Assembly: GCA_002369075.1 (NCBI GenBank)
Contig: DFEG01000010.1
Span: 2-64,001 of the forward strand
Length of the DNA stretch: 64,000 bases
Origin: Bacteroidales bacterium UBA3808
Lineage (GTDB): Bacteria; Bacteroidota; Bacteroidia; Bacteroidales; Paludibacteraceae
Direction of reading: 5' to 3'
Shown here: one piece after another, positions 1 to 64,000 of the stretch
Layout of the letters: every line of letters starts with the position of its first letter
Position numbering within the stretch: the first letter of the stretch is position 1
Made by a program: the position numbers and the translations under genes
The notes under the pieces: model-generated
What the model was told of the DNA's origin: nothing
Databases searched by the model: none
What the model saw: the letters and a program-made list of their open reading frames with translations, nothing else

Positions 1-234
1 ATCAACGGTGTAGAGGCAAGCACATCAGATGTAAAAGCCATCAACCCGAAAGATATTATCCGCGTGGAGTACCACGACCAACCAGGTGTGCGCTACAACG
101 GTGCGGCTGCTGTAGTTGATTATATCGTCAAGCACCGCGACACAGGCGGTCGCGAATCTCCTGCAGCGCAAAGGTATCCCGCCCGAGCGGATGGTGGTGC
201 GCTCGTACGGAGAGGAACACCCCTACCGCTATAA
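1..234 (+). pseudogene. ORF fragment cut by the window edge, resembling the plug/N-terminal region of a TonB-dependent or outer-membrane beta-barrel protein; it ends abruptly
   Basis: Frame 1 is open from base 1 (INGVEASTSDVKAINPKDIIRVEYHDQPGVRYNGAAAVVDYIVKHRDTGG...), with TAA at 232-234. Similarity judged by eye only. Confidence 0.3.
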
Positions 235-301
235 CACCCGCAAACAACTCTCCAAGGACCGCCGCGTGGAGATTATCCCTGAGATGAAAAACAAACAATG
301 A
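116..301 (+). pseudogene. OmpA-family C-terminal (peptidoglycan-binding) fragment lacking the N-terminal half of the domain
   Basis: ...AVANLLQRKGIPPERMVVRSYGEEHPYRYNTRKQLSKDRRVEI is an OmpA_C-like tail. In-frame TAG at 113-115 lies immediately upstream. The ORF overlaps the frame-1 fragment. Confidence 0.4.
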
Positions 302-411
302 GAATGAAATACCTGTTGATAGTATTATTGGTGGTCTGATTGCCTCCTGCTTGCCGTTGCATAAACCTTTGCATAAAATGGACTATTTGCAAACAATATT
401 ATAAAAAAAAA

Positions 412-443
412 CTTGTATAATTCAAAAATTCTTCGTACCTTTG
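412..443 (+). promoter_or_regulatory. Bacteroidota sigma-A type promoter (-33 CTTG, 20-nt spacer, -7 TACCTTTG)
   Basis: CTTG at 412-415 and TAnnTTTG at 436-443. The same 20-nt spacing recurs at other promoters in this window. Confidence 0.6.
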
Positions 444-550
444 CACCCGAAATAAATGACAAAATGGTAAATGACCAAATGGTAAATAGATTTACCCCCC
501 CCCAACGAAGGGGTGCAACATAAAGAATATCAGCAAGTTCGCAGCCATAA

Positions 551-588
551 AGGCGGCGCATAGTTTCGTACTATGTGCTGCCTTTTTT
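551..588 (+). terminator. Intrinsic terminator-like hairpin plus T-run
   Basis: aggcggcgcatag / ctatgtgctgcct imperfect stem, then TTTTTT at 583-588. Confidence 0.55.
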
Positions 589-738
589 GCATGTATTATT
601 TAGTCCACAGATTAAGCAGATTAAACGGATAAAAGAAATTTTTGGATCATTTTTGATAATTTTTGACTGATAGAAAATAACAACCCAATTAACGTGGCGC
701 AAGCCACATAGTATTAACAATTAAAAACAAAAAACATT

Positions 739-1914
739 ATGCAAAAAATCTTTACTATTCTTTTCGCCGCGCTCATGAGCGTAGGCATGTATGCAACCAC
801 CGTAACGTGGGACAGCAACACCTTATCAAGTCTCTACTTATACGGAGGTGAATCATTCCCTGAAGGTGGTGTCACGTTGACGGTATTGGAAGGAGAAGGA
901 GAAATTTTTGAGACGAGTTGGATGGGGGATTCTGAAAATGCCTCATTTAAGTTCTCGACTTCTTTAGGAAACTTCACGAGGATTGAAATCACTGGAACCA
1001 TTTATACGCTTGGTGGAAGCGGTTGGACGGAAACAAGCCCGGGTGCTGTGTGGACAGGTGATGCCAACGAAACTACATTTGGTATGAATTTTGAAGATGT
1101 CTCACAAATTGTATTTACCATCGCAGAACCTGCTCCGACGACTTACACCCTGCAACTCGTGGCTGATCCGGAGAAGGGATCGGTAGCCTTACAGAACCCA
1201 AGCAGCGACATCATTGACAATGGTAATGGTAACTACACCGTGCCGGAGAACGCAGAGGTAACGATCCTCGCTACCCCGAACGAGGGCTATGAGTTCATCG
1301 GCTGGAAAGCAGGAAATACTGATTGCGATTTTACCGATTGCGGATACGCTCTCAACACCACAGAGAACCCGATGACCATAGGCTTGGTCAATGACATAGC
1401 TATCATGGCTGAGTTTGCAGCAGTTACTCCCCAACCGGCAGAGGAAACCACCACTGTTACGTGGGACAGCAACACCTTATCAAGTATTGGCTTATACGAT
1501 GAAGGTGAATCATTCACTGAAGGTGGTGTCACGGTGATGTCATTGGATGGAACAATTGATGGGGAGTTTAGAGAATGGGCGGGGTATTCTGGTGATGCCT
1601 CATTTAAGTTCTCGACTTCTTTAGGAAACTTCACGAGGATTGAAATCACTGCAACCATTAATGGGCTTGATGGAAGCGGTTGGACGCAAACAAGCCCGGG
1701 TGTTGTGTGGACAGGTGATGCCAACGAAACTACATTTGGTGGTAATTTTGAAAATGTCTCACAAATTGTATTTACCATCGAAGAACCCGAACCGACTGCG
1801 GTGGAGAATGTACAAACCAACCAACTGCAGAGCACCAAGGTTCTCCGCGACGGTCAGATTCTCATTCTCCGTGGCGAGAAGACCTTTACCGTAACCGGAC
1901 AAGAGGTAAAGTAA
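739..1914 (+). CDS. Secreted protein with two copies of a ~110-aa module flanking an InlB-B-repeat-like domain, and a T9SS-type C-terminal sorting domain
   Basis: N-terminal signal-like MQKIFTILFAALMSVGMYA. TVTWDSNTLSS...SFKFSTSLGNFTRIEIT occurs twice. The GYEFIGWKAG repeat type is present. The tail is KVLRDGQILILRGEKTFTVTGQEVK. Confidence 0.7.
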   Translation: MQKIFTILFAALMSVGMYATTVTWDSNTLSSLYLYGGESFPEGGVTLTVLEGEGEIFETSWMGDSENASFKFSTSLGNFTRIEITGTIYTLGGSGWTETSPGAVWTGDANETTFGMNFEDVSQIVFTIAEPAPTTYTLQLVADPEKGSVALQNPSSDIIDNGNGNYTVPENAEVTILATPNEGYEFIGWKAGNTDCDFTDCGYALNTTENPMTIGLVNDIAIMAEFAAVTPQPAEETTTVTWDSNTLSSIGLYDEGESFTEGGVTVMSLDGTIDGEFREWAGYSGDASFKFSTSLGNFTRIEITATINGLDGSGWTQTSPGVVWTGDANETTFGGNFENVSQIVFTIEEPEPTAVENVQTNQLQSTKVLRDGQILILRGEKTFTVTGQEVK

Positions 1915-1947
1915 AGGTATAGCAAGGGTTTAGCAACCCTATACGAT

Positions 1948-1980
1948 AAGCAAGTGGCTGAAAGGTCACTTGCTTTCGTT
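1948..1980 (+). terminator. Hairpin terminator after the 739-1914 gene
   Basis: aagcaagtg (1948-1956) pairs with cacttgctt (1967-1975). Confidence 0.5.
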
Positions 1981-2000
1981 ATGTGGAATCAAATATTTTT

Positions 2001-2028
2001 CATCTTTCATCTTTCATCTTTCATTTTT
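2001..2028. repeat. 7-bp tandem repeat CATCTTT x3-4 directly upstream of a start codon
   Basis: catcttt catcttt catcttt cattttt, followed by ATG at 2030. Confidence 0.9.
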
Positions 2029-2029
2029 C

Positions 2030-2461
2030 ATGACAAAATATGTTATTAATCAGTTCCATTTTCATGGACACTATTATGCCGGTGACCACATCGACATTCA
2101 TGACAATACTTCTGTTAACTTGTATCAAGGAGAATATTCCGGAGGAACAACCGCACACGAGACATGCGTGGAGGACATAACCCCCGTGGAGAGGGCGGAC
2201 ATCCCTGATTCGATAATCTTCACCAAGAAAGCCCAACAGGAAGGCAAAATACCGGCTATCATCCATGCCCTGAAAAAATCTGTGCAGGGCAGAAGGGATA
2301 AAACACGCGCTTTCGTCCAAGAACTCCAAGATTGGCAAAGAGATGGATACGTAGATGCCCACTATAATGCGCAAGTCATGTTCGATGAATTGCAAAAAAT
2401 CATACCTCTGCCATTCGGCTACGAGGTGTTCAAAAAGCACTATAACAACACGCGGTATTAG
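2030..2461 (+). CDS. Hypothetical protein
   Basis: ORF 1970-2461. ATG at 2030 is the likely start (MTKYVINQ...). No recognisable motif. Confidence 0.5.
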   Translation: MTKYVINQFHFHGHYYAGDHIDIHDNTSVNLYQGEYSGGTTAHETCVEDITPVERADIPDSIIFTKKAQQEGKIPAIIHALKKSVQGRRDKTRAFVQELQDWQRDGYVDAHYNAQVMFDELQKIIPLPFGYEVFKKHYNNTRY

Positions 2462-2530
2462 TACCGATTTAGTACCGAATTAGTACCGAAAGTACCGAAC
2501 GAGTACCGTCTGTACCGAACGAGTCCCGAT
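2459..2530. repeat. Array of seven (A)GTACCGA motifs with 9-11 bp spacing
   Basis: GTACCG starts at 2461, 2472, 2483, 2492, 2503 and 2512, with GTCCCG at 2523. The array overlaps the stop codon of the 2030-2461 gene and runs into a terminator hairpin. Confidence 0.9.
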
Positions 2531-2555
2531 TTTCGAGGGCTCGTTTTTTTATACC

Positions 2556-2563
2556 TACCTTTG
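2556..2563 (+). promoter_or_regulatory. -7 promoter element TACCTTTG
   Basis: TAnnTTTG lies 45 nt upstream of the 2608 start. It is preceded by the hairpin cgagtcccg...gagggctcg plus a T-run (2516-2550). Confidence 0.5.
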
Positions 2564-2607
2564 CACCGGATTTCGGATAACTAACCATCCCCGAGTCCCA
2601 TGCATTT

Positions 2608-3255
2608 ATGAATTTTAATCCCAAGACATGGCAACCTATTGCCATTGACGCCTTCGGGCACATCACCGCCCAAGGCACACCTACCGACCAGCCCTCGCAA
2701 TGGCTGCGCATCTACACCATTGACGGCGGGATCATCGACGCCAAACGATGCCCGCTACCCGAACGGATAACTTGCTCCGGTTCTTATCCCCACAGGGGAA
2801 CGATTGCTTCTAAACCGGCTTTGTTCTGCTCCCGCGACGGGCACTTTTTCTCGCTCACCAACAACGGTACCACCCTCCGCGAGGTCAAACCCATTTACTC
2901 CCCGAGCATGCAAAACAACCGTCCGAACATGCACTCGGCTTACCCTCAAATGCGCCATTTCGGCAGCAAAGACTGCCACCATCTCATGTACGAGACTTGG
3001 GTCGGACCACGTACCAAAGGTATGGAGATCGACCACATCAACGGCAATAAGATGGATTGGTCGCTCACCAACCTCGAAGAGGTCACGCCCGCGGAGAACC
3101 GCAAGCGCGCCAAGATCCTCCGCTGCATGCGCGCAGCCGGCAACGACCCGAAGCAGTACAGCACGGCACGGCTCAAAGCCATCTTTGCCCAATACGAACT
3201 CATGGACGGAGACACACAAATGAAACGTGAAATGAACAGACACCAAGAACAATAA
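2608..3255 (+). CDS. HNH endonuclease family protein
   Basis: HHLMYETWVGPRTKGMEIDHINGNKMDWSLTNLEEVTPAENRKRA is an HNH_3-type motif (H...DHING...N...N). Confidence 0.7.
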   Translation: MNFNPKTWQPIAIDAFGHITAQGTPTDQPSQWLRIYTIDGGIIDAKRCPLPERITCSGSYPHRGTIASKPALFCSRDGHFFSLTNNGTTLREVKPIYSPSMQNNRPNMHSAYPQMRHFGSKDCHHLMYETWVGPRTKGMEIDHINGNKMDWSLTNLEEVTPAENRKRAKILRCMRAAGNDPKQYSTARLKAIFAQYELMDGDTQMKREMNRHQEQ

Positions 3256-3269
3256 AACACAGACAGATT

Positions 3270-3641
3270 ATGAAAACAGAAGCATTGAAAGAACTGCGCG
3301 AGTTGCGCAACCAAGAAAAAGCTATCAAAGCACGTATTGACGAGATCAGCGACGAGGCTACCCGCGAGGCCGTGGCGATCGCGCCGGACGGCGGTGAGTT
3401 TGAAGTGGACGGGCAGAAGTACCAGCTTCAGCGGACGGAGGTCATTGATATGATGAACTCCCGTCGCTACAAGGGCGAGGACGCCAAGCGGTGGCGGAGT
3501 CTCGCCGGGCAGCGGGATTTTGCCAAGAAGACCGCTTCGGCTTACACCAAGGAGATGGGGGCGATCGTCAAGTCCTTTGTCGCTACGCACCCCGATTGGG
3601 AGCCCGACGAGATCAAGCTCACGGTGAAGGTGATAGAATAA
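3270..3641 (+). CDS. Hypothetical protein
   Basis: 123-aa ORF, 14 nt after the HNH gene. No recognisable motif. Confidence 0.5.
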   Translation: MKTEALKELRELRNQEKAIKARIDEISDEATREAVAIAPDGGEFEVDGQKYQLQRTEVIDMMNSRRYKGEDAKRWRSLAGQRDFAKKTASAYTKEMGAIVKSFVATHPDWEPDEIKLTVKVIE

Positions 3642-3642
3642 A

Positions 3643-3722
3643 AGACCCCACCCAGCCTCCCCTGAAGGGGAGGAGAAAAGCCCCCCTTCTCCCCCTCTGA
3701 GAGGGGGTCGGGGGGGGGCGGC
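3643..3722. repeat. GC-rich palindromic REP/MITE-like element, copy A (inverted relative to B and C)
   Basis: Contains ccttctccccctctgagagggggtcggggggg, the reverse complement of the core in copies B and C, plus the hairpin cctcccctgaaggggagg. Confidence 0.85.
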
Positions 3723-3821
3723 GAAAAGACAAAAGAGAAAAGAACCAAAAGAGAAAACCATGCGGATTGCTTATAATCTCTTAAAAAAAATATTTATTTA
3801 TAAATAAAAAAAAGCACTCTT

Positions 3822-4202
3822 ATGGAATCATTAAACGAAGCGATCGATAAAAAATTCTCCAAATCGCTACTCTGCCTGCTCAAACTGGTGGACCCCGAGC
3901 GCAAACACGGCTTCGAACAACCGCTCATCGAGAAGTGGAACAGGCTGACCCTCGACGAGCAGCGCAAGCTCTACCTCTACCTGCTCTACCGCCGTTGGCG
4001 GGGACTGCCTTTCTTCGGCACGCCTTACGAGATCGTCTGCAACTGCCACCCGCAGCCCTTCAACTGGAACGGGCAGCCCATGATCAACCGACTCATGAAG
4101 GAGACGAAGATGGTACGGGCTTTCTACAACGGCAACTACGGCATCTACACCGCCGACGAAGCCCGTGTGTGGCAGATGACCAATGTGGAACCGCTGAATT
4201 AA
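3822..4202 (+). CDS. Hypothetical protein
   Basis: 126-aa ORF. No recognisable motif. Confidence 0.5.
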   Translation: MESLNEAIDKKFSKSLLCLLKLVDPERKHGFEQPLIEKWNRLTLDEQRKLYLYLLYRRWRGLPFFGTPYEIVCNCHPQPFNWNGQPMINRLMKETKMVRAFYNGNYGIYTADEARVWQMTNVEPLN

Positions 4203-4206
4203 CGAT

Positions 4207-4276
4207 TTGCACTTCTCGCGCATACTTGCGCGAGCCGCCAACATCTTGCACTTCTCGCGCATACTTGCGCGAGCCG
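4207..4276. repeat. Two direct copies (39-bp period) of a 31-bp unit, each containing an 8-bp-stem hairpin
   Basis: ttgcacttctcgcgcatacttgcgcgagccg at 4207-4237 and 4246-4276. The inner inverted repeat is ctcgcgca-tact-tgcgcgag. Confidence 0.9.
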
Positions 4277-4282
4277 ATCACC

Positions 4283-4320
4283 CGACCTTTGTCGGACTAA
4301 AGTCGGACTAAAGTCGGAGG
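4283..4320. repeat. 11-bp tandem repeat GTCGGACTAAA (2 full units plus partial units)
   Basis: Units at 4291-4301 and 4302-4312, with a partial unit at 4313-4320. The same unit recurs at 63109-63178. Confidence 0.9.
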
Positions 4321-4363
4321 CAAGTGCTATACTGACTAACAAATTCTTTACCCATTTCAAGTT

Positions 4364-4600
4364 ATGAACAAATACGCAATTACATTCCCGACCCTCATCG
4401 CCCGGCTGGAGAGGGCTATCCACTACCCCTGCGGGGAGAAAGGTTTTCAGACACTCATGTACGGCTGGATTACCAAGTACGGAAAGGTGTCGCGACAACT
4501 GCTGAACAGCAGAAAAAAAAGCGACGGCGAATACTGGCTCTCATTCGGAGAAGCAACACATTTCTCCAATTATGCGGGCTACAACCTCACGCACGATTAG
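4364..4600 (+). CDS. Hypothetical protein
   Basis: 78-aa ORF followed by a terminator at 4627-4657. Confidence 0.4.
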   Translation: MNKYAITFPTLIARLERAIHYPCGEKGFQTLMYGWITKYGKVSRQLLNSRKKSDGEYWLSFGEATHFSNYAGYNLTHD

Positions 4601-4626
4601 AAAACTATGTGATTTTAAACGAAAAC

Positions 4627-4657
4627 TGGGTGGCACTATTGTCCACCCCGTTTTTTT
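4627..4657 (+). terminator. Intrinsic terminator
   Basis: GGGTGG (4628-4633) pairs with CCACCC (4643-4648), followed by T7 at 4651-4657. Confidence 0.65.
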
Positions 4658-4661
4658 GTAG

Positions 4662-4669
4662 TACCTTTG
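4662..4669 (+). promoter_or_regulatory. -7 promoter element TACCTTTG with no obvious protein gene downstream
   Basis: TAnnTTTG. The downstream 370 nt hold two GC-rich palindromic elements and end at a strong terminator (5011-5042). Confidence 0.45.
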
Positions 4670-4690
4670 CAGTCGAAAATTATAAGTCGA

Positions 4691-4746
4691 AGACCCCGAC
4701 ACCCCCCGACCCCCTCTCAGAGGGGGAGAAGGGGGGGGGAGGAAGG
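4691..4746. repeat. GC-rich palindromic REP/MITE-like element, copy B
   Basis: agaccccgacaccccccgaccccctctcagagggggagaagggggggggg. Confidence 0.85.
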
Positions 4747-4927
4747 CAAAAGGCGAAAGGTTATAGGCGAAAGCAAAAGGGGGGCAATTCAATTGCCCTG
4801 AAACTACCAAGAAAGAGAAGGCCGGATACTATCCGGCAAAATTAACGAAGCAAAAGGGCGGCTCTGGGGAGCCGATGTCGGAATATGATTCCGACGCAAT
4901 GGAAAAAGCAAAAGTCGAAAGTCAAAA

Positions 4928-4996
4928 GGGAGGAGAAAGACCCCCCCCGACCCCCTCTCAGAGGGGGAGAAAGGAGGGGGAGGTTGGGTGGGGTCT
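4928..4996. repeat. GC-rich palindromic REP/MITE-like element, copy C
   Basis: agaccccccccgaccccctctcagagggggagaaaggagggggaggttgggtggggtct. The termini agacccc/ggggtct are inverted. Confidence 0.85.
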
Positions 4997-5010
4997 GGGA
5001 GAGGCAAAAG

Positions 5011-5042
5011 AGCGTTCCCTATACAGGGGAGCGCTTTTTTTT
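5011..5042 (+). terminator. Strong intrinsic terminator
   Basis: agcgttccct-ataca-aggggagcgct stem followed by T8. Confidence 0.7.
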
Positions 5043-5061
5043 ATGAAAAAATGCACGCGCA

Positions 5062-5093
5062 CTTGCGTATGTCAATTTTTTTTACTATCTTTG
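5062..5093 (+). promoter_or_regulatory. gyrB promoter (CTTG, 20 nt, TATCTTTG)
   Basis: -33 at 5062-5065 and -7 at 5086-5093. The atgtcaattttttt upstream context is shared with the promoters at 26887 and 51960. Confidence 0.6.
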
Positions 5094-5140
5094 CACCCAA
5101 ATTCGTGTGCGCGGGTGTCGTAATGCGCGTGTGCATATTT

Positions 5141-5175
5141 ATAATTGATAATTGACAATTGATAATTGACAATTA
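5141..5175. repeat. 7-bp tandem repeat A(T/C)AATTG x5 in the gyrB 5' leader
   Basis: ataattg ataattg acaattg ataattg acaatta. Confidence 0.9.
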
Positions 5176-5193
5176 ATAAAGCGAATATAATAA

Positions 5194-7215
<2,022 letters not shown>

Positions 7216-7345
7216 TTTTGGTTTTCTCTTGGCATCTTTGGTCTTTCGGTTCGGTCATTATGCCCGCATAACTCCCTCACCGGAAAAACCAAATCTGCTC
7301 AAGACAAATTCCAAAATCGGGTGAAAGAATAAAAGAGTGAATTAA

Positions 7346-7879
7346 ATGAAAATTGTAGTTTATTGTTCGGCGAAGGATGCGATACCCGAGGAGTATCTCG
7401 CGTTGGGGGATGAGTTGGGTACGTGGATCGGAGAGAACGGCCACACCTTGATCTATGGCGGTGCTACGGGCGGACTCATGTCACGCACCAGCAATGCCGC
7501 CAAGGCGGCGGGAGCTACCGTCATCGGTGTTATACCGCCGCGGATCAAAGCCGCCGGACGCAAAGCCGATAACTGTGACGAATTGTATATGGTGCAGAAT
7601 ATGTCCCAGCGCAAGCAGATCATGCGTGACATGTCCGATGTGATCGTCTGTCTGCCCGGCAGCTACGGCACGCTCGACGAAATGATGGACGCCACCTCCT
7701 CCGCGATCGTGGGAGAGCACCATAAACCTACCTTTGTGCTGAACTACAACGGCTTCTACGAACCCCTCAAACAGCAGATAGCACGAATGCGCAGTTTGAA
7801 TTTTATCCCCGAACAGGAGGCCTACAAACCGATCTTCGTGGACACCTTAGAGGAACTATACGATAAAATAAATAATTAA
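7346..7879 (+). CDS. LOG family (TIGR00730) nucleotide phosphoribohydrolase-like protein
   Basis: GGATGGLM and PGSYGTLDE motifs; 177 aa. Confidence 0.8.
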   Translation: MKIVVYCSAKDAIPEEYLALGDELGTWIGENGHTLIYGGATGGLMSRTSNAAKAAGATVIGVIPPRIKAAGRKADNCDELYMVQNMSQRKQIMRDMSDVIVCLPGSYGTLDEMMDATSSAIVGEHHKPTFVLNYNGFYEPLKQQIARMRSLNFIPEQEAYKPIFVDTLEELYDKINN

Positions 7880-7962
7880 TGTATGAAGGTTCGTGCTAGT
7901 CGAGTGTAAGCTCGCTTACGCAACTCGACGACGCCGAAGCTCCAGAAAAAACAAAGTTTTTT

Positions 7963-9270
7963 ATGAATTTATTTGCAGCCAGACTAACCGGCAAAATGAG
8001 CTCGACCGAAGCGTTCGAGAAAACCGTTTACGAGATGCAGGAACGTGTCGCACGTTGGCGTCAAATCGAGAAATCGCCAGAACTGGCAGAGTATCTGGAC
8101 CTGAAAAAGAAAGTGGAGAGTTCGGCGTTCCAGGAACGCAAGAACGAACTCGTCAACCGCAAGTACAAGGACACCGACGAGGGCCGCAAAATGAGTGCGC
8201 TTGAGCGTCTGAACTCTTCCCTGCGCATGAAAGGCTACAAGTACGCGCTGGAGAACGAGAACTTCCAGGCATTCCTCAAGTTCCGCGACAGCGACGCCTT
8301 CCAAAACCGCGATGACAACTCCGTCTCCGCCTCCGAGCGCCGTATGTACAACATGATCTACCGCTCCGCCTTCTATAAGAACTACCAGAAGGTGCTCAAC
8401 TCGTCCGAACTCAAACAACTCACCGAGCTGGAGAAAGAGACTGCCACCGAGGACTTCAAGAAACGCAACGCCCTCTGGGCGGATTCCAAACGCTGGCAGC
8501 ACTCCGAGGAGTACAAGGTCGAGCAGCGCTATAAAGCACTCGCCAACTCCGACGATATCAAGTTCTACTACTCCCAGCGCGAGCAGAAGATCGACTGGGC
8601 GGAGCTCTTCCGTCCGTCCTTTGACGACGACATGTCGTCCTCCAAGAACTGGCAACCCGGTTACGGCTATGCCAACCCCGCAATGAAGGACGGTCACTCC
8701 CGTACCACCGAGCGTCAGGCGTACAACGGCGGTAAAAACACCTTCTACGTGGACGGCCGTATGGACCTTGAGACGCGCGAGGAAACCAAGAAAGCCGTGG
8801 CGTGGGACGAGAAGAAAGGTTTTACCGAGCATGTATTCGAGTACACCTCCGACGTCATGAACACCAAAAAGGCGTTCGCACAGGAGTCGGGTATGTTCAT
8901 GGCAAAGGTGCGCACACAGGGCGTGGGACACCATTTCTTCGGTCTCTCCACCGGCAAGCCGGGTAATCCGATGATCGCGCTCTACCACTACAACGGCTCG
9001 ACCCACCAGATGGGTCTCGTCAACGGCGCCAAGACGCAGATGGTTGACCTCACCGGTGTCCTCCGGTCCATGTATCACGTATATACCTTCCGTTGGAACA
9101 AGAACGAGCTGATTTGGTATGTGAACGACATGGAGGTGCTCCGCCTGCCGAACCGCCTGCCCCAAGAGGCGATGTTCTACCTGGCGCAGAGCTGGCTCCC
9201 GATATCGGAGAAAGGCGGCACCGGCAAACTCAAAGTACAGTGGGCACGCGCCTTCCACTCCGCAGAATAG
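7963..9270 (+). CDS. Hypothetical protein with a C-terminal concanavalin/GH16-like jelly-roll domain
   Basis: The C-terminal ...YHVYTFRWNKNELIWYVNDMEVLRL... resembles GH16/LamG-fold proteins. The N-terminal half is helical and charged. Confidence 0.5.
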   Translation: MNLFAARLTGKMSSTEAFEKTVYEMQERVARWRQIEKSPELAEYLDLKKKVESSAFQERKNELVNRKYKDTDEGRKMSALERLNSSLRMKGYKYALENENFQAFLKFRDSDAFQNRDDNSVSASERRMYNMIYRSAFYKNYQKVLNSSELKQLTELEKETATEDFKKRNALWADSKRWQHSEEYKVEQRYKALANSDDIKFYYSQREQKIDWAELFRPSFDDDMSSSKNWQPGYGYANPAMKDGHSRTTERQAYNGGKNTFYVDGRMDLETREETKKAVAWDEKKGFTEHVFEYTSDVMNTKKAFAQESGMFMAKVRTQGVGHHFFGLSTGKPGNPMIALYHYNGSTHQMGLVNGAKTQMVDLTGVLRSMYHVYTFRWNKNELIWYVNDMEVLRLPNRLPQEAMFYLAQSWLPISEKGGTGKLKVQWARAFHSAE

Positions 9271-9319
9271 TTGACAATTGACAATTGACAGTTGACAGTT
9301 GACAGTTGATAGTTGATAG
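9271..9319. repeat. 7-bp tandem repeat TTGA(C/T)A(A/G) x7 filling the intercistronic spacer
   Basis: ttgacaa x2, ttgacag x3, ttgatag x2, between the TAG stop at 9268-9270 and the kdsA ATG at 9326. Confidence 0.95.
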
Positions 9320-9325
9320 TTGGGA

Positions 9326-10111
9326 ATGTTCTTGATAGCAGGGCCTTGCGCCATAGAAAATAGGGATGTAGTGCTGACGACGGCAGAGACGCTTCGGCGG
9401 ATCTGCTACGACTTGGGTATCACCCTCTATTTCAAATCGTCTTTCGACAAGGCGAACCGCACCTCCGCCTCGGCGCGCGGGGTGGGAATGGACGAGGGGC
9501 TGAAGATCCTGGAGGAGGTCAAACGCACCTTCGGTCTGCCGGTCCTGACGGACGTACATGAGTGCTGGCAGTGCGCGCCGACCGCAGAGGTGGCGGACGT
9601 GCTCCAGATACCCGCTTTCCTGAGCCGTCAGACCGACCTCCTGCAAGCTGCGGCTGCCACAGGACGCATTGTGAACGTCAAGAAAGGGCAGTTCATGGCA
9701 CCCTGGGACCTCAAAGGCGCGATTGAGAAAATCGAACAGGTGCACCCCGAGGCGGCGCGTGAGGGGCATGTATGGCTCACCGAACGCGGCACCTCCTTCG
9801 GATACGGACGCCTCGTGGTGGACATGACGGGGCTGGTGGAGATGCGGCGGTTCGGTTGTCCGGTCGTCTTCGACGCCACCCACTCCGTACAACAGCCCTC
9901 CGCGCAGAGCGGCATAACCGGCGGTAACAGAGCTATGGTGCCGTATCTCATGCGGGCAGCGCTTGCCGTCGGCATTGACGGGCTCTTCATCGAGACACAC
10001 CCCGATCCCGACAAAGCCATCTCCGACGCCGCCAACCAGGTGCGCCTGGCGGACATGAGAACCCTCCTGGAGCAGGCCCTGCGTTTAGATGAAATAATCA
10101 GTCACCAATAA
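9326..10111 (+). CDS. kdsA: 3-deoxy-8-phosphooctulonate (KDO8P) synthase
   Basis: FLIAGPCAIE, FKSSFDKANRTS, LTDVHE, LQIPAFL and VVFDATHSVQ motifs. Confidence 0.9.
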   Translation: MFLIAGPCAIENRDVVLTTAETLRRICYDLGITLYFKSSFDKANRTSASARGVGMDEGLKILEEVKRTFGLPVLTDVHECWQCAPTAEVADVLQIPAFLSRQTDLLQAAAATGRIVNVKKGQFMAPWDLKGAIEKIEQVHPEAAREGHVWLTERGTSFGYGRLVVDMTGLVEMRRFGCPVVFDATHSVQQPSAQSGITGGNRAMVPYLMRAALAVGIDGLFIETHPDPDKAISDAANQVRLADMRTLLEQALRLDEIISHQ

Positions 10112-10150
10112 TCAGTCACCAATAACCAGTCACCAATAACCAGTCATAAA
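10095..10150. repeat. 14-bp tandem repeat TAA(T/C)CAGTCACCAA x4 bridging the kdsA stop and the next start codon
   Basis: Units at 10095, 10109, 10123 and 10137. The first unit encodes the last kdsA codons and the last unit ends in the A of the ATG at 10150. Confidence 0.95.
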
Positions 10151-11844
10151 TGGAAGAGACCATCACCATCTATTGCAAGAACACACGCTCGTATCACGAC
10201 GTACCGCGTGGTATTTCGCTGATCCAACTCAAAGATCTGTTGGGCATTGAGCTCAAGTACCCGATCATCGCGGCGCACGTGAACTACAAAGTCGAGAACC
10301 TCGATTTCCTGCTCTACAAACCCAAAGATGTGGAGTTCCTCGATGCGAGTTCTCCGTCCGGCATGAGGGTGTACGTACGTACGTTGGGAATGGTGTTGTC
10401 CTGCGCGGTGAACGAGCTCTTCCCGGAAATGGACCTGCGTGTCGAACATCCCATCAGCAAGGGCTATTACTGCACGCTCCAGTGGCACCGCGACAAGAGA
10501 CAGGACCCCGACGAGGAGCAGGAACCGCCTGTAATGACACGGGAGATGGTGAAAGACATTAAGGAGCGGATGAAACAAATCATCGCCGAGAACCGCCCCA
10601 TCATTGAGGAGGAGAAACAGACCAAAGAGGTGATCCGTATGTTCGCCGAGCGATACAACAACGAGTCTTCCATCTTCGAGACTCTCGGAAACCCCTACTG
10701 CCGTTATTTCCGCATGGGCGGTTTCATTGATTACTATACGAACGTCCTGCTCCCTTCCTCCGGCTATCTCAATGTGTTTGACGTCGTGCCGTTCAAAGAC
10801 GGCTTGCTACTCCGTATTCCGAACCGTACCAACCCAACCGTCCTTGAGGACGAGGTGGCGCAGGACAAGATGTTCTCCATTTTCCAGGAGTACAACCGCT
10901 GGAACAAACTGCTGCGTATCAACAACGTGAGCGATTTCAATATAGCCTGCAAGCAGAACAAGTCTTTCGGACTGATCAAGTTAGCCGAGGCGCTGCATGA
11001 GAAGAAGATAGCCCAGATAGCCGATGCGATCGCGCAGAAACGGCCGAAGATTGTCTTTATCTCCGGTGCGTCCTCCTCCGGCAAGACCACTTTCTCCAAA
11101 CGTCTGCAGATACAACTGCTCGTGGACGGTATTCGTCCGGAGGTGCTCTCCATGGACGATTATTTCGTCAACCGTGTGGACACCCCGAAGGACGAGAACG
11201 GCGAGTACGATTTTGAGACCGTCAATGCCGTGGACCTGCCTTTCTTCCGGCAACAGATGCACGACCTGCTGGACGGCAAAGAGGTCGATCTGCCGACCTA
11301 CGATTTCACCAAGGGAGAACGCGTCTTCCGCGGTAACAAACTGAAACTCAAGAAGGACTCCGTGCTGATCATCGAGGGGCTGCACGCCCTTAACCCATGC
11401 GTCCTGCCGGACGTACCCAAAGAGCTGACCTATAAGATTTATGTCTCGACCCTGACGACGATCAATATTGATAACCACAACTGGATCCCGACGACCGATA
11501 TCCGGCTCCTCCGCCGCGTCGTGCGTGACTACAAGTACCGCGGCTTCTCGGCGCAACAGACGATCGCCCGTTGCCCCTCCGTCGTACGTGGCGAGCAGAA
11601 ATGGGTCTATCCCTTCCAGGAAGAAGCCGACGTCATGTTCAACTCAGCGCTGATCTTCGAGTTTGCGGTGCTCAAACGCCACGCCGAACCGATTTTGCAG
11701 GAGGTACCCAAGTTCTGCGAGGAATACACCGAGGCGCACAGACTCCTCAAGTTCCTGCAATACTTCGTCCCCGTGCCCGAGCGCGAGATACCGCCTACTT
11801 CCTTCCTCCGCGAGTTCGTCGGCGGCTCGTCCTTCCGCTACTAA
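10150..11844 (+). CDS. Uridine/nucleoside kinase (PRK family) protein with an N-terminal TGS-like extension
   Basis: P-loop ISGASSSGKTTFSKRL, and a uridine-kinase-like DDYF...YDFE...P.YDF pattern. Confidence 0.6.
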   Translation: MEETITIYCKNTRSYHDVPRGISLIQLKDLLGIELKYPIIAAHVNYKVENLDFLLYKPKDVEFLDASSPSGMRVYVRTLGMVLSCAVNELFPEMDLRVEHPISKGYYCTLQWHRDKRQDPDEEQEPPVMTREMVKDIKERMKQIIAENRPIIEEEKQTKEVIRMFAERYNNESSIFETLGNPYCRYFRMGGFIDYYTNVLLPSSGYLNVFDVVPFKDGLLLRIPNRTNPTVLEDEVAQDKMFSIFQEYNRWNKLLRINNVSDFNIACKQNKSFGLIKLAEALHEKKIAQIADAIAQKRPKIVFISGASSSGKTTFSKRLQIQLLVDGIRPEVLSMDDYFVNRVDTPKDENGEYDFETVNAVDLPFFRQQMHDLLDGKEVDLPTYDFTKGERVFRGNKLKLKKDSVLIIEGLHALNPCVLPDVPKELTYKIYVSTLTTINIDNHNWIPTTDIRLLRRVVRDYKYRGFSAQQTIARCPSVVRGEQKWVYPFQEEADVMFNSALIFEFAVLKRHAEPILQEVPKFCEEYTEAHRLLKFLQYFVPVPEREIPPTSFLREFVGGSSFRY

Positions 11845-11861
11845 TGGCATACTATTTGCAC

Positions 11862-11889
11862 ATCAAATATCAAATATCAAATATCAAAT
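11862..11889. repeat. 7-bp tandem repeat ATCAAAT x4 in an intercistronic spacer
   Basis: Four perfect units ending 6 nt before the ATG at 11896. Confidence 0.95.
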
Positions 11890-11895
11890 AGATTA

Positions 11896-12285
11896 ATGAA
11901 ATTAATATTAATCATATTATTATCTGTTTTTGACTCCCTGCCGGGAGTACAAATTATCCAGGACTCCGCAATCTATATGCTCCTGGACGAAGCTATCCAC
12001 GGCAAGCACGAGCTCGTGGAGATGGACGGCTACCGTGTGCAGATCTATTCCTCCAACCTGCAACAAACGGCTAAAGGCGAAGCACTGGAACTGGAAGCTA
12101 AACTAAAGGAGACGGTTAATCAGACCGTTTATGTCCAGTATCTTCCGCCTTTCTGGAAGGTCCGTATCGGTGATTTCCGTACCTACGATGAGGCGCGGGA
12201 GTATAAAAAACAGTTCGTTTCCCGGTATCCCGAAATGATGGGGGATACCTATATAGTGCGTGATAAAATTCAGGTGTTGAAATAA
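11896..12285 (+). CDS. SPOR domain-containing protein
   Basis: GYRVQIYSS...[21 protein letters not shown]. Confidence 0.7.
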
Positions 12286-12869
12286 TGAACTTGCAGGATT
12301 TTCATTCAAACCCCGAGGTCTCAGAGGCGATTGCTAAAGCGGTGGAGACCGTACTTCCCAAGATTGGCGAAGACCCCAAGCGCGAGGGACTCCTCAAAAC
12401 CCCGCACCGCGTGGGAGAAGCGCTCCAATACCTCTGCAAAGGCTATAACGAGGACGCGGAAGCAATCTTACGATCCGCCCTCTTCGAGGAGGATTACCGC
12501 CAGATGGTGGTGGTCAAAGATATAGATTTCTATTCGCTCTGCGAGCACCATATGTTACCGTTCTTCGGCAAGGTGCATGTGGCGTATATCCCGAACGGAC
12601 GGATTACCGGGCTTAGCAAGATTGCCCGCGTGGTGGACGTCTATGCCCGCCGCCTGCAGGTGCAGGAACGCCTCACCACCCAGATCAAGGACTGTATTCA
12701 GAATACCCTCAACCCCTTAGGGGTCATGGTCGTCATAGAGGCGGAGCACCTCTGCATGCAGATGCGCGGGGTCCAGAAACAACACGCCATGACCGTCACT
12801 TCCGACTTCACCGGCGCCTTTACCCGCCAGGAAACCCGCGACGAGTTCCTCAAACTGATAAAGGGTTAA
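12285..12869 (+). CDS. folE: GTP cyclohydrolase I
   Basis: [30 protein letters not shown] and the HLCMQMRGV motif. Confidence 0.93.
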
Positions 12870-13878
12870 CGCGTTTCCCGATTAAGAACGGGAAGTACCG
12901 GTTGATACAATAACTTATCGGGAATAGCAGCACAAGGGAGATTGCCCACAAGGCGATGCTCCCTATATTTGTGGTCCAGAAACTGAGCGGAAAAATATTG
13001 CATAATATCCCAACCCCTTTGATCAATCCAAAAAGCGGAATATGTGTGCAGAGTACAATCAATGTATTTTGACCGAAATACAGCAACCACTTATGTGTTC
13101 CTGTCCATTTGTCCATTATGGCTGTGACGGCTAACCAAAATCCGACTACGCTGAAAGCCGTTAAATAAAAGAGGATCGGATTTCCAACTACGCAGGTGGA
13201 AATATGAAACTCCGGATTGAAGAAATATCCAATGATGATGCCAACAACCGAGAAAATGAGTATAGTGGCAAGCCGTCTAAATGGAAACTTGTTAATGCGC
13301 CCGCGGAAGAAGGTACTATATTCCGCTCCCGCCATGTACACAGGTAGCATTAACATGGCTGCCGTTATTTCCCATACACCTGTTTTGCCATAGGTGCCGA
13401 GTAGGCAGCCCAACGCAGCGATGACACATGCACCGAACCACCTCACAATCCGGGAAGGGACTCTGCGTAGTGCATAATATATCCATTCTGTGCTGACCAT
13501 ACAGCATAGAAACCATAGAGGCCGGTTCTGTACCAGTAACTCTACCTTCCCGCAAATTATTCCGCATAGTGGAACCCACCATCTTGTTTCTTCCGCTTCA
13601 TTGCCATGTGTGAGGCGGATAACAAGCCATAATAGCCAGCATAGAACACCAAACGTAATATATGGGATCAATAGCCGTAGGCTTTTGTGCTTGAAGAAAG
13701 CAGTCGGAGGCATCTCTGTATTTGCGAAAAGTCCGGCGACAAAGAAGAATGCCGGTAGGCATAATATATACGCTATGGTTTTTACTTCCGGTTGGTAAGA
13801 AGCATGGTAGAGCATCACCATCATGGCGGATAAGCCTTTCATGGCATCTGCCCATGATATACGTTGGCTATCTGGCAT
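12850..13878 (-). CDS. Acyltransferase family 3 membrane protein
   Basis: [19 protein letters not shown] followed by about 10 hydrophobic helices. Start placed at the internal ATG (13878). Confidence 0.6.
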
Positions 13879-15397
13879 ACAAACTGTCTGTTGTAAATAT
13901 ATTCGTCTGCCCTTCACTCTCAGTCTCTATACCTACTGAATAAAGGATAGAATGGTACAAGAAATCAGTACGGTAACGCTTCCCTTTATTGGATTTTAGT
14001 GCTTCTATTTTCTTGGGGTATTGTCGGGCATACGCATCGCTGTACCAGACAAAACAAGCCGGATAATGAAGTGCCTCGTTTTCCGCTGCGTGCAGATACG
14101 TGCCGTCTTCTCCTAATGCTTCTCCGTGGTCGCTGAGATAGAATAATATGGCACAACGGTTTTCTAACCGTTGAATCAGACTATCCACTATTATATCCAT
14201 ATACAATATGGTATTGTCATATGAGTTGACTATCTGTTCATTTGTATTATTGGTTATTACACGTTCGGTGGTCACAGGGGTAAAAAGAATGTGCTCTTCC
14301 GGTACGTGCAGATTGTAATACCAGTGACTGCCTATGGTGTGCAGCACATATAGGTTACGAGCCTGGGAACATGCCATTAGACTATCTAACGGTGGTAATA
14401 GCTGCTCATCGTACCAGGGGTCAAAGACAAAAACTGATTTAGATGCGTTGGGGAAGATGATTGTGTCCGCCTCATGGATAAATGACACATAGGTTCGTCC
14501 GTTATCTTGATTACTGAGCCACGCGCTTCTAAATCCGCATTCTTTCATAGTGGTTATAAATGATGTATGTGAACCGCTGTACGCAGGGTGTAAACTGTCT
14601 GCCGGAGAGAGGATAATCGGAACGCTCGTACTGGTATAGGTGGGCTCGCTGTATATGTGGGGGAAACTGACTATATTCTTCCGTGCAGCAAGGAGTGGAG
14701 TGGTCTCGCGGGCATAGCCGTTGAGTTGTAAGTGATCAGCGCGCGCTGCTTCTCCTAAGACGAACACGACATCTATACTATCGGGCAATGCCTTAACCTC
14801 ATAGGGAATGGTAGTACGCTCGCTATTTAGTTGGATTTGTTGTTTATGGTATTCCGCAAAATTATGTACTATGTTGTACGGATAGCGTTGATTGATAGAC
14901 GATTGCAATCGTCCGTTCGCATGATAATATATCAATAATAAAGCAATTCCTCCGAGTGCGTGCAACCATACATGAGAGGGGGACGCTATACGGTGCCGCC
15001 ATACGCAAAAACCGACGGCTATTACTATGTGGAGTGCTATCCATCCTATTAGTTGCCAACTGATGACTCCGGCGATGGTACCACCGTTGGTATGCAGAGT
15101 GGCATCGATAATCATTGGCGTGATAGTGGCATGAAAGGCAACGCGGTAATAGGATACCACGGCACCACCTATACCCAATATGGGGACACAGATGTCGGAA
15201 ATATATTTATTGAGACCTGTCAGGTAAACAATCCATAGTGAAGCGATACCTAATGCGCAAAGGTATGCACCGATAGTAAGAACCGATTGGACACTATCCA
15301 TTGGGTTGTCAATGAAATCGGGTGCAATAAAGCAGATGGTTACCCATAGAGTCATGCAAACTACCCATATTACGTATTTTGCGTATCCTTGACTCAT
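13868..15397 (-). CDS. Phosphoethanolamine transferase (EptA-like, sulfatase superfamily)
   Basis: N-terminal TM helices and a sulfatase-type LSDHGEALGEDG motif. Confidence 0.7.
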   Translation of the reverse strand: MSQGYAKYVIWVVCMTLWVTICFIAPDFIDNPMDSVQSVLTIGAYLCALGIASLWIVYLTGLNKYISDICVPILGIGGAVVSYYRVAFHATITPMIIDATLHTNGGTIAGVISWQLIGWIALHIVIAVGFCVWRHRIASPSHVWLHALGGIALLLIYYHANGRLQSSINQRYPYNIVHNFAEYHKQQIQLNSERTTIPYEVKALPDSIDVVFVLGEAARADHLQLNGYARETTPLLAARKNIVSFPHIYSEPTYTSTSVPIILSPADSLHPAYSGSHTSFITTMKECGFRSAWLSNQDNGRTYVSFIHEADTIIFPNASKSVFVFDPWYDEQLLPPLDSLMACSQARNLYVLHTIGSHWYYNLHVPEEHILFTPVTTERVITNNTNEQIVNSYDNTILYMDIIVDSLIQRLENRCAILFYLSDHGEALGEDGTYLHAAENEALHYPACFVWYSDAYARQYPKKIEALKSNKGKRYRTDFLYHSILYSVGIETESEGQTNIFTTDSLYAR

Positions 15398-15398
15398 C

Positions 15399-18300
15399 TT
15401 AGCGTATCACTAATATCTTTACTACTGCTTTACCGTTGGTGGAATTGCAAAGTGCTGTATAAACACCTGCTGTAGCACGCCTTCCGTCCGGCAACTTGCC
15501 GTCCCAAACGGCTGTACCGCCATGACTCTTGGTCTTGCATACCAGATTGCCACCTGCATCTACAATGTTAACTGCGGTATTCTCCATTAGACCGGCAATG
15601 GTAATATATCCGCCATAATCAGGACGGACAGGGTTGGGGTAGGCATAGGCCTTGCTCATGTTCTTCACCGGCTCGCTGGCGTCGGCGCGGTAGGACGCAA
15701 TACCGTTATCGGTCCCTACGAACACTTCACCCGTGCTCGGCACAATGGCGATGGACTGAATACTATTAGATGGCAACAACGAGTTGTTTACCGTGAAATG
15801 CGAAACAGTAATCGTGTCGTCCTCTATGACATAAACGCCGGAGTTGGCTGTTCCGATCCACATTCTATTACCGCCATCTACCGCCATGCATTTGATTTGC
15901 TCGTCTCCCAACAGGTAGTCGCCCAAACCGGTGCCGTCATTACGCGGAATAATGATTCTTCTGCATGCATCGGACTTGAAGAAATCCGTCTCAGCGGGGA
16001 TAAGAATAATTCCTTTATCAGTACCAATCCATGTGCGGTTCTTCAAATCCTGGGTCAGACAGAAAATGTAATTCGGGCTCAATGTGTTGCCGTTCTGGTC
16101 AGTAAAAACACTGCGCTTAATACACCTGTCATCGCTGTTGACAGTTGGCGTGCCGTTGTCATAGAAGAGGAAAACTCCTTGAGAGTGCCGTTGGTCCATC
16201 ATCCATTTATAGCGGTTATCGCGGCGGTCTGTCCAGATAGCGCCGGGGGTGGTGAATTTTTGGTCAGTGCCGTTACTGCGTAATCTCATACCATGCCACT
16301 GACCGGCAGGAGTCAAAATATGCAGAGGTTGACCTATCGAGGTGGCGTTCAGTACCCATAGATTGCCTTGTTCGTCCATCATCGCACCGTCGGTACGGGT
16401 GTAGTAATAGTCGCCTACGGAAGTGCCTGATCGCCGCAGTGTACTATTGATGCTGTCGAAATGGTTAATCGCTTTATAGTCACGGAACTCAAAAACTCCC
16501 GTACCATAGGTGGCTGTGAAAAAATGACCGGGATCGTTGGCATCTACTGCATAGCTTACTACGTCAATCACATCGTGGCCGGTTCTCCAGATATCGTCGA
16601 GGGGAATGATTCTCCATTGATTGCCATCATATATGCTTAGTCCGCTTCGACGTGCAAACTCTGTTGCCCATCGTCCGCCCGGTGCTACATATACTTGATT
16701 ATGCGCCACTTGCAGGTTATACCCGAAATTATTAGCCGGACCTTCAGAATGGAAATAGGAATCCCCTTCTTTACTTAATTTTACCAAACCATATCCTGCT
16801 TCCGCTAACCAGTACTCGCCAAGAGTATAGATAGCATCTTGGGCTGCATAGCGGTCTGTCAGACCTGTAAACTGCTCGTTTTCATCCATCCGTAGCAATC
16901 CCACTCCCGGCTCATATGTCAGGAACTGGTTACCGCTCACATGAGCCCACAGCAATCGTTTGGATGTTACGCGGCTCCATACACTACCATTGTTCCGGTA
17001 GAGCGACGAATCATTGTCCAGCGCATACAGATGCCCGTTATAGACAACTGCGTGTTGCACTTTTTCCAATGGAATGAGACTGCTTTTCCAGAACGAGTAA
17101 TCTATTAAATTGTCCTTCTTGGATGCTCTATACAGCCGGTCATACGAATAAGCATACAGCGAATCACCCGTTTCTACAATCTGTTGTACTTCGACAGAAG
17201 CGGCATTACTACCGATATAATAGGTGTCAGTCACTTCCGCCTTACTTGGATCAATAGCAATGATACCGAATGGCATAGCTAAATATACATACTTGCTTCC
17301 GGTATAGATGCTGTTGATGGTAACGGCGACCGAGCCGGCTTTCATGTATATATCCGGCATTTGTTCGACTGTGCCGTCGTCGCTCAATAAGTCAATCCGG
17401 CCGTCCGCGTAGCCGATAATCAGTTTGCCGGATCGAGCATCGTATGCAATGTGGGCGATCGTAGCACCGTTCAGACCGTTTGCTTTGCTCCATTGCTTCA
17501 TCGTGTCATCCGCCCTATCTACAGAGAAAATGGATCCCTGGGTTAAAGCATAGATATGCCTTGGGGAAGCAGCCACTTCTTGTGCGTCGGTATAGGAGAA
17601 ATGCAGTTTCCATTGCAGCATGTCGCCGTTGTCCAATTGACTGCTTTCTTGTTCATGAATATTAGTCAGACCTTCTCCTGATTGGTCAGGCTCGTATTTG
17701 GTCAAGCCTTCGGATGTGCCTATCCATACGATTCCTTCTTCATCACTGGCAATAGACAATATGTCATTGGATGGCATGGCAGAGTTGTCGGTGGTATAAT
17801 GTGCAGTTATTTCCGTGCAACTGCTATTGAGAACATATACACCCAGATTTTCAGACCCTAACCAGATTTCACCATCCGGTGTTTCGCAGATGGATGAGAA
17901 AGATAAGGTTTGTATGGGGTTTTCTCCACTTTCATCGGTTATGTCCGGTCGGGTGATGGCGTCAGAACTGAAATAATCAGTCTCGGGAGATATGTATGCG
18001 GCGCCTGTTTCTGTTGCAATCCAAATCCGCCCTTTGCCATCTTGCAGCATGGCATAAATAAACCCGGGAGCAAATCCTTTTCCATGTTGATCGGTCCACT
18101 CGGAACGGGTAATGGTTCTATCGTCGGAGCTGTCAAAAGGAGTGCCGTTCTCATCAATCAGGCAAAGCATTGTATTATATCGCGCAGTACTCATCCATTT
18201 GTGATAAGGCCTCTTCTTATCAATAATTAGACCACCTGGAGTGGCTAAATGGAAATTGCTACCATTTACCATCAGATCTAATCCGCTCCATACTCCGTTT

Positions 18301-19469
18301 GCATCAATACATTGCCGCTGAGATAAGCGACCGGAATTGATAAACCATAGATTCCCGATCGAATCAAAGGTAGCCCAATCGAGTCGTGTATATTGACTAG
18401 GATTGGAAGCGGCGGCAGATGCCATTGGATTATTCTCTCCTGCAATCTCATGTCTAACCAACGTATCATGGTCAAACTCATAAAGTCCTGTTCCATAACT
18501 GGTTACATAGTAATGATTCTTATTGTTCGGATCAACTGCTACATTCATGAAATCCAGAACCGGCGTGTTGGTCTTCTTTTTGATCGTATCAGCCATTATA
18601 TTGATCCACTGTGTCCCGTCGTAATGCATTACATGTCCGGGGCGATTATATTGTACATCCCATCTTCCGCCCGGCACTACCCAAACCTCTCCCTGCGTGG
18701 CTGTTATCCGATAAGGTGTATTCACGATCGGGCCATTCGGCTTATAGGTCAGCCGGTCTGTCGCCGTGTAGCGAATGATGCCCTCGGTATTGCCGCTGTT
18801 CCAGTGGCTGTTGGCGTCCTGGTAATGTTTCCCTTTGTCGGCATCAGGACTGATACGCCCGTTGCGGAGCTCGCGCTTCCAAACCGTATAATCCACTATG
18901 TTATCCTGCCTCGATGCCGAGAACAGACTGTCGTCCGTGAACGCATAGATACTGTCGCTCGTCAGTTTCACGTCTTTCACCACGGTCTCCAGTCCGCCCG
19001 GACGAAGCCAGTAGCTGTCCACCATCTTATGCTCGCGCAGATCCATCGTCTGTACGCCGTAATGGGTCGCCAAATAAGCGGTACGGCCGGAGATGGTCAC
19101 ATTATAAATGGTCTTCTGCTGCGTCATGTCTTTGTCGTACAGACCGCCGACATATTGCACACCGTTGGACGAGAGTATATCGATCTTTCCGGTCGAGTAG
19201 CAGATAATCAACTGTTCGCCCAACTCGTCATAATGGATGCAGGTGATTCCTGTTCCGTGCAGACCGGACTGGCGGTTATACACCTCCATCTCTTCGGTCG
19301 TCTTGTTGACACTGTACAAGTTACCGTCCGAGACGGCATAGACCTTGTCCGGACTCATCGCTATCTGCGACACGTTGTTGTAGGCAAAATGCGTAGTCCA
19401 TTTGCCTGCGTAGGAAGACAGGACAATCCCTAATAGCCATGCTACGGCTATGTATCTGCGGTGTTTCAT
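15399..19469 (-). CDS. Giant two-component-regulator-propeller protein (tandem PorZ-like modules) with a T9SS C-terminal sorting domain
   Basis: Signal-like MKHRRYIAVAWLLGIVLSSYA and repeated propeller blades. The two halves are homologous (KWTTHFAYNNV... and QWKLHFSYTDA...). The tail is ...GVYTALCNSTNGKAVVKILVIR. Confidence 0.7.
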   Translation of the reverse strand: MKHRRYIAVAWLLGIVLSSYAGKWTTHFAYNNVSQIAMSPDKVYAVSDGNLYSVNKTTEEMEVYNRQSGLHGTGITCIHYDELGEQLIICYSTGKIDILSSNGVQYVGGLYDKDMTQQKTIYNVTISGRTAYLATHYGVQTMDLREHKMVDSYWLRPGGLETVVKDVKLTSDSIYAFTDDSLFSASRQDNIVDYTVWKRELRNGRISPDADKGKHYQDANSHWNSGNTEGIIRYTATDRLTYKPNGPIVNTPYRITATQGEVWVVPGGRWDVQYNRPGHVMHYDGTQWINIMADTIKKKTNTPVLDFMNVAVDPNNKNHYYVTSYGTGLYEFDHDTLVRHEIAGENNPMASAAASNPSQYTRLDWATFDSIGNLWFINSGRLSQRQCIDANGVWSGLDLMVNGSNFHLATPGGLIIDKKRPYHKWMSTARYNTMLCLIDENGTPFDSSDDRTITRSEWTDQHGKGFAPGFIYAMLQDGKGRIWIATETGAAYISPETDYFSSDAITRPDITDESGENPIQTLSFSSICETPDGEIWLGSENLGVYVLNSSCTEITAHYTTDNSAMPSNDILSIASDEEGIVWIGTSEGLTKYEPDQSGEGLTNIHEQESSQLDNGDMLQWKLHFSYTDAQEVAASPRHIYALTQGSIFSVDRADDTMKQWSKANGLNGATIAHIAYDARSGKLIIGYADGRIDLLSDDGTVEQMPDIYMKAGSVAVTINSIYTGSKYVYLAMPFGIIAIDPSKAEVTDTYYIGSNAASVEVQQIVETGDSLYAYSYDRLYRASKKDNLIDYSFWKSSLIPLEKVQHAVVYNGHLYALDNDSSLYRNNGSVWSRVTSKRLLWAHVSGNQFLTYEPGVGLLRMDENEQFTGLTDRYAAQDAIYTLGEYWLAEAGYGLVKLSKEGDSYFHSEGPANNFGYNLQVAHNQVYVAPGGRWATEFARRSGLSIYDGNQWRIIPLDDIWRTGHDVIDVVSYAVDANDPGHFFTATYGTGVFEFRDYKAINHFDSINSTLRRSGTSVGDYYYTRTDGAMMDEQGNLWVLNATSIGQPLHILTPAGQWHGMRLRSNGTDQKFTTPGAIWTDRRDNRYKWMMDQRHSQGVFLFYDNGTPTVNSDDRCIKRSVFTDQNGNTLSPNYIFCLTQDLKNRTWIGTDKGIILIPAETDFFKSDACRRIIIPRNDGTGLGDYLLGDEQIKCMAVDGGNRMWIGTANSGVYVIEDDTITVSHFTVNNSLLPSNSIQSIAIVPSTGEVFVGTDNGIASYRADASEPVKNMSKAYAYPNPVRPDYGGYITIAGLMENTAVNIVDAGGNLVCKTKSHGGTAVWDGKLPDGRRATAGVYTALCNSTNGKAVVKILVIR

Positions 19470-19514
19470 TGATACTTTTGTCATTTTTTCCGACACTTTA
19501 TCGGTATGTTGTGC

Positions 19515-20144
19515 TTATTTAGTGCTACTTTTGTGCATGTTTAGTGCATCCGCCAGTTTCTGCAATGCCCGCGCGCGATGGCTGATTTTGTTCTTTACCT
19601 CTGCCGGTAACTCGCCGAAGGTCTTGTCATAACCTTCCGGAATGAACACAGGGTCGTATCCGAATCCGCCTTCGCCGTATTCCTCTTCCGCAATCCGTCC
19701 GTGTACTGCCCCTTCTACTTGCATGACTGACGGCTGTCGGCTGGCTGCCGGGGGACTCATAAGCGTGATAACCGTGCGGAATTGTGCCCCGCGGTTGCTC
19801 TTGCCGGCTAATTCTGCCAACGCCTTTTGACGGTTCGCTTCCGGACTCCCAGCCCATCTTGCCGAATACACTCCCGGTGCGCCATCAAGAGCCGCAATCT
19901 CCAGTCCCGTATCATCCGCAAACACACCGTCAATAACCAATCTGCTATTCGCCAGCAACCAGTCATAAACGGCTTTAGCCTTTATGAGACTGTTCTCTTC
20001 CAGAGTGGTACCGGTCTCCTCTATCTCATGCAGAAAACCTATCTCGCTCAAACTCAATACCTCCACGCCCGCAGGCATGATCTTCCGCACTTCCTCTAAC
20101 TTGTGTGCGTTATTGGATGCAAATATCAGTCTCATTTTATCCAT
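19515..20144 (-). CDS. rdgB: Non-canonical purine NTP pyrophosphatase (RdgB/HAM1 family)
   Basis: IFASNNAHKLEE, DDTGLEIAALDGAPGVYSARWAG, FGYDPVF. Confidence 0.88.
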   Translation of the reverse strand: MDKMRLIFASNNAHKLEEVRKIMPAGVEVLSLSEIGFLHEIEETGTTLEENSLIKAKAVYDWLLANSRLVIDGVFADDTGLEIAALDGAPGVYSARWAGSPEANRQKALAELAGKSNRGAQFRTVITLMSPPAASRQPSVMQVEGAVHGRIAEEEYGEGGFGYDPVFIPEGYDKTFGELPAEVKNKISHRARALQKLADALNMHKSSTK

Positions 20145-20560
20145 TCTTGGTTTCGTCCTAAAAAACCGCGTTTGTCCAGACTCCCGCGAAGCACTAACTT
20201 GCCGTCTTTCATGTAAATCTTTCCGTAGTAGAACTTGCCGCTCTCCGGGTCTAATACTTTTCCGCCTGCCAACTGACCGTTCTCCGCTCTCATTCCGCGG
20301 ATAATCACCAACCCTTCTATCGGGGCGTTATGGTCTTCGCCCTTGCACGCCTCGCATTTCAAATCCAGCTCCTGATACATCAGCAGCTTGCTGACCTTGC
20401 CGTAATACAAACCGTCCGACCCTTTGTAAATGGTCACGACAGACCTCTTCTCGCCTGTCTTGTCATCTACTGTCTTCCAGTCTCCTAATATGCTCTGGAT
20501 TTGCGCACTCGCGCACATCGCGGACATTATGAATGCGGATAAAAAGAATGTCTTTTTCAT
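20132..20560 (-). CDS. DUF2147 domain-containing secreted protein
   Basis: The signal peptide MKKTFFLSAFIMSAMCASA, GDWKTVDD and GKVLDPESGKFYYGKIYMKDGKLVLRG. Confidence 0.75.
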   Translation of the reverse strand: MKKTFFLSAFIMSAMCASAQIQSILGDWKTVDDKTGEKRSVVTIYKGSDGLYYGKVSKLLMYQELDLKCEACKGEDHNAPIEGLVIIRGMRAENGQLAGGKVLDPESGKFYYGKIYMKDGKLVLRGSLDKRGFLGRNQEWIK

Positions 20561-20613
20561 TGTTGCTGTTCTTTGAACGGAGGCATCAACCGGCTTGTTG
20601 ATGAACGCGAGTG

Positions 20614-20645
20614 CAAAATTACAAAAAAAAAATGACATATGCAAA
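20614..20645 (-). promoter_or_regulatory. Promoter of the DUF2147-rdgB operon (minus strand)
   Basis: Reverse complement TAATTTTG (-7) at 20614-20621 and TTTG (-33) at 20642-20645, with an exact 20-nt spacer. Confidence 0.55.
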
Positions 20646-20661
20646 TTATATGTCATTTTTT
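20622..20661 (-). terminator. Intrinsic terminator just outside attL (ancestral terminator of the tRNA cluster)
   Basis: atgacatat (20632-20640) pairs with atatgtcat (20648-20656). An A10 run on the plus strand gives a U-run on the minus-strand transcript. Confidence 0.7.
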
Positions 20662-20691
20662 GTGCGCAGGATGAGACTCGAACTCACACGA
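20660..20691. repeat. attL: 32-bp copy of the 3' end of tRNA-Leu(GAG), a direct repeat of 62611-62642
   Basis: ttgtgcgcaggatgagactcgaactcacacga is identical at both sites. Only the tRNA 3' portion is present here. Confidence 0.9.
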
Positions 20692-20773
20692 AATCTGAGT
20701 TGGAATCCCATTTTTCTCCCTGACTATCAATCAGTTAGTTAGCAATTTCAAGTATCATTTTACGTTAGGACGG

Positions 20774-20797
20774 TTTGGGCAGATTTTGGGTCATTTC
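20774..20797. repeat. Island-end repeat TTTGGGCAGATTTTGGGTC(A)ATTTC (candidate integrase arm site, left)
   Basis: The 19-bp core is identical to 62550-62568, with flanking ATTTC also shared. Same orientation at both ends. Confidence 0.8.
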
Positions 20798-20817
20798 CTT
20801 TCCATCCAAATCGACTG

Positions 20818-20849
20818 CAAAGGTACATAAAATATTTAACATGTGCAAA
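20818..20849 (-). promoter_or_regulatory. Consensus promoter on the minus strand pointing out of the island's left end
   Basis: Reverse complement TACCTTTG at 20818-20825 and TTTG at 20846-20849, 20-nt spacer. No ORF lies before attL. Confidence 0.55.
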
Positions 20850-21003
20850 TTTTGGGGCATAAAAATGCAAACTTAGCACGATTTTGTTAATTTTCGTATA
20901 CTTTTCGTCTTCTCTCCATGATCGAAAGCGTTCCAACGGTTTGAATACCATTTTACCAGGTTCGCAAAATTCACACACGCGCGCATATGTATTTTAAAAG
21001 GAG

Positions 21004-21585
21004 TTATTGCCCGGCATCCTCTAAATCTTTCTTGATTTTTGGTTCAAGAATTTTCTTCTGATACTTCTTATGTATCTTGGCGCGTGCCTTTGCCTCACGT
21101 TTCTGCTTCTCGGTAAGGTTGGTATATACTTGCGTTTCCCCTACACTTTGCATATATGGAACTATCAAGTTGAACTCTGGTAGCGGCTCTAACTCACCAA
21201 TAGCCTCCGGATGATTCTGAATATATTTCAACCGGCTCTCCAGTTCTGCCACACGATGCTTTAACTGCTCCAGCATGTACTTGTTGGCGTCATCCAATAA
21301 TTGCGAAGCATTGATGGTGGTCTCTTGATATTGGATTAGCTTCTTCAGATAGCCATTCTCCATATCTGTCTCCGTCGCGTAATCAATCGGTTGACGCGTA
21401 CGCACAAACAGGGAGTCGATAGTTACATTAAAGAAGTCTGCAACCTTCTCTATTGTCGAGGCCGTAGGATTCTTATAAAGGTTATGCAAACTACTGTTGG
21501 GTTTACCGGTCACAGCCATAGATAAGTCTCGCTGTGACTTCTTCTGTTTGGCTAATAAAAGCCTGATTGCATCTCCGTCGTACAT
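21004..21585 (-). CDS. XRE-family HTH regulator (cI-like) with a C-terminal coiled coil
   Basis: KKSQRDLSMAVTGKPNSSLHNLYKNPTASTIEKVADFFNVTIDSLF is an HTH_3 motif. ATG at 21585. Confidence 0.75.
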   Translation of the reverse strand: MYDGDAIRLLLAKQKKSQRDLSMAVTGKPNSSLHNLYKNPTASTIEKVADFFNVTIDSLFVRTRQPIDYATETDMENGYLKKLIQYQETTINASQLLDDANKYMLEQLKHRVAELESRLKYIQNHPEAIGELEPLPEFNLIVPYMQSVGETQVYTNLTEKQKREAKARAKIHKKYQKKILEPKIKKDLEDAGQ

Positions 21586-21603
21586 AGGTTTTTGTTTCAA
21601 AAA

Positions 21604-21760
21604 GTAATTATAGTGCGCATCTGCGTATTATAATTACTAAAATGCTATAATAATACGCATTTAATGTTAAATTCGTTGGGTATGTCACCGAAAAGCACTA
21701 ATTTTGCACCACAAAAGTACAACAAAAATTGCAAATACGCAAATATAATACGCAAATTTT
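21604..21760. promoter_or_regulatory. Divergent promoter/operator region of the island switch
   Basis: Inverted repeat gtaattata/tataattac (21604-21612 and 21629-21637). ATACGCA occurs four times (21623-29 reverse, 21653-59, 21735-41, 21748-54). -7 TAATTTTG at 21699-21706 (+); the minus-strand -7 is at 21712-21719 with its -33 at 21740-21743. Confidence 0.6.
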
Positions 21761-21807
21761 GTATAAAATTAGCATTTTTAAGCCAAATAAACTAAAAACC
21801 AACCTAT

Positions 21808-22050
21808 ATGAAAACCTTTAAACGTTATTATCTTCAATTGACCGGCAGTCGGAGACGCCAGTTCAAACGTGTAGTCATGCAGCGTACAGGATGGAGTAAT
21901 TCCACTTTCTATTACAAGTGCGAGCATGCGAATGTAACCAAGTTGGAGGACGAGGTTATCAACCAAATCCTGAATCACTATCGTAACGAGGATCGTGCGC
22001 AGCAGCGGTTCGTCGAAAAGTACTATGCAAAGCAACACCTTAATTCTTAA
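21808..22050 (+). CDS. Small basic protein, possible HTH/excisionase-like factor
   Basis: 80 aa. VMQRTGWSNSTFYYKC resembles the HTH of AlpA/Xis-type proteins, a weak call by eye. It is the first gene of the rightward operon. Confidence 0.35.
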   Translation: MKTFKRYYLQLTGSRRRQFKRVVMQRTGWSNSTFYYKCEHANVTKLEDEVINQILNHYRNEDRAQQRFVEKYYAKQHLNS

Positions 22051-22111
22051 TCCATGTAGAGAGTTGGACATGTTCCAACTTTCTATTACCCTCTAAAAAT
22101 CCTAAACTAAT

Positions 22112-25100
22112 ATGCTATCAAATCGCACAATAGAATTAGTCCGATTGCAGGTGAATATCAAAGACGTTGTCTCTGATTATGCCACGCTCCAATCGTCCGG
22201 ACGTAAGTTCAAGTGCTGCTGCCCGTTGCACAATGAAAAGACGCCGTCTTTCCATATTGATCCGGTGCGCAACACGTGGCATTGCTTTGGTGCGTGCGGC
22301 GAAGGCGGTGACGCCATCTCCTTCATCGAGAAAAAGGAGAAGCTTTCGTTCATAGAGGCCGTTCGTTTCCTTGCGAAGAAGCATAACATCCCTGTCGAGG
22401 AAGATACCCGCGAACGAACTCCTGAGAAGCAAGAGCAGGATAAACAACGTGAGTCCATGTTGATTGCTTATGAGGTCGTTCAGAAGTACTATGTGGCGAA
22501 CATCCATAACCAGGACGAGGAAGCCCGTGCTGCTTATGAATACGCCTCCGAACGTTGGGGTATCGACCTCGTTGAAGAAAGCGGTATAGGCTATGCCTAT
22601 GATGCTTGGGAAGGCTTGCAGAAATACGCACAAAAGGAAGCACTTTCTTTACCCTTACTCCAGTCGATGGGGCTGCTTAAACACTCGGACAAAACGCATC
22701 AGGAATTCGACTTCTTCCGTGGTCGTATCATGATTCCTATCCGGAACAAATACAATCGTATTATTGGATATACCGCGCGTACGATGTCGAACGATGAGAA
22801 CACACCCAAGTATCTCAACACGTCCAATAACGTGCTCTATCAGAAAAGCAATTCCATCTTCGGCATTGAGCAAGCATGGCCTGCAGCCGCCAAAGAAGGT
22901 CGTTTCTATCTGGTCGAAGGAGCGCCGGACGTCCTTCGTCTGCAATCTATCGGCATCGACAATGCGGTGGCTTCGCTTGGTTCTGATTGGACAAGTCAAC
23001 AACTCGACCTTCTTAGACGCTACGCTACCACTTTGTGCTTCCTGCCGGACGCCGATCGGCACAATATCTCCGAGCATTACGGCACGGGTATCAAGAAAGT
23101 GATGATGACCGGTCGTAACGCGATGGCCGCAGGTTTCAAAGTGGTTGTCCGTGAGATACCATTGGGCGCCGATGGTCAGAAGAATGATCCCGATTCGTAT
23201 TGCAAGAACGAGCGTATCTTCAACGAGTTACCCGAAGAAGATTTTGTCATCTGGTACGCAGACAAGCGCATCCTGGATGCAGGCGATGCGGAGGTTAGTA
23301 TCTCCATCATTGACGATATTGCCAATGTCGTAGCACTTTGTGACCAAGAGCACGAACGTAACCTGTACATCGACAAACTTATCAAGCTTGTCCCGGGTCG
23401 TAGTACATGGAACAAAGCCGTTCGTGCCGCTGTACAACGCAAGATGGAAGCGCAGCTGCGTGATACCTCTACGCCATCCAATCAAGACCTCTTGGAGCAC
23501 TACGGCTTCCAGCAAGTGGATAACCATTACGTTTCGCTGGGCGCAGATGGTAAGATGTTCTCGTGGTCGAACTTCGTCCTTCGTCCGCTCTTCCACATCC
23601 GCGACTCCATCAATGCTGTGCGTATCTTCGAATTGACCAACATGCGCGGCCAGAAAGAAATCATCGAACTCAAACAGGAAGATCTGACGAGTATGCAGAA
23701 GTTCTCTCAACGTATCGAAGGTCTCGGCAACTACCTCTGGACGGCATCTGCTGCACGGTTGACACAACTGAAGATGTATCTCTACGAAAACACCGAGACC
23801 GCCACCCGTATCGACCAACTCGGCTGGCAATCTGCGGGATTCTATGCGTTCGGTAATGGAGTGCTTGCTAATGGTACGTGGTACCCGGTGGACGAATATG
23901 GTATCGTACGTCTCCCGGAACTCGGCAACCAATACTTACCCGCATTGTCCACTATCTACAAGCACGATACCCAATTGTATCAGTTTGAACGCAGCTTTGT
24001 CCATCGGAACACCGGAGCCGTTTCGCTTCGCCGATACGTTGAGCAACTAATCTCTGTCTTTGGCAACAATGCCATGATTGCCTTCTCATTCTTGTTAGCG
24101 ACACTCTTCCGCGATATCATTGTGACGCAGACCAAGTTCTTCCCGATGCTGAATATCTTCGGTCCGAAAGGATCTGGTAAGTCTGAACTCGGTCATAGTC
24201 TCATGTCGTTCTTCATCTGCGAGAACACGCCTCCGAACATCCAGAACTCTACTCTTCCTGCATTGGCAGACGCTGTCGCGCAATGTGCCAATGCGCTTGT
24301 TCATCTGGATGAGTTCAAGAACGGCATAGACCTTGACAAACGTGAGTTCCTCAAAGGTCTCTGGGATGGCACCGGGCGTAACCGTATGAATATGGATAAG
24401 GATAAGAAACGTGAAGTAACCAAGGTTAACTCCGGTATTATCATCACCGGTCAGGAGATGGCTACAGCCGACATCGCCTTGTTCTCACGCTTTATCTTCC
24501 TCAGCTTCCCGAAGTCCGAGTTCTCCAATGATGCTAAGGAACGCTTTCAACAGTTGGTCAATCTCCGCAAGTTGGGTTGCACGCACTTGACGCTGGAGAT
24601 CCTGCGTCATCGTCCGCAGTTTGAGTCCAACTTTCGTGAAGCGTATAATCGTGCTTTTGATGATCTCCGTGATGCGCTGCAGAACTCGCCGGTAGAAGAC
24701 CGTATCCTGCGGAACTGGGTTGTACCTCTCGCTGCCTGCTATGCACTTCGTTCGTCACTCGATTTGCCATTCACGTACCAAGACCTGCTGCGCGTAGTCA
24801 TTGACGGCGCGCTCCACCAAAACCGGCAGACCAAGAAGAACAACGAGTTGGCTACCTATTGGGACACCGTCAGCTACCTCCGCGGAGCAGGTAACCTTGC
24901 GTACGAAGGCGATTACCGCGTCGAGTATGTCTCTGAACTCAACACCCGTGATCGCGGGATTTGCCATTTCGAGCAACCCCAACGAGTGCTCTATCTGAAG
25001 ATCAAGCAGACCGCTCAACTATACACCATGCACGGACATCGTACCGGCGAACCGCTGCTGCCGAAGAACTCACTGGAGTACTATCTGGAGAACAGTCCTT

Positions 25101-25309
25101 CCTATCTCGGAAAGAAGATTGTGCGCTATAAGGATATCATCCAAGGAGTGCAACAGTATGAAACCAAAACGGACGAACGAGGTAACACTCGTAATATTCA
25201 AAAGTCCAGCACGGAACTCTCTTATTGTTTCGACTACGACAAACTGGTTGAGCAATACGACATCAACCTGATTCCTGAGGATACCATTCCGGATGAACAA
25301 ACCGCATAA
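22112..25309 (+). CDS. DNA primase (CHC2 zinc finger + TOPRIM) fused to a C-terminal P-loop NTPase/helicase-like domain
   Basis: KCCCPLHNEKTPSFHIDPVRNTWHCFGACGEGGDAISF, the TOPRIM motif YLVEGAPDVLRLQS, and Walker A FGPKGSGKSE. Confidence 0.85.
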   Translation: MLSNRTIELVRLQVNIKDVVSDYATLQSSGRKFKCCCPLHNEKTPSFHIDPVRNTWHCFGACGEGGDAISFIEKKEKLSFIEAVRFLAKKHNIPVEEDTRERTPEKQEQDKQRESMLIAYEVVQKYYVANIHNQDEEARAAYEYASERWGIDLVEESGIGYAYDAWEGLQKYAQKEALSLPLLQSMGLLKHSDKTHQEFDFFRGRIMIPIRNKYNRIIGYTARTMSNDENTPKYLNTSNNVLYQKSNSIFGIEQAWPAAAKEGRFYLVEGAPDVLRLQSIGIDNAVASLGSDWTSQQLDLLRRYATTLCFLPDADRHNISEHYGTGIKKVMMTGRNAMAAGFKVVVREIPLGADGQKNDPDSYCKNERIFNELPEEDFVIWYADKRILDAGDAEVSISIIDDIANVVALCDQEHERNLYIDKLIKLVPGRSTWNKAVRAAVQRKMEAQLRDTSTPSNQDLLEHYGFQQVDNHYVSLGADGKMFSWSNFVLRPLFHIRDSINAVRIFELTNMRGQKEIIELKQEDLTSMQKFSQRIEGLGNYLWTASAARLTQLKMYLYENTETATRIDQLGWQSAGFYAFGNGVLANGTWYPVDEYGIVRLPELGNQYLPALSTIYKHDTQLYQFERSFVHRNTGAVSLRRYVEQLISVFGNNAMIAFSFLLATLFRDIIVTQTKFFPMLNIFGPKGSGKSELGHSLMSFFICENTPPNIQNSTLPALADAVAQCANALVHLDEFKNGIDLDKREFLKGLWDGTGRNRMNMDKDKKREVTKVNSGIIITGQEMATADIALFSRFIFLSFPKSEFSNDAKERFQQLVNLRKLGCTHLTLEILRHRPQFESNFREAYNRAFDDLRDALQNSPVEDRILRNWVVPLAACYALRSSLDLPFTYQDLLRVVIDGALHQNRQTKKNNELATYWDTVSYLRGAGNLAYEGDYRVEYVSELNTRDRGICHFEQPQRVLYLKIKQTAQLYTMHGHRTGEPLLPKNSLEYYLENSPSYLGKKIVRYKDIIQGVQQYETKTDERGNTRNIQKSSTELSYCFDYDKLVEQYDINLIPEDTIPDEQTA

Positions 25310-25315
25310 GAGAGG

Positions 25316-25346
25316 AAGCGCATGACCATTGGTTGTGCGCTTTTTT
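25316..25346 (+). terminator. Terminator after the primase gene
   Basis: GCGCA (25318-25322) pairs with TGCGC (25336-25340), followed by T6. Confidence 0.55.
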
Positions 25347-25384
25347 CATGTCCTTTGGTGGACTATCTATTGCCAGGGCATACG

Positions 25385-25575
25385 CATTAACATCGTAAAC
25401 ATTGTACACATCGCTTATTATCAGCACTTTACACGCATAGACCAAGTAAACATCCGTTAACATTTGTAAACATTGTTAACATTTTATAAGAATATTAACA
25501 TTGTTAACGATATGTTATTTTGCTTAAATGCCTGTAAATCAATGTTGTGTACGCTGTTAACGATGTGAACGTCAA
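25385..25575. repeat. AT-rich cluster of GTAAACA / AACATTGTTAAC iteron-like motifs
   Basis: gtaaacattgt, gtaaacatccgttaacatttgtaaacattgttaacatt, attaacattgttaacga and ctgttaacgatgtgaacg. AACATTGTTAAC occurs at 25470 and 25497. Confidence 0.75.
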
Positions 25576-25925
25576 AATGTATGTGTCCTATATCCATTTT
25601 GTTTTTCTATGGTGCTCGCGGCGCGGAAACGGGCAAGGTTACCACGTTGATCTTGCCCTCTACATGCTGACACACGTGCTGTTCTCTTGTGGCTTTCCCG
25701 AAAGCGGCAGATGGTTCACTCCATAGGAAGTTCATGCTTTGCTGCTGACGTGCTTGTCCTGCTGATTCTATTTCCGGCGCGAAGTTACTACTTTCTTTCG
25801 ATAAGCAAGGCTATACAAGTCGCCTCGAAAAATCTCCACACGCTGACGGTAGTATTTGTCGGTCGAGTCTTGCAACCAATCTCACTAAAGCACTTCGAAT
25901 GCACCGTAAATAAAATTCAGCAATT

Positions 25926-26225
25926 ATGTACAAGCACATTTCACATCAGCAAAGTCAGTTAGAACTCCCTCTTTTATGGAGCGAATCATCCGTAGCCGCT
26001 CCCGTTGTAGAAAGCCCCAAGAGCGAGATAGTTAAAGAAATGGTACGATACACTTGCAGTGTGGAGGATTTCAAAGCGCAGCAGGAACTCGAACGCGATT
26101 TGATGTCCGGTCGTGGTGCTTGGCTGTATAAGCAGTTAGAGCGAGAGCTCGCATGGGAGCGCGCACAACAAAAAGCCCTTGATAATATGATGGCTATGAG
26201 AGCCGCCAATATAAACGTATTTTAA
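25926..26225 (+). CDS. Hypothetical protein
   Basis: 99-aa ORF immediately upstream of ardA. Confidence 0.45.
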   Translation: MYKHISHQQSQLELPLLWSESSVAAPVVESPKSEIVKEMVRYTCSVEDFKAQQELERDLMSGRGAWLYKQLERELAWERAQQKALDNMMAMRAANINVF

Positions 26226-26247
26226 TAACTTTCAAAAATTTAGCATT

Positions 26248-26811
26248 ATGAACTACAGAGAACCATTAACGAAGAACGAAATCCGCGAGCACGCTGCACA
26301 CTATGAGAACAGCAACCCGGCAGTCTATTGTGGCACCTATGCCAAGTACAACAACGGCAGTCTCTACGGCATGTGGATTGATTTGTCCACCTTTGAGAAC
26401 TACCACGATTTTATGGAGTTTTGCAACCGCTTGCACGCCAACGAAGCCGAGCCGGAACTCATGTTCCAAGATTACGAGCACTACCCGGAGCAGTGGTATT
26501 GCGAGGGCTGCATGGGCGAAAGCACGTTTGATAAAATCAAGGCTTATGCCGAGCTGAGCGAGGAAAAGCGTGAAGCATACGAAGCGTATCTTACCTATTG
26601 GGATGAGGGCACGCTCGAAGATTTCGAGGAGCGCTACGAGGGCAAGTACGAGAGCGCAGAAGATTTCGCCGAGTACCTGTGCGAGGAATGCGGCTATTTT
26701 AAGAACTTGCCGCAGTGGCTGCAATGCTGCATTGATTATTCGGCAGTATGGCGCAACCTTGATACCGGTGGCGATTACACGGAGGTCGATGGTCACATCT
26801 TCCGGAATTGA
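26248..26811 (+). CDS. ardA: Antirestriction protein ArdA
   Basis: VYCGTYAKYNNGSLYGMWIDLSTFENYHDFMEFCNRLHANEAEPELMFQDYE is the typical ArdA N-terminus, followed by an acidic C-terminal region. Confidence 0.8.
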   Translation: MNYREPLTKNEIREHAAHYENSNPAVYCGTYAKYNNGSLYGMWIDLSTFENYHDFMEFCNRLHANEAEPELMFQDYEHYPEQWYCEGCMGESTFDKIKAYAELSEEKREAYEAYLTYWDEGTLEDFEERYEGKYESAEDFAEYLCEECGYFKNLPQWLQCCIDYSAVWRNLDTGGDYTEVDGHIFRN

Positions 26812-26886
26812 GCAAGGGCAGCGCAAACTGCCTTTGACCTTTTCAGACGAGTTTTTTGATCATATTTGTACAAGAGTACAAAATTA

Positions 26887-26918
26887 TTTGTGTATGTCAA
26901 TTATTTTTTGTAACTTTG
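26887..26918 (+). promoter_or_regulatory. Promoter of the defence block (TTTG, 20 nt, TAACTTTG)
   Basis: -33 at 26887-26890 and -7 at 26911-26918. Confidence 0.6.
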
Positions 26919-26966
26919 CAGCCGATTTTGTGTGCGCGCCGCACACATATACAGGCATAAGCGCGT

Positions 26967-28313
26967 ATGATAGAGACAAACCGCATAGAATTTAAGCGCG
27001 AGTTGACTCGCGAATTGGACATCGAAAAGGAAGTTGTAGCCTTCCTAAACTATCGTGAAGGTGGCATTATTTACATTGGTGTAGATGATAGTGGCAAGCC
27101 TGTTGATATTAAGGATATTGATGGCGATATGCTTGCTATCAAGAACCGTATTCGCGACGGAATCCTGCCAACTCCGATGGGACTCTTTGACGTAACAGTA
27201 GAACGTATAGATGAGAAACCCGTCATTAAAGTTTTCGTTTCTAGCGGAACTGAGAAACCGTATTACAAAAAGCAATACGGTCTCTCTCCAAAAGGATGTT
27301 TCATCCGTATTGGCACAGCGGCGGAACCAATGACGCAAGAGCAGATTGACGACCTCTATACACACCGCGTGCATAACTCGTTAAAGAATGTAGTATCGCC
27401 ACGTCAAGATCTCTCGTTTGCCCAACTACGCATTTACTATGCAGAGAAAGGAATGCAACTGAATGATAATTTCCTTCGTTCGTTGGATCTGCTTACGGAT
27501 GATGGCAAACTCAACTACGTAGCATACTTGTTGGCAGACGAGAATGGTAACTCCATGAAGTTGGCTAAATATGCAGGAACAGACCGATACGAACTTATTT
27601 CCAACAACGAATATGGCTACTGCTGCTTGCTGACCGCTACACAAAAGGTATTGGATAAATTGGATGTAGAGAACAAGGTATCTTCAGTTATTACTCCGAC
27701 TCGTCGTATAGACACTCCGCAATGGGACAGGCTGGCTATCCGCGAAGCTGTTATCAATGCTATCGTGCATAATGATTACATATATGGCGCGCCTTCGAAG
27801 ATTGAACTATTCTCTGACCATTTGGAGATAACATCCATCGGACGCATTCCACAAGGTCTTTCGCGTGAAGACTTCTTCAATGGAGTAAGCCTACCGCGCA
27901 ATCGTGAATTGATGCGTGTCTTCCGTGATGTAGAAATGGTTGAGTCGCTTGGATCAGGAATGCAACGTATCATGCGTAAATATACCAAAGACAACTTTGA
28001 GTTTGGCGATAATTATGTCCGCATGATTGTGCAATATAATTGGGTTGATGAAGTTCAAAAAGTAACGGTAACGGAAAGAGTAACGGAAAGAGTAACGGAA
28101 AGAGTAACGGAAAGCAATGAAGATAAGATTCTGCGTTTAATTTCTGCGAATCCTACAATAACCATTCCAAGAATGATGGATGTGTTATCACTCTCAGATA
28201 GCGGAATACGTAAAATTATACGCAAACTCCAGCAACAAGGGCTTCTTCGTCGCGTAGATGGTCGGAAAGAAGGTCATTGGGAGATAATCATTCCGGAGAA
28301 TAATAAAGACTAA
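26967..28313 (+). CDS. AlbA_2 (Schlafen-like) + HATPase_c_4 + C-terminal wHTH protein (RecG-like putative DNA-binding ATPase family)
   Basis: ETNRIEFKRELTRELDIEKEVVAFLNYREGGIIYIGVDDSG, AIREAVINAIVHNDY, and the C-terminal ILRLISANPTITIPRMMDVLSLS. Confidence 0.8.
   Translation: MIETNRIEFKRELTRELDIEKEVVAFLNYREGGIIYIGVDDSGKPVDIKDIDGDMLAIKNRIRDGILPTPMGLFDVTVERIDEKPVIKVFVSSGTEKPYYKKQYGLSPKGCFIRIGTAAEPMTQEQIDDLYTHRVHNSLKNVVSPRQDLSFAQLRIYYAEKGMQLNDNFLRSLDLLTDDGKLNYVAYLLADENGNSMKLAKYAGTDRYELISNNEYGYCCLLTATQKVLDKLDVENKVSSVITPTRRIDTPQWDRLAIREAVINAIVHNDYIYGAPSKIELFSDHLEITSIGRIPQGLSREDFFNGVSLPRNRELMRVFRDVEMVESLGSGMQRIMRKYTKDNFEFGDNYVRMIVQYNWVDEVQKVTVTERVTERVTERVTESNEDKILRLISANPTITIPRMMDVLSLSDSGIRKIIRKLQQQGLLRRVDGRKEGHWEIIIPENNKD
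28062..28115 (+). repeat. In-frame 12-bp tandem repeat (GTAACGGAAAGA, encoding VTER) x4
   Basis: The protein reads VTVTERVTERVTERVTES. It lies between the ATPase-like domain and the wHTH. Confidence 0.95.
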
Positions 28314-28431
28314 TCAAATAATTAACTTCTACCATGCCGCACCATCCTTTGAGGAACTCATTCGGTTCCTCTCCGAACTCCAATAGCGTTTTAGAAAACT
28401 AAAATGATAAAATATAGCAAAATCTAACATT

Positions 28432-30300
28432 ATGGAAGTCAATATTAAGAAAGCCGTGAAAATGTTCTTCTCAAGCTCATCGTTTGAGATGATATACTTT
28501 GAGGCAATTGCTAATGCGTTAGATGCAGGGGCTTCAGCTATTGATATCAAAATTCAAGGAACACGAGATAATAATAAAACGATTCAATTGCAGAATCTAT
28601 CCTTGGAGATCCAGGACAATGGCGTGGGAATCGATGAACCTCGTTATGATAAATTCAGTAAGTTATTTGATGTTGAGGAACAAAGTCATAAAGGACTTGG
28701 TCGATTGGTGTATTTGTGCTATTTCGATGAGGTTCGTGTGGAGAGCGTCTTTAGGAATACCAATCATCGTTCTTTCGTCTTCTCTGAATCCTTCCAGAAA
28801 AGTATGGGCGAAACAATCGAGCCGTGTGAGCATCAAGAGAACGGCACAACTTTCCGAATGACTCATTTCTCGGGGGAGAAATTGCATAACAATGAATTTG
28901 TGCGTCCTACATATCTCAAGAGAGCTATACTAGATTGTTTTTATCCTCGTCTTTATAAAGAAAAAATTGCTGGCAAAGATATCTCCATTAATATCACTGC
29001 TGTATTCGATGGGATAACCAAATCCGAGATTATTCGAACGTCTGATATACCGAACTTCAAGGAATATCCCTTGGAATACCCTATGGGGTTGTTCACCTCC
29101 ATTGACATGTATTATTCAATCAAGGAAGTACCGGCGGAAGAAGCGCATATCATCACTGGAATTGTGGTTGATGATAGAACAATCCCGATTGAGGTCATCG
29201 ATCCTGAGAATCAACCGGCAGACTATGAAATGATATTTCTGTTAATCGTGAAATCTCATGATGAAAGTCTTGTCAATGCGTCTCGTCAGGCTCTGAATCT
29301 TACCAATACAGACTTGGGGAGTATTAAGACGACATTCCGCGAAGCGATAGCAGATATTATTAATAGAGATGTTCCCAAGGTTGTTGAGGCAAATAAGGCA
29401 AGTCAAGAATATCTATGTAGAGTATATCCTCATTTGCAGGGCTATTTCGATACCAAAGCTATCGGATATGCCTCTCGCAATGATGTCCTTAAGAAAGCTC
29501 AAGACAGATTCTTCAATGACCAAAAAGAAATTCTTGGCGCCTCCTCTACATTAACAGAAGAGCAATTCCAAAAGACATTAGCACTCTCCGCACGTTCGCT
29601 GGCTGAATATATATTATTCCGTCAACGGATTATTGAGAGAATGAAAAGCCTTTCTCCGGACAATTCAGAATATGATCTTCATAATTTAATTGCGCCACGA
29701 TTTAATGAATTTAAAGAGGAGAATTTATCGGATGACTTATATGTCAATAATGTATGGATTCTGGATGATAAGTTCATGAGTTATTCGACTGTGTTGAGTG
29801 ACAAAGAAATGTCGGATGTGATATCTATTCTTACCAACGGTGAAGCATCTCAAGAATCTGAAAATGGTCGACCGGATATTGCTTTATTCTTCTCAGGGAA
29901 TCCGGCTGACAAAGATACAAAAGTGGACGTAGTTATTGTCGAACTGAAGAAGAAGGGTATTGATTCGGGACGAATTTCCGTAGTGGAAACGCAGTTGGAG
30001 GAACGTGCACGCAGTCTGTATAAGTATTACAACAAGCGCATTCAACGGATATGGTATTATGGAGTGGTGGAATGTATAGATGAGTATATTCTGCATTTAA
30101 AAACCAATAAGTATAAACCTTTATTCTCAAAAGGAAAAGTTTTCTATAACGAGAAGGAAGTGGCTGTAGATGTTAATACGGACGAAGTGGTTATTGCTAA
30201 TACATTTATCATGGATATTGATGCAATGGCGAACGATGCAGCTGCCAGAAATGAAACATTCCTCAAAATTTTAAGGCGGCAATTTGCAAACAACGACTAA
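28432..30300 (+). CDS. GHKL (MORC/HATPase_c_3-like) ATPase with a C-terminal PD-(D/E)xK nuclease-like motif
   Basis: The Bergerat motifs EAIANALDAGAS, QDNGVGI and HKGLGRL. The C-terminal motif is GRPDIALF...VDVVIVELKKKG (PD at 29872-77, ELK at 29941-49). Confidence 0.7.
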   Translation: MEVNIKKAVKMFFSSSSFEMIYFEAIANALDAGASAIDIKIQGTRDNNKTIQLQNLSLEIQDNGVGIDEPRYDKFSKLFDVEEQSHKGLGRLVYLCYFDEVRVESVFRNTNHRSFVFSESFQKSMGETIEPCEHQENGTTFRMTHFSGEKLHNNEFVRPTYLKRAILDCFYPRLYKEKIAGKDISINITAVFDGITKSEIIRTSDIPNFKEYPLEYPMGLFTSIDMYYSIKEVPAEEAHIITGIVVDDRTIPIEVIDPENQPADYEMIFLLIVKSHDESLVNASRQALNLTNTDLGSIKTTFREAIADIINRDVPKVVEANKASQEYLCRVYPHLQGYFDTKAIGYASRNDVLKKAQDRFFNDQKEILGASSTLTEEQFQKTLALSARSLAEYILFRQRIIERMKSLSPDNSEYDLHNLIAPRFNEFKEENLSDDLYVNNVWILDDKFMSYSTVLSDKEMSDVISILTNGEASQESENGRPDIALFFSGNPADKDTKVDVVIVELKKKGIDSGRISVVETQLEERARSLYKYYNKRIQRIWYYGVVECIDEYILHLKTNKYKPLFSKGKVFYNEKEVAVDVNTDEVVIANTFIMDIDAMANDAAARNETFLKILRRQFANND

Positions 30301-30307
30301 GAAAAAG

Positions 30308-33115
30308 ATGAACTATTCACCGGGACAACGAATCACGGTACGCGAGGAAGAATTCCGTATCGTTCGAGTAGACGCCTATGACGCGCAGCATGCGTTTTTG
30401 CATTGCTGGGGACTGAGCGAGTTGGTTAAAAACCACTCCTATATCTTCGACACTAACATCGAGAAAGACATCGCTGTGGTCGACCCGACCACTGTTCAAC
30501 TAGTGCCGGAAACGGACACCCAGTGCAAGAAAACGCGCCTGTTGCTCGAAGCAGAAATACGCAACAATGCCTATTTCTCCAACAAGATCATCATCGCCGA
30601 CAAAGGTGCTTATAACCTCTCTGAGTACCAACTCGAACCGACCCTCAAAGCCTTCGAACTGCCCCGTCCTCGTCTGCTCATTGCTGACGGCGTCGGTCTC
30701 GGTAAAACGATCGAGGTTGGTATCTTCCTCTCTGAGATGATTCGTCGCGGGCGCGGACAACGTATACTCGTCTGCGCGTTGAAGTCTATCTTGGCGCAGT
30801 TCCAAGAAGAGCTCTGGACCCGCTTCGCTATCCCCTTGATGCGTCTCGATAGCTACGGTGTGGATAAGATCCGTGCCGAGATACCGATGAACAAGAACCC
30901 CTTCGATTTCTACGACAAGATCATCATCTCCATCGACACGCTCAAGAACAACGGTAAGTTCCGTGGATGGCTCGAGAAAACGCGCTGGGACATCATCGTC
31001 ATTGATGAGTGCCACACCGTCGCCAACGATGCTAGCCTTCGTGGTGACTTAGCGCAGTTCCTCGCCGGTCGGTGCGATAGTCTCATCCTCACCTCTGCCA
31101 CACCCCATAACGGCAACCCTAAGTCCTTCGCCAATCTCATCAACATGCTTGACCCCATCGCCATTCCGCGTAACGGCAAGTACGGACAGGCGGAGGTCGA
31201 ACCATACTACGTGCGCCGCTTCAAGAAGGACATCCTCGACCAGCAGGTGCGCAGTAATTTCCAGGAACGGCAAGTACACTCCGTGCCTATTCATTTCGAA
31301 GAAGCGGAACTCAACTTCCTCCGCCTCCAGAACCAGCTCAAAGTTCGTCTGCTCCATGACGAAGACCGTGCCGACGCACTCTTCGCCGTGCAGATCTTCA
31401 AGTCCTTCCTCTCTTCGCCTGCCGCAGCTATTAGCACATTGAAGAGCCGTATTGAGAGAAGAGAAAATGAAGACGACAACCTCACCCAACTCTATGAGGC
31501 CATGTCGGATATCGTCACCATGGGTATCGACAGTCGGTACGCCGCTTTCAATGCGCAACTAAAGAAGATCTGGTCGGAGAACAAGAACGAACGTATCGTG
31601 GTCTTCAGCGAACGTATCGACACCCTCCGTTTCCTCGAAGAACGCCTCAAAGCCGACTTCCGTCTGCGCGATGAACAAGTGCGCGTCTTCGATGGTTCGC
31701 TCAGCGATGTGGAGCAAGAGGACATGGTCGCTGACTTCGGCAAAGCCGACAGCCCCATTCGTGTTTTCCTCAGCAGCGACTCCGGCTCGCAAGGTGTCAA
31801 CCTCCATTTCTATTGCCACAACATGTTCAACTACGATATCCCGTGGTCGCTCATCACGCTCGAACAGCGCAATGGACGTATCGACCGGTACGGCCAGCAG
31901 CAGACCCCGAATATCTACTACCTCGTCGCCAACACCGACGAAGAACAGCTCAAGACCGATTTCACCATCATCGACCGCCTCAAACGCAAAGAGGAAGAGG
32001 TGCATAACACCCTCGGTGATGCCATGCAGGTCATGAATCTCTACAGCGTGGACAAGGAGGAACGTGCCGTGTCCGATGCAATCCTCACCGGCAATGTCAA
32101 CTTCCTTGACCAACCGGCAGAAGCACCGCAAGCAGAAGGCTTCGGCGATTTCTTCGCCCTCATGAGCCAATCCACTCCGCCGGTCACCCACCGCGAGATG
32201 ATCGAGAAACGCATGTCCCTCTACGAGGACGATATGCATTTCTATCAGGAACTATTCGACACCCTTCGCAACGAAGGTGCGCTCCACGACACGCCCGTCG
32301 AACTCAAGACCGGCACCGGAGCACCGTACTTCGATATCCCCTACAGCCGTGAACTCAAGGAAGTCCTCTTCGACATGCCGAAGGAAGCCCTGCCTGTACG
32401 CAGCTCCTTCTGCCTTTGTGCCGACAAAAAGGCGATCATGGACTCCATCGAGAAGAGCCGTCGCACCAACGACAACCGCTGGGCAGAGATGCAGCTCCTT
32501 TACGACCTGCACCCCATCATCCAGTATATGATCACTAAGCTGACCGCCAGCGTCCCCAAGAACGAAGCACGCGTCGTCAAGACCGACCTCGTTCCGCAAG
32601 GCACCATCAACTATCTCTTCTACGGCAGTCAGTCCAACGGTCTCGGACACTCCATCATGAGTAAGTTCTTCGTCGTCTCGGTTCGTCCCGATGGTTCGCT
32701 CGTTGAGACACCCGTCTCGCTGGCTGACTTCATGGCGCAGCACCCCATCGACAAGCCCTTCTACGGCATGCAGGTAACGGACTCCGAACTGGCACTCGCC
32801 CAGTCGCTCCTACCTCAAGCCGTTGAGCATGGTCAGATGAAATACCTCATCGACCAGCAGGCTAAACAGCGTGACCGCATGCAGAACTATCTCGCCAAAT
32901 ACAACGAGAAAGTGAAACGGTGGGCTGACGAGAGTGAACGAGCTGTGCAGAACACCCTCTTCGATGGTTCGGAAGTGCAGATAACACGCCGCACCAAAGA
33001 TAAAGAACTGCAAGAGATCGAAACAATCCGCGACAAGAATAGCATGTTCTATCGCGATATGTTCACCCTGGATAACGTACCTTATATTCGCCCCTTGGCT
33101 GTTTTCTATAATTGA
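30308..33115 (+). CDS. SNF2-family helicase (DISARM DrmD-like)
   Basis: LIADGVGLGKTIEVG, VIDECHTVAN, LTSATPHNG, QGVNLH, RNGRIDRYGQ. Confidence 0.85.
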   Translation: MNYSPGQRITVREEEFRIVRVDAYDAQHAFLHCWGLSELVKNHSYIFDTNIEKDIAVVDPTTVQLVPETDTQCKKTRLLLEAEIRNNAYFSNKIIIADKGAYNLSEYQLEPTLKAFELPRPRLLIADGVGLGKTIEVGIFLSEMIRRGRGQRILVCALKSILAQFQEELWTRFAIPLMRLDSYGVDKIRAEIPMNKNPFDFYDKIIISIDTLKNNGKFRGWLEKTRWDIIVIDECHTVANDASLRGDLAQFLAGRCDSLILTSATPHNGNPKSFANLINMLDPIAIPRNGKYGQAEVEPYYVRRFKKDILDQQVRSNFQERQVHSVPIHFEEAELNFLRLQNQLKVRLLHDEDRADALFAVQIFKSFLSSPAAAISTLKSRIERRENEDDNLTQLYEAMSDIVTMGIDSRYAAFNAQLKKIWSENKNERIVVFSERIDTLRFLEERLKADFRLRDEQVRVFDGSLSDVEQEDMVADFGKADSPIRVFLSSDSGSQGVNLHFYCHNMFNYDIPWSLITLEQRNGRIDRYGQQQTPNIYYLVANTDEEQLKTDFTIIDRLKRKEEEVHNTLGDAMQVMNLYSVDKEERAVSDAILTGNVNFLDQPAEAPQAEGFGDFFALMSQSTPPVTHREMIEKRMSLYEDDMHFYQELFDTLRNEGALHDTPVELKTGTGAPYFDIPYSRELKEVLFDMPKEALPVRSSFCLCADKKAIMDSIEKSRRTNDNRWAEMQLLYDLHPIIQYMITKLTASVPKNEARVVKTDLVPQGTINYLFYGSQSNGLGHSIMSKFFVVSVRPDGSLVETPVSLADFMAQHPIDKPFYGMQVTDSELALAQSLLPQAVEHGQMKYLIDQQAKQRDRMQNYLAKYNEKVKRWADESERAVQNTLFDGSEVQITRRTKDKELQEIETIRDKNSMFYRDMFTLDNVPYIRPLAVFYN

Positions 33116-36100
33116 TGAGCACTATGGCAGAAAACGTAAAATATCGGTTTATTGAGAATATTGGTGATTACTTCCCAAGTGATTACTTTGGCGAAGACTT
33201 CCTCAAGAAAGTGCAACAACTGGCCGACTATAATGACGACCAGATGAAGGCACTCTGTCCGCCTTATGTACAGCTCAAGGAGCACTATACCCAATACAAG
33301 AACTTCATCGTCAACCAGAACCCGCGTATCAAAGATGCAATCTTACGAACCAACGAGTTCCACAAGCGTCTGCTTACCATTCTTGGCTATGACCCTGAAG
33401 ACAAAGGCTATAACGAGAAATATATCGTCAGCGAAGATGGCGACAAAGCGGAGATCATCCCTGTCCGGAATATCCTCCGTACCCATAACAAAGTCCAAAT
33501 GCTCATCATGGAGATGCGACCCCTTATCAAGGTCGGCGAAGATGAACCCGCAGGTCTCTTCCAGCAGCAGTACGACGATGGCGAAGTGCCGCATCAGCGT
33601 TATTCCGCCAGTCATTGGGAGTCCGTCTTCACCTTTGACAAAGAGCATGAGCGTATCTCGCCTTCCGTCATCAACAAAGCGGTCAGCCAGATCTTCCTCA
33701 TGCCCGAAGAGAAACGTCCGCAATACATCCTCATGTTAGCGGGTAGCAAGGTTATGCTCCTTGACCAAGATAAATGGGCACGCGGCAGTTACCTCATCTT
33801 CTCGCTCGATGAACTCTTCTCGCAAGCAAGCATATCGGCCTTCCGTAACTACTACGCCCTCTTCCATCTGCTCGTCTGCAAGGACACCCTTGCTGCCGAC
33901 AGTGAGACGCTGCTTATGTCCTCCCTCATCGAGGATAGTTACCGCAACGCCTATTCGGTCACCCAAGACCTCAAGCAAGGTGTCGTCAAAGCCGTAGAGA
34001 CTATCGCAAACGAAGCGCTCTATTACATGAAGAACGTCGCGCATCAGCCCTTCGGTAAACGACAGGAGGATGGCACCTACGACGAGACCGACGATCGCTT
34101 CGAAGCCGAAGTTAAAGATGACTGCCTCACCCTCGTCTATAGACTCCTCTTCATCTTCTATGCTGAGAGCCGTCAGGAACTGGAGATCCTTCCTACCAAC
34201 GATGAGGTCTATAACAAAGGCTACTCCCTCGATATGCTTCGCGACCTTGAGCAAGTCAACCTCGTCAGCCAGCAGAGCCGCGACGGTTATTTCTTCGACG
34301 ACAGCATCAAGAACCTCTTCTACATGCTCAGTCATGGCATCAACGAGGGTGTCGAGACCAAAGCTTTCCGCGTCATCCATATCGATAGCCCGATGTTCGA
34401 TGACTCTAAACTGAACCACCTCAACGGGGTCAAACTGCGCAACCAGAAATGGCAAGAGATTATACGCTCCCTCTCACTCTCCAATCGGGATGGCAAATGT
34501 GGACGTATCTCCTATGCCAACCTCGGCGTCAACCAATTAGGTAGCGTCTATGAGAGTCTGCTCGCATATCGCGGTTTCTATGCCGAAGAAGATTATATCG
34601 AGGTACACAAAGCTGATACTCCGCAAGACGGCACTTTCCTCGTGCCCTATAGTCGCTTCGAAGCGTTCGACCTCAGCGAAGTGCTCACTGATAAAGACGG
34701 CATGCCGATCATCCTCAAGAAAGGCACTTTCGTCTATCGACTTAACGGTCGTGACCGGCAGAAATCAGCCAGTTACTACACCCCCGAAGTGCTCACACGC
34801 AGTACCGTCAAATATACCCTCAAGGGAATCCTCGAACGCGTCGAGAAAGGAGAGATATCGGCTCTCGAACTGCTCAACATGAAAATCCTCGAACCGGCCA
34901 TGGGAGCCGCAGCGTTCCAGAACGAGGTCATTAACCAACTCGCTGAAGCCTACCTCACCTATCGAAGCAAAGAACTGCGTGAGCAAGGACGGGAGAAATG
35001 GCGTATCGAGCCCGATAAGTACCGCGATGAACTCCAGAAAGTCAAAGCCTATATCGCTACCCATAATGTCTATGGCGTAGACTTGAACCCCACCGCAATC
35101 GAACTGGGTAAACTGAGTCTCTGGCTTAACGTTATCCATAAAGACATGGAGACTCCTTTCTTCTCCAATCGTCTTGCGCTTGGTAATGCAGTCATTGGTG
35201 CTTGGCTCAAGGTGTACGACAAATCCGAAGTGGTAGGTAAACCCGCTCGTAACAACAAACTCATTCCTACCGAGTGGTGGGAACGTGCACCGCATCGACT
35301 CCACTTCAAGAATAACCGCATCAAGCGTAACCCCAACGAGATATACCATTTCCTCCTTCCCGATAAGAACATGCTCGGTGTCCGTGCCATCAAAGAGCAG
35401 AAAGCGGCACACCCCACCGAATCCTCTCTCATGTCGCAGAAGCTGGCGCAATGGACAGCTGCGCTATCGTCTGAGGAGTTTAAGACGCTCCAACGGCTCT
35501 CATCCAAGATCGACATCCTCCTTCGCGAGTATGTCGAGTTCCAGATGTCTATCGAGAAACTGACGGAGAACCGCTATGCCCTTTGGGGAACACCCGGCAA
35601 GAACGAGACCTCGATGCTCGACAGCAACGACTTCGTCGATACCTATCGCGAGAAGCAAGAACTCAACGACACCCGTTATCGTCATGATAACGCTTACTAC
35701 CGTCTCAAGATGGTCATGGACTACTGGTGCTCGCTCTGGTTCTGGGAGTACGACGATGCCAACAGTCTGCCCTCACGTGAGGACTACTGGAACGATATCG
35801 AAGCTATGCTCGATGTCAGCGATGAGAAACTCAACAAAGGAGCAAAGATGGTTATCAAGCCCTCTAACCTTCATGTGGGTGGTGAGCAGATGCGTATGTT
35901 CGAGGAAGAGACTCAACTGACCATCGGAGATGAAGTTGTTGTAGAGGAATCACCCTACGAGCAGACCGATGAAGAGACCTCTGTGCTCCTTACCAAGACC
36001 AAACAAGAGATCCTTGCCGAGACACAAGGACACCGCACAACGCTCTTCGATAACTCCTATCGTTTCCGTATCGTCGCACGACTCGCAGAGCGATACCATT

Positions 36101-38064
36101 TCTTCCATCCCATGCTCGAATTCGCCGAAGTTTTCTGGCTCCGCGATGGATTCGATATCATCTGCGGTAACCCGCCATGGTTGAAACTGGAATTCGACGA
36201 GCAAGGTATTCTTTCGGAGAAATATCCGGAAGTAGCGATTAGAAAGATGTCTGCACCTGAGGTAAGAAGTCTTCGTGATACCATGTTTAGTCAAATACCT
36301 GTGACTGAAACATTGTACCGTAGCGAAGAAACAGAAACTGCCGGTAGTGCCGTATTCATGAACGCACATTGCAACTATCCTCTATTGGCAGGACAGCAAA
36401 CCAATCTATATAAATGCGTCTTAGAGAATGGCTTCTCGCAACTCTCGCAAAATGGTTTTATGGGATTATTGCACCCTGAAACAGTCTATGATGATCCAAA
36501 TGGTCAACCTTTACGTCGAGAGATATATCCGAGATTACGGTATCATTTCCAATATCATAATGAGCTGCAACTATTTGCGGAGGTTCACCATAACACAAAA
36601 TATGGAACGCATGTTTATGGATCGCCACAAAGCCATATCAGTTTTTATAGTATTCATGACTTGTTCCATCCAGCAACAATAGATGGTTGTTTTTCTCATG
36701 ATGGACATGGTGTATGTGGCGGTATAAAAGACGATGATGGTAAATGGAATCTAGAATCACACAAAAATCGCATTGTGCACTTCACTGATAATGAACTAAG
36801 AGTTTTGTGTGATGCTTTTGAGGATGGAGAGAATTGGCAAACAACGAAACTTATTTCGATACATTCAAATGTTATTGTTTCTGTACTTGAAACATTAAGC
36901 AGATTCCCTCATCATGTCAGGAATTATCGTCGGGTTATTTCAGAGGGTTTGCACGAAACGAACGCTGTTGATAAAGGCATTATGTGTCGTAACACAAAGA
37001 TTCCAGACGTTGACCGTTACGAGATGATATATAGCGGACCCCATATCTATGTCAGCAATCCTCAATATAAAACCCCGAGAATTAAATGCGTTTTGAATTC
37101 TGATTATGATATTGTAGATGCCTCTAACAAAGATTCATTTATCAGGACTAATTATACTCCCGTTCTTCCAATAGAACAGTACAAAGAAGTTATCGAAGGA
37201 TTTGAAGAATCTGAGATATCTTGGATTGATGGGATAAAAGTTGGGCTTAGAAAAATGCTGAGTATATCCGGAGAGCGTACGCTTACGCTTGCCCTATTAC
37301 CTAGTAAATCATCGCATACAAATGGTATTATTTCGATAATATTCCCAACTAACTGGCAAAATGTAGAATTTACTGGGCTTGGCTCTTCGACAATTCTTGA
37401 TTTCTTCATCAAAGTAATTGGTTCGCAAAATATGACGGAGGGGCGCTTGTCTTCTTTCCCATTAGGCATTGACGATAAGTACAAGTCTGCTCTTTATGTG
37501 CGTACTCTCTTGCTCAACTGTCTCACCGAGCCGTATAGCCCATTATGGGAAGAGTGCTGGCGTGAGGATTATCGTTCGCAGCAATGGTCAATCGGCGATA
37601 GCCGTCTCAAACCATTTAATACCCTTACTAAACAATGGTCGTGGGATATTCCGCTCCGTAACTACTTCGAGCGGCACCAAGCTCTGGTTGAGATAGATGT
37701 CATCACAGCTATGGCACTCGGTCTATCCCTCGAAGATCTGGAGATGATTTATACCATTCAATTCCCTGTCCTTCAGCAGAACGAGAACGATACATGGTAT
37801 GATGCCGAAGGCAAGATTGTCTTCACCTGCTCTAAAGGTCTCACCGGTGTAGGTCTCGATCGTCCCGTTTGGGATAGCATCAAGGGAGAAATATCCGAGG
37901 ATGGGCTAACTGCCAAAGGTGTTGCGCCCACCTATGAGCACACCATCACCAAATCGGAACTGTACCAAGGTCAGAAGCAGACCTTCGTCGCACCATATAC
38001 CTGCTGCGACCGTATTGCAGATTACCGCCGTGCTTGGGAACACTTCGAGAAGATCTTAAAATAA
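33115..38064 (+). CDS. Very large N6-adenine DNA methyltransferase (Eco57I/PglX/DrmMI-like)
   Basis: SASYYTPEVLT, ILEPAMGAAAFQNE, YGVDLNPTAIELGKLSLWL, IICGNPPWLKLEF. The start overlaps the SNF2 stop (TGATG). Confidence 0.85.
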   Translation: MSTMAENVKYRFIENIGDYFPSDYFGEDFLKKVQQLADYNDDQMKALCPPYVQLKEHYTQYKNFIVNQNPRIKDAILRTNEFHKRLLTILGYDPEDKGYNEKYIVSEDGDKAEIIPVRNILRTHNKVQMLIMEMRPLIKVGEDEPAGLFQQQYDDGEVPHQRYSASHWESVFTFDKEHERISPSVINKAVSQIFLMPEEKRPQYILMLAGSKVMLLDQDKWARGSYLIFSLDELFSQASISAFRNYYALFHLLVCKDTLAADSETLLMSSLIEDSYRNAYSVTQDLKQGVVKAVETIANEALYYMKNVAHQPFGKRQEDGTYDETDDRFEAEVKDDCLTLVYRLLFIFYAESRQELEILPTNDEVYNKGYSLDMLRDLEQVNLVSQQSRDGYFFDDSIKNLFYMLSHGINEGVETKAFRVIHIDSPMFDDSKLNHLNGVKLRNQKWQEIIRSLSLSNRDGKCGRISYANLGVNQLGSVYESLLAYRGFYAEEDYIEVHKADTPQDGTFLVPYSRFEAFDLSEVLTDKDGMPIILKKGTFVYRLNGRDRQKSASYYTPEVLTRSTVKYTLKGILERVEKGEISALELLNMKILEPAMGAAAFQNEVINQLAEAYLTYRSKELREQGREKWRIEPDKYRDELQKVKAYIATHNVYGVDLNPTAIELGKLSLWLNVIHKDMETPFFSNRLALGNAVIGAWLKVYDKSEVVGKPARNNKLIPTEWWERAPHRLHFKNNRIKRNPNEIYHFLLPDKNMLGVRAIKEQKAAHPTESSLMSQKLAQWTAALSSEEFKTLQRLSSKIDILLREYVEFQMSIEKLTENRYALWGTPGKNETSMLDSNDFVDTYREKQELNDTRYRHDNAYYRLKMVMDYWCSLWFWEYDDANSLPSREDYWNDIEAMLDVSDEKLNKGAKMVIKPSNLHVGGEQMRMFEEETQLTIGDEVVVEESPYEQTDEETSVLLTKTKQEILAETQGHRTTLFDNSYRFRIVARLAERYHFFHPMLEFAEVFWLRDGFDIICGNPPWLKLEFDEQGILSEKYPEVAIRKMSAPEVRSLRDTMFSQIPVTETLYRSEETETAGSAVFMNAHCNYPLLAGQQTNLYKCVLENGFSQLSQNGFMGLLHPETVYDDPNGQPLRREIYPRLRYHFQYHNELQLFAEVHHNTKYGTHVYGSPQSHISFYSIHDLFHPATIDGCFSHDGHGVCGGIKDDDGKWNLESHKNRIVHFTDNELRVLCDAFEDGENWQTTKLISIHSNVIVSVLETLSRFPHHVRNYRRVISEGLHETNAVDKGIMCRNTKIPDVDRYEMIYSGPHIYVSNPQYKTPRIKCVLNSDYDIVDASNKDSFIRTNYTPVLPIEQYKEVIEGFEESEISWIDGIKVGLRKMLSISGERTLTLALLPSKSSHTNGIISIIFPTNWQNVEFTGLGSSTILDFFIKVIGSQNMTEGRLSSFPLGIDDKYKSALYVRTLLLNCLTEPYSPLWEECWREDYRSQQWSIGDSRLKPFNTLTKQWSWDIPLRNYFERHQALVEIDVITAMALGLSLEDLEMIYTIQFPVLQQNENDTWYDAEGKIVFTCSKGLTGVGLDRPVWDSIKGEISEDGLTAKGVAPTYEHTITKSELYQGQKQTFVAPYTCCDRIADYRRAWEHFEKILK

Positions 38065-38071
38065 TGTAACT

Positions 38072-38842
38072 ATGAAGGATAAATTACTGAAATTAAAGCA
38101 AGACTTGGGACCACTGGATAGTTACTACGATCAATATCCTGAGTTGGATCGCATTATTAACGCGTTAAAGATGTATATTGGTCAATGCCTTCCTAAGGAG
38201 AAGAAAGAATGGGAAGATCGTATAAATGCTATTCAGTATCTATCTCCGATGGTGCAGTTTTCGGGTTACTATGATAAAGAGCGAGATAAGAGCGCCTTCC
38301 AGAAAGGCACCAAATCATTAGCTAATATCATTGATTTAGTCATTGAGCGTATCGAGATGGAAGAGCAACCTGCTCCCGCTAAGCGAAAGGCTAAATGTGA
38401 TAACCCCAACGTCTTTATCGTTCATGGTCACGACGAAGCAATGCGAGAGAAGGTTGCCCGGACAATTGAGAAATTAGAACTTACTGCAATCATTCTTAAC
38501 GAGCAAAGTAATAAAGGACAGACGATCATTGAGAAACTAGAGGAACACTCCAATGTTGGGTTCGCTGTCGTTCTATTGTCCCCTTGCGATGAAGGTAGAA
38601 AGGCCGGTGAAAATGATTGGCTGCCTCGCGCAAGGCAAAATGTCATCGCAGAAATGGGCTACTTCATTGGAAAATTAGGTAGAGATCGAGTTTGTATTTT
38701 GCAGAAAAAAGAGGTTGAAACACCATCTGATTTCACAGGTATCGTATATACTCCGTTTGATGAGAATGATGGCTGGCAATTGAAGTTGGCTAAAGAACTG
38801 AAAGCCGCTGGATATAATGTAAAAATCGAAAATCTATTATAG
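38072..38842 (+). CDS. TIR-like domain protein (PF10137 / COG4271 type, CAP12/Pycsar-effector-like) with a ~110-aa N-terminal helical domain
   Basis: NVFIVHGHDEAMREKV...ILNEQSNKGQTIIEKLEEHSNVGFAVVLLSPCDEG...RARQNVIAEMGYFIGKLGRDRVCIL...PSDFTGIVY...GWQLKLAKELKAAGY. Confidence 0.8.
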   Translation: MKDKLLKLKQDLGPLDSYYDQYPELDRIINALKMYIGQCLPKEKKEWEDRINAIQYLSPMVQFSGYYDKERDKSAFQKGTKSLANIIDLVIERIEMEEQPAPAKRKAKCDNPNVFIVHGHDEAMREKVARTIEKLELTAIILNEQSNKGQTIIEKLEEHSNVGFAVVLLSPCDEGRKAGENDWLPRARQNVIAEMGYFIGKLGRDRVCILQKKEVETPSDFTGIVYTPFDENDGWQLKLAKELKAAGYNVKIENLL

Positions 38843-38844
38843 AT

Positions 38845-41800
38845 ATGTTACCACTCCAACAAGCGTACGAGGTGAAGGAATCGGTGCTGGCCTACATTGA
38901 AGCCACTTTCCGATTCAAAGAAGAGAAAGTGCATAGCGCTTTCTATCAACTCATTCGCGACCCTGAAAACGGACTCTTCAAAGGACCATACATCTCCTTG
39001 AAGACTCCCTTCGTCAAAGCCACTCCCGAAGAAGCCGCAGCTATCCCCTTGGATATCAAGCCAACCGGATTCCTTCCCCATAAGCACCAGCTGCGTAGCT
39101 TCGAGCGACTCACTTCCCGTGACGGGCATCAGCCTCAGCCGACGCTCCTCACCACCGGTACCGGTTCCGGTAAGACCGAGTGTTTCCTCTATCCGATCCT
39201 CGACTACTGCTATCGGCTCAACAAAGATGGTGCACAAAAGGGTATCAAGGTTATCATCATGTACCCCATGAACGCCCTCGCTACCGACCAAGCAACGCGT
39301 CTCGCAGAAGCAATATACAACGATGAAAGACTCCGCGGAGTGGTAACGGCGGGACTCTTCATCGGTGAAGGTGCGGAACGCAAGGCACACGCAACCACGA
39401 TGGGAGAACATAACATCATCGAAGATCGAGACACCATCATCAATACCGCACCGGATATCCTTCTCACCAACTTCAAGATGTTGGATTACGGTCTCATGCA
39501 GCAGCAATATACCAAACTGTGGCACGGCAATGCCAACACCGCAGAACCTATGCTGCGCTATCTCGTCCTCGATGAGTTGCATACCTACGATGGTGCGCAA
39601 GGTACTGATGTCGCTAACCTCATCAGACGTCTCAAACTTAAACTATCGCTCCCCAAACATCATCTCTGTCCGGTTGGCACCAGTGCAACCATCAGCGGTG
39701 GTGAACAGAGCAAGCAGCAACTCATAAGCTACGCTTCCGATGTCTTCGGAGAAGATTTCGACGACCAATCGGTCATTGGTGAAGATCGTGTCGCAATCAA
39801 CGATTTCTTCGATGAATACCTCGACCCCTTTATTCCTTCCGAAGCCGACCTGCAGACCTGCAACGTCCAACTCATGCCGATGCCCGATTATATCCAGCAG
39901 GTACGCCGTATCTGGCTCCCTGGTGCAGGTGATAACCTCGAAGCGATCGGAGAAGGAATACGTTCCCTTACCGTCATTCGTGACCTGCTGAGCATCACCC
40001 AAGAGCATGTCGTTACGGTCGAGCAATTGGAAGACAAACTCGGTGATATCAACCCCGCCTTCCAGCGCCTGCGTCTCAAAGGCAAAGGCAAAAAGGTCAT
40101 CGAGACCATTCTTGCACTCGTTTCCGAAGCACGTGACGGGAAATTCCCGCTGCTCTTCCTCCAGATCCAACTCTGGCAACGAGAACTCAGTGGTGTCGTT
40201 CGCTACGTACAACGCGAACCTGAATTCACATGGCGTAACAGCCTGGAGCAAGACGGTCGTGTCGCGCTCCCAATTTACTTCTGCCGTGACTGCGGTGCAA
40301 GTGGTTGGATCAGCACCAAGAACGCAACCGACTTCCGTTTTGCTACCGACCTCGGTAAGATCAACAAAGCCTTCATGTCCAACGATAAGGACATCGTGCT
40401 CATCAATACCTATGGTCTCAACCATAAACCGATCCCCGACTATCTGGGTGAAGCATCAACCAACGTGGAGGAATATATCCGTCCGCGTGACCTCACCATT
40501 GTCGATAGTTCCGACGATGAAGCAATGCGTATCGTCTATTGCTCCAAACGTCGTGTAGCCAAGAAAACAGGTTCGCAGGCTTTCGTTAAGAACTGTCCGG
40601 AGTGCAACAGCAACTCCCTCGCTATCGTTGGTGGTCGTACCAGCACACTCTCTTCTGTCGCAATCAGTCAGATCATGGCTTCTGACTTCGACGAAAGCGA
40701 TATCGCACAACGCAAAGTGCTCACCTTCACCAATAGCGTCCAAGACGCAGCGCACCAAGCCGGTTTCTACGAGGCACGAACCTATCGTTTCCTCCTTCGT
40801 CAGTCCATACAGCAGTACCTCAAATACCGCTATGAGCAGACGAACGCGCCGATCCGGCTTACCGAATTGCAAGAAGGATTCAAAGCTTATTGGAAAGAAC
40901 ATCTTCCCGGAGATGAGTACTACTATCGCTTCCTTCCGACCGACCTCCTCAACCAAGTCGATCTCAACGAGAACTACCGTGATGCCAACGGTCAGTTCAT
41001 CGAAGCCTTCAAAAAGGAATTCGACCTGCGTATCGATTGGGAGATTTGTGCGGAATTCGGTCTTATGGCGCAACGAGGTCGTACCCTCGAGAAAGTAGGT
41101 TCCAGTGCGTGCTTCTTCGATAAAGAACAACTCGAAGATGTCTTCACCATCATGCAACCATGGATGCGGGAAAACCAACTCGACTATGTCGCAGACGACC
41201 GCCAGCGTTTCCTCCTCTTCCTTAATGGACTCCTCCACCGTATGCGTCTGCGTGGTGCTGTCGATCATCCTTACTATGAGCGATATCGTGGTATCGAGTT
41301 CAAACAAGTGAACCTCAACTGGTCTTTCCAACTGCAACATACCCACTTCCTCAATAAGAAATTCTTCGGCAATGTGCAGTTCCCGAAGTTCTTGCTCACC
41401 CATTACGAGCGGGATCTTTCTGACATACTGGACATCACCGAAATGCAGGGAAATAACGTCAATTGGTACGCCCAGTTCTTCCAACGTTCATTAGAAGGAA
41501 GTCAATTCGGTCAAAAAGCCTATCGTGAAGTGATCAACGATTTCTACCAGCGTCTGCTCGAAGCGATGGTCGAAGCCGGACTCGTCAATCGTGGCAATGC
41601 GGCTAATGGCAACTATGCCATCTGCCCCGAAGCCATCCTCGTAGAACCGCGTGTGAAGCATATCAAATGTGAAGATTGTCAGTCCATGCTCTGTGTGGCG
41701 CAAAGTGATACACTCGCGGAAGGTATTGCCTGTCTGAACTATAACTGCAACGGCTCTTATACCCAAGTACAGCGGAAGGAAGACAACTACTATAAACGCG

Positions 41801-44800
41801 TCTATGACCGAGACAAAGCACCGCGTATCTATGCCCACGAGCACACCGGACTACTCGAACGCTCCAAACGGGAAGAGATTGAGAACGACTTCAAACTGCA
41901 CCCGCATTTCAACTCCATCAATGCCCTCTCTGCTACCAGCACACTCGAGATGGGTATCGACATCGGTACGCTCAACGTCGTCGGCAATACCGACATACCG
42001 CCCAAACCCAGTAACTTCTTACAGCGTATCGGTCGTGCGGGACGTAAATCAGGTACGGCCCTCGTTCTCAACTATGCCCACTCCGATGGAGCACACGATA
42101 TGTTCTACTTCGCCGACCCGCTCGGCATGATGGAAGGAGAAGTGCAGACTCCGGGTTGTTTCTTGCAAGCCAAGGATATTCTCCGGCGTCATTTCTTCGC
42201 GTTCTGTATCGACTCATGGACTTCTGCTGATCCGACGAACACCATTCCGGCGCTCGTCAAACTCATGTCCTTGCGCAGAGATACACTCGCATCGCCCGAT
42301 TTCTTCCTCACGAAGATCCTGGCGTTCATCGATACCAACCGCGATACACTGCTCGCTAAATTCAGGGAACAATATCCGCCGAAAGCAGAAGAATCGCTCG
42401 ATAAACTCCAAGAGACCGTCATCAACGGCGATTTTGCAGAAGCCATCAAAGGGGCCTTCCGTGATCTCATCGAGCGCCACATTAGTACGTTTCGTCGCAT
42501 GAACGATATCGAGTCCCAGATCAATGCACTCGCTGCAAACGATCCGAGACGCGACGCACTCAAAGATGAACTCAAACCGCTCAAACGAGAGATATCCCGT
42601 ATCCTCAATGCCAACGTCATTGAGTTCATGACCAATGCCGGTCTGCTGCCGAACTATGCCTTCCCTGAGACTGGTGTCAAACTGGAAGCAACCGTCTATA
42701 AGCAGAAGCCCGCTGAAGATGAGAGTGTCTCCGAACTTATGCCCGACACCTTCGAACTCGTACGTCCCGCGTCCAACGGTCTCAAAGATCTTGCCCCGGG
42801 AAACCGATTCTATTCGCAGAAATACGAGATGCTGATATCCGGTGTCAATACCTTCGATTGGAATAAGACCCTCGGACGATTCCGTTACTGCTCCGATTGC
42901 GATTGTATCGCTGCCGAAGGAACCGACTGGTTCAACCAGCCTACCTGTCCCAAATGTGGTAGCGCTTCATGGGGTGGAACCGGTAACATCCACCATTTCC
43001 TCCGCTTCACCGGTGCTCGAAGCAGCATGAAACGAACCGATGCAGCTATCAACGACCGTTCCGATGAACGCGAACGCGAAAATTTCCATATCATGAAGCA
43101 TTTCCGCTTCAACTACCATGGTGCAGTCCGCTCCTACGGTCTCAAGAACGTCGGTTTCGGTATTGAGTTCTGTCCGGAAATGGACCTCATGGAGGTCAAC
43201 TACGGACCGCAGATGGCTTCGCAATCGCAAGTACAGATCGAGGGTGCTAAAGTACCGTCGCGTGGATTCATCGTCTGCCGCGAGTGTGGCAAGACGGTCA
43301 CCAAAGAAGTGGCTGACGCAGAAGAATGTCACTATCCTTTCTGCCACCACAAAGATGTACCGTACCCGCCGCATGAGGAAGCTGACATGGATGTCTTCAT
43401 GCCCACCTATCTCTACCGGCGCACTCAAACCGAAGCCATCAAAGTGCTGCTCCCTGTTCATCTACTTGATACCGAAGCTACGGTGCAGATGTTCAAAGCC
43501 GGACTCGAACTCGGCATGCGGTACTACTACCAGAGTAGCCCCGATCATATCCGCATCGATGTATACCGCGAGATGAACCAAGCCACACGCCAGTTCGATA
43601 ACTACCTCATCATCTACGATACCATTCCGGGTGGTACCGGCTATCTCTCGCGACTCCAATCGCCCGAAGAATTCAGCAAACTTCTCACCATCGCCTACGA
43701 GCATATCCGCGATTGTGAGTGCCAACGGCACGGAAAGGATGGGTGCTACCATTGTATCCTCTCTTATGCCAACCAATATATCCGGGAACAACTCAGTCGG
43801 GATCGTGCCGAAGAACTCTTCAAGAAACTCGTCGATGAACTCTCCAACTGGGAAGAGATAGATGGCTCTATCGGAACCGTCACGCAGAGTGGTGTCATCG
43901 AAGATAGCGAACTCGAACGGCAGTTCATCCTCGATATGGATCACTACTGCCGTGCCCACAATGGTTGGACGTGGTCCAAGCAACATGGCGAGAATGGTCT
44001 CTACCATTATATCCTCGATATCAAGCAGAAAGACCGTGCCTTACGTTACGTCATTCGTCCGCAATACCAACTCGGTGAAGCACAAGGCGTCGCCTTATAC
44101 ACCGTGCCTGACTTCCAGATCATCTGTATCAAAGCCATGGTGAACGGACAGAACATAGAGACCGAACGTATCCCGCAGTGGTCTATCTACCTCGACGGCT
44201 ATAGCTTCCATGCCAACTCTGAGTGCATGCGTTTCTATAGCGACTTCGAGAAACGGGAAGCTATTCGTCATAATACGCTCACCCGCATGAACACGTGGAC
44301 GCTCACTTGGGATGATCTCAATATCTTCGAAGGACAAGCAACGGTCGCTGAAGATGGACTCTATAACGGTAACTCCATGAACGGGTTCGCCAATGAGACC
44401 AGACTCGCCAAGAACTCCTTCGAACGACTCTTGCAAATGCTCATCTTGGTCGATATCGATTCAATTCGTTTTGATATCTACAAATACTTAGTTTGTAAGT
44501 CAACCAGTAGTGAGAATATTTGTCCTCCAGAGAGAGTAGAAGATGCTATATTCCTTCACGCTAATGGGGAATTCGCTGACGAAGTGACTCCGCAGATGAG
44601 GCAAAATTGGTCTTTCTTCGTTAAAAATCAATTATTGCAGCGTTCTTCACTCGTCAATGGATCTGCATGGGTGATGCCAAAACAAGGCGTTACTGTACAA
44701 GACAAACTCGAAGATAAGGTATGCTACGACTTCCAGATTGTTCCGAACCTTTCTGTAATCAACAAAGAAGATTGGAATGACTTTTGGCGTCGTTACAATC

Positions 44801-44853
44801 TTCTGCAGTTCTTCAAACTTGTGGGCGATGAAGAATCAGAAATAGAGGAATAA
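38845..44853 (+). CDS. 2002-aa DEAD/DEAH helicase fused to a DUF1998/MZB zinc module (DrmA-DrmB-like fusion) with several zinc ribbons and a C-terminal Vsr/DUF559-like motif
   Basis: LLTTGTGSGKTECF, VLDELHTYDG, LQRIGRAGR, the CRECG...CYHC module, zinc ribbons CRDCG/CPECN and CSDCDC...CPKCG, and the tail VPDFQ...IYLDGYSFH. Confidence 0.8.
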   Translation: MLPLQQAYEVKESVLAYIEATFRFKEEKVHSAFYQLIRDPENGLFKGPYISLKTPFVKATPEEAAAIPLDIKPTGFLPHKHQLRSFERLTSRDGHQPQPTLLTTGTGSGKTECFLYPILDYCYRLNKDGAQKGIKVIIMYPMNALATDQATRLAEAIYNDERLRGVVTAGLFIGEGAERKAHATTMGEHNIIEDRDTIINTAPDILLTNFKMLDYGLMQQQYTKLWHGNANTAEPMLRYLVLDELHTYDGAQGTDVANLIRRLKLKLSLPKHHLCPVGTSATISGGEQSKQQLISYASDVFGEDFDDQSVIGEDRVAINDFFDEYLDPFIPSEADLQTCNVQLMPMPDYIQQVRRIWLPGAGDNLEAIGEGIRSLTVIRDLLSITQEHVVTVEQLEDKLGDINPAFQRLRLKGKGKKVIETILALVSEARDGKFPLLFLQIQLWQRELSGVVRYVQREPEFTWRNSLEQDGRVALPIYFCRDCGASGWISTKNATDFRFATDLGKINKAFMSNDKDIVLINTYGLNHKPIPDYLGEASTNVEEYIRPRDLTIVDSSDDEAMRIVYCSKRRVAKKTGSQAFVKNCPECNSNSLAIVGGRTSTLSSVAISQIMASDFDESDIAQRKVLTFTNSVQDAAHQAGFYEARTYRFLLRQSIQQYLKYRYEQTNAPIRLTELQEGFKAYWKEHLPGDEYYYRFLPTDLLNQVDLNENYRDANGQFIEAFKKEFDLRIDWEICAEFGLMAQRGRTLEKVGSSACFFDKEQLEDVFTIMQPWMRENQLDYVADDRQRFLLFLNGLLHRMRLRGAVDHPYYERYRGIEFKQVNLNWSFQLQHTHFLNKKFFGNVQFPKFLLTHYERDLSDILDITEMQGNNVNWYAQFFQRSLEGSQFGQKAYREVINDFYQRLLEAMVEAGLVNRGNAANGNYAICPEAILVEPRVKHIKCEDCQSMLCVAQSDTLAEGIACLNYNCNGSYTQVQRKEDNYYKRVYDRDKAPRIYAHEHTGLLERSKREEIENDFKLHPHFNSINALSATSTLEMGIDIGTLNVVGNTDIPPKPSNFLQRIGRAGRKSGTALVLNYAHSDGAHDMFYFADPLGMMEGEVQTPGCFLQAKDILRRHFFAFCIDSWTSADPTNTIPALVKLMSLRRDTLASPDFFLTKILAFIDTNRDTLLAKFREQYPPKAEESLDKLQETVINGDFAEAIKGAFRDLIERHISTFRRMNDIESQINALAANDPRRDALKDELKPLKREISRILNANVIEFMTNAGLLPNYAFPETGVKLEATVYKQKPAEDESVSELMPDTFELVRPASNGLKDLAPGNRFYSQKYEMLISGVNTFDWNKTLGRFRYCSDCDCIAAEGTDWFNQPTCPKCGSASWGGTGNIHHFLRFTGARSSMKRTDAAINDRSDERERENFHIMKHFRFNYHGAVRSYGLKNVGFGIEFCPEMDLMEVNYGPQMASQSQVQIEGAKVPSRGFIVCRECGKTVTKEVADAEECHYPFCHHKDVPYPPHEEADMDVFMPTYLYRRTQTEAIKVLLPVHLLDTEATVQMFKAGLELGMRYYYQSSPDHIRIDVYREMNQATRQFDNYLIIYDTIPGGTGYLSRLQSPEEFSKLLTIAYEHIRDCECQRHGKDGCYHCILSYANQYIREQLSRDRAEELFKKLVDELSNWEEIDGSIGTVTQSGVIEDSELERQFILDMDHYCRAHNGWTWSKQHGENGLYHYILDIKQKDRALRYVIRPQYQLGEAQGVALYTVPDFQIICIKAMVNGQNIETERIPQWSIYLDGYSFHANSECMRFYSDFEKREAIRHNTLTRMNTWTLTWDDLNIFEGQATVAEDGLYNGNSMNGFANETRLAKNSFERLLQMLILVDIDSIRFDIYKYLVCKSTSSENICPPERVEDAIFLHANGEFADEVTPQMRQNWSFFVKNQLLQRSSLVNGSAWVMPKQGVTVQDKLEDKVCYDFQIVPNLSVINKEDWNDFWRRYNLLQFFKLVGDEESEIEE

Positions 44854-44871
44854 CTCAAAATATAGTCGTGT

Positions 44872-45849
44872 ATGCAAGTTATCAAGAAAACATTTGAGTA
44901 TTTCACGGCAGAAAAGTACTGCGATTTGGAATATGGTACAATCTATTATGTGCCCGGAACATCCTCGCACGAACTCAACGACTATATCTGCGCACGTGCC
45001 GACGAGATAGCCGCTCAGCTCAACAACGATGACCGTAACTGGGTCACATGCCGTATCGTCTACCTCACAAAAGACAATCCTCTCTTTGCTCCGTCCTCAA
45101 AACCTACGCTGCACAGCGCCATGTTACCGACGAGCGATACGCCCGCAAACGCATGCAGTTTCCTAAAGGCATCGCTGGACATCACCGAACCTTCCATTGT
45201 CGAAGACGCTCTCATCGAGTATTTCCGCACCTTGCAGCTGATGTTCGATGATATCTTGGACAAAGGCACGTGTAGCCATTATCTTCTGACTAGTACGATA
45301 CTCTCGCCCGTCGATGATCAGATTCGCTTCTCTGTTTCCCGTCGGGAGATGGATTTCGATGAAAATCGTATTAAAACTTGCGAGTGTCTCGACATGGCGT
45401 ACGAGGAAGAAGATGTTGAGCATTTCGACTATCCGAGTCGCCTCGAAATCACACCTAATACCTTCCAAGTGCTCCTACCGGACTACCATCGGGAAATCAA
45501 GTTCAACGCGCAGATTAAAGCCCTGTACGTACTCTTTCTTAACCACCCGGAAGGCATTCGCATGAAGGAAATCGGCGACTACAAAGAGGAGTATAAGCAA
45601 CTTTATCTATATTTCACTAATCGTGGTAATCTGGAACAGTTACGCCTCGCTGTCGATAAACTCTTCGATGCGTATAACCCCAATACCCTCAATGTCAAAA
45701 AATCCCAATGCAGCGAGCAATTAAGAATTGCTATTCCAGAAGATAACTTGCGACAATACTATGAGATTCAAGTTCATCGCGGCGAACCCCACAAGATCAA
45801 CCTCGACCGCTCCCTTGTCTCTATGCCTGATTTCTTGCACCAACTATAG
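44872..45849 (+). CDS. Hypothetical protein, last gene of the DISARM-like operon
   Basis: 325-aa ORF 19 nt after the helicase stop. No recognisable motif. The C-terminal third (ALYVLFLNHPEGIRMKEIG) could be wHTH-like. Confidence 0.5.
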   Translation: MQVIKKTFEYFTAEKYCDLEYGTIYYVPGTSSHELNDYICARADEIAAQLNNDDRNWVTCRIVYLTKDNPLFAPSSKPTLHSAMLPTSDTPANACSFLKASLDITEPSIVEDALIEYFRTLQLMFDDILDKGTCSHYLLTSTILSPVDDQIRFSVSRREMDFDENRIKTCECLDMAYEEEDVEHFDYPSRLEITPNTFQVLLPDYHREIKFNAQIKALYVLFLNHPEGIRMKEIGDYKEEYKQLYLYFTNRGNLEQLRLAVDKLFDAYNPNTLNVKKSQCSEQLRIAIPEDNLRQYYEIQVHRGEPHKINLDRSLVSMPDFLHQL

Positions 45850-45899
45850 TTTGTAACGTTACAAACATTTGCTTGCCTCGTATAAAAGCAGTACCTTTG
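45848..45899 (+). promoter_or_regulatory. Palindrome-promoter cassette 1 (AGTTTGTAACGTTACAAAC, TTTG, 20 nt, TACCTTTG)
   Basis: Palindrome at 45848-45866 overlapping the TAG stop at 45847-45849. -33 at 45868-45871 and -7 at 45892-45899. Confidence 0.7.
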
Positions 45900-45923
45900 C
45901 ACCGGATTTAAAACAACCCGACC

Positions 45924-46889
45924 ATGACCCAAGAACAAGACATAAGTAAACTGGATTTGCTATTTACGGAAATTGATACGTACCGTAGCAGTAAATTCTT
46001 CAAAAGGTTGATCGAATTCTGCGCCCGCTTTAAGACGCTGGCACCATACAACGCAATGCTTGTGCGCTTCCAAATGCCGGGTGCTCGTTATGTATTGACC
46101 TCTGCCGAATGGAGATCCAGATATCACCGCGGCGTGAAAGCAAAAGCAAGACCGTTAATCATCCTTGTGCCCTTTGGACCGGTGAATTTCGTGTTCGACA
46201 TCAAGGATACGTATCCTCTATCTCCTGATGATCCAAACACCACGGAGCAGATTCTGAAAGCGATGGAAAATCCTTACGCAACGCACGGGGAATTCAACAG
46301 ACAGTATCTTCATTTTCTCGAAAACAACCTGCAATATCATGGTATAGCTTACAATCCTAATTGGGAAACCGGTTCTACGGTGGCTGGAGAGCTCAAGCCA
46401 CTGCCGAATTCTTCAGAATACATGAAAGTTTATATTCCTTTTAGGAAAGGAGAGTTTCCTGTGCAGTCAAAGGCTCATTACGTTTTGAGCACCAGCAGTG
46501 ACGGCCATGATGGACAAACATTGGCCACTATTGCACATGAGTTGGGACATCTATTCTGCAATCATCTGCCCGCGCCCAAAGGTTGGAAGCATGCTTGGGC
46601 AGAAAGAGACATCGAATCCGAAGCCAAAGAATTTGAAGCAGAAGTGGTCTCATGGTTTATATGCGACAGATTGGGAATAAAGACTCCTTCTCACGAATAT
46701 CTCAGTGGCTTTTTGAAAAGCAATGATGAAATCCCCAAAGGAGCAAGCGTAGAAAGAATATTCTATGCCATCACTAAGGTGTGGGAAATGTGTTATAATG
46801 TGAACTTCACGTATAGAAATGGTTTGTTATACAAAAACGACGAGAAGTTTCAGGATGACGTCAAAGCAATAATAGAAAAGAACAAATAA
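45924..46889 (+). CDS. HExxH zinc metallopeptidase (ImmA/IrrE-like; the N-terminal half is possibly ArdC-N-like)
   Basis: ATIAHELGHLFCNH. The N-terminal PYNAMLVRFQMPGARYVLTSAEWRSRYHRGVKAKARPLIIL resembles the ArdC/DUF1738 pattern, judged by eye. Confidence 0.55.
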   Translation: MTQEQDISKLDLLFTEIDTYRSSKFFKRLIEFCARFKTLAPYNAMLVRFQMPGARYVLTSAEWRSRYHRGVKAKARPLIILVPFGPVNFVFDIKDTYPLSPDDPNTTEQILKAMENPYATHGEFNRQYLHFLENNLQYHGIAYNPNWETGSTVAGELKPLPNSSEYMKVYIPFRKGEFPVQSKAHYVLSTSSDGHDGQTLATIAHELGHLFCNHLPAPKGWKHAWAERDIESEAKEFEAEVVSWFICDRLGIKTPSHEYLSGFLKSNDEIPKGASVERIFYAITKVWEMCYNVNFTYRNGLLYKNDEKFQDDVKAIIEKNK

Positions 46890-47341
46890 TGGATACCCCT
46901 AAGAAAATAGTATATGTGGACATGGATAATGTCCTTGTCGATTTCCAGAGCGGGATAGATGCCATGCAAGACGTCATTACGTCAGAGTATGACGGTCGCA
47001 TTGACGAAGTGCCGCATATCTTTGCACACATGGAACCGCTCCCCGGCGCCGTTGAAGCCTACCGCGCCTTGTGCGAAAAATATGATTGTTATATCCTCAG
47101 CACTTCTCCTTGGAGCAACCCTACCGCTGCAAGCGATAAGTTCGATTGGGTTAAGAAATATCTTGGCGATGTTGCCTATAAGCGTCTAATCCTCTCGCAC
47201 CACAAGAACCTCAATCGTGGTGACTATCTGATCGATGATCGCCCTAACAAATGTGGTGCCGACCTCTTTGAAGGCGAAGTAATTCCTTTTGGCAGCGACC
47301 AATTCCCCAACTGGGATGCAGTATTGAAGTATTTATTGTAA
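46889..47341 (+). CDS. 5'(3')-deoxyribonucleotidase (NT5C family, HAD superfamily)
   Basis: HAD motif I (VYVDMDNVLVDF), ILSTSPW, and the C-terminal DYLIDDRP. Confidence 0.7.
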   Translation: MDTPKKIVYVDMDNVLVDFQSGIDAMQDVITSEYDGRIDEVPHIFAHMEPLPGAVEAYRALCEKYDCYILSTSPWSNPTAASDKFDWVKKYLGDVAYKRLILSHHKNLNRGDYLIDDRPNKCGADLFEGEVIPFGSDQFPNWDAVLKYLL

Positions 47342-47363
47342 TGAAATAATTAATAGCTAATTT

Positions 47364-48134
47364 ATGGTACTATATCAAGTTCTCAGATGGTGTTTTATTA
47401 TAGCAGCAATTCTGGCATTCGCTGGATTGTGCATAAACTCCTCAAATGCAGGCGGTGAGTATGTGCAAAACAATTTTTTACGTAGAAACATCGTCTTGTG
47501 TCTATGTGTAATGCTTTGCGCTTATTTATTGGATAATTCTTTTAGGATGTTATCTATCATCTTGCTATTGGGGGTTGTTTTCTTTTTGGTGGTGTTTATA
47601 ATAGAAGCCTTCAAAACAAGGAAAATCAATGATGCAATACGATATGGTATTAAAGGTACCTATTGGACAAAATATTATGATGACGATTACGGTAAGTTCT
47701 ACTTGGTAAGAAGATACACTTATCTTCATAACTTGGGTAAATGTTCAGATTCTGATAATAGAGAGGAGTATTATGGATTATTGGACTTATATGACAATGA
47801 AACGCATAAGTTTGTTCGTACCGTATCTAAAGAATTGCTATGGGAGATGATTAAGAAGCATATCAGTAAAGATAAGGTGCATTCACGTATGAAGACATAC
47901 TGCGACTTTGCAATAATGTATCCTAAATTGCAATATAGTGCATATAGGATAGATGTAAAAAAATTCAAGGACATTGCTGCGCAGTATGGTGCCGAGCATA
48001 ATATTACAATTGAATATGAGTTTGTATCATCTGGGAACGAATTATACCTAATGATATATAATCAAGATATCTCTCAATTGAAAAAAGATTTGCCGGAGTT
48101 AATGAATTTAGCTGACGAATATCGTAGTTTGTAA
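47364..48134 (+). CDS. Membrane-anchored hypothetical protein (3 N-terminal TM helices plus a soluble domain)
   Basis: Hydrophobic segments within residues 1-85. AT-rich codon usage. Confidence 0.5.
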   Translation: MVLYQVLRWCFIIAAILAFAGLCINSSNAGGEYVQNNFLRRNIVLCLCVMLCAYLLDNSFRMLSIILLLGVVFFLVVFIIEAFKTRKINDAIRYGIKGTYWTKYYDDDYGKFYLVRRYTYLHNLGKCSDSDNREEYYGLLDLYDNETHKFVRTVSKELLWEMIKKHISKDKVHSRMKTYCDFAIMYPKLQYSAYRIDVKKFKDIAAQYGAEHNITIEYEFVSSGNELYLMIYNQDISQLKKDLPELMNLADEYRSL

Positions 48135-48177
48135 CGTTACAAACTTTTGGGTGTCTCCCAAAATTGTAGTACTTTTG
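48126..48177 (+). promoter_or_regulatory. Palindrome-promoter cassette 2 (AGTTTGTAACGTTACAAACT, TTTG, 20 nt, TACTTTTG)
   Basis: Perfect 20-bp palindrome at 48126-48145 overlapping the TAA stop at 48132-48134. -33 at 48146-48149 and -7 at 48170-48177. Confidence 0.7.
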
Positions 48178-48212
48178 CAGTGGATTTCAAAATCTGCTGC
48201 AATTTTTGTATT

Positions 48213-49805
48213 ATGATGAACGTTAATTCCAATATGAGAGACATGCTTCACTACCCAAAATTTCAAATGGGTATAGTGAAAGATTTTACGCTGGGTTTCA
48301 TTAAACGACACCCGCAAGTGAAGCAAGAGCAACTGACGGTGGCCTTGGATCTGAGTAAAGCTGTCCATGTCATCACCAACATCTTCCTCAAAGAAGCGGC
48401 ACGCGGTCATATCTTCTATGACACACTTTTCTTATCCCTCTTGTCCAAACAAGAACTTCCCGCGTCTTTTTATATGGAAGACCGCCGCATCGCCAGTTTC
48501 TTCGCGCACAAGAGTGCTTTCCAAGATATGGATTGGGACTTCATCTATAAATACACGACCTACCATGTCAAGGCCTATCTGCTCTGCTACGATTTCTGTA
48601 ACGACATGTTGAGACATTATGATGAACTGATAAACGACCTCTACGTGATCAGTTGTATCTCAAGCCTCTCTTCCAAACAAGAAATCTATCGAGCACAATC
48701 GGCAACGGAGATCCTCACCAATGCTATTCAATCACATGCCAATGAACTTATCCGAACGATGGAACACAAAGGACAACTCCCTTACGTCCACACATCTAAC
48801 AACCTCGATGAGATCCTTGCCCGTCTTCCCAAACAACCCGAACTGCCACAATCGCTCTCTTACAAACCTATCGTGTCAGTAGACGATGATATAAGAATCG
48901 ATGTAACCGGTCCTGCGAAAGGAAAGAAGACCGAACCAAAGAGTGAACCAACGAATATCTTTGATAACCAATCTGCTCGTCCAAAAGGCTTTTCTGCTAT
49001 AGCGGGAATGACCGAACTCAAAGATAAATTCCGCTCCGATATCATCGACGTATTACGTGAACCGGAACGAGCCAGAGCATTAAACATCACACTGCCCAAT
49101 GGCGCCCTTCTATACGGTCCTCCGGGTTGTGGCAAGACGTTCTTTGCGGAGAAACTGGCTGAAGAAGCAGGGTGTCATTTCATAACAGTTAACTGCTCCG
49201 ATATCGCTTCTACTTTTATCCACGGCACACAAAAACTCATCGCGGAGAAGTTTGCCGAAGCTGAGGAAAACAAACCTTCCATCATCTTCTTCGATGAGAT
49301 TGACGCGATGATTCCCAAACGCAATGCACGCGGTTCTGAATACACTAAGACCGAAGTGAATGAGTTCCTCACTCAGCTCAATCATTGTGGTCGTAAAGGA
49401 ATAATCGCTATAGGAGCTACGAACCGCCCGCAAGATGTGGACGAAGCAGCACTCCGCTCAGGCCGTTTGGAATTGAAATATTACCTTCCGGAACCGGATA
49501 GAGAGACACGTCTGGTGATGTTCGGCATCAATCTGCATCATACCTCGTTTAGAGGCAGTATCGATCTGGAGAAGTTAGCAGATCAGACTGAAGGCTATGT
49601 ATCTGCCGATATCGAACGAATTGTCGCAGAAACCAAACGCACCGCCTTCCGCAAAAGAATGGATCATATCACGATGGACATGCTGGAAGAAACTATCCGA
49701 ACAACCAAACCATCTGTACCCAAATCTACAATCAAAGAATGTGAAGCCATTCGTGATAAGTTCGAAGGCCGCAAACCCGAATACCAACGTATTGGATTCT
49801 GTTAA
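48213..49805 (+). CDS. Classical-clade AAA+ ATPase (CDC48/FtsH-like module) with a ~270-aa N-terminal domain of unknown function
   Basis: Walker A GPPGCGKTFFAEKLAEE, Walker B IIFFDEIDAM, and SRH ATNRPQDVDEAALRSGRLE. Start taken at the ATG at 48213, downstream of the promoter. Confidence 0.8.
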   Translation: MMNVNSNMRDMLHYPKFQMGIVKDFTLGFIKRHPQVKQEQLTVALDLSKAVHVITNIFLKEAARGHIFYDTLFLSLLSKQELPASFYMEDRRIASFFAHKSAFQDMDWDFIYKYTTYHVKAYLLCYDFCNDMLRHYDELINDLYVISCISSLSSKQEIYRAQSATEILTNAIQSHANELIRTMEHKGQLPYVHTSNNLDEILARLPKQPELPQSLSYKPIVSVDDDIRIDVTGPAKGKKTEPKSEPTNIFDNQSARPKGFSAIAGMTELKDKFRSDIIDVLREPERARALNITLPNGALLYGPPGCGKTFFAEKLAEEAGCHFITVNCSDIASTFIHGTQKLIAEKFAEAEENKPSIIFFDEIDAMIPKRNARGSEYTKTEVNEFLTQLNHCGRKGIIAIGATNRPQDVDEAALRSGRLELKYYLPEPDRETRLVMFGINLHHTSFRGSIDLEKLADQTEGYVSADIERIVAETKRTAFRKRMDHITMDMLEETIRTTKPSVPKSTIKECEAIRDKFEGRKPEYQRIGFC

Positions 49806-49837
49806 TATATTGTCTAACCCTCAAAAATTATTGAACT

Positions 49838-50545
49838 ATGGAAACAACTGCAAAAACCCAAGTCTACAACCTCGTTATCCTCGACAAATCCGGTTCCATG
49901 GAATCGATCCGCAAAGAAGCCATTGACGGCTACAACGAAACACTCGGCACAATACGTGCTGCCCAACTCAAACACATGGATACTCAAGATCATTTCGTCT
50001 CACTCGCGGCTTTCTGCGGTTGCGGCATCGAGATGATCTACGACAAAACACCCATCAAAGACGCCGATAAACTAACTCGGGAAAAGTACGAACCCTGTTG
50101 CAGCACTCCTCTCTTTGATGCCATCGGTTCTACCATCAAAAAACTCAAACACGATATTAAAGATATCGAAGACGCGGCTGTCCTCGTTACAGTCATCACC
50201 GACGGGTACGAAAATTCGTCCAAAGAATGGACCGGTCCGGCTATCAAGAAACTCGTTGACGAGTGCAAGCAAGACGGTTGGATGTTTGCCTTCATCGGTT
50301 CCGGAGAAGACGTCCTTAAAGTGGCCACTACTATCTCCATCACTAACACCCTCAACTGGGAGAAGACGCGCCGTGGTACTGAGGTTATGTTCTCCCTTGC
50401 CAGCGAAGCCAGCGAACGGTTCTATGACAAGATGGCCATTAACGAATGTATCAATGAAAACTATGAAGACCGCAAACGTAAGCGTCGGCAGTTTGCTGAA
50501 GAGTATTTCGATGAAGAAAAGAAACCCGATGCCCCATGCAAATAA
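49838..50545 (+). CDS. von Willebrand factor A (vWA, TerY-like size) domain protein
   Basis: MIDAS motif LVILDKSGSM; 235 aa. Confidence 0.7.
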   Translation: METTAKTQVYNLVILDKSGSMESIRKEAIDGYNETLGTIRAAQLKHMDTQDHFVSLAAFCGCGIEMIYDKTPIKDADKLTREKYEPCCSTPLFDAIGSTIKKLKHDIKDIEDAAVLVTVITDGYENSSKEWTGPAIKKLVDECKQDGWMFAFIGSGEDVLKVATTISITNTLNWEKTRRGTEVMFSLASEASERFYDKMAINECINENYEDRKRKRRQFAEEYFDEEKKPDAPCK

Positions 50546-50994
50546 CCAATTACACATTCGCGAACATTACCGCTCGTCCGTTCTTGACACTCAATGATGC
50601 CAACAACCCATGGATCTTAACAGACTCCACCAAACACATTATTGACGTGTGCATGTACCGAGAACCGGAACTACAAGATCTCTTTCGTGCAAAAGGCATA
50701 ACCTTCGATTGGTTCCCTACCGATGAACAGCCGATGGATCTGGATATGGTACTCAGAGCGGTCGCCAAACTCGCCGAGTATGATCGTGATGGCTCACATA
50801 TCATCGTACATTGTTTAGGTGGTAACAACCGCTCTCGAACTGTCGTTGAAGCCTTCCACTTCGCAAAACTTGGCACGCATTTTGAAGATGAGTATAAAGG
50901 CTGCACGAACCACCTCATCTGGAACTGCGAGCAAGGCTATTTACCTCCTCTATCGGAGATGGAAAAATTATTGACTAAAATAAAAGACCATTGA
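50536..50994 (+). CDS. Cys-based (CX5R) dual-specificity/tyrosine protein phosphatase-like protein
   Basis: IIVHCLGGNNRSRTV matches HCxxGxxRS/T. Overlaps the vWA gene by 10 nt. Confidence 0.65.
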   Translation: MQITNYTFANITARPFLTLNDANNPWILTDSTKHIIDVCMYREPELQDLFRAKGITFDWFPTDEQPMDLDMVLRAVAKLAEYDRDGSHIIVHCLGGNNRSRTVVEAFHFAKLGTHFEDEYKGCTNHLIWNCEQGYLPPLSEMEKLLTKIKDH

Positions 50995-50997
50995 CTT

Positions 50998-51660
50998 ATG
51001 AAAAAGATTTTATTTGTACTTTCTCTGCTGGTGTCATTAGGCATCTACGCACAGAACAGTAATGAAGAAGCATTGCAGGATCTTATCAATGTTCGCCAAA
51101 AGAGCATTGAGTTTTACAAGTCATATCCGCAACAATTGGCGGACGCTGCTCGCAGTTTGGAAAACCCCAACGTGGTCTATGACCCGTCCTATGTAAGAAT
51201 TGCATATCCCAATGGAGATGTGGCTTCCGACCATGGTGTCTGCACTGATGTGGTTATCCGTGCTTTCCGTAAAGCTTGGGGATGGGATTTGCAGAAAACT
51301 ATCTATGAGTTTCAGAAAGAGCAGTTCCCTAATCGCAAGTTAGATAGAAACATCGACCACCGTCGCGTGCGTAATCTTATGGAGTTCTTTGATGCGTACT
51401 TTGATATGACCCAACTCTACAACACCTATGAGAATGAATATCGCAAAGGGAATATAATTATTTGGGATTTAGGTGGCGGTCAACTGCATATAGGTATCTG
51501 TGTAGCCAACGATACCATTATTCATAATATCTGTTGCGGACAGGTAATTGAACCGATGTATATGCAGGACAGAGTTATACGCAATTATTCGTTCGAACCT
51601 GACTTTCATCGGACAATCATGACTGGTTATATGAGACAATGGGAAGATTTATCGAAATAA
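50998..51660 (+). CDS. DUF1287 domain-containing secreted protein
   Basis: Signal peptide, then YPNGDVASDHGVCTDVVIRAFRKAWGWDLQK...HIGIC, the DUF1287 pattern. Confidence 0.65.
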   Translation: MKKILFVLSLLVSLGIYAQNSNEEALQDLINVRQKSIEFYKSYPQQLADAARSLENPNVVYDPSYVRIAYPNGDVASDHGVCTDVVIRAFRKAWGWDLQKTIYEFQKEQFPNRKLDRNIDHRRVRNLMEFFDAYFDMTQLYNTYENEYRKGNIIIWDLGGGQLHIGICVANDTIIHNICCGQVIEPMYMQDRVIRNYSFEPDFHRTIMTGYMRQWEDLSK

Positions 51661-51914
51661 TTTGCATAACGATTCAGCAGAAATGTCGGCGGCATTATTT
51701 GGGATGTGGGTCGCTACCACGTTTCACGTTGCGGTTTCTGCCATCTTGCAATGACAGTGGCATTGTTAGCGTGTAGGGTCGCAACCTTGCTCTACGTAGC
51801 GGTTGCAAGGAATCGTTTCAAAGAGACGTCTGCGGCTTTGTTGGCGCAAGGTTAACACCTACTCCATGTAGCGGTCTCTTTGGCTCCCGAAGTTCACCCT
51901 TCGGGAGTTTTTTT
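51661..51914 (+). ncRNA. Candidate structured RNA or 3'-UTR element ending in a strong intrinsic terminator
   Basis: Nested helices: 51668-75/51810-17, 51678-83/51735-40, 51781-86/51801-06 and 51820-27/51874-81. Three (A/C)(C/T)GT(T/A)GCGGT repeats. The terminator is ctcccgaa/ttcgggag plus T7 (51884-51914). Confidence 0.4.
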
Positions 51915-51959
51915 CTTTCCTAAAATTTTCTGCTTAAACACTTACATTCTGCAAATAAA

Positions 51960-51991
51960 TTTGCACATGTCAATTTTTTTTTGTACCTTTG
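51960..51991 (+). promoter_or_regulatory. Promoter (TTTG, 20 nt, TACCTTTG) of the PARG-like/NUDIX operon
   Basis: -33 at 51960-51963 and -7 at 51984-51991. Confidence 0.6.
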
Positions 51992-52020
51992 CGCCGATAA
52001 CGACGCAAACAAACAGAAAC

Positions 52021-52845
52021 ATGGATCGCAGAGCATATCTTATATCGGTTTTTGACGATACGTTGGAGCGTATCAATGGTGACTTTGAATTGCACAAAGC
52101 GCAGCAGCAATCCATAGCCGCGCAGAAGCTGATTCTCGAAAAGGAATCGTTAGATATTCCGGCACCAAGGTTTGACGAGAAGGCACAAGTCCTTGTGACG
52201 AAGAACCGTTCCTTTGAAGCAGCAGCGCAATACATGGAGCAACATGTGTGCGTGCTGAATTTCGCTTCGGCAACTAATCCCGGCGGAGGTGTGACGCATG
52301 GTTCGTCCGCACAAGAGGAATGTCTGTGCCGTTGCTCCACCTTATACAACTGCCTGAACACGCGCGCCATGTGGGATGGGTTCTACACGCCGCATCGTCA
52401 TTCCGGCAATCCGTTGCATAACGATGACATCATCTTCACGCCCAACGTACAAGTGCTAAAAGACGATGACTACCAGCCATTGGTGGACCCGTTTGCGGTG
52501 GATGTCATCACTTGTGCGGCACCGAACCTCCGTGAGCAACCGGCTAATCCCTATAATCCGGACGACGGCGATTCGAAGCGCATCAGCAAGGACAAGTTGT
52601 ACCAACTGCACAAGCAACGTGCACGTCGTATCTTAACGGTGGCTGCGCAGAACGAAGCAGATGTGCTAATATTGGGCGCGTTTGGTTGCGGAGCCTTCCA
52701 GAACGACCCGCAAGTGGTGGCTCGTGCATACAACGATGTGCTGGCAGAGTTCAGCCATCATTTCCGAACGATTGAGTTTGCGGTCTATTGCCGCCCGCAC
52801 GACGACAGCAACTACCGCGCATTTAAGGAGATTATAAGAGTATGA
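52021..52845 (+). CDS. TIGR02452/DUF2263 family protein (microbial PARG-like macrodomain fold)
   Basis: VLNFASATNPGGGVTHGSSAQEECLCRCSTLY and LILGAFGCGAFQNDP. Confidence 0.7.
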   Translation: MDRRAYLISVFDDTLERINGDFELHKAQQQSIAAQKLILEKESLDIPAPRFDEKAQVLVTKNRSFEAAAQYMEQHVCVLNFASATNPGGGVTHGSSAQEECLCRCSTLYNCLNTRAMWDGFYTPHRHSGNPLHNDDIIFTPNVQVLKDDDYQPLVDPFAVDVITCAAPNLREQPANPYNPDDGDSKRISKDKLYQLHKQRARRILTVAAQNEADVLILGAFGCGAFQNDPQVVARAYNDVLAEFSHHFRTIEFAVYCRPHDDSNYRAFKEIIRV

Positions 52846-53303
52846 AAGACTATAAACTAACAGAAGACGGGCTATATGCCTACCAGTATCCGCGTGCATC
52901 GGTAACGGCAGATGCTGTGCTTTTTGCTGAGTGCGAAGGGCAGATGTACGTGCTACTTATCCAACGCGGCAACGACCCATACAAAGGCTATTGGGCATTC
53001 CCCGGTGGCTTCCTCAATATGGATGAGACGGTTGCTCGTTGTGCAGAGCGTGAATTAGAGGAAGAAACAGGTATTGTGCTGACCGGTATGCAACTCGCAG
53101 GAGTTTATTCCGACGTGGAGCGTGATCCGCGTGGACGTGTTATCACAGCAGCCTATACAGCCATGACTACCATGCCGGAGGCAACTGCCGCAGACGATGC
53201 TGCTGCGGCTAAATGGTGGCCGCTGAATGACTTACCGCCGTTAGCCTTCGACCATGAGACAATTTTACGGGACGCAAAACGAGTAATGAATATTAAAGAT
53301 TAA
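52842..53303 (+). CDS. NUDIX hydrolase (ADP-ribose pyrophosphatase-like)
   Basis: Nudix box GGFLNMDETVARCAERELEEETG. 4-nt overlap with the upstream gene. Confidence 0.8.
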   Translation: MKDYKLTEDGLYAYQYPRASVTADAVLFAECEGQMYVLLIQRGNDPYKGYWAFPGGFLNMDETVARCAERELEEETGIVLTGMQLAGVYSDVERDPRGRVITAAYTAMTTMPEATAADDAAAAKWWPLNDLPPLAFDHETILRDAKRVMNIKD

Positions 53304-53307
53304 AGAT

Positions 53308-53628
53308 ATGATAGTTACTACCACACCCACCATTGAGGGTCACACCATTAAGGAGTACAAAGGTCTTGTTTCCGGAGAGGTTATCTTCGGCATGAACTTC
53401 CTGAAGGACTTTGGCGCGTCGCTTCGTGATTTCTTCGGAGGACGTACCGACAGTTATGAAAAAGCTATGCTCGAAGGACGCGAGACCGCGCAGAAAGAGA
53501 TGCGCGAGCGCGCTGAGAAACTGGGTGCCAATGCCATCGTGGGTGTTAGCTTTGGCTATGAGACGATGGGTCAAGCCAACAGTATGATTATGATCTCCAT
53601 CAGCGGCACAGCCGTTGTGATTGACTAA
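53308..53628 (+). CDS. YbjQ/UPF0145 family protein
   Basis: TTTPTIEGHTIKEYKGLVSGEVI...FFGGR...GANAIVGV. Confidence 0.85.
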   Translation: MIVTTTPTIEGHTIKEYKGLVSGEVIFGMNFLKDFGASLRDFFGGRTDSYEKAMLEGRETAQKEMRERAEKLGANAIVGVSFGYETMGQANSMIMISISGTAVVID

Positions 53629-53834
53629 TGAAGTTAGAGGAAGCGATAACATATGCCATCATGTCGGATGGTCATGGAAAGACGACTGACCAGATAGCCG
53701 CCGCTATCAACCGCAATGGTTGGCACATCCGCAAGGACGGCAAGCCCGTCACGAGTGCACAGGTCTATGCCTGTATTTGCCGTTATCCTTCCATCTTCAC
53801 TAAAGAGGCAGGCAGAATCTGCGTGATGTTATAG
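53628..53834 (+). CDS. Small hypothetical protein (possible winged-helix)
   Basis: 68-aa ORF overlapping the ybjQ-like stop codon. Confidence 0.4.
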   Translation: MKLEEAITYAIMSDGHGKTTDQIAAAINRNGWHIRKDGKPVTSAQVYACICRYPSIFTKEAGRICVML

Positions 53835-53837
53835 AAT

Positions 53838-54455
53838 ATGAATATGACTTTCGAACAGATATATAATCAGATGCAGTGGACGCGTGAGCCCGCGAGAGTA
53901 GAAGAGAAAGACGGTGTGATTGCCGTCACCACTAAACCGCATACCGATCTCTGGCAGCGGACGTACTACCACTTCAGGAATGACAATGCGCCAGTTTTGC
54001 AGATGAGGACAAGTGAGCGGTTCTTTTCGTTTGTCGTCAAGACCGACTTTTCGCAGAGCCACCATCGGTTCGACCAGTGCGGTATTGTGATGTACCTCGA
54101 CAGCGAGAACTGGCTCAAAGCGTCTGTGGAGTACGAGAACGAGCAGTTCCAACATCTCGGTTCGGTCGTTACCAACGGCGGCTACTCGGATTGGGCTACT
54201 ACCGCTATCCCTGCGGATGTAAAAACGATGTGGTACCGTTTCTCGCGACGGGAGGACGATTATTGCATCGAGAGTTCTACGGACGGCGTACATTTCAGCC
54301 AGATGCGCATCTGCCACATGCACTTAGGTATAGGAGAAATACGTTTCGGTATCTATGCCTGTTCGCCGGAAGAATCGTCGTTCACGGCTTTGTTCTCAGA
54401 TATGCAAATCACCGCCTGCGCATGGCATGCCCATGACGGACAGCAACCGGATTAG
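53838..54455 (+). CDS. DUF1349 (Ren1-like, concanavalin-fold) protein
   Basis: WTREPARVEEKDGVIAVTTKPHTDLWQRTYYHFRNDNAP...FDQCGIVMYLDSENWLKASVEYE. Confidence 0.7.
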   Translation: MNMTFEQIYNQMQWTREPARVEEKDGVIAVTTKPHTDLWQRTYYHFRNDNAPVLQMRTSERFFSFVVKTDFSQSHHRFDQCGIVMYLDSENWLKASVEYENEQFQHLGSVVTNGGYSDWATTAIPADVKTMWYRFSRREDDYCIESSTDGVHFSQMRICHMHLGIGEIRFGIYACSPEESSFTALFSDMQITACAWHAHDGQQPD

Positions 54456-54502
54456 ATTTGATATAACTTTTAAAATAAAATGGATAAGTTAAAAGAACTG
54501 AT

Positions 54503-55045
54503 ATGATAGACCAGATTATTGATTTTAACAAGACATTCGTGGCGCAGAAGGGCTATGAGAAGTATGTGACCGACAAGTATCCCGACAAGAAATTAGCCGT
54601 TCTGACGTGCATGGACACGCGTCTGACGGAGTTGCTTCCGGCGGCACTTGGATTGAAGAACGGCGATGCTAAGATTATTAAGAATGCCGGCGGGCTGATC
54701 ATTACGCCCTTTGATTCGGCGATGCGCAGTCTCATTGTGGCCATCTACGAATTAGGCGTGGAGGAAATCATGGTAGTAGCGCACAGCCAATGCGGAGCGT
54801 GTCACATGAGTTACAGTCATTTCCACCACGTCATGAAAGCGCGCGGCATAAAAGACGAGACACTCGATACCATCCGCGAATGCGGCATTGACCTCAACCA
54901 CTGGCTCGAAGGTTTCCGCGACACAGAGACATCCGTTCGCAAGACCGTCAAGACCATTCAGACCCATCCGCTCATTCCCAAGGATATCACCGTCCGCGGT
55001 TTTATCATCGACTCCGTTACCGGCGCATTGGAGGAGATTAACTAA
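54503..55045 (+). CDS. Beta-class carbonic anhydrase-like protein
   Basis: LTCMDTRL, IIKNAGG and VVAHSQCGA motifs. Confidence 0.7.
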   Translation: MIDQIIDFNKTFVAQKGYEKYVTDKYPDKKLAVLTCMDTRLTELLPAALGLKNGDAKIIKNAGGLIITPFDSAMRSLIVAIYELGVEEIMVVAHSQCGACHMSYSHFHHVMKARGIKDETLDTIRECGIDLNHWLEGFRDTETSVRKTVKTIQTHPLIPKDITVRGFIIDSVTGALEEIN

Positions 55046-55524
55046 TGGCTCAGAAGATACAGAAAACGAATGTGTGTCGGCTGCTGGATGCCGCAGGGAT
55101 TGCATATGAACTGATTGAGTATGCCGTAGATGAGTCGGACTTGAGCGCAACGCATGTGGCGGAACAGTTAGGCGAAGATGTGGATGCCGTATTCAAGACC
55201 ATCGTGCTGGAGGGCGACAAAACCAAGCATTTTGTATGTGTCGTGCCGGGTGCGTGTGAGGTGGACTTGAAAAAAGCGGCTCGTGCCAGCGGCAATAAGT
55301 CCTGCAAACCGATTCCGCAGAAGGAACTGCTGCCGCTCACAGGTTATATTCGTGGCGGTTGTTGCCCGATAGGAATGAAGAAACCATTCCCGTCGTACAT
55401 CGACGAGACTTGTCTGCTGCATGAGAAGATATATGTCTCTGCCGGACAGCGCGGCATGCAACTCCGCCTCGCTCCGCAAGACCTAATTAAATACGTACCA
55501 TTAGAAATTAGTGATTTGATATAG
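55045..55524 (+). CDS. ybaK: Cys-tRNA(Pro)/Cys-tRNA(Cys) deacylase YbaK
   Basis: TNVCRLLDAAGIAYELIEY...KTIVLEGDKTKHFVCVVPG...TGYIRGGCCPIGMKK. Confidence 0.8.
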   Translation: MAQKIQKTNVCRLLDAAGIAYELIEYAVDESDLSATHVAEQLGEDVDAVFKTIVLEGDKTKHFVCVVPGACEVDLKKAARASGNKSCKPIPQKELLPLTGYIRGGCCPIGMKKPFPSYIDETCLLHEKIYVSAGQRGMQLRLAPQDLIKYVPLEISDLI

Positions 55525-55525
55525 T

Positions 55526-56020
55526 ATGCATCGTACCATCCGACTTGCGACATACGAAGACATCCCTGCTATCATGCCGGTAATAGATGCAGCGCGGGAG
55601 ATGATGCACGCTTCGGGTAACGTGAACCAATGGATAAACGGTTATCCGTCGGAGGATGTTATCCAAGCGGACATTGCTCGTGAAGGCGGCTTTGTGGTCA
55701 CAGATGACGAGCGGATAGTGGCATACTTTGCCTTTCTCCCTGCACCGGAACCGACTTATGCGCAAATTTATGAAGGTGCATGGTTGAACGACGAACCATA
55801 CTATGTCATCCATCGTTTGGCAAGTTGGCCGGAAGTACATGGGATATGGGATTGCGTGCTCAAGTGGGCTTTTGAACGGACACATACGCTTCGCGTAGAT
55901 ACCCATCGAGACAACCGTATTATGCAGCACAACATCCTCAAGCACGGGTTTACCTATTGCGGAATCATTTATTTACTTTCAGGCGACGAACGCCTGGCAT
56001 ACCAAAAGACGAGAATATGA
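55526..56020 (+). CDS. GNAT family N-acetyltransferase
   Basis: 164 aa; IRLATYEDIPAIMPVIDAAR... with a GNAT-like core. Confidence 0.6.
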   Translation: MHRTIRLATYEDIPAIMPVIDAAREMMHASGNVNQWINGYPSEDVIQADIAREGGFVVTDDERIVAYFAFLPAPEPTYAQIYEGAWLNDEPYYVIHRLASWPEVHGIWDCVLKWAFERTHTLRVDTHRDNRIMQHNILKHGFTYCGIIYLLSGDERLAYQKTRI

Positions 56021-56820
56021 AAAAGTTATTTCCTTATATCCTTGGGGCGATATTTGTGCTGATCATCATCGGCGCATGGATGTTGATTGCGCACTTGGTC
56101 AAGAAACCGAACGATACGCAAGTACCGTTTGTGGTAGCACATAACTATTTCGTGCGGAACGATGCAATCGAACCTATTCCGGCAAAGATTGTTTCGCTGG
56201 ACGAGTTTGAACAGTATTTTGGTATGGCAGCCTTCATGGGTAAGAACGGACAACCGACACCTATTGATTTTGAGAAGCAGTTTGCTATAGCTGTTGTGCT
56301 ACCGGAAACTAATCATAGCACCGAACTATATGCAGCGAGCCTGACGGATGACGGAAAGAAGCTGATATTTACCTATCGCGTCGATGTCGCTCCCAAAGAA
56401 AACACTTGGACTCAAATGCCGATGTTGCTCATCTTCGTTGACCGCCAATACGAACGTAATAGTGTGGAACTACAATCTAATGTGGTGACGGACATCTCAG
56501 GCACTTGGCAGGTACGAGCTTTTGACAACATAATGCTTACAGAAGACTCCGTATCATTCCCGACGATTAGTTTGTTGGAGAACGGAGTGATAACCGCTTC
56601 GGCAGGTTGTAATGGCATGGGTGGTAATTACCAATATGCCAATGGGCGACTCATCATCAAGGACGGAATGTGCCAGACAGAGAAGTGGTGTGAGAATGAA
56701 CAGATGATGCGCAACGAACGATTGCTGGCGCAGACTTTGCATGACACGTTAGCCGTAACGGCTTTATCCGCAGACTCCGTGCTTGTGCAAGGCACGCACA
56801 CGATGATAATTGTTAGATAA
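56017..56820 (+). CDS. META (HslJ-like) domain-containing membrane-anchored protein
   Basis: TM helix MKKLFPYILGAIFVLIIIGAWML. SAGCNGMGGNYQYANGRLIIKDGMCQTEKWC is META-like. Confidence 0.55.
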   Translation: MKKLFPYILGAIFVLIIIGAWMLIAHLVKKPNDTQVPFVVAHNYFVRNDAIEPIPAKIVSLDEFEQYFGMAAFMGKNGQPTPIDFEKQFAIAVVLPETNHSTELYAASLTDDGKKLIFTYRVDVAPKENTWTQMPMLLIFVDRQYERNSVELQSNVVTDISGTWQVRAFDNIMLTEDSVSFPTISLLENGVITASAGCNGMGGNYQYANGRLIIKDGMCQTEKWCENEQMMRNERLLAQTLHDTLAVTALSADSVLVQGTHTMIIVR

Positions 56821-56858
56821 GAAAAACTAATTGGAATCATTATAAAATATTCAGTATT

Positions 56859-57050
56859 ATGGCACACGCATGTGAAAATTGTAAGTTTCGTGCACACTAC
56901 GATGCAAAACCTAACTCTGCGTTAGGTCGTTTCTGGAGATGGCACATCAATTTCTGTCCTGGATGGAAGGCGTACTATACCTCCCGTTCGGCAGAAGAGC
57001 AAAAGCAATTACGCGAGAAATATAACTTTACCAAATATCAAGGCAGCTAA
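56859..57050 (+). CDS. Small Cys-containing hypothetical protein
   Basis: 63 aa; MAHACENCKFRAHYDAKPNSALGRFWRWHINFCPGWKAYY. Confidence 0.5.
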   Translation: MAHACENCKFRAHYDAKPNSALGRFWRWHINFCPGWKAYYTSRSAEEQKQLREKYNFTKYQGS

Positions 57051-57064
57051 GGGAATAGACCATA

Positions 57065-57592
57065 ATGGAAAAATTTGAAGAACAGATACATGGCGACTTA
57101 CAGCAGTACTTGCTGAGCGTGAATGAGATAGACGAGCGTATGCCTGAGTGCCCCGATGTGGAGGGCAAATGGGAGGCGATAGCGAATGCGTATATCCCTG
57201 ACGGAGTGCGTGAGTTTCAGAATTATCCGCTCGCGTCGCTCGGGTGGATGATGTATATCGGCATGGCATTGGCGAAGATGTGGGATGACGATTGGCAGTA
57301 CTATGCTGCGAAAGACGACCTGTATGACTATCTGCGTGACAAACGCGGCTACGATGCCATGGACGAGTATATCCGCAGAGACGTACTCAAACTCAAAGGC
57401 AAGGATTTTGCGATGACCGAAGAACTCGTCAGCGAGTGTGCCTCGCGAGTGCATAACACGTTGATGCATCAGGACATCGAACCGGGTACGAAAGAGGCTT
57501 TCCTTGCCTACGTCGCTTGCTTGCATCAGTTGTTCCTCTTTGGCGCAGCTGTACAACTCAAGCGCATGGGCTACCACATGACGAGAATATAA
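57065..57592 (+). CDS. Hypothetical protein
   Basis: 175-aa ORF. No recognisable motif. Confidence 0.5.
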   Translation: MEKFEEQIHGDLQQYLLSVNEIDERMPECPDVEGKWEAIANAYIPDGVREFQNYPLASLGWMMYIGMALAKMWDDDWQYYAAKDDLYDYLRDKRGYDAMDEYIRRDVLKLKGKDFAMTEELVSECASRVHNTLMHQDIEPGTKEAFLAYVACLHQLFLFGAAVQLKRMGYHMTRI

Positions 57593-57609
57593 AATATAGT
57601 GATTATACT

Positions 57610-58101
57610 ATGACACGCAAAGAAACAATCATAGCAACGATCTTGCTAATCATTTTCGGAACGAGTATGCACTTCGTGCATCATGTACCGTTCTTCAATC
57701 ATTTCCTGGGCTATATCTTTCCCGTGACGGAGAGTGTGATGGCGCACATGAAGATGGTGTTTTACCCGATGCTTTTACTGAGCATCTATCTGTGCATTTT
57801 GCACCGCGACATCCGCGAGATAGGCGCACCTATATTGGGCGCATTGGCCGTTATGCCGCTCATCGTAGCCGCATTCTTCAGTTATTGGTTCTTCGTGCGC
57901 CATGAGTTGATGCTTTTGGATATCGTTATCTATATCGCTTCGATGGTCGGCGCAGTACATCTTGCTAATCGTTGGCGGACATGTGCTGTTGTGCAACGCC
58001 TCTGGCCGTTATGGATAGTGCTCATCGTGCTGGCTATCATTGCTATCGGCGTGTTGACCTATCACGCACCTAACTGGATCATCTTCGCAGATTTAGGATA
58101 A
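57610..58101 (+). CDS. Integral membrane protein (DUF6512-like)
   Basis: Five or six hydrophobic helices. Start taken at ATG 57610. Confidence 0.45.
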   Translation: MTRKETIIATILLIIFGTSMHFVHHVPFFNHFLGYIFPVTESVMAHMKMVFYPMLLLSIYLCILHRDIREIGAPILGALAVMPLIVAAFFSYWFFVRHELMLLDIVIYIASMVGAVHLANRWRTCAVVQRLWPLWIVLIVLAIIAIGVLTYHAPNWIIFADLG

Positions 58102-58179
58102 TATGAACTGAAGTATGACACCCAAACTATTCTTACAAGCAACGCGTTCGTTATAAAGTAATTCCGTTTATTTGGTAAT

Positions 58180-58593
58180 ATGAACACCTTTCAAAAGATA
58201 TTAACTTTGTTCATAGGCATCGGCGCAGTAGTCGGTGCGGTAATGATGTGGGTTGACCCGACGGGAGTTGCATGGGGCGGAGAACCATTATTAGAATTGC
58301 TCCGCGCAAAGATGCCGTGGCCGGATGTGTTCTTTCGCAACTTTATTCCGTCCGGTATAGTACTATTGGCGGTAAACGGTCTTACGCAATTCGTAGCAGC
58401 TTATCTGCTTTTCAAAAACCATCCGCTGGCATATTGGGCAGTACTGGTTTGCGGTATTATCCTGATGCTTTGGATTGCGCTCGAATGTTGGATATGGGGC
58501 TTCAATCCTGTCGGTAATTTTTACTTCATCCTTGGCCTCGTCGAAACCATTTCAGCAGCAATTAGTTTGCATGGAAACAGATATTTAAAATAA
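58180..58593 (+). CDS. Integral membrane protein
   Basis: 137 aa with four hydrophobic helices. Confidence 0.5.
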   Translation: MNTFQKILTLFIGIGAVVGAVMMWVDPTGVAWGGEPLLELLRAKMPWPDVFFRNFIPSGIVLLAVNGLTQFVAAYLLFKNHPLAYWAVLVCGIILMLWIALECWIWGFNPVGNFYFILGLVETISAAISLHGNRYLK

Positions 58594-58609
58594 TGTCCGT
58601 TTTTTCACA

Positions 58610-59104
58610 GTGCATGTTCTCTCCGACTGCATCACCAGCTATGATCTAAGGAAGCTACCAGATATGCTCTCCTATTACGAGAGCAAAGGTTGTGAGGTCA
58701 AAACGCTTGCCGATTACAAACAATGAAACAAAGGTATGTGCTATAGAGAAGAAGCCATCGAATGTGTAAAAGATCATGTTCTCCAGATACATAAGCAAAT
58801 ATATGCCAAGTATGAAGGGGATTTTGACAGGATCTATACGGAAGGGTACAACAGCAAGTCCTATACGGGTAGGGTGATTGAAGCAGGAAAGGTTTATGAA
58901 CTGAGTTATCTGGAATGTACGTGCCCTAAAGTTAAATGTGGGCTGAGAAACCATCCGCAACAATGTGAGTGCTCGCGACAGAGCATTCTATATATCTTGT
59001 CGCAGCTGGAACCGGATAGCCAATTCGAAGTTCGGATTGAGAATACGATTCTCAGGGGAAGCGACCGCTGTACTTTCAGAATAACAAAGCATAAAGATGT
59101 TTAA
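58610..59104 (+). pseudogene. Cys-rich protein (C-terminus resembles the ATC-hydrolase family) interrupted by one in-frame TGA
   Basis: The frame is open from about 58580, with TGA at 58724-58726 in the same frame as ORF 58736-59104. The tail reads ...GSDRCTFRITK. Confidence 0.35.
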
Positions 59105-59116
59105 GTCATTCGAGTT

Positions 59117-59809
59117 ATGACAATAGATAGAATAGATATTACCGCTCAACTATTTGCTTTGCAAGACAAGGCGTATGCGGATTTCCAGAGCAAGTTACTG
59201 CCGACTGTCAAACGCAAGACGGTTATTGGTGTGCGGACACCGAACTTGCGCAAAATGGCGAAGCAAATCTGCAAGACTCCTGCTGCGCAAGAGTTCTTGC
59301 ACAGTTTGCCTCATCGCTATTTTGACGAGAACCAATTGCACGCGTTTATCCTGTCGGAAGAGAAAGATTTCAACATCTGTATCGCTAATCTAGAGCAGTT
59401 CCTGCCGTATGTAGATAACTGGGCGACCTGCGACCAACTATCGCCTCGTTGCTTCAAGAAACATACGATGGAGTTATTACCGTACGTTCGCAAGTGGATG
59501 AGGAGCAAACACACCTATACGAAACGCTTTGGAATATGCACGCTGATGCGTTATTTTTGGGACGAGGCTTTTCGACCGGAATACTTGGAATGGGTTGCAT
59601 CTATCAAGTCTGATGAGTATTACATCCGCATGATGCAGGCATGGTTCTTTGCTACGGCGCTTGCCAAACAATGGGATGCCACGCTTCCCTATATACAGCA
59701 ACAGCGTATGGAGAAAGAAACACACAACAAAACCATCCAGAAAGCCGTTGAGAGTTTCCGTATCGCGGACGAACAAAAGGCTTTGCTAAAGACCCTGCGA
59801 GTGAAATGA
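59117..59809 (+). CDS. DNA alkylation repair protein (AlkD-like HEAT repeat)
   Basis: LQDKAYADFQSKLLPTVKRKTVIGVRTPNLRKMAK...NWATCDQL. Confidence 0.7.
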   Translation: MTIDRIDITAQLFALQDKAYADFQSKLLPTVKRKTVIGVRTPNLRKMAKQICKTPAAQEFLHSLPHRYFDENQLHAFILSEEKDFNICIANLEQFLPYVDNWATCDQLSPRCFKKHTMELLPYVRKWMRSKHTYTKRFGICTLMRYFWDEAFRPEYLEWVASIKSDEYYIRMMQAWFFATALAKQWDATLPYIQQQRMEKETHNKTIQKAVESFRIADEQKALLKTLRVK

Positions 59810-60396
59810 AAAAGATTCTATTCCTACATGGCTTTTACGCAAGCGGACAATGTGTTCCGGCAATTGCGTTACTCGAAGCATTCGCAGGGCGTGCCGATGT
59901 GCTGACACCGGACTTGCCCATGCATCCGCAGGACGCGCTATGTTTCATTCGCGAACTAATAGATAGCGAGAAGCCCGACTTGCTGATAGGGAACAGTTGT
60001 GGCGCTTTCTATGCGCAGATGAATGCTCCTGTTGTGGACATTCCTGCTTTGCTTGGTAATCCGCATTTTCGAATGTCAGAGTTCCTAAAGCAGCGCATAG
60101 GTCAGCACGAGTATAAATCGCCGCGCAAGGATGGCAAGCAATCATTCGTTATAGATGAAGCCTTGGTTGAAGAGTTTGCTGCACTGGAGGCAACTCAATT
60201 CGACAATTGCAATCCTCAGTCCCGTGACCAAGTGTGGGGATTATTCGGTGAGCAAGACACTTTAGCGCATTTCGAATCGCTCTTCTTAGAGCACTACAAC
60301 CGTTCATTCCATTTCCCCGGAGGACATACTCCCACCGCCGATGAAGTCCGTACATGGTACGTACCGCTGGCAGAGAAGATGTTAATAGAACAATAA
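59806..60396 (+). CDS. YqiA/UPF0227-like alpha/beta hydrolase (esterase)
   Basis: ILFLHGFYASG...LIGNSCGAFYA contains the nucleophile elbow GxSxG. Confidence 0.55.
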   Translation: MKKILFLHGFYASGQCVPAIALLEAFAGRADVLTPDLPMHPQDALCFIRELIDSEKPDLLIGNSCGAFYAQMNAPVVDIPALLGNPHFRMSEFLKQRIGQHEYKSPRKDGKQSFVIDEALVEEFAALEATQFDNCNPQSRDQVWGLFGEQDTLAHFESLFLEHYNRSFHFPGGHTPTADEVRTWYVPLAEKMLIEQ

Positions 60397-60509
60397 CACA
60401 CAAACGAGGTGTGAGGCGTTTGCTGTTTATTATCTAAATCACTTTGACGGTTCCCGTTTCCGTCGCTACCGCGCTTTTCGTGATGAAACGTGCGGTAGTT
60501 TTGTTTATG

Positions 60510-60805
60510 TAAGACCATAAAGGCGCGTGAGCGCAAGCAGACTTTTGAGGTGCGCGGAGCGATTGGAGACTTGCGGTTTGAGTATGCGCACGGAGACTTT
60601 TGGGGTTAACGGAATTGATGAAGACTCACATGGTCTGCGCGTAAAAGGAGACTTGTAAAGTCGCATAAAGTGAAGACCTTTGATGTGTAAAAAAAAGAGA
60701 CTCTTAATGTCGTTGCTACGAGCAGACTTTTGAAAATGTTTACACGTGCAGACTTCGGCACTTTTGAAATAATGGAGACCTTTGCTTTGAGGGCGAGAGC
60801 GTCCT
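60510..60805. repeat. Degenerate tandem array, about 11 units of 24-28 bp, each starting (G/A)(G/C/A)AGAC(T/C)TTTG-like
   Basis: AGAC cores end at 60517, 60542, 60570, 60597, 60625, 60652, 60677, 60701, 60727, 60753 and 60779. Confidence 0.85.
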
Positions 60806-61109
60806 AATTTAGAAATTTGCGTTTGCATATTCCGCTTTGAAAGACTCGCTAAAATCAGCCGATATAGCAGGGCGGTTGGGGCTCTCCAGAGGGAAAAGAC
60901 GAAAGATTTTGCTATCTTTCGTCGCTATCTGGCTTATTTACAGCATTTTACGATTTCATAGACCGGACAAATAGCGAAAACCGGAACAAAATGAGCACTA
61001 AAAAGTAGGCTCAGCCCTTGTAAATACTTGTTGTTCCTCGGTTCTTTGAAATAGCGAAAAACGAGTGTTTTTCAGAAAAATTGTAGAAATACGAAACCGT
61101 ATTAAACAA

Positions 61110-61200
61110 TTATACCACGCTTTTCTGGCGTCAGACCTATATTTTACACGAACGCTCACCGTGTTCGTTTGGTCTAATCGTCCTAAAAAGCGTGGTATAA
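61110..61200. repeat. Nested inverted repeat (15-bp outer arms) just beyond the integrase stop codon
   Basis: ttataccacgctttt (61110-24) pairs with aaaagcgtggtataa (61186-200). The inner pairs are cagacc/ggtct and acgaac/gttcgt. Confidence 0.8.
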
Positions 61201-61210
61201 CTATGCAAAT

Positions 61211-62449
61211 TTAGAACTCCGGAGCTATCTTATTGATACGTTCAATAAGGCTCTCATCAATGTGATTGGCGTAGCGGAAAGTCATACTAAGGTCGCTGTG
61301 GCCAACTATTTGAACGACGTCCAAATCGGTTGCACCAGCTTTCAATAGGTTGTTAATTCCGCTATCACGGAGAGAGTAGAGTTGATATTCTCTCGGCAAC
61401 TTCAATGCTGCTCTCATTCGATCCCAAATGATAGTGAATGAGTGCGAAGCAGCAGGAGTCTGGCTCGGTTTCCATGTGCCGGCGCCAAAGACGAAATCAT
61501 CCGGTTGGGCTCCACGAATATGGTCACGTAATAAGGCTTCCAATTTATCATCCATACGACAGTTATGGTCTTTGCCGTTTTTCTTCTGCGATCCTTTCAT
61601 TTCGATACAATGTTTCTCGAAGTTCAGTTGTTCAACTTTGACGCGAGTAATCTCTACCGGACGCAGGAAGGATTTATACACCAGTTGCATGACGATGATG
61701 AATGCAGGATTCTTTTCCCTAAAGTATGCAACAATTCTGTCGCGAACTTCCTTGGGGATAATGGTACGATCTTTACCCTGCGCTTTCTTTTGTTTGAGGT
61801 GTTCAAACGGATTGACACGGGCGTAACTCTTTTCCATCGCCCAACTAAACAACGCACGCGCGAGCTTTATATTATTGTTGTACGTACGCGGACTTACGCG
61901 ATCTTCCCTTATTTTCTTGCGGACAGACTTCTTGCCTTTCGAGTTGTTGCCAAGAAGCACGAACTCCATGTACTGGTTCGCCTGCGTCTGCGAGAAAACG
62001 GAAGCGGCAATAGATGGACAGTTATTATGCACCCATTGCTTGAATTGTTTACAGAAGCAACTATAGCTTCGCATAGTCGTTTCTTTCAACTCACCACATC
62101 GATCTTTTTCATACAGGTCAATTACCTGCTCCAACGGAGTGTAAAAGCGAACATTATCACCCGTATAACTCTCCTGCGTACCGATTCCGTAGGCAGGGAT
62201 GTTTTGCTGAAGATTGATAAAACCGGCAGCAAGTTGATTGTTGATTTGAAGAATAATAGCGCTGGTCTGCAATTTGAACTCAGTAAGAGTCTTGCAGCGC
62301 TTACGCTCGCGGTTCATCATCAGACGAACGCGCTCTAAGTCTTGAACGATAGGGTTAAGCTTGTAGTACTCGATGTACCAACCTTTAGAATTGTGTTTGA
62401 GCTCTGCGGGAACAAATTGCCTTAGGGCTCCAAAATTTTGAACCAACAT
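61211..62449 (-). CDS. int: Tyrosine-type site-specific integrase
   Basis: C-terminal catalytic pattern ...LYSLRDSGINNLL...IVGHSDLSMTFRYANH. It lies adjacent to the tRNA 3' end. Start taken at the internal ATG (62449) of ORF 61211-62524. Confidence 0.9.
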   Translation of the reverse strand: MLVQNFGALRQFVPAELKHNSKGWYIEYYKLNPIVQDLERVRLMMNRERKRCKTLTEFKLQTSAIILQINNQLAAGFINLQQNIPAYGIGTQESYTGDNVRFYTPLEQVIDLYEKDRCGELKETTMRSYSCFCKQFKQWVHNNCPSIAASVFSQTQANQYMEFVLLGNNSKGKKSVRKKIREDRVSPRTYNNNIKLARALFSWAMEKSYARVNPFEHLKQKKAQGKDRTIIPKEVRDRIVAYFREKNPAFIIVMQLVYKSFLRPVEITRVKVEQLNFEKHCIEMKGSQKKNGKDHNCRMDDKLEALLRDHIRGAQPDDFVFGAGTWKPSQTPAASHSFTIIWDRMRAALKLPREYQLYSLRDSGINNLLKAGATDLDVVQIVGHSDLSMTFRYANHIDESLIERINKIAPEF

Positions 62450-62549
62450 AGTAATTTTTTTTTCTTCCGCCAACCTTTTCTGATTGGCGGGAGAAAAAAA
62501 GTTAAACAATGTTATTAACGACAAATGACTTCCACATCTGTGAAAGTCA

Positions 62550-62574
62550 TTTGGGCAGATTTTGGGTCGATTTC
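62550..62574. repeat. Island-end repeat TTTGGGCAGATTTTGGGTC(G)ATTTC (candidate integrase arm site, right)
   Basis: Matches 20774-20797. It lies between int and attR. Confidence 0.8.
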
Positions 62575-62610
62575 TACGCGTCTCACGCGTAACTTATTGA
62601 TTTTCAACCC

Positions 62611-62642
62611 TTGTGCGCAGGATGAGACTCGAACTCACACGA
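62611..62642. repeat. attR: 32-bp direct repeat covering the 3' end of the intact tRNA-Leu(GAG)
   Basis: Identical to 20660-20691. Confidence 0.9.
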
Positions 62643-62697
62643 TCTTGCGACCACTACCCCCTCAAAGTAGCGTGTATACCAATTTCACCACCTGCGC
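62614..62697 (-). tRNA. tRNA-Leu (anticodon GAG)
   Basis: The reverse complement folds as a cloverleaf: acceptor GCGCAGG/CCTGCGC, anticodon loop TTGAGGG, long variable arm, T-loop TTCGAGT. Confidence 0.9.
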
Positions 62698-62698
62698 G

Positions 62699-62780
62699 TG
62701 CCCAGAACAGGACTCGAACCTGCACACCTCGCGGCATGCGCACCTGAAACGCACGCGTCTACCAATTCCGCCATCTGGGC
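62699..62780 (-). tRNA. tRNA-Leu (anticodon CAG)
   Basis: Acceptor GCCCAGA/TCTGGGC, anticodon stem TGCGT/GCGCA with loop TTCAGGT, long variable arm, T-loop TTCGAGT. Confidence 0.9.
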
Positions 62781-62807
62781 TCGCACTCGTAAAGTGCAAA
62801 AAAAAAG

Positions 62808-62880
<73 letters not shown>

Positions 62881-62933
62881 ATACTTTTCTGTTAATCTCT
62901 CTTAGATCACTGCTTTCTTTTCAAAAGCGGGTG

Positions 62934-62965
62934 CAAAGGTACAGCTTTTTTTTTATATACGCAAA
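62934..62965 (-). promoter_or_regulatory. Promoter of the tRNA Gly-Leu-Leu cluster
   Basis: Reverse complement TACCTTTG at 62934-62941 and TTTG at 62962-62965, 20-nt spacer. Confidence 0.65.
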
Positions 62966-63108
62966 TTTTTGAGAAAAAAAATGTAAAAAAAATGCAATTT
63001 CACGCTTTTTTTGATTTTATGGCACACTTTTTCATGTAGTCTTAACGCATTTTACAACTCAATCACCGGTGCCTGTCGCGATCGGCATGCAACCATATCG
63101 GCCTGTCT

Positions 63109-63178
63109 TTAGACCGAAGTCGGACTAAAGTCGGACTAAAGTCGGACTAAAGCCGGACCATTATCGGACTTTTATCGA
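63109..63178. repeat. 11-bp tandem repeat TCGGACTAAAG (3 perfect plus about 3 degenerate units) upstream of the rRNA promoter
   Basis: Perfect units at 63120, 63131 and 63142. Degenerate units ccggaccatta and tcggactttta follow. Confidence 0.9.
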
Positions 63179-63407
63179 GTGCATGACCTCCAATCACCAA
63201 TTGATATATCCGCATAGCCGCGTTTTACTCTCGCGCGTACGCGTTCCTTATATATTATATTATACTGGCTTCTGCCAAAAACGGCGTGCAACTAAAAATG
63301 GGCGTAAAATGTAGAAAAACCCCTAAAAATGCCCATTTTTATAAGTGACGCAATTACAGTGACTTATAAAAAAAAGTGCTAAAAAACACATTTTTTTGAT
63401 AAGATTA

Positions 63408-63439
63408 TTTGGTCAGTTCAAAAAAAAGCTGTACCTTTG
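63408..63439 (+). promoter_or_regulatory. rRNA operon promoter (TTTG, 20 nt, TACCTTTG)
   Basis: -33 at 63408-63411 and -7 at 63432-63439, about 255 nt upstream of the 16S 5' end. Confidence 0.6.
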
Positions 63440-63692
63440 CACTCGCTTTTGAGAAACAAACGTGTTTCGATTTTCTACCGCAAGGCGCGGACATTAAAAT
63501 TCAGATTCTCCTACGAGGACCTAATTTTTTTGCGCCAAACCGAAAGAAACTATCTTTGAAAGATTGAAACAATTAGTGTAGTACAAGAACTGTAAAAAAA
63601 GTATCCGCCAAGTTTGGCGGATCAAGGTTCCCGAATAAAATTCTACACTTGATAAATTCGATTATTCTGAGCTAACTTATAAATTTCTTTTT

Positions 63693-64000
63693 ACAACGAA
63701 GAGTTTGATCCTGGCTCAGGATGAACGCTAGCGACAGGCCTAACACATGCAAGTCGAGGGGCAGCGGGATTGAAGCTTGCTTTAATTGCCGGCGACCGGC
63801 GCACGGGTGCGTAACAGGTGTGCAATCTGTCCATAGTCGGGGAATAGCCCAGCGAAAGTTGGATTAAAGCTCCATGTGAGCGAGTGCCGCATGACACTTG
63901 CTTGAAACGTAAGGACTATGGGTGAGCACGCTTCTGATTAGGTAGTTGGTGGGGTAACGGCCCACCAAGCCGACGATCAGTAGGGGTTCTGAGAGGAAGG
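63693..64000 (+). rRNA. rrs: 16S ribosomal RNA, 5' part (continues beyond the window)
   Basis: AGAGTTTGATCCTGGCTCAGGATGAACGCTAGCGACAGGCCTAACACATGCAAGTCGAGG is a Bacteroidota-type 5' end. Confidence 0.97.

Follow-up and report, generated by a model that had tools for sequence, protein, structure and literature searches.

Organization of the island

The window analysed here is a 64,000-bp stretch from the metagenome-assembled genome (MAG) of an uncultured rumen Bacteroidales bacterium. It contains an island of 41,951 bp between two direct repeats, one isolated and one inside a tRNA-Leu(GAG) gene (Table 1). An integrase gene and phage-type replication genes belong to the island, its cargo comprises genes for anti-phage defence and small accessory genes, and no genes for intercellular transfer were found in it. 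The integrase gene lies just inside attR, as had been noted from the sequence; its ORF is intact, and the product matches Pfam Phage_integrase (E 1e-14) and an XerC-like PDB structure (1e-6), with the R/K/R/H/Y motifs present.

Table 1 Features of the island and its borders (window coordinates)
Feature	Position	Strand	Remarks
Intrinsic terminator	20622..20659	-	Native to the tRNA-Gly/Leu/Leu operon; hairpin outside the island
attL core	20660..20691	+	Lone 30-nt 3' end of tRNA-Leu(GAG) with two T's; 32/32 match to 62611-62642
Arm motif TTTGGGCAGATTTTGGGTC, integrase-distal	20774..20792	+	19 bp; candidate arm-type integrase site; identical copy at 62550-62568
HTH repressor, 198 aa	21004..21600	-	Cro/C1 type; PHROG transcriptional regulator/repressor (E 4e-10); Pfam HTH_26
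Small conserved ORF, 80 aa	21808..22050	+	First in the replication operon; candidate Cro/excisionase-like regulator
Pri-Rep fusion, 1065 aa	22112..25309	+	DnaG-type primase and Cch/SaPI-Rep-like helicase
GT(T/A)AACAT iteron cluster	25389..25580		AT-rich DNA just 3' of Pri-Rep; TRF arrays, period 9/10/19
Conserved ORF, 99 aa	25926-26225		Upstream of ArdA
ArdA anti-restriction protein	26248..26811	+	Pfam ArdA (E 1e-27); PHROG anti-restriction
Schlafen/AlbA_2-HATPase_c_4-wHTH protein	26967..28313	+	Pfam
Defence cargo	28432..44853	+	GHKL ATPase (622 aa), SNF2 DrmD-like helicase (943 aa), type IIG/DrmMI-like methyltransferase (1650 aa), TIR protein PDC-S35 (256 aa), DruE/DrmA+DUF1998 helicase (2002 aa)
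Further cargo	44872..51660	+	Unknown proteins (325, 321 and 256 aa), NT5C nucleotidase, AAA+ ATPase (IetA-like), vWA-like protein (235 aa), dual-specificity phosphatase, DUF1287 (Pfam, PADLOC)
Integrase-linked accessory block	51880..60396	+	PARG, NUDIX, YbjQ, DUF1349, beta-carbonic anhydrase, YbaK, weak GNAT, META, DUF6512, small unknowns, AlkD-like, YqiA-like esterase (Pfam)
Periodic array	60510..60805		Eleven RRAGACYTTTGARGT sites, period 24-28 bp; downstream of the integrase gene
Tyrosine integrase, 412 aa	61211..62449	-	Lies downstream of the tRNA operon, on its strand
Arm motif TTTGGGCAGATTTTGGGTC, integrase-proximal	62550..62568	+	Second copy
attR core	62611..62642	+	Inside the intact tRNA-Leu(GAG) gene
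tRNA-Leu(GAG)	62613-62697	-	Then tRNA-Leu(CAG) and tRNA-Gly(GCC) (ARAGORN, Rfam)

Insertion at the 3' end of tRNA-Leu(GAG)

The two copies of the repeat TTGTGCGCAGGATGAGACTCGAACTCACACGA are identical over 32 bp and lie in the same orientation. The whole 1.8-Mb assembly holds just these two copies, and the window has no third one at up to 7 mismatches, with none expected by chance. A sequence-only reading had described the repeat as a 32-bp duplication of the tRNA 3' end. The exact and unique pair stands, but the length has to be corrected: the repeat comprises the 3' 30 nt of tRNA-Leu(GAG) and two T's, which belong to the T-run of the flank at attL and to the element arm at attR. The stretch that truly derives from the tRNA is therefore 30 bp long.

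Related genomes (designated by G numbers) reveal the site before insertion. In five sister species (G003, G005, G072, G201 and G211), a DUF2147 gene, a terminator hairpin and tRNA-Leu(GAG) are contiguous over the predicted junction, and the G072 site agrees with the attL flank at almost every base. These uninterrupted sites show that all 41,951 bp between the repeats are an insertion. The hairpin and its T-run directly abut the 3' end of the tRNA in the empty sites of G003, G005, G072, G070, G172 and others, and the hairpin adjoins the tRNA in at least 11 further genomes besides the five species. The minus-strand terminator seen outside the left border is therefore real and native to the tRNA operon, from which it is now parted by the insertion. 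The tRNA 3' repeat, the intact tRNA copy, the adjacent tyrosine integrase and the empty site are thus all present, as in an integrase-mediated tRNA-integrated island. No excision product was observed: attP junction patterns matched nothing in assembled collections of metagenome and viral contigs, although such a negative weighs little.

The arm motif at both ends is 100% conserved beside the integrase gene in G003, G004 and G011 and beside attL in G076 and G082. A minus-strand TAnnTTTG promoter, read by eye, adjoins its left copy at about 20818-20825.

Conserved end modules

Both ends of the island recur in other species at 90–99% identity, whereas core DNA there is 66–83% identical. On the right, the integrase is at least 99% identical at the amino acid level in MAGs of 8 other species, and no relative above 44% identity is present in IMG/VR. 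At the same tRNA in G004, the integrase-proximal 10.7 kb is 90–93% identical and the integrase 99% (aa), against 66–83% for the core DNA left of the site. The accessory block is found beside the same integrase at 85–99% nucleotide identity in G004, G082, G003, RUG372, RUG14494 and RGIG4295. Since this linkage holds across species whose core DNA is only 66–83% identical, the genes at 51–60 kb, earlier called housekeeping-like and suspected to have arrived with the island, are indeed cargo of the element. The array between the block and the integrase gene contains 11 AGAC[CT] cores where 0.49 are expected. Its periodicity (24-28 bp, also given as 26-27 bp) is kept in 15 relatives, including a lineage with 78–82% integrase identity. 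It is a putative protein-binding array, and the overlapping ORF 60505-60828 is probably spurious.

On the left, the module at 20662-26835, which includes the arm motif, the repressor, the 80-aa ORF, Pri-Rep, the iterons and ArdA, is 93–96% identical in G082 and G076 and stops at the same core, and the HTH repressor is 100% identical (aa) in G082. Furthermore, G082 and G091 each carry both the integrase (99%) and Pri-Rep (98%). The two end modules have thus spread across species, and the unique middle between them is replaceable cargo. No second complete copy was recovered among the relatives; their assemblies break at contig ends, so the view of one element rests on the conserved ends and the single pair of att cores. 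We consider it probable that the 41,951 bp are one modular integrative element, put into the 3' end of tRNA-Leu(GAG) by its own tyrosine integrase. As a type of genomic island it is ordinary, and its family is previously undescribed.

The mosaic content, with a right block common to G004, a left block common to G082 and a unique middle, could also come from two or more unrelated insertions, or from a chimeric join of element variants from co-occurring species. The GC content, which ranges from 39% to 55%, the breaks within such islands in the relatives' assemblies and a DUF1349 homologue just outside attL in G068 are consistent with such a composite or artefact. We nevertheless regard it as quite improbable, given a single integrase, a lone pair of att cores, the lack of any degenerate core inside the island at up to 7 mismatches, a window free of N runs, flanks that both match one chromosomal locus in five species, and the presence of the same two end modules in G082. 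For the cargo taken by itself, a chimeric assembly is conceivable.

Defence genes and other cargo

The genes at 28432..44853 make up a predicted DISARM class-1/Druantia-like cluster without a PLD gene. Its genes were assigned with Pfam and PADLOC, and the PADLOC scores are 2e-97 for DrmD, E=0 for REase_MTase_IIG, 9e-57 for DrmMI, 2e-78 for PDC-S35 and 6e-100 for DruE. The cluster has in common with DISARM class 1 and Druantia the DrmD-like SNF2 protein, the DrmMI-like N6-adenine methyltransferase and the helicase with DUF1998/MZB domains. It differs from DISARM class 1 in the embedded GHKL ATPase and TIR (PDC-S35) genes and in its methyltransferase, whose best PADLOC match is a type IIG REase-MTase. 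Of the full set of DrmA, DrmB, DrmC, DrmD and DrmMI, the PLD protein (DrmC) is missing, and DrmA and DrmB are fused as one 2002-aa DruE-like protein. The cluster was not found in 120 genomes of the genus. Homologues of the neighbouring Schlafen/AlbA_2 gene occur in many genomes of the genus at 64–80% nucleotide identity.

The replication module and its relation to phages and satellites

The Pri-Rep protein combines two modules. Residues 1-430 are a DnaG-type zinc-finger/Toprim primase (Pfam Zn_ribbon_DnaG, DNAG_N and Toprim; TIGR01391), and residues ~460-1050 are a Cch/SaPI-Rep-like P-loop initiator helicase. With the AlphaFold2 model (pLDDT 79.7), Foldseek retrieved DnaG (2e-25), the SCCmec helicase Cch (5dgk, 2.5e-8) and SaPIbov1 Rep (8tch, 5e-8); the match to 5dgk has a Foldseek probability of 1.0 but TM scores of only 0.21/0.36 over 572 columns. 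This phage/PICI-type primase-helicase replication module had gone unrecognised in the sequence-only reading. The 80-aa ORF in front of it is kept upstream of the primase in G082, G043, G063, G094 and G070 (27–100% aa identity) and matches no family in Pfam, PHROG or NCBIfam.

The iteron cluster is a candidate replication origin. In SaPIs the origin is positioned 3' of rep, and the iterons of the island are placed likewise. The divergent intergenic region at 21600-21808 contains operator-like repeats AATACGCA, which are candidate operators. The origin, operator and arm-site assignments are candidates made by position and repetition.

Full-length Pri-Rep homologues (36–44% identity) were identified in 80 IMG/VR phage contigs, with none above 44% identity in that collection. 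In temperate siphovirus-like contigs they sit in the order int(-), regulators(-), primase(+), together with genes for a tape-measure protein and a head protease. The size of 41 of the 80 contigs (40–48 kb) is near the 42 kb of the island.

These relatives raise the possibility that the island is a strict phage satellite, induced by a helper, a temperate phage from the ~44-kb family with which it shares Pri-Rep, and packaged into full-size capsids of that helper, with only the lysogeny/replication module kept and the rest filled with cargo. We judge this unlikely. The integrase, repressor and primase-replicase do form the core set of PICI/SaPI and P4-like satellites, which also share with the island the helicase fold of SaPIbov1 Rep, iterons 3' of rep and integration between direct repeats. 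Defence cargo is typical of satellites (PMC10085698), and no conjugation machinery was found in the genus. The size is far beyond that of satellites, however: they measure ~7-20 kb, and P4-like satellites have a median of 10 kb with <2% at 15-22 kb (PMC10085698). In addition, no hijack gene was found, as terS, cpm, sid/psu/delta and capsid genes gave no Pfam, PHROG or NCBIfam match among island ORFs of at least 80 aa. No related prophage and no capsid or terminase gene was found in the assembly, and neither the element nor its integrase was found in IMG/VR.

A decayed prophage would explain the phage-like Pri-Rep, repressor and integrase and a size near that of the related phages: a ~44-kb temperate phage would have lost its structural genes by deletions and cargo insertions and become a fixed remnant. 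Searches for capsid, terminase, portal, tail and lysis genes in the island found none, and no remnant of a structural or lysis gene is left. The att cores are perfect and the integrase ORF is intact. Moreover, the end modules recur without structural genes at 93–99% identity in several species, which requires recent transfer of a form that already lacked them. We therefore find such a remnant highly improbable, the least likely of the alternatives considered here.

Transfer genes and comparable elements

The sequence-only reading had seen no capsid, terminase, T4SS or relaxase genes, and our profile searches agree: they detected no relaxase, TraJ, T4CP, T4SS, capsid or terminase in the island or in the assembly, a 78%-complete MAG that may lack an unassembled helper prophage or conjugative element. 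The six-frame search of the whole assembly with Pfam Relaxase PF03432, MobA_MobL PF03389 and Mob_Pre PF01076 was likewise empty. Across the genus, CTnDOT-type TraJ occurs in 0/121 genomes and a relaxase in 9-11/121, none of them among the element-bearing G003, G004, G011, G068, G076, G082, G091 and G122. Conjugative mobilisation is thus unlikely in this genus.

The same searches weigh against an NBU1-type integrative mobilisable element, which a co-resident conjugative element would transfer via an oriT and which might or might not encode a relaxase itself. NBU1 comes from Bacteroides, in the same phylum as the island host, and carries a primase gene. ArdA is a typical feature of leading regions in conjugative DNA, and the periodic array beside the integrase gene could be a transfer or partition site. 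NBU1, however, is ~10 kb long, has mobN1 and oriT and is moved by CTnDOT-type elements, whereas no relaxase was found in the island and no CTnDOT-type TraJ in the genus. We consider this explanation very unlikely. Searches of the island for the conjugation or type IV secretion genes and coupling protein of an integrative conjugative element also found none.

Two other kinds of island come close in architecture. Tycheposons of Prochlorococcus (Hackl et al., bioRxiv 10.1101/2020.12.28.424599) likewise have a tRNA-targeting tyrosine recombinase, partial-tRNA repeats, a primase/helicase replication module with regulators and variable cargo, and no capsid or conjugation genes, and their hosts also have small genomes and no conjugation. 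The island matches all of this in architecture only; it is larger, comes from another phylum and habitat, has a DnaG-Cch fusion as Pri-Rep and carries mainly anti-phage defence and small accessory genes. SCCmec of staphylococci is similarly a large island, tens of kb long and loaded with cargo. It encodes a Cch-type self-loading helicase (5dgk), integrates site-specifically at the 3' end of a conserved gene and has no genes for its own transfer. It differs in its serine recombinases (ccrAB), its rlmH site, a helicase not fused to a DnaG primase and a host of another phylum; the sole recombinase of the island is the tyrosine integrase, and its target is a tRNA.

Proposed life cycle

The best reading is that the island is self-replicating but not self-transferring, with a mode of operation like that of tycheposons, PICIs or SCCmec. 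The integrase would have inserted the element into the 3' end of tRNA-Leu(GAG) in such a way that the tRNA was restored and a 30-bp fragment of it remained at the far end. The HTH repressor may hold the replication operon silent until de-repression, upon which the integrase would excise a circle. In this circle, int, attP, the repressor and Pri-Rep would form one contiguous lysogeny/replication module, as in the related phages, and Pri-Rep would fire at the neighbouring iteron origin.

As the element encodes no transfer machinery, it must rely on other means to move between cells; phage particles are the likeliest vehicle, with vesicles or natural uptake as the alternatives. The helper-dependent mobility proposed in the sequence-only reading is an inference. 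ArdA may shield the DNA on entry to a new cell; together with the 99-aa ORF upstream, it recurs at 91–97% amino acid identity in G082 and G063.

Integration site

The island is bounded, as the sequence-only reading had claimed, by a repeat pair ending in tRNA-Leu(GAG). The two copies of the 32-mer TTGTGCGCAGGATGAGACTCGAACTCACACGA are in direct orientation with 0 mismatches. No third copy was found, either in the window with up to 7 mismatches allowed or in the 1.8-Mb, 48-contig assembly of the source genome (G000). The window contains 0 N runs. The repeat consists of the 3' 30 nt of the tRNA gene and two T's. A comparison of relatives assigned the two T's to a chromosomal T-run at attL and to the element arm at attR, which leaves 30 bp of duplicated tRNA sequence.

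Positions of the island features and their flanks in the window
Feature	Position	Strand	Content or basis
Chromosome left of the site	5191-20491
DUF2147 gene, probable start	near 20560
Palindrome AAAATTACAAAAAAAAAATGACATATGCAAATTATATGTCATTTT	20612-20660		terminator-like
Hairpin	20622-20659
attL copy of TTGTGCGCAGGATGAGACTCGAACTCACACGA	20660-20691
Left module	20662-26835		att core, HTH repressor (-), 80-aa ORF, 1065-aa primase protein, 99-aa ORF, ArdA
TAnnTTTG candidate promoter	near 20818-20825	-
Pri-Rep	22112-25309	+	1065 aa
Iteron stretch	25389-25580		candidate replication origin
Tandem repeat GTAACGGAAAGA	28068-28114
Cargo middle	28.4-45.8 kb
Right-end segment shared with G004	51967-62697
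DUF1349 gene	53797-54451
RRAGACYTTTGARGT array	60510-60805
int (tyrosine integrase)	61211-62449	-
attR copy of TTGTGCGCAGGATGAGACTCGAACTCACACGA	62611-62642
tRNA-Leu(GAG)	62613-62697	-	ARAGORN + Rfam
tRNA-Leu(CAG), after tRNA-Leu(GAG)			ARAGORN + Rfam
tRNA-Gly(GCC), next			ARAGORN + Rfam
Candidate stable-RNA promoters	62911-63011; 63381-63460
16S rRNA gene	from 63693		ARAGORN + Rfam

An empty site in related genomes had been proposed as a check, and the two flanks were joined as a query against 200 species of the same genus (G-numbers; one genome per species). An uninterrupted match over the predicted junction was identified in G003, G005, G072, G201, and G211, and in G072 the DNA left of the tRNA matches the attL flank of the window almost base for base. 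The same hairpin and T-run directly abut the 3' end of tRNA-Leu(GAG) in at least 11 further species, which indicates that the hairpin is the native terminator of the tRNA operon, moved 42 kb off by the insertion. The observation of an integrase-mediated island in a tRNA 3' end is thus confirmed, and its interpretation is supported.

Several smaller features surround the site. The hairpin was also considered as the terminator of the DUF2147 gene, which was ruled out because it lies upstream of that gene, whose start is probably at an MKKTFF signal peptide. The overlapping palindrome recurs many times per genome throughout the genus as near-identical copies (85-100% identity) and looks like a member of a REP-like terminator family. 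In G004 (L049/L050, G004:C23, 18981-19563) and G023 (L033, G023:C24), the Gly-Leu-Leu tRNA cluster is inverted relative to DUF2147/Ham1 with the island behind the cluster, so that the tRNA and DUF2147 promoters are divergent there. The empty site of G003 (L002, G003:C5, ~795-865) has a tRNA-Leu(GAG) lacking its 5' ~23 nt, which ARAGORN does not call, adjoined by an intact tRNA-Leu(CAG). Two segments to the right of the tRNA match many loci in all genomes. They were dropped as a mobile repeat, given the Bacteroidota TTTG/TAnnTTTG motifs read by eye inside them, and are taken to be stable-RNA promoters of the tRNA and rRNA operons.

A probable single modular element with conserved ends

Both ends of the island recur in other species. 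In G082 and G076 the left module recurs at 93-96% identity and ends at the same core. The left module (Pri-Rep 98%) and the integrase (99%) are both present in G082 and G091, while G068 and G011 pair the left module with an 82% integrase. At ~80 bp inward from attL and ~40 bp inward from attR stand equally oriented copies of a 19-bp motif, TTTGGGCAGATTTTGGGTC, which is invariant beside int or attL in G003, G004, G011, G076, and G082, even with 77%-identical surroundings; its position makes it a candidate arm-type site on both attP arms.

At the right end, the chromosome of G004 left of the site is colinear with the window at 66-83% identity, and its 10.7 kb by tRNA-Leu(GAG) corresponds to the end of our island at 90-93%, with an integrase protein 99% identical. 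The same block, in mosaic form, adjoins the same integrase in G082 (a pig MAG), G003, and the further relatives RUG372, RUG14494, and RGIG4295. The AlkD-like and YqiA-like genes, the repeat array, and int remain linked even where the integrase is only 78-82% identical, and several of the "housekeeping-like" genes have further copies elsewhere in G000. These genes at 51-60 kb, which had been suggested to arrive with the insertion, do stand beside the same integrase in other species, and by comparison of sequences they are accessory genes travelling with it rather than displaced chromosome. An integron-like cassette array was rejected for this block, as the gaps between its genes leave too little room for attC sites and no inter-gene repeats are present.

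The earlier reading had left room for acquisition as one element or as a nested composite. The island has one recombinase gene and one core pair, both end modules are conserved, and no internal degenerate att core, the sign of a tandem composite, was found at up to 7 mismatches. The best description is thus a single modular element whose ends are conserved and whose cargo is replaceable; the cargo itself may be of composite history. No second complete copy was found: the assemblies of the relatives examined break within the island, and every relative ends at a contig end.

The tRNA-integrated island is a textbook kind of feature; the family is previously undescribed, has a replication module of the PICI/SCC type, and occurs in a lineage without detected conjugation genes. 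The present island is among the few fully assembled cases of this family, with both att sites and both flanks, in uncultured Paludibacteraceae of ruminant and pig guts. It supplies defined parts, namely the att core, the 19-bp arm motif, Pri-Rep with adjacent iterons, and a 26-27-bp periodic candidate binding array.

Replication module and cargo

Residues 1-430 of Pri-Rep contain the DnaG zinc finger, catalytic core, and Toprim domain. The C-terminal half had no match by sequence search against PDB and Pfam and was resolved by fold search only, with an AlphaFold2 model built from 19 homologues (pLDDT 79.7). The model matches DnaG structures (E 2e-25), and its C-terminal half matches both 5dgk, the Cch helicase of SCCmec (2.5e-8), and 8tch, the replication initiator-helicase of SaPIbov1 (5e-8), with TM-scores of 0.2-0.36 that are low because the query is multi-domain. 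The Walker A (GPKGSGKS) and Walker B (LVHLDEF) motifs are both invariant in the alignment. Directly 3' of Pri-Rep, an AT-rich stretch carries ~12 GT(T/A)AACAT repeats, the same position as that of the SaPI iteron origin (3' of rep), and may serve as the replication origin. Repeated AATACGCA motifs in the divergent intergenic space that separates the repressor from the small ORF are candidate operators by their position.

Cargo families were assigned by PADLOC and Pfam. A GHKL ATPase, a DrmD-like SNF2 helicase, a type IIG/DrmMI-like methyltransferase (1650 aa), a PDC-S35 TIR protein, and a DruE-like helicase (2002 aa, with a DUF1998/MZB domain) make up a DISARM class-1/Druantia-like cluster that lacks a PLD gene. 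Past this cluster follow an NT5C nucleotidase, a group of AAA+ (IetA-like), vWA-like, and phosphatase genes with DUF1287, and the integrase-linked block, which opens with PARG and NUDIX. A search of 120 genomes of the genus found no counterpart of the cargo middle. The island shows the movement of large defence clusters together with small accessory genes in a small-genome lineage (1.3-3.4 Mb) without detected conjugation genes. The 3' part of a Schlafen/AlbA-HATPase_c_4 gene contains a perfect tandem repeat of 12 nt (x3.9).

Kinship with phages and transfer

The island descends in part from phages without being a prophage. Pri-Rep has full-length homologues (36-44% identity) on 80 IMG/VR contigs, of which 41 measure 40-48 kb. 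One annotated contig carries a tape-measure protein, an integrase (-), small regulators (-), Pri-Rep (+), a head maturation protease, and an anti-restriction gene, and circularisation of the island would join int (-), attP, HTH (-), and Pri-Rep (+) in the same order. The island integrase has weak matches in 7/80 of these contigs (~27% aa identity), and beyond it and Pri-Rep no island protein is common to them; a search of IMG/VR for integrase relatives returned none. No capsid or terminase genes had been noticed in the island, and profile search agrees: 0 island ORFs match virion or lysis families, and no phage structural genes or helper prophage were found anywhere in the G000 assembly, a MAG of an uncultured rumen Bacteroidales (Paludibacteraceae) that is 78% complete. 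The modules free of structural genes are 93-99% identical between species, and it is therefore in this form that the element spreads.

The core gene set fits a strict phage satellite, but 42 kb is far above satellite sizes (P4-like satellites have a median of 10 kb, with <2% of 15-22 kb; PMC10085698), and the island has no hijack gene. A bolder alternative, which we consider improbable, is a phage-sized satellite with the int, repressor, Pri-Rep, and ori of a ~44-kb temperate siphovirus family, its virion genes replaced by ~34 kb of defence and accessory cargo and its length held at 42 kb to fill a full-size helper capsid. If so, such elements would be the main interspecies vehicles of defence systems in a genus without detected CTnDOT-type conjugation genes, and a gut-Bacteroidota counterpart of tycheposons, with 95-99% aa identical integrases retargeting between tRNA-Leu and tRNA-Asp via a shared 13-bp T-loop core.

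For the modular element of phage ancestry favoured here, conjugative transfer was also considered. No T4SS or relaxase had been noticed in the island, and the profile check found none there or in G000, whose six-frame search yielded no relaxase (PF03432, PF03389, PF01076), CTnDOT TraJ, or coupling-protein domain. CTnDOT-type TraJ was detected in 0/121 genomes of the genus and relaxases in 9-11/121, none of them the element-bearing G003, G004, G011, G068, G076, G082, G091, or G122; the genus seems largely without conjugation. NBU1-style mobilisation is therefore unlikely, despite the Leu-tRNA target that NBU1 and the island have in common. Tycheposons are nearest in architecture and context, with a tRNA-targeting tyrosine recombinase, primase/helicase, cargo, and hosts without conjugation; another precedent is SCCmec, in which a large cargo-bearing island has a Cch helicase but lacks transfer genes.

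Searches for the attP junction, with patterns both exact and gapped, gave 0 matches in assembled metagenome and viral contigs, a weak negative since assemblers rarely keep minority circular junctions. The cores are perfect, the integrase ORF is intact with its R/K/R/H/Y residues, and eight other species have integrases identical to it at 99% or more. Such near-identity, together with the cores and the integrase, points to a recent insertion and makes no argument for present activity.

Integrase expression and target choice

Downstream of int, 11 RRAGACYTTTGARGT sites recur with a 24-28-bp period (11 cores versus 0.49 expected). Periodicity and core are kept in 15/15 relatives that could be delimited, including the divergent integrase lineage, with differing spacers. 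The array is a conserved candidate for protein binding and tentatively tracks the lineage of the integrase rather than that of Pri-Rep. int lies directly downstream of the tRNA operon on the same strand, and the operon lost its own terminator upon insertion, so read-through could express the integrated int. The minus-strand candidate promoter in the left module would face int only once the island is circular.

The integrase family uses two tRNA genes, as near-identical integrases stand at both. In G003 (L051, G003:C11, 5097-6573), a 95%-identical integrase with the same arm lies beside tRNA-Asp(GTC), the tRNA part of its att is Asp-type, and the Leu site is empty. For the elements of G011 and G068, whose integrase is 82% identical, the site is a truncated tRNA-Asp. 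The Leu and Asp targets have only GAGACTCGAACTC in common, in the T-loop region. The pair of near-identical integrases at the two sites offers a compact natural case for target change by tRNA-targeting integrases.

A 74%-identical integrase is present on L069 (CALBPU010000067.1), a contig binned as Fretibacterium (Synergistota), which reflects either mis-binning or spread outside the phylum. A homologue 80% identical to the island DUF1349 gene lies ~0.8 kb outside attL of the G068 element (L187, G068:C58, 1557-2191) and may be a neighbouring-island remnant or a chromosomal paralogue.

Follow-up and report, generated by a model that had tools for sequence, protein, structure and literature searches.

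The locus at 28432-45849 of a Bacteroidales DNA fragment, in which a SNF2 helicase, an adenine methyltransferase and a DUF1998 helicase are encoded among six closely packed genes, raises the question of which defence system it represents and how many of its genes belong to that system. The window, meaning here the whole stretch of 64,000 nucleotides that was analysed, had been described in a sequence-only reading as carrying a class 1 DISARM-like operon with a non-canonical set of parts. Very probably, the core of the locus (30308-38064 and 38845-44853) is the ArmA-ArmB-ArmC set of ARMADA, located on a ~42-kb mobile element at a tRNA-Leu gene and derived from type II without ArmD, with the GHKL, TIR and 325-aa genes as separate modules. 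ARMADA, a relative of DISARM that acts against phages, was described in 2025 (Bell et al., bioRxiv, PMC12458937), and its type II was validated in E. coli NCTC 12900, ATCC 8739 and EDL933 (mBio 2026, PMC13463889).

Organization of the locus

Six ORFs on the + strand were confirmed in the window. They encode a GHKL protein with a nuclease domain (28432-30300, 622 aa), ArmA (30308-33115, 935 aa counted from the ATG), ArmB (33115-38064, 1649 aa), a TIR-domain protein (38072-38842, 256 aa), ArmC (38845-44853, 2002 aa) and a protein of unknown function (44872-45849, 325 aa). The recomputed coordinates and junctions (7, -1, 7, 2 and 18 nt, in order) bear out the tight, co-directional packing reported earlier, including the 1-nt overlap between the armB start and the armA stop. 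In-frame TTG codons are located at 30284 for armA and at 33112 for armB. All 15 peptide motifs quoted in the sequence-only reading were found, each at a single exact position, and the Pfam search supported its SNF2, methyltransferase, TIR and DEAD plus DUF1998 calls, with only a weak HATPase_c match for the GHKL protein (1.8e-7).

At the promoter proposed earlier (26887-26918) there is a Bacteroides-type -33 TTTG / -7 TAACTTTG site, at 26911, which lies 56 nt upstream of an AlbA_2 gene. On the + strand the -7 motif does not recur exactly until 45892, in the interval that separates the sixth gene from the following one, and the motif scan revealed no Bacteroides-type promoter motif between 26911 and 45892. 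Scans for the E. coli sigma-70 and terminator consensus gave matches at or below chance level, this consensus being uninformative for a Bacteroidota host. The AlbA_2 gene (26967-28313, + strand) encodes a 448-aa protein in which Pfam recognizes AlbA_2, HATPase_c_4 and winged-HTH domains, and a paralogue with 25% identity is found after ArmD in B. thetaiotaomicron. The protein may be a regulator and the product of the first gene of the transcript, and its membership in the unit is uncertain. The GHKL, TIR and 325-aa genes may likewise share a transcript with ARMADA, yet not be its required parts. Packing alone does not delimit the functional unit, as the next seven genes (45924-51660) are equally tight, with gaps from -10 to 32 nt.

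The operon lies within a predicted integrative mobile element of about 42 kb (20660-62642). This element is bounded by an exact 32-nt direct repeat (20660-20691 and 62611-62642), the right copy of which overlaps the 3′ end of a tRNA-Leu(gag) gene (62613-62697). A tyrosine integrase is encoded on the - strand at 61211-62524, and a primase and ArdA are encoded near the left end. The att repeats and the integrase support the view of the operon as cargo of an element integrated at tRNA-Leu.

The ARMADA core

By BLASTP, each of the three core proteins is homologous over its full length to its counterpart (ArmA, ArmB or ArmC) in E. coli ARMADA type II. The armA product shares 34% identity with ArmA of E. 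coli O157 over the full length (516 bits, E 1e-171), the armB product shares 37% identity with ArmB over residues 202-1646 (879 bits), and the armC product shares 31% identity with ArmC over residues 1-1825 (804 bits). The comparison of the last protein with E. coli DruE yields only three local HSPs of at most 104 bits, at the helicase and DUF1998 motifs. The similarity extends to the catalytic residues. The Walker A GLGKT and DECH motifs of armA line up with ArmA K136 and D236, EPAMGAAAF and NPPW of armB with ArmB G605 and N971, and GSGKT and DELH of armC with ArmC K110 and D234. All six residues mutated by Bell et al. are thus conserved in the alignment with the window proteins; in that work, four of the mutants abolished defence and one (ArmB G605A) reduced it (PMC12458937).

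The domain content leads to the same assignment. The armC product is a YprA-family DEAH helicase with fused OB-CON-DUF1998, which groups with ArmC and not with DruE or DrmA, and its DEAD, Helicase_C and MZB (residues 1553-1638) Pfam matches lie in one polypeptide. Its neighbours are a BrxHII/RapA-like SNF2 helicase (SNF2-rel_dom and Helicase_C in Pfam) and a PglX-like N6-adenine DNA methyltransferase (Eco57I methylase in Pfam), in the type II order ArmA-ArmB-ArmC but without ArmD 3′ of ArmC. The C-terminal nuclease of ArmC is predicted to be of the Vsr-like PD-(D/E)xK type on the basis of motif-level alignment and the annotation in the original paper (PMC12458937). The motifs SELE, PDF, YLDGYxFH, KREAIR and WTLTW (about residues 1688-1825) are common to E. 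coli ArmC, the two aligned proteins sharing SELE, PDF/PDY, (Y/F)LDGxxFH, KRxAIR and WTxTW; residues 1640-2002 have no Pfam match. Further features of the ARMADA YprA homologue are a beta-barrel zinc module and two inserts, one helical and BrxA-like after RecA1, the other MarR-like within RecA2 (PMC12458937). A Pfam scan of residues ~316-952 of the window protein returned chance-level matches only at E up to 5, and the collinear full-length alignment with ArmC suggests that the inserts may be present.

The earlier claim of a defence operon akin to class 1 DISARM, with a SNF2 helicase, a DUF1998 helicase and an adenine methyltransferase as its basis, is upheld, and so is the claim that it is not a canonical DISARM. 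The DrmD, DrmMI and DrmA models score low or under their cut-offs. The armA product reaches 344 bits with the NCBIfam DISARM_DrmD model, for which the cut-off is 610. The best PADLOC match of the armB product is REase_MTase_IIG PDLC03614 (1469 bits), compared with 191 bits for DrmMI. Both proteins are related to the DrmD and DrmMI families without being members of them. The 2002-aa protein was rejected as a DrmA, with 13 bits in NCBIfam (cut-off 999) and 50 bits in PADLOC, and instead of separate DrmA and DrmB genes the locus has this single ORF. A PLD-family (DrmC) match was found for none of the ORFs scanned in or around the operon. The fusion and the missing PLD gene had been taken for departures from DISARM, but both are defining features of the already described and validated ARMADA (PMC12458937; PMC13463889), and ArmC is likened to a DrmAB fusion in the mBio paper itself (PMC13463889). 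Druantia was rejected as well. The best PADLOC 2.0 matches of the armC product are DruE1 (334 bits) and DruE3 (323 bits), but E. coli DruE aligns only locally and a DruH homologue is absent from the window (best E 0.29).

The conserved co-occurrence expected of a single system applies to part of the locus. The ArmA-ArmB-ArmC trio recurs and co-varies across related loci, with identities of 55-98% for the SNF2 helicase, 56-84% for the methyltransferase and 50-96% for ArmC, and armA is found at every related locus with visible upstream sequence. The GHKL, TIR and 325-aa genes do not follow this pattern, and their homologues occur mostly in non-ARMADA contexts. Within the trio, ArmB has a variable target-recognition region at about residues 1050-1500. 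Compared with the closest relative, L012, the identity is 96-100% for residues 1-1050, 30-68% for residues 1051-1500 and 80-96% for residues 1501-1649. Such a mosaic points to an exchange of the target-recognition region.

In the likely mechanism of the core, proposed by analogy with E. coli ARMADA II, ArmB would methylate a host motif set by the swappable target-recognition region, and self DNA would be marked in this way. Methylation-based discrimination between self and non-self is a presumed step. ArmA and ArmC would engage the unmodified invading DNA by ATP-driven translocation and unwinding, and the Vsr-like nuclease of ArmC would presumably cut it. The outcome would be direct, non-abortive clearance. 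In the E. coli system, defence is non-abortive and needs both the NPPW motif and the ATPase motifs; E. coli ARMADA is the only one for which phage defence depending on the helicase ATPase and methyltransferase motifs has been demonstrated (PMC12458937; PMC13463889).

Probable loss of ArmD

ArmD consists of a RelE-like domain fused to a GajB/UvrD-like helicase (PMC12458937). A tblastn search of the whole window with E. coli and Bacteroides ArmD queries gave no homologue at E up to 1. The Bacteroides relatives whose ArmCs are 50-56% identical to that of the window carry a full-length ArmD homologue, 33% identical to E. coli ArmD, and the ArmC clade of the window nests among these ArmD-bearing Bacteroides ArmCs in a tree rooted on E. 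coli. The terminal domain of ArmC, of about 75-100 aa, is typical of ArmD-associated ArmCs. It is present in 106 of 121 ArmC sequences (120 homologues and the window) and absent from the window's clade. The lineage looks like a derivative of the four-gene type II, in which ArmD was lost together with the last ArmC domain, the type II assignment being based on relatedness to the ArmD-containing Bacteroides systems. Relatives at 68-96% identity have kept the form without ArmD.

The accessory genes

The GHKL protein combines a GHKL ATPase, an S5-like transducer and a C-terminal PD-(D/E)xK nuclease. Its family invariants include E24, N28, D31, DNGxG (62-66) and HKGLGR (86-91), and the 'nuclease-like tail' noticed earlier turns out to hold a family-invariant RPD(480-482)...D499..E504-x-K506 motif. 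The AF2 model (pLDDT 80) matches the GHKL-plus-transducer modules of MutL, PMS2, Hsp90 and SMCHD1 with E of about 1e-10 and target-normalised TM-scores of 0.5-0.6, and NCBIfam reports a weak C-terminal match to the BbrUII/HgiDII restriction enzymes (3e-5). ARMADA adjoins a GHKL homologue only in L012, the 96% relative, and none of the 80 metagenomic homologue loci has ArmA, ArmB or ArmC beside it. The genes that recur nearby encode HsdS, HsdM, HsdR and other methyltransferases. The protein fits paraMORC3 as an autonomous restriction-type module located beside ARMADA. The agreement is in architecture, host phylum and standalone habit, the comparison being with the family as described by Iyer, Abhiman and Aravind (2008, PMC2292703). 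Those authors defined paraMORC3 by the combination of GHKL domain and S5 transducer with an RE-fold nuclease that carries D-ExK at the C-terminus, and found it prevalent in Bacteroidetes (also in Proteobacteria), often standalone without a conserved neighbourhood and otherwise linked to R-M systems.

The TIR protein is composed of an N-terminal helical region of ~110 aa and a PF10137 TIR domain (Pfam 2e-39). It belongs to the PADLOC candidate family PDC-S35 (2e-78) by PF10137 and by a full-length match to PDLC05005 (262 bits; residues 4-255 cover profile positions 6-262 of the 264). Solved Cap12 TIR structures can be aligned with it (9lmq, E 1.7e-7), it retains an intact RxNVxxExGxFxG catalytic-site motif, and it is probably an NADase. 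A TIR gene occupies the slot between armB and armC also in L012 (89% identity) and, with 53% identity, in L009. The slot is empty, with armB abutting armC, in L007, L013, L121 and E. coli, and in other relatives it is occupied by DUF6078 and Fic genes or by a YhcG nuclease gene. Homologues of the TIR protein occur on 1152 plasmids in non-ARMADA contexts. To judge by these neighbourhoods, the gene is cargo of the slot and not an ARMADA component.

The 325-aa protein has no Pfam, NCBIfam or PADLOC match. Its AF2 model is confident (pLDDT 84.5) and shows two domains, for which no fold match was found in the PDB (best E 0.58). No homologue occurs at the ArmC-anchored loci, and ArmA, ArmB or ArmC is found near none of the homologues at 18 genomic loci. 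At 11 of these 18, homologues of the window's next genes follow. On this distribution, the gene appears as the lead gene of an unrelated downstream block (44872-51660) and not as an ARMADA component.

Coupling of the accessory genes and function of the core

The six or seven genes could in principle constitute one integrated non-canonical DISARM, with the GHKL nuclease, the TIR protein and the 325-aa protein as subunits or effector arms. The short junctions of the co-directional genes, the missing internal promoter motif and the order GHKL-ArmA-ArmB-TIR-ArmC, repeated in L012, speak for such an arrangement, which is however limited to very close relatives. The ArmC relatives at 83-84% identity lack all three accessory genes, having either AbiE or nothing on the upstream side, no gene between ArmB and ArmC, and HNH genes downstream. 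The accessories are dispensable, and the composite architecture does not stand as a conserved unit. With the absence of ARMADA from the GHKL-homologue loci and from those of the 325-aa homologues, which travel with the downstream block, and with a packing that does not discriminate, the integrated system is highly improbable. A looser coupling is also unlikely, though less so. Here the TIR NADase, and possibly the paraMORC3 nuclease, would be an independent system wired to ARMADA as a second, abortive layer, triggered when ARMADA is inhibited or overwhelmed, as in the PrrC/EcoprrI and BrxU/BREX models, and it might compensate for the lost ArmD. The TIR gene sits in the same slot of two lineages whose ArmCs are 73% identical and whose TIRs are only 53% identical, it is flanked by gaps of 7 and 2 nt, its catalytic-site motif is intact at a dN/dS of 0.10-0.14, embedded genes often complement the host system (Payne et al. 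2024), and the clade with the TIR gene is the clade without ArmD. Yet L007 and L013, which also lack ArmD, have no TIR gene, the slot holds unrelated cargo elsewhere, the family is standalone on more than 1000 plasmids, and domain searches found neither a sensor domain nor a signal-producing enzyme linking the TIR protein to ARMADA. The short gaps at the GHKL and TIR genes, the absent internal promoter motif and the retention of the TIR gene in the slot are compatible with some functional coupling. The NAD-linked abortive arm proposed earlier may still apply to the TIR gene alone, which would then act as an embedded system residing beside ARMADA and not as its subunit.

The separate-module reading leaves the function of the core itself to be considered. 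Deletion of ArmD abolishes defence in E. coli in two studies (PMC12458937; PMC13463889), and a core deprived of both ArmD and the ArmC terminal domain could be a non-functional remnant. This is quite improbable, as the three ORFs and their catalytic residues are intact, the ArmD-less form has been kept across relatives, the exchange of the ArmB recognition region implies selection on specificity, and ARMADA type I likewise has three genes (PMC12458937). The dN/dS of 0.03-0.04 for ArmA and ArmC (0.03 for armC against L012), with dN of only 0.06-0.22 where dS is saturated, indicates strong purifying selection on both genes in this ArmD-less lineage, as estimated from sequence divergence. A bolder possibility, and an improbable one, is a remodelled ARMADA that lost ArmD along with its presumed docking domain on ArmC and in which the role of a coupled second effector arm passed to the TIR NADase, alone or with the paraMORC3 nuclease. 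If true, the normally non-abortive, methylation-guided ARMADA would now work in two tiers and end in NAD+ depletion.

Comparison with known systems

The 622-aa protein shares with paraMORC3 the GHKL-transducer-nuclease architecture, the host phylum and the standalone habit or R-M links, but the GHKL gene of the window abuts ARMADA at a 7-nt gap. The TIR protein has the PF10137 domain and conserved catalytic-site motif of Cap12/PycTIR-type effectors, without their SAVED/cyclic-nucleotide-binding sensor domain or a cyclase partner. The criterion for a PDC family was the location of its genes inside BREX, DISARM or type I R-M systems (Payne et al. 2024), and the TIR gene is similarly embedded and co-oriented inside a methylation-based defence operon; PDC-S35 is, as far as found, a candidate family only.

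Among the defence systems, Druantia is related through DruE, which belongs to the same branch of the YprA tree as ArmC. The window, however, lacks DruH, DruA-D and a DruM/F/G partner, its ArmC has ArmA and ArmB as neighbours, and type III DruE has PLD-like nuclease domains in place of the Vsr-like one. In class 1 DISARM, the SNF2 helicase and the large adenine methyltransferase come from related families, and a YprA-family helicase is likewise accompanied by DUF1998. The system differs in its separate DrmA and DrmB genes, in the EVE-like N-terminus and trigger loop of DrmA, and in its nuclease, which is the separate PLD protein DrmC and not a Vsr-like C-terminal domain.

ARMADA type I consists of three genes, for a YprA homologue, a BrxHII-like helicase and a PglX-like methyltransferase, and a reversed order resembling the window locus was reported in archaea and cyanobacteria (PMC12458937). 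The window shares this three-gene content without ArmD, but its ArmC nests among Bacteroides ArmCs (50-56% identity) with ArmD 3′. ARMADA type II has the same order of SNF2 helicase, methyltransferase and YprA helicase, similar sizes (935, 1649 and 2002 aa in the window versus 952, 1644 and 2113 aa in E. coli), the same catalytic residues, fused DUF1998 and C-terminal Vsr-like nuclease, no PLD gene, and in both cases a mobile element integrated at a tRNA-Leu gene. The window differs in the missing ArmD and last ArmC domain, in the TIR gene that separates armB from armC (in E. coli the two overlap), and in its host phylum, Bacteroidota. The ARMADA paper stresses Actinomycetota and Pseudomonadota and never names Bacteroidota in its main text (PMC12458937). 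The novelty of the locus is modest and lies in a lineage without ArmD and the ArmC terminal domain under apparently strong purifying selection, in the probable swap of the ArmB recognition region and in the ~42-kb tRNA-Leu element that carries it.

Identity of the core genes

The operon is ARMADA, an anti-phage system related to DISARM, and not a six-gene composite; what is new here is an ArmD-less derivative of ARMADA II in Bacteroidales with embedded cargo. The comparison with PADLOC 2.0 and NCBIfam models describes the SNF2 protein as DrmD-like, at 344 bits versus an equivalog cut-off of 610. The 1649-aa methyltransferase is best matched by a 'type IIG' model (1469 bits; DrmMI, 191 bits) and the 2002-aa protein by DruE models (334 bits), with DrmA reaching only 13-50 bits. 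Bell et al. (2025, PMC12458937) describe the strict order ArmA-ArmB-ArmC-ArmD of ARMADA II. Experiments in EHEC have confirmed the system, which DefenseFinder predicts (mBio 2026, PMC13463889), and the EHEC validation paper likens ArmC to a DrmAB fusion (PMC13463889).

The E. coli O157 Sakai ARMADA locus serves as the reference for direct comparison. The SNF2 protein, encoded by armA (30308-33115), matches E. coli ArmA over the full length (516 bits, 34% identity), the methyltransferase encoded by armB (33115-38064) matches ArmB (879 bits, 37% identity), and the 2002-aa product of armC (38845-44853) matches ArmC over residues 1-1825 (804 bits, 31% identity). All six of the residues mutated by Bell et al. 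and compared here are kept: K136 and D236 of ArmA, G605 and N971 of ArmB, K110 and D234 of ArmC. Four of these mutations abolished defence in E. coli; partial loss was seen in that study with two mutants, ArmB G605A and ArmD D454N (PMC12458937). Past DUF1998, the window and E. coli ArmC have a motif block in common (residues ~1688-1825; SELE, PDF, YLDGYxFH, KREAIR, WTLTW), which appears to correspond to the Vsr-type PD-(D/E)xK nuclease of Bell et al. Pfam at relaxed thresholds gave nothing usable for the ArmC C-terminus and the ArmC insert region.

Several other systems have to be weighed against this assignment. PADLOC 2.0, which is older than ARMADA, suggests Druantia for the 2002-aa protein; the direct comparison rejects it, since E. 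coli DruE gives three local matches only, each of at most 104 bits, against the 804 bits of ArmC. Hma, BREX, Dpd and Zorya are likewise rejected for the SNF2 protein, as their PADLOC models score below DrmD, and all of them far below the direct ArmA match. The sequence-only reading had called the operon class 1 DISARM-like. The relation to DISARM stands, but the homology to E. coli ArmA, ArmB and ArmC makes the operon ARMADA. The same reading had counted a DrmA-DrmB fusion and the missing PLD gene as departures; given the homology, the kept residues and the Vsr-like block, both are the normal condition of ARMADA. Its composite six-gene system is not upheld, as the accessory families are found mostly without ARMADA in neighbourhood censuses. 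An apparently exotic operon is hereby refiled under a system already catalogued and experimentally validated, and such censuses can test and dismiss the 'extra parts' of defence operons.

Organisation of the operon

The six + strand open reading frames of the earlier reading are present, namely the GHKL gene (28432-30300), armA, armB, the TIR gene (38072-38842), armC and the 325-aa gene (44872-45849), with junctions of 7, -1, 7, 2 and 18 nt in this order, and each peptide motif quoted for them is found once, in its expected position. The domain calls are borne out by Pfam, for HATPase_c only weakly. The 622-aa protein has a weak HATPase_c match, the 935-aa protein SNF2-rel_dom and Helicase_C, the 1649-aa protein an Eco57I-type methylase, the 256-aa protein PF10137 TIR (2e-39), and the 2002-aa protein DEAD, Helicase_C and MZB/DUF1998. 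The 325-aa protein has no Pfam domain match, and relaxed thresholds gave nothing usable.

The host belongs to the Bacteroidota (PorZ and T9SS genes). Scans for E. coli-type sigma-70 promoters and intrinsic terminators gave counts no higher than the shuffled expectation, and this consensus is not applicable to Bacteroidota; the Bacteroides -7 consensus TAnnTTTG was searched in their place. At 26911, 5′ of the AlbA_2 gene, the + strand has a TAnnTTTG site accompanied by a -33 TTTG; the sequence-only reading had already put a promoter there. No further site follows on this strand until 45892, past the sixth gene, so one transcript from ~26.9 to 45.9 kb is possible. Seven genes 3′ of the sixth frame are packed equally tightly; tight packing is therefore no guide to where a functional unit begins or ends.

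Proteins with AlbA_2 (Schlafen-like), HATPase_c_4 and winged-HTH domains recur adjoining ARMADA. One is encoded upstream in the window (26967-28313), where the sole Bacteroides-type promoter motif upstream of the operon stands before its gene, and another, with 25% identity, 3′ of ArmD in B. thetaiotaomicron (L001 18590-20131). Such proteins are also found beside 4 of 80 GHKL-nuclease loci.

Related loci and embedded cargo

The neighbourhoods of ten ArmC homologues with 50-96% identity were compared, together with a tblastn census; three loci (L010, L011, L014), in which ArmA and ArmB are not visible in the sequence, were left out of the cargo-slot evidence. The trio co-varies over the related loci, with identities of 55-98% for ArmA, 56-84% for ArmB and 50-96% for ArmC. 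L012 (ArmC 96%) has the order of the window, GHKL-ArmA-ArmB-TIR-ArmC. L009 (73%) has ArmA-ArmB-TIR-ArmC. L007/L008 (84%) read AbiE-ArmA-ArmB-ArmC-HNH-PARG-NUDIX, L013 (83%) ArmA-ArmB-ArmC-437aa-HNH and L121 (52%) ArmA-ArmB-ArmC. The order is ArmA-ArmB-DUF6078-Fic-ArmC-UvrD-like in B. thetaiotaomicron (L001-3, 50%) and ArmA-ArmB-YhcG nuclease-ArmC-UvrD-like in L004-6 (53%). The UvrD-like protein is a full-length homologue of E. coli ArmD (33% identity), so these Bacteroides loci are four-gene ARMADA II with cargo between armB and armC.

The junction of armB with armC acts like a cargo slot. Nothing is inserted there in L007, L013 or L121, nor in E. coli, the species in which the two genes overlap. 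A TIR gene occupies the slot in the window (38065-38844), L012 and L009, DUF6078 and Fic/HTH genes in B. thetaiotaomicron (L001 8283-9972), and a DUF1016/YhcG nuclease gene in L004-6 (L004 8724-9962). The site 5′ of armA is variable too, and carries a GHKL nuclease, an AbiE toxin-antitoxin or nothing.

The 256-aa TIR protein can be aligned with Cap12 TIR NADases of solved structure, and keeps the catalytic-site motif; Pfam at relaxed thresholds gave nothing usable for the TIR N-terminus. Over its full length it matches the PADLOC candidate PDC-S35 (2e-78). Payne et al. (2024) derived the PDC models from genes nested inside operons of BREX, DISARM or type I R-M systems; of these source genes, 96.7% run in the same direction as the system around them. 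The slot, with its TIR, Fic and YhcG cargo, extends this idea of 'guilt by embedding' to ARMADA. Homologues of the TIR protein are also found on 1152 plasmids, with neither ARMADA nor R-M genes in their surroundings.

Flanking genes

The sequence-only label of the 622-aa protein as a GHKL-nuclease is right. In a 36-member family alignment, the GHKL motifs are invariant, as is RPD...D..ExK in the C-terminal half, and NCBIfam finds a weak match of the C-terminal part to the BbrUII/HgiDII restriction enzymes. The AF2 model (pLDDT 80) matches the GHKL-plus-transducer modules of MutL, PMS2, Hsp90 and SMCHD1, and the fold search resolved this part only and not the nuclease domain. The family profile searched against PDB sequences gave PMS2 as the sole match, at chance level (E 0.31); Pfam at relaxed thresholds gave nothing usable for the tail, and no PADLOC model, HmaC and mads included, matched the protein. 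Among 80 metagenomic loci with GHKL homologues, none has ArmA, ArmB or ArmC nearby, and the recurrent neighbours are HsdS (13), HsdM (11), HsdR (5) and other methyltransferases. In one context, the homologue is translationally coupled to a C5 methylase beside a Z1/AIPR cluster; in another, the GHKL gene alone adjoins an AAA_15/DUF4276 pair. In architecture, phylum and standalone or R-M-linked habit, the protein matches the paraMORC3 family (Iyer et al. 2008, PMC2292703).

In gut Bacteroidales (L015-L017, 8001-17866), the first of these contexts takes the form of a dense defence island. A YhcG nuclease and AbiE come before a GHKL-nuclease with 65% identity and its coupled C5 DNA methylase, and HATPase_c_3, Z1, DUF4420 and AIPR come after them.

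The 325-aa gene is the first gene of a neighbouring block. The tblastn census found no homologue in any ArmC-anchored locus, and ARMADA is near the 325-aa homologues in 0 of 18 genomic loci. In 11 of the 18, these homologues are followed by those of the next genes of the window (zincin-like, NT5C, AAA ATPase, DSP phosphatase and others), and one such block lies directly 3′ of the housekeeping rnf genes. The structure model of the 325-aa protein is confident and has no fold match in the PDB. In L007, the PARG-NUDIX pair (51880-53303 in the window) comes directly after ArmC-HNH, ~170 nt 3′, so 44872-51660 is an insertion or replacement relative to L007.

This block consists of eight co-directional, tightly packed genes, which encode the 325-aa unknown, a 321-aa protein with weak zincin/M78 similarity, an NT5C-like 5′-nucleotidase, a 256-aa unknown, a 552-aa AAA ATPase (IetA-like across the AAA domain only), a 235-aa unknown, a DSP-type phosphatase and a DUF1287 protein. 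The loci with shuffled subsets of it (11/18) come from rumen and gut Bacteroidales MAGs, and the block could serve as a cassette for defence or for anti-defence. The microbial PARG and the NUDIX hydrolase genes overlap by 4 nt, and the latter matches the PADLOC candidate PDC-S07 (1e-11); the pair may be an ADP-ribose/NAD-related module of the island backbone.

Loss of ArmD and selection on the core

There is no ArmD within the whole window. The window's clade (the window and P0001-P0005, ~2000 aa) is also without a terminal ArmC domain of ~75-100 aa (FDTEGG...IAEA...GY.V), which is present in E. coli ArmC and in 106 of 121 ArmC sequences (120 homologues and the window). The ArmC C-terminus in the window (44700-44853) was compared with that of P0006, P0016, P0041, P0059 and E. 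coli ArmC. Each ArmC with a visible downstream ArmD carries the domain, and all clade members with visible downstream sequence have neither; in P0029, an independent lineage, both contigs end 72 nt past ArmC. With E. coli ArmC as the root, a neighbour-joining tree, which carries no support values, places the clade among Bacteroidales lineages that contain ArmD. The loss of ArmD and the domain looks derived and was probably a single event, so their correlation is weak and suggestive only. It suggests that the terminal domain may serve as a docking site of ArmD.

The core is not decaying. Compared with the 96% relative, ArmC has a dN/dS of 0.03 and ArmA one of 0.04; for more distant relatives, saturation of dS is accompanied by a dN of only 0.06-0.22. 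An ArmD-less natural lineage under strong purifying selection offers a hypothesis on the ArmD docking site and on whether ArmD is always required.

ArmB is a mosaic relative to its closest relative, with 96-100% identity over residues 1-1050, 30-68% over 1051-1500 and 80-96% at the C-terminus, between flanking ArmA and ArmC at 98% and 96% identity to the same relative. The divergent stretch (~1050-1500, ~36265-37615) starts just past NPPW. This pattern, as expected for a swapped target-recognition domain, indicates an exchange of the target-recognition region, and argues for diversifying pressure on ArmB specificity. It marks a likely specificity determinant, and would support a putative methylation-based self-marking by ARMADA.

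Proposed mechanism

[quoted passage not shown] In the window, there are the homology, the kept catalytic residues, the Vsr-like block, the variable ArmB recognition region and the purifying selection. From these we infer that ArmB would mark self DNA via m6A, ArmA and ArmC would move along invading DNA that lacks the modification and unwind it, and the ArmC nuclease would degrade this DNA. The paraMORC3 nuclease and the predicted TIR NADase would form separate layers. The three-gene form may act without ArmD, which is essential in E. coli.

Integrative element

All the defence genes are carried by an integrative element of ~42 kb. Its two ends are set by exact copies of a 32-nt direct repeat, TTGTGCGCAGGATGAGACTCGAACTCACACGA (20660-20691 and 62611-62642), which overlaps the 3′ end of tRNA-Leu(gag) (62613-62697, - strand). 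A tyrosine integrase gene lies beside the tRNA (61211-62524, - strand), and the other end has an HTH gene, a primase and ArdA. A second repeat of 19 nt, TTTGGGCAGATTTTGGGTC, is found just inside both element ends (20774 and 62550) and may be an arm site of the integrase. The N-terminal ~360 aa of the 1065-aa primase (22112-25309) comprise a DnaG-type zinc-ribbon, catalytic core and Toprim; the PADLOC matches RT_UG29 and RTasDnaG-like cover the primase part only, leaving ~700 aa uncovered. The position of the element at tRNA-Leu parallels the ARMADA II islands of E. coli, which are located at tRNA-Leu and tRNA-Phe.

Follow-up and report, generated by a model that had tools for sequence, protein, structure and literature searches.

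A PDC-S35-type TIR gene nested between armB and armC of an ARMADA type II-like operon lacking ArmD

The analysed stretch of 64,000 nt from Bacteroidales bacterium UBA3808 (hereafter, the window) carries a gene for a 256-aa TIR-like protein (38072..38842; all coordinates given here are on the + strand) that is nested between the methyltransferase and helicase genes of an operon resembling ARMADA type II. The product is probably an NAD-destroying immune protein, its defence function and NADase activity being attributed to it by homology. The explanation that we favour, with moderate confidence, is that the gene is a mobile single-gene cassette of the PADLOC PDC-S35 type, which was horizontally inserted in an ARMADA operon without ArmD and acts on its own. 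As an instance of a bacterial defence gene lodged within a second defence system, it is clear-cut yet rather ordinary.

The open reading frame starts with an ATG and is placed as the earlier note on this DNA had described it: the upstream reading frame, for a 1650-aa methyltransferase, ends at 38064, leaving a gap of 7 nt, and the reading frame of the 2002-aa helicase begins at 38845, with only 2 nt in between. The impression that the TIR gene is more AT-rich than both neighbours also holds. Its GC content is 0.407 and its GC3 is 0.40, compared with GC3 values of 0.63 for the N-terminal two-thirds of the methyltransferase, 0.58 for the helicase, and 0.69 for the SNF2 gene. A segment of the methyltransferase gene and the 3' end of the helicase gene are likewise GC-poor; thus, other parts of the operon besides the TIR gene are foreign in composition, too. 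Scans for sigma-70 promoters and terminators gave no excess over shuffled sequences, the sigma-70 model being uninformative for Bacteroidota promoters, and no terminator was found on the + strand around the TIR gene. Near-identity DNA searches of E. coli genomes and plasmids, with the 17.5-kb operon as the query, gave no match.

The assignment to the PF10137 type, made in the earlier note by eye, was confirmed with the Pfam profile (CAP12-PCTIR_TIR), which matches aa 113-230 over profile positions 1-118 of 119 (E=2.1e-39). The score of 134.6 bits is well over the gathering cut-off of 24.7 bits, and the match is far beyond chance; there is also a weak match to TIR_2 (Pfam). Every one of the motifs from which the family had been recognised (VFIVHGHD, LNEQ, GQTIIEKLEE, FAVVLLSPCDEG, RARQNVIAEMGYFIGKLGRDRVCIL, PSDFTGIVY, and W.LKLAKELKAAGY) is present in the translation. 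In the AlphaFold2 model (pLDDT 83), helices over aa 2-97, in agreement with the helical N-terminal domain proposed earlier, are followed by a disordered linker (99-107) and an alpha/beta domain (113-256). This predicted catalytic domain (38408..38842) matches the sequences of Cap12 (PDB 9lmq, 7e-11; 7un8, 1.5e-8) and PycTIR (8jsj), and the top 10 Foldseek matches of the model are all TIR domains of TIR-STING/Cap12 proteins, with E-values down to 2e-5. The fold is a TIR-like one of the flavodoxin type, in which the predicted catalytic Glu is placed on helix alphaC and the Arg/Asn residues for NAD binding are present. Specifically, the segment R188-Q-N190-V-I-A-E194 (codons 38633..38653) aligns with RDNVVFE of SfSTING, so that the predicted NAD-binding residues R188 and N190 and the predicted catalytic E194 correspond to R78, N80, and E84, the NADase site of SfSTING (PMC9402430). 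The PSD motif that includes D220 aligns with the SfSTING segment that we take to hold D110. None of these four residues (R188, N190, E194, and D220) varies among 30 homologues.

The N-terminal helical bundle (aa 1-98; 38072..38365) consists of helices over aa 2-12, 22-39, 41-52, 59-64, and 69-97, mostly with pLDDT values above 85, and gave no match in Pfam or the PDB. It evolves fast, with a mean pairwise identity of 0.26 (TIR domain, 0.58), and the two domains do not share the same nearest relatives. We consider the bundle a candidate sensor, auto-inhibitory, or oligomerisation module.

Profile searches place the gene in an already catalogued family, PADLOC PDC-S35. The model PDLC05005 aligns aa 4-255 with model positions 6-262 of 264 (E=1.9e-78), and four more PDC-S35 models, PDLC05007, 05004, 05006, and 05003, match as well. 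PDC candidates were defined by their embedding in BREX, DISARM, or type I RM systems; 96.7% of the embedded genes are co-oriented, and the 145 PDCs stand as candidates only (Payne et al. 2024, bioRxiv 10.1101/2024.01.29.577857). The supplements of that study hold no text on PDC-S35 or PF10137, the literature that was searched makes no mention of PDC-S35, and a search for COG4271 likewise gave nothing useful. Among 5.8 billion proteins, the closest other sequence is at most 53% identical to the window protein. The family is nonetheless abundant, with more than 7,900 clusters and 1152 plasmid records.

Homologues that are 38-62% identical are present in 80 metagenomic loci. None of the 80 has ARMADA genes nearby, and the search for a conserved partner gene revealed no partner family shared among them. 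The nearest homologues sit after a type III RM system (L007 and L008), an aspartyl-protease gene, or methyltransferases; the aspartyl-protease neighbour is found neither in the window nor in PADLOC. Almost always, these nearest homologues either close a tight operon or lie within it, 10-68 nt behind the upstream gene, a setting that may leave room for dependence on a partner. Other homologues stand alone on plasmids, and some copies lie among toxin-antitoxin genes. Altogether, the family behaves as a cassette, which is embedded in ARMADA in the window and in one metagenomic relative, L001, follows type III RM systems elsewhere, and also occurs on its own on plasmids.

The host operon had been called DISARM-like. 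Instead, full-length homology of its three large products to ArmA, ArmB, and ArmC of E. coli EDL933 identifies it as ARMADA type II-like, and the gene order, with an SNF2 helicase, a PglX-like methyltransferase, and a YprA-family DUF1998 helicase, matches that type. The armA-like gene (30284..33115, the true start probably being the ATG at 30308) encodes an SNF2/RapA-type helicase of 943 aa with SNF2-rel_dom and Helicase_C domains (Pfam); the product matches the PADLOC DrmD model (1.8e-97) and is 34% identical over 968 aa to EDL933 ArmA (4e-173, BLASTP). The armB-like gene (33112..38064) encodes a PglX/type IIG-like adenine methyltransferase with an Eco57I domain (Pfam), which matches REase_MTase_IIG of PADLOC with E=0 and is 37% identical over 1522 aa to EDL933 ArmB (880 bits). 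Its GC-poor internal segment (36202..37401; GC3 0.30) is poorly conserved, with 50-55% identity to L001 compared with 80-95% elsewhere, and is a probable exchanged specificity module. The armC-like gene (38845..44853) encodes a YprA-family DExH helicase with DUF1998/MZB (DEAD, Helicase_C, and MZB in Pfam), which is 31% identical over 1922 aa to EDL933 ArmC, with 804 bits versus 104 bits for DruE. With the C-terminus of ArmC as the tblastn query, positions 43795-44433 of the window were matched at 1.4e-8. A PDF...DGYxFH motif is conserved in the alignment and is suggestive only as to a Vsr nuclease; this part of the armC-like product gave no Pfam or PDB sequence match to such a nuclease, and the AlphaFold2 model of aa 1640-2002, with a pLDDT of only 61, gave no significant fold match in Foldseek. 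No ArmD homologue was found in the window by tblastn (E<=1e-3). Close relatives of the operon that do carry ArmD are 50-64% identical to it in the ArmC N-terminus.

Several neighbouring genes accompany the three core genes. A GHKL (HATPase_c in Pfam) ATPase gene (28432..30300) abuts armA; this accessory gene is GC-poor (GC3 0.385) and has no homologue in the 80 related loci. Upstream of the operon lies a gene with AlbA_2/Schlafen, HATPase_c_4, and wHTH domains (26967..28313; Pfam; cluster C2), and a gene of this kind occupies the armB/armC slot in eight other loci. After armC, where relatives have armD, there is a gene for a 325-aa protein (44872..45849) that matches no family in Pfam, PADLOC, or NCBIfam.

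The junction at which the TIR gene resides is highly variable among relatives. In 77 informative related ARMADA loci, it is empty in six, whereas co-oriented cargo of 0.5 kb or more fills it in 67. Among this cargo are AbiEi/AbiEii, Tiamat TmtA (E=3e-299), SoFic, PDC-S02, AlbA_2, a GmrSD-like gene, and a Mokosh-like helicase. Where it is empty, the flanking genes can be as close as 5 nt (L044), and in E. coli EDL933 armB and armC overlap. In this lineage, foreign defence genes habitually insert at the armB/armC junction. Given the deviating composition, the absence of a TIR gene from all of the 80 related operons, and a junction with so many alternative cargoes, the earlier proposal that the TIR gene was acquired later is supported.

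Three observations speak against a CBASS or Pycsar effector. First, STING, SAVED, and cNMP domains were not found in the protein, which ends with the TIR domain and has no C-terminal STING domain. Second, the NCBIfam Cap12 models, for which the cut-off is 450 bits, reach 39-41 bits, with the TIR part alone aligned; the PADLOC PycTIR model, too, matches this part only (E=1.3e-10). Third, neither a CD-NTase nor a pyrimidine cyclase was detected by PADLOC and Pfam among the 18 scanned reading frames of the operon and the island. The statement in the earlier note that the gene has no cyclase partner therefore stands, as Pfam, PADLOC, and NCBIfam scans revealed neither a cyclase nor a cyclic-nucleotide sensor domain.

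We propose that a PDC-S35 cassette, combining a variable N-terminal helical domain with a PF10137 TIR domain, entered the armB/armC junction by horizontal transfer. Because only a few nucleotides separate it from either neighbour and the genes are co-oriented, the TIR gene is probably co-transcribed with ARMADA from the operon promoter. The protein most likely works alone, as a second, abortive layer of immunity, whereas ARMADA itself is the non-abortive first line and restricts unmodified DNA. The N-terminal domain would sense or release an infection cue that leads to oligomerisation, and thereby to a composite active site in which R188, N190, and E194 are joined by D220 from the adjoining subunit, as in TIR-STING. 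With its NAD+ hydrolysed, the infected cell would no longer support phage growth. On the whole, the indirect genomic evidence argues mostly against dependence of the TIR protein on the surrounding restriction complex, and an autonomous NADase gene that is co-transcribed with ARMADA is the more parsimonious explanation compared with a trigger by the helicase complex.

Such a trigger had been suggested in the earlier note and corresponds to the strongest, albeit unlikely, alternative. The TIR protein would be an integrated effector or a guard similar to PrrC, held inactive by, or activated through, ArmB/ArmC, and its activity would be released once the helicase engages foreign DNA or ARMADA is disabled by a phage inhibitor. 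In that case, the TIR protein may replace ArmD, which in canonical type II is a GajB-like helicase (UvrD) fused to a RelE-like toxin domain. The tight embedding with spacers of 7 and 2 nt is in favour of this coupling, as is the precedent of PrrC in EcoprrI, a documented embedded effector that is guarded by its host system. Moreover, the nearest TIR homologues are mostly operonic with varied upstream genes, as a plug-in effector would be. The outcome that the earlier note named as speaking against functional coupling, a gene missing from every related operon, comes close to what is seen: the 80 related operons have no TIR gene, and only L001, the closest relative of the window operon, has one in the same slot. 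In favour of coupling, L001 has this gene although its flanking proteins have diverged by 20-27% from those of the window (73-80% identity). Because this second TIR-bearing operon is the closest relative, the association either persisted or recurred, and functional coupling would predict the same. Both operons also lack ArmD, which is present in 46 of 57 informative related loci and is required for full defence in EHEC (PMC13463889).

However, the association is confined to one lineage (n=2, not independent), and 11 other loci without ArmD contain AbiE, Tiamat, or other cargo and no TIR gene. The two TIR proteins are sisters in a neighbor-joining tree, with a bootstrap value of 66/100, but this pairing is weak. 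The TIR domain of the window protein is 71% identical to the clade associated with type III RM systems versus 67% to L001, and its N-terminal domain is 45% identical to the clade associated with the aspartyl protease versus 35% to L001. Orthology of the two genes is thus not borne out; both proteins are mosaics, which suggests cassette replacement in place of co-evolution with ARMADA, although a single acquisition may also account for the two genes. A trigger by the helicase complex is likewise at odds with the 80 homologue loci, none of which adjoins an ARMADA gene, with the stand-alone homologues on plasmids, and with the other cargo of the slot, most of which, such as AbiE and Tiamat, is self-sufficient. 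Still less likely is the fully specified version, in which the TIR protein was recruited as ARMADA's own abortive effector or PrrC-like guard, docks via its N-terminal domain on ArmB/ArmC, depletes NAD+ once the helicase complex stalls or meets an inhibitor, and replaces the RelE-GajB module ArmD. Were the TIR protein functionally linked to ARMADA, it would count as a second guard of the PrrC type and would give a hint at the role of ArmD.

A signal-generating TIR akin to ThsB of Thoeris, which would produce a cADPR- or ADPR-derived messenger for an effector encoded elsewhere and would not deplete NAD+, is very unlikely. Many bacterial TIRs are indeed signal synthases (bioRxiv 10.64898/2025.12.03.692087), and the weak TIR_2 match as well as a microbial PARG gene and a NUDIX gene 13 kb downstream would fit. 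However, there is no adjacent ThsA-like, SLOG, or Macro effector, the PADLOC ThsB and ThsA models match neither the TIR protein nor its neighbours, the 80 loci have no conserved partner, and the characterised PF10137 members Cap12 and PycTIR are NAD-depleting effectors. Least likely of all is a non-immune or selfish role, as an addiction-type toxin that stabilises the island or as a modified-base nucleotide/nucleoside glycosidase that aids the methylation-based self/non-self discrimination of ARMADA: the TIR-like fold is common to nucleoside 2-deoxyribosyltransferase and MilB-type hydrolases (PMC9402430 extended data) and the family is frequent on plasmids and partly found among toxin-antitoxin genes, but there is no antitoxin-like partner, the conserved residues fit an NADase site and not a nucleoside hydrolase site, and the family was catalogued from its embedding in defence systems.

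The window offers a clean, naturally occurring case of defence-in-defence embedding within ARMADA, a family named only recently, and places a very abundant stand-alone TIR family, a candidate for defence, in a defined operon context. Since about 87% of the sampled, mostly Bacteroidota ARMADA operons have the armB/armC junction occupied by interchangeable defence genes, this junction can be mined for new systems, as has been done with Hma, BREX, and type I RM.

The window operon shares its gene order with ARMADA type II (Bell et al. 2025, PMC12458937; EHEC OI-172, PMC13463889), and the proteins are of similar size (ArmA, 943 versus 952 aa in the reference; ArmB, 1650 versus 1644 aa; ArmC, 2002 versus 2113 aa) with end-to-end homology of 31-37%. 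It differs by the lack of ArmD and of the last ~95 aa of ArmC, by the extra TIR gene between armB and armC, and by belonging to a Bacteroidota lineage, which the ARMADA papers do not discuss. DISARM class 1 is similar in combining an SNF2 helicase (DrmD), an adenine methyltransferase (DrmMI), and a helicase that contains DUF1998. However, it has separate DrmA and DrmB proteins and the PLD nuclease DrmC, whereas the window has helicase and DUF1998 joined within a single YprA-type protein that is closest to ArmC, and the operon contains no PLD domain; DISARM was rejected as the host in favour of ARMADA. Hma was rejected as well: only the SNF2 protein matches HmaA, there is no match to HmaB or HmaC, the Hma methyltransferase is an m5C enzyme whereas that of the window is of the Eco57I adenine type, and the HATPase_c protein has no PADLOC match.

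The TIR protein itself shares with PDC-S35 the helical N-terminal domain, the PF10137 TIR domain, and the full-length profile match, and, like other PDC genes, its gene is nested and co-oriented within a methyltransferase/helicase defence operon. The difference is the host, ARMADA, which was unnamed as of 2024 and which PADLOC would label DrmD/DrmMI/DruE-like. Cap12 (SfSTING, PDB 7UN8/9LMQ) and PycTIR (PDB 8JSJ) have the Pfam family and the fold in common with the window protein, in which the R/N/E triad and the Asp of the DD-loop are kept, so that the same chemistry, NAD+ hydrolysis activated by oligomerisation, is likely. Instead of a STING or cyclic-nucleotide domain, however, the window protein has an unrelated helical bundle of ~100 aa N-terminal to the TIR domain. 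Finally, PrrC in EcoprrI, BrxU in BREX, and Septu in Hma are foreign defence genes that are nested and co-oriented in a restriction/modification-type system, as is the TIR gene. For PrrC, a physical guard relationship has been proven, whereas nothing points to coupling for the window TIR. BrxU and Septu act on their own, and we favour such behaviour for the window TIR, too.

The gene at 38072–38842 (+ strand) starts with ATG and encodes a TIR protein of 256 aa, the translation of which contains all motifs quoted in the earlier note. Its spacers were also as described there: 7 nt separate it from the stop codon of a 1650-aa ORF (at 38064) and 2 nt from the start of a 2002-aa ORF (at 38845). As had been judged by eye, the gene is more AT-rich than its neighbors, and its base composition is foreign (GC 0.407; GC3 0.40, vs. 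GC3 values of 0.69 in the SNF2 gene, 0.63 in the 5′ two-thirds of the methyltransferase gene, and 0.58 in the helicase gene). Given the tiny spacers and the lack of a terminator-like site nearby in a scan of the + strand, which does not cover Bacteroidota promoters, we infer that the TIR gene and armA-armB-armC form a single transcript.

The three large neighbors, all on the + strand, encode an SNF2 helicase (943 aa, 30284–33115), an Eco57I/type IIG-like adenine methyltransferase (1650 aa, 33112–38064), and a DEAD/Helicase_C/MZB(DUF1998) helicase (2002 aa, 38845–44853). Compared with the proteins of E. coli EDL933, the ARMADA type II locus of which has been validated by experiment, they correspond to ArmA (34% identity, 968 aa), ArmB (37%, 1522 aa), and ArmC (31%, 1922 aa, 804 bits), respectively; the match of the DUF1998 helicase to DruE is patchy (104 bits). 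The trio exactly matches the one that defines ARMADA, namely a BrxHII/RapA-like helicase, a PglX-like methyltransferase, and a YprA-family helicase (Bell et al., 2025). Because the neighbors are ArmA, ArmB, and ArmC homologs, the host operon is ARMADA type II-like, and the label "DISARM-like" of the earlier note has to be abandoned. DISARM, with its split DrmA/DrmB and PLD DrmC, does not fit, nor does Hma, the methyltransferase of which is m5C. Within armB, the segment 36202–37401 (aa ~1031–1430) has a GC3 of 0.30, vs. 0.63 upstream, and is 50–55% identical to the closest relative, the metagenomic contig L001, vs. 80–95% in the remainder; the segment resembles a module for target recognition that has been exchanged.

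Type II ARMADA operons almost always have a fourth gene, armD, after the trio (Bell et al., 2025), and in EHEC none of the four genes is dispensable (PMC13463889). No ArmD homolog was found in the window, and L001 also lacks armD; of 57 informative relatives, 46 have the gene. About 95 C-terminal ArmC residues of the relatives are missing in the window and in L001. For the expected Vsr nuclease, the ArmC C-terminus yielded no sequence match in Pfam or the PDB, and its AlphaFold2 model (pLDDT 61) no significant fold match. A 325-aa gene 3′ of armC (within 44251–45849) has no match in Pfam, PADLOC, or NCBIfam; at this site, L001 (14600–15073) has an AT-rich spacer followed by an AAA ATPase gene.

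The ArmC N-terminus was used to scan 185,579 species genomes, which yielded 80 ARMADA loci, mostly from Bacteroidota. The interval between armB and armC (38065–38844 in the window; immediately before position 10001 in most of the 80 loci) is extremely variable in length. Among the 77 loci in which it was informative, the junction is effectively empty (<200 nt) in six, measures 200–500 nt in four, and accommodates inserts of 0.5 kb or more in 67, the longest exceeding 10 kb. In a canonical armA-armB-armC-armD locus (L044) the spacer is only 5 nt, and in EDL933 armB and armC overlap by one base. Nearly all insert ORFs share the strand of the operon. Representative cargo genes belong to known or candidate stand-alone defense systems: AbiEi and AbiEii, Tiamat TmtA (E = 3e-299), SoFic, PDC-S02 (YhcG/DUF1016), AlbA_2/Schlafen-HATPase_c_4-HTH proteins, a GmrSD-like gene, and Mokosh-like SF1 helicases with large partners. 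Thus, the TIR gene is one of many alternative occupants; canonical systems have nothing at the junction in which it is inserted, whereas this lineage accepts varied cargo there. Together with the foreign composition, these observations show that the late acquisition proposed in the earlier note was correct. The most useful by-product is that, in the ARMADA operons sampled (mostly Bacteroidota), the armB|armC junction is a cargo slot, occupied in ~87% of the loci.

A TIR homolog was present in none of the 80 loci, so that the recurrence in related operons considered in the earlier note is restricted to a sole exception, L001, the only other operon with a TIR gene in this slot. L001 is the closest relative of the window operon (ArmA 80%, ArmB 75%, and ArmC 73% identical), but the two TIR proteins are only 53% identical. 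In a neighbor-joining tree they pair with a bootstrap value of only 66%. Comparison of the window protein with three homologs (P0002, P0003, and P0011) revealed a mosaic. Identity of the TIR domain is 71% with a type III RM-associated clade and 67% with L001, and that of the N-terminal domain is 42–45% with an Asp-protease clade and 35% with L001. The different closest clades of the two domains suggest that domains have been shuffled within the family. Strict inheritance together with ARMADA is no more likely than domain shuffling or replacement of the cassette.

The TIR family is genomically independent of ARMADA. Neither ArmA, ArmB, or ArmC homologs nor a recurrent partner family were found in 80 metagenomic loci with TIR homologs of 38–62% identity. 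Of the nearest full-length homologs, four (L002/L003 440–4611, L009, L170, and L171/L172; 46–51% identity) follow an Asp_protease_2 (retropepsin-like) gene of 553–711 aa, sometimes with Sel1/TPR repeats. In three loci, a ~484-aa gene and a 70-aa gene precede the protease gene; since none of these genes is in PADLOC, the loci may represent an undescribed multi-gene TIR system. Of the other near homologs, one lies 18 nt after a type III RM Mod-Res pair, one within a RhuM island, and one, in L173 (224–5508), between a 123-aa N6_N4_Mtase fragment and a D12-class methyltransferase gene, with an AAA ATPase gene and a second, TIR_2-type TIR gene just upstream. With at least 7,956 clusters at 90% identity, the family is very large; the closest non-identical sequence among the matches listed is only 53% identical to the window protein. 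It occurs in 1,152 plasmid records, annotated as "nucleotide-binding protein", and plasmid copies are solitary, among toxin-antitoxin genes.

The assignment to PF10137 was upheld by the Pfam profile (E = 2.1e-39, 134.6 bits vs. a cut-off of 24.7), with aa 113–230 covering essentially the entire profile. An AlphaFold2 model built from 30 homologs (pLDDT 83) agreed with the proposed helical N-terminal domain: a helical bundle (aa 2–97) is followed by a disordered linker (aa 99–107) and an alpha/beta domain (aa 113–256). In the PDB fold search, TIR domains from filaments of TIR-STING (Cap12) take the first ten places, ahead of those of MyD88, SARM1, and SPARTA. Five models of PDC-S35, a PADLOC single-gene defense candidate family, match the entire protein (best E = 1.9e-78, aa 4–255 on positions 6–262 of 264), whereas the CBASS "Effector TIR" and PycTIR models match only its TIR part. 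The protein reaches 40 bits on the NCBIfam Cap12 equivalogs (cut-off 450 bits), and it contains no STING, SAVED, or cyclic-nucleotide-binding domain. The bundle, without a match in Pfam, PDB sequences, or the fold search, evolves much faster than the TIR domain (mean pairwise identity 0.26 vs. 0.58).

The family profile matched Cap12 (9LMQ, 7UN8) and PycTIR (8JSJ) in the PDB, and RARQNVIAE in the window protein was aligned with RDNVVFE of SfSTING. In the latter, NAD+ is bound by R78 and N80, E84 serves as catalytic glutamate, and the active site is completed by D110 of the adjacent subunit (PMC9402430). The equivalents of the first three are R188, N190, and E194; D220 (PSD motif) aligns with the segment that presumably contains D110. 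With all four residues matched and invariant across the 30 homologs, the predicted catalytic equipment of an oligomerization-activated NADase is intact.

In the explanation that we favor, horizontal transfer would have put a TIR cassette into the armB|armC junction. Its product would be an NADase switched on by oligomerization, with the variable bundle as sensor or auto-inhibitor, and would act as an abortive second layer behind ARMADA, for which Bell et al. (2025) describe direct, non-abortive action in E. coli. That the gene is horizontally acquired, embedded cargo is highly probable; an autonomous NAD-depleting Abi function has a slightly better than even chance, and the explanation as a whole is reasonably probable. 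Alternatively, the protein could be coupled to ARMADA as a PrrC-like guard or as an effector replacing ArmD. Only its tight embedding and the shared ArmD-less lineage of both TIR-bearing operons point in this direction, 11 other ArmD-less loci have different cargo, and we consider coupling unlikely. No support was found for a trigger by the helicase complex; of the other points in the earlier interpretation, family and late acquisition stand, and the host-system name does not. A Thoeris-like signaling role and a selfish or non-immune role are both very unlikely.

The operon lies within an island adjoining a tyrosine integrase gene (61211–62524, − strand) that abuts tRNA-Leu(GAG), tRNA-Leu(CAG), and tRNA-Gly (region 61211–62880). 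The defense genes are probably carried on an integrative element at tRNA-Leu, similar to the arrangement described for E. coli ARMADA islands. A DnaG-like primase gene (1065 aa) is located at 22112–25309. Directly upstream of armA are two GC-poor accessory genes: an AlbA_2/Schlafen-HATPase_c_4-wHTH gene (26967–28313), of a type that occupies the armB|armC slot in eight other loci, and a GHKL (HATPase_c) ATPase gene (622 aa, 28432–30300). The latter has a weak C-terminal match to BbrUII/HgiDII restriction enzymes and ends 7 nt 5′ of the probable armA ATG (30308). A downstream cluster (46889–53303) includes genes for an NT5C-like 5′-nucleotidase, a dual-specificity phosphatase, DUF1287, an IetA-like AAA ATPase (48147–49805), and a microbial-type PARG (51880–52845) overlapping a NUDIX gene that matches PADLOC PDC-S07 (52842–53303); these genes, which metabolize ADP-ribose or nucleotides, are located near a predicted NADase. 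A PorZ type IX secretion gene marks the window as part of a Bacteroidota genome.

The ARMADA papers (Bell et al., 2025, PMC12458937; PMC13463889) mention neither embedded genes nor Bacteroidota, and do not describe the armB|armC cargo slot. No mention of PDC-S35 was found in the literature searched, and a 2025 survey of TIR signaling discarded stand-alone TIRs and those in CBASS/Pycsar contexts (bioRxiv 10.64898/2025.12.03.692087). The phenomenon itself has been termed "embedding" by Payne et al. (2024; bioRxiv 10.1101/2024.01.29.577857), whose 145 PADLOC PDC families are candidate uncharacterized cassettes embedded in BREX, DISARM, or type I RM. Because the PADLOC DrmD and DrmMI models match the window ArmA and ArmB, ARMADA loci would probably have been placed among the DISARM-like systems. 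The finding is a PDC-S35-type gene embedded in a defense operon, an arrangement of a kind already known.
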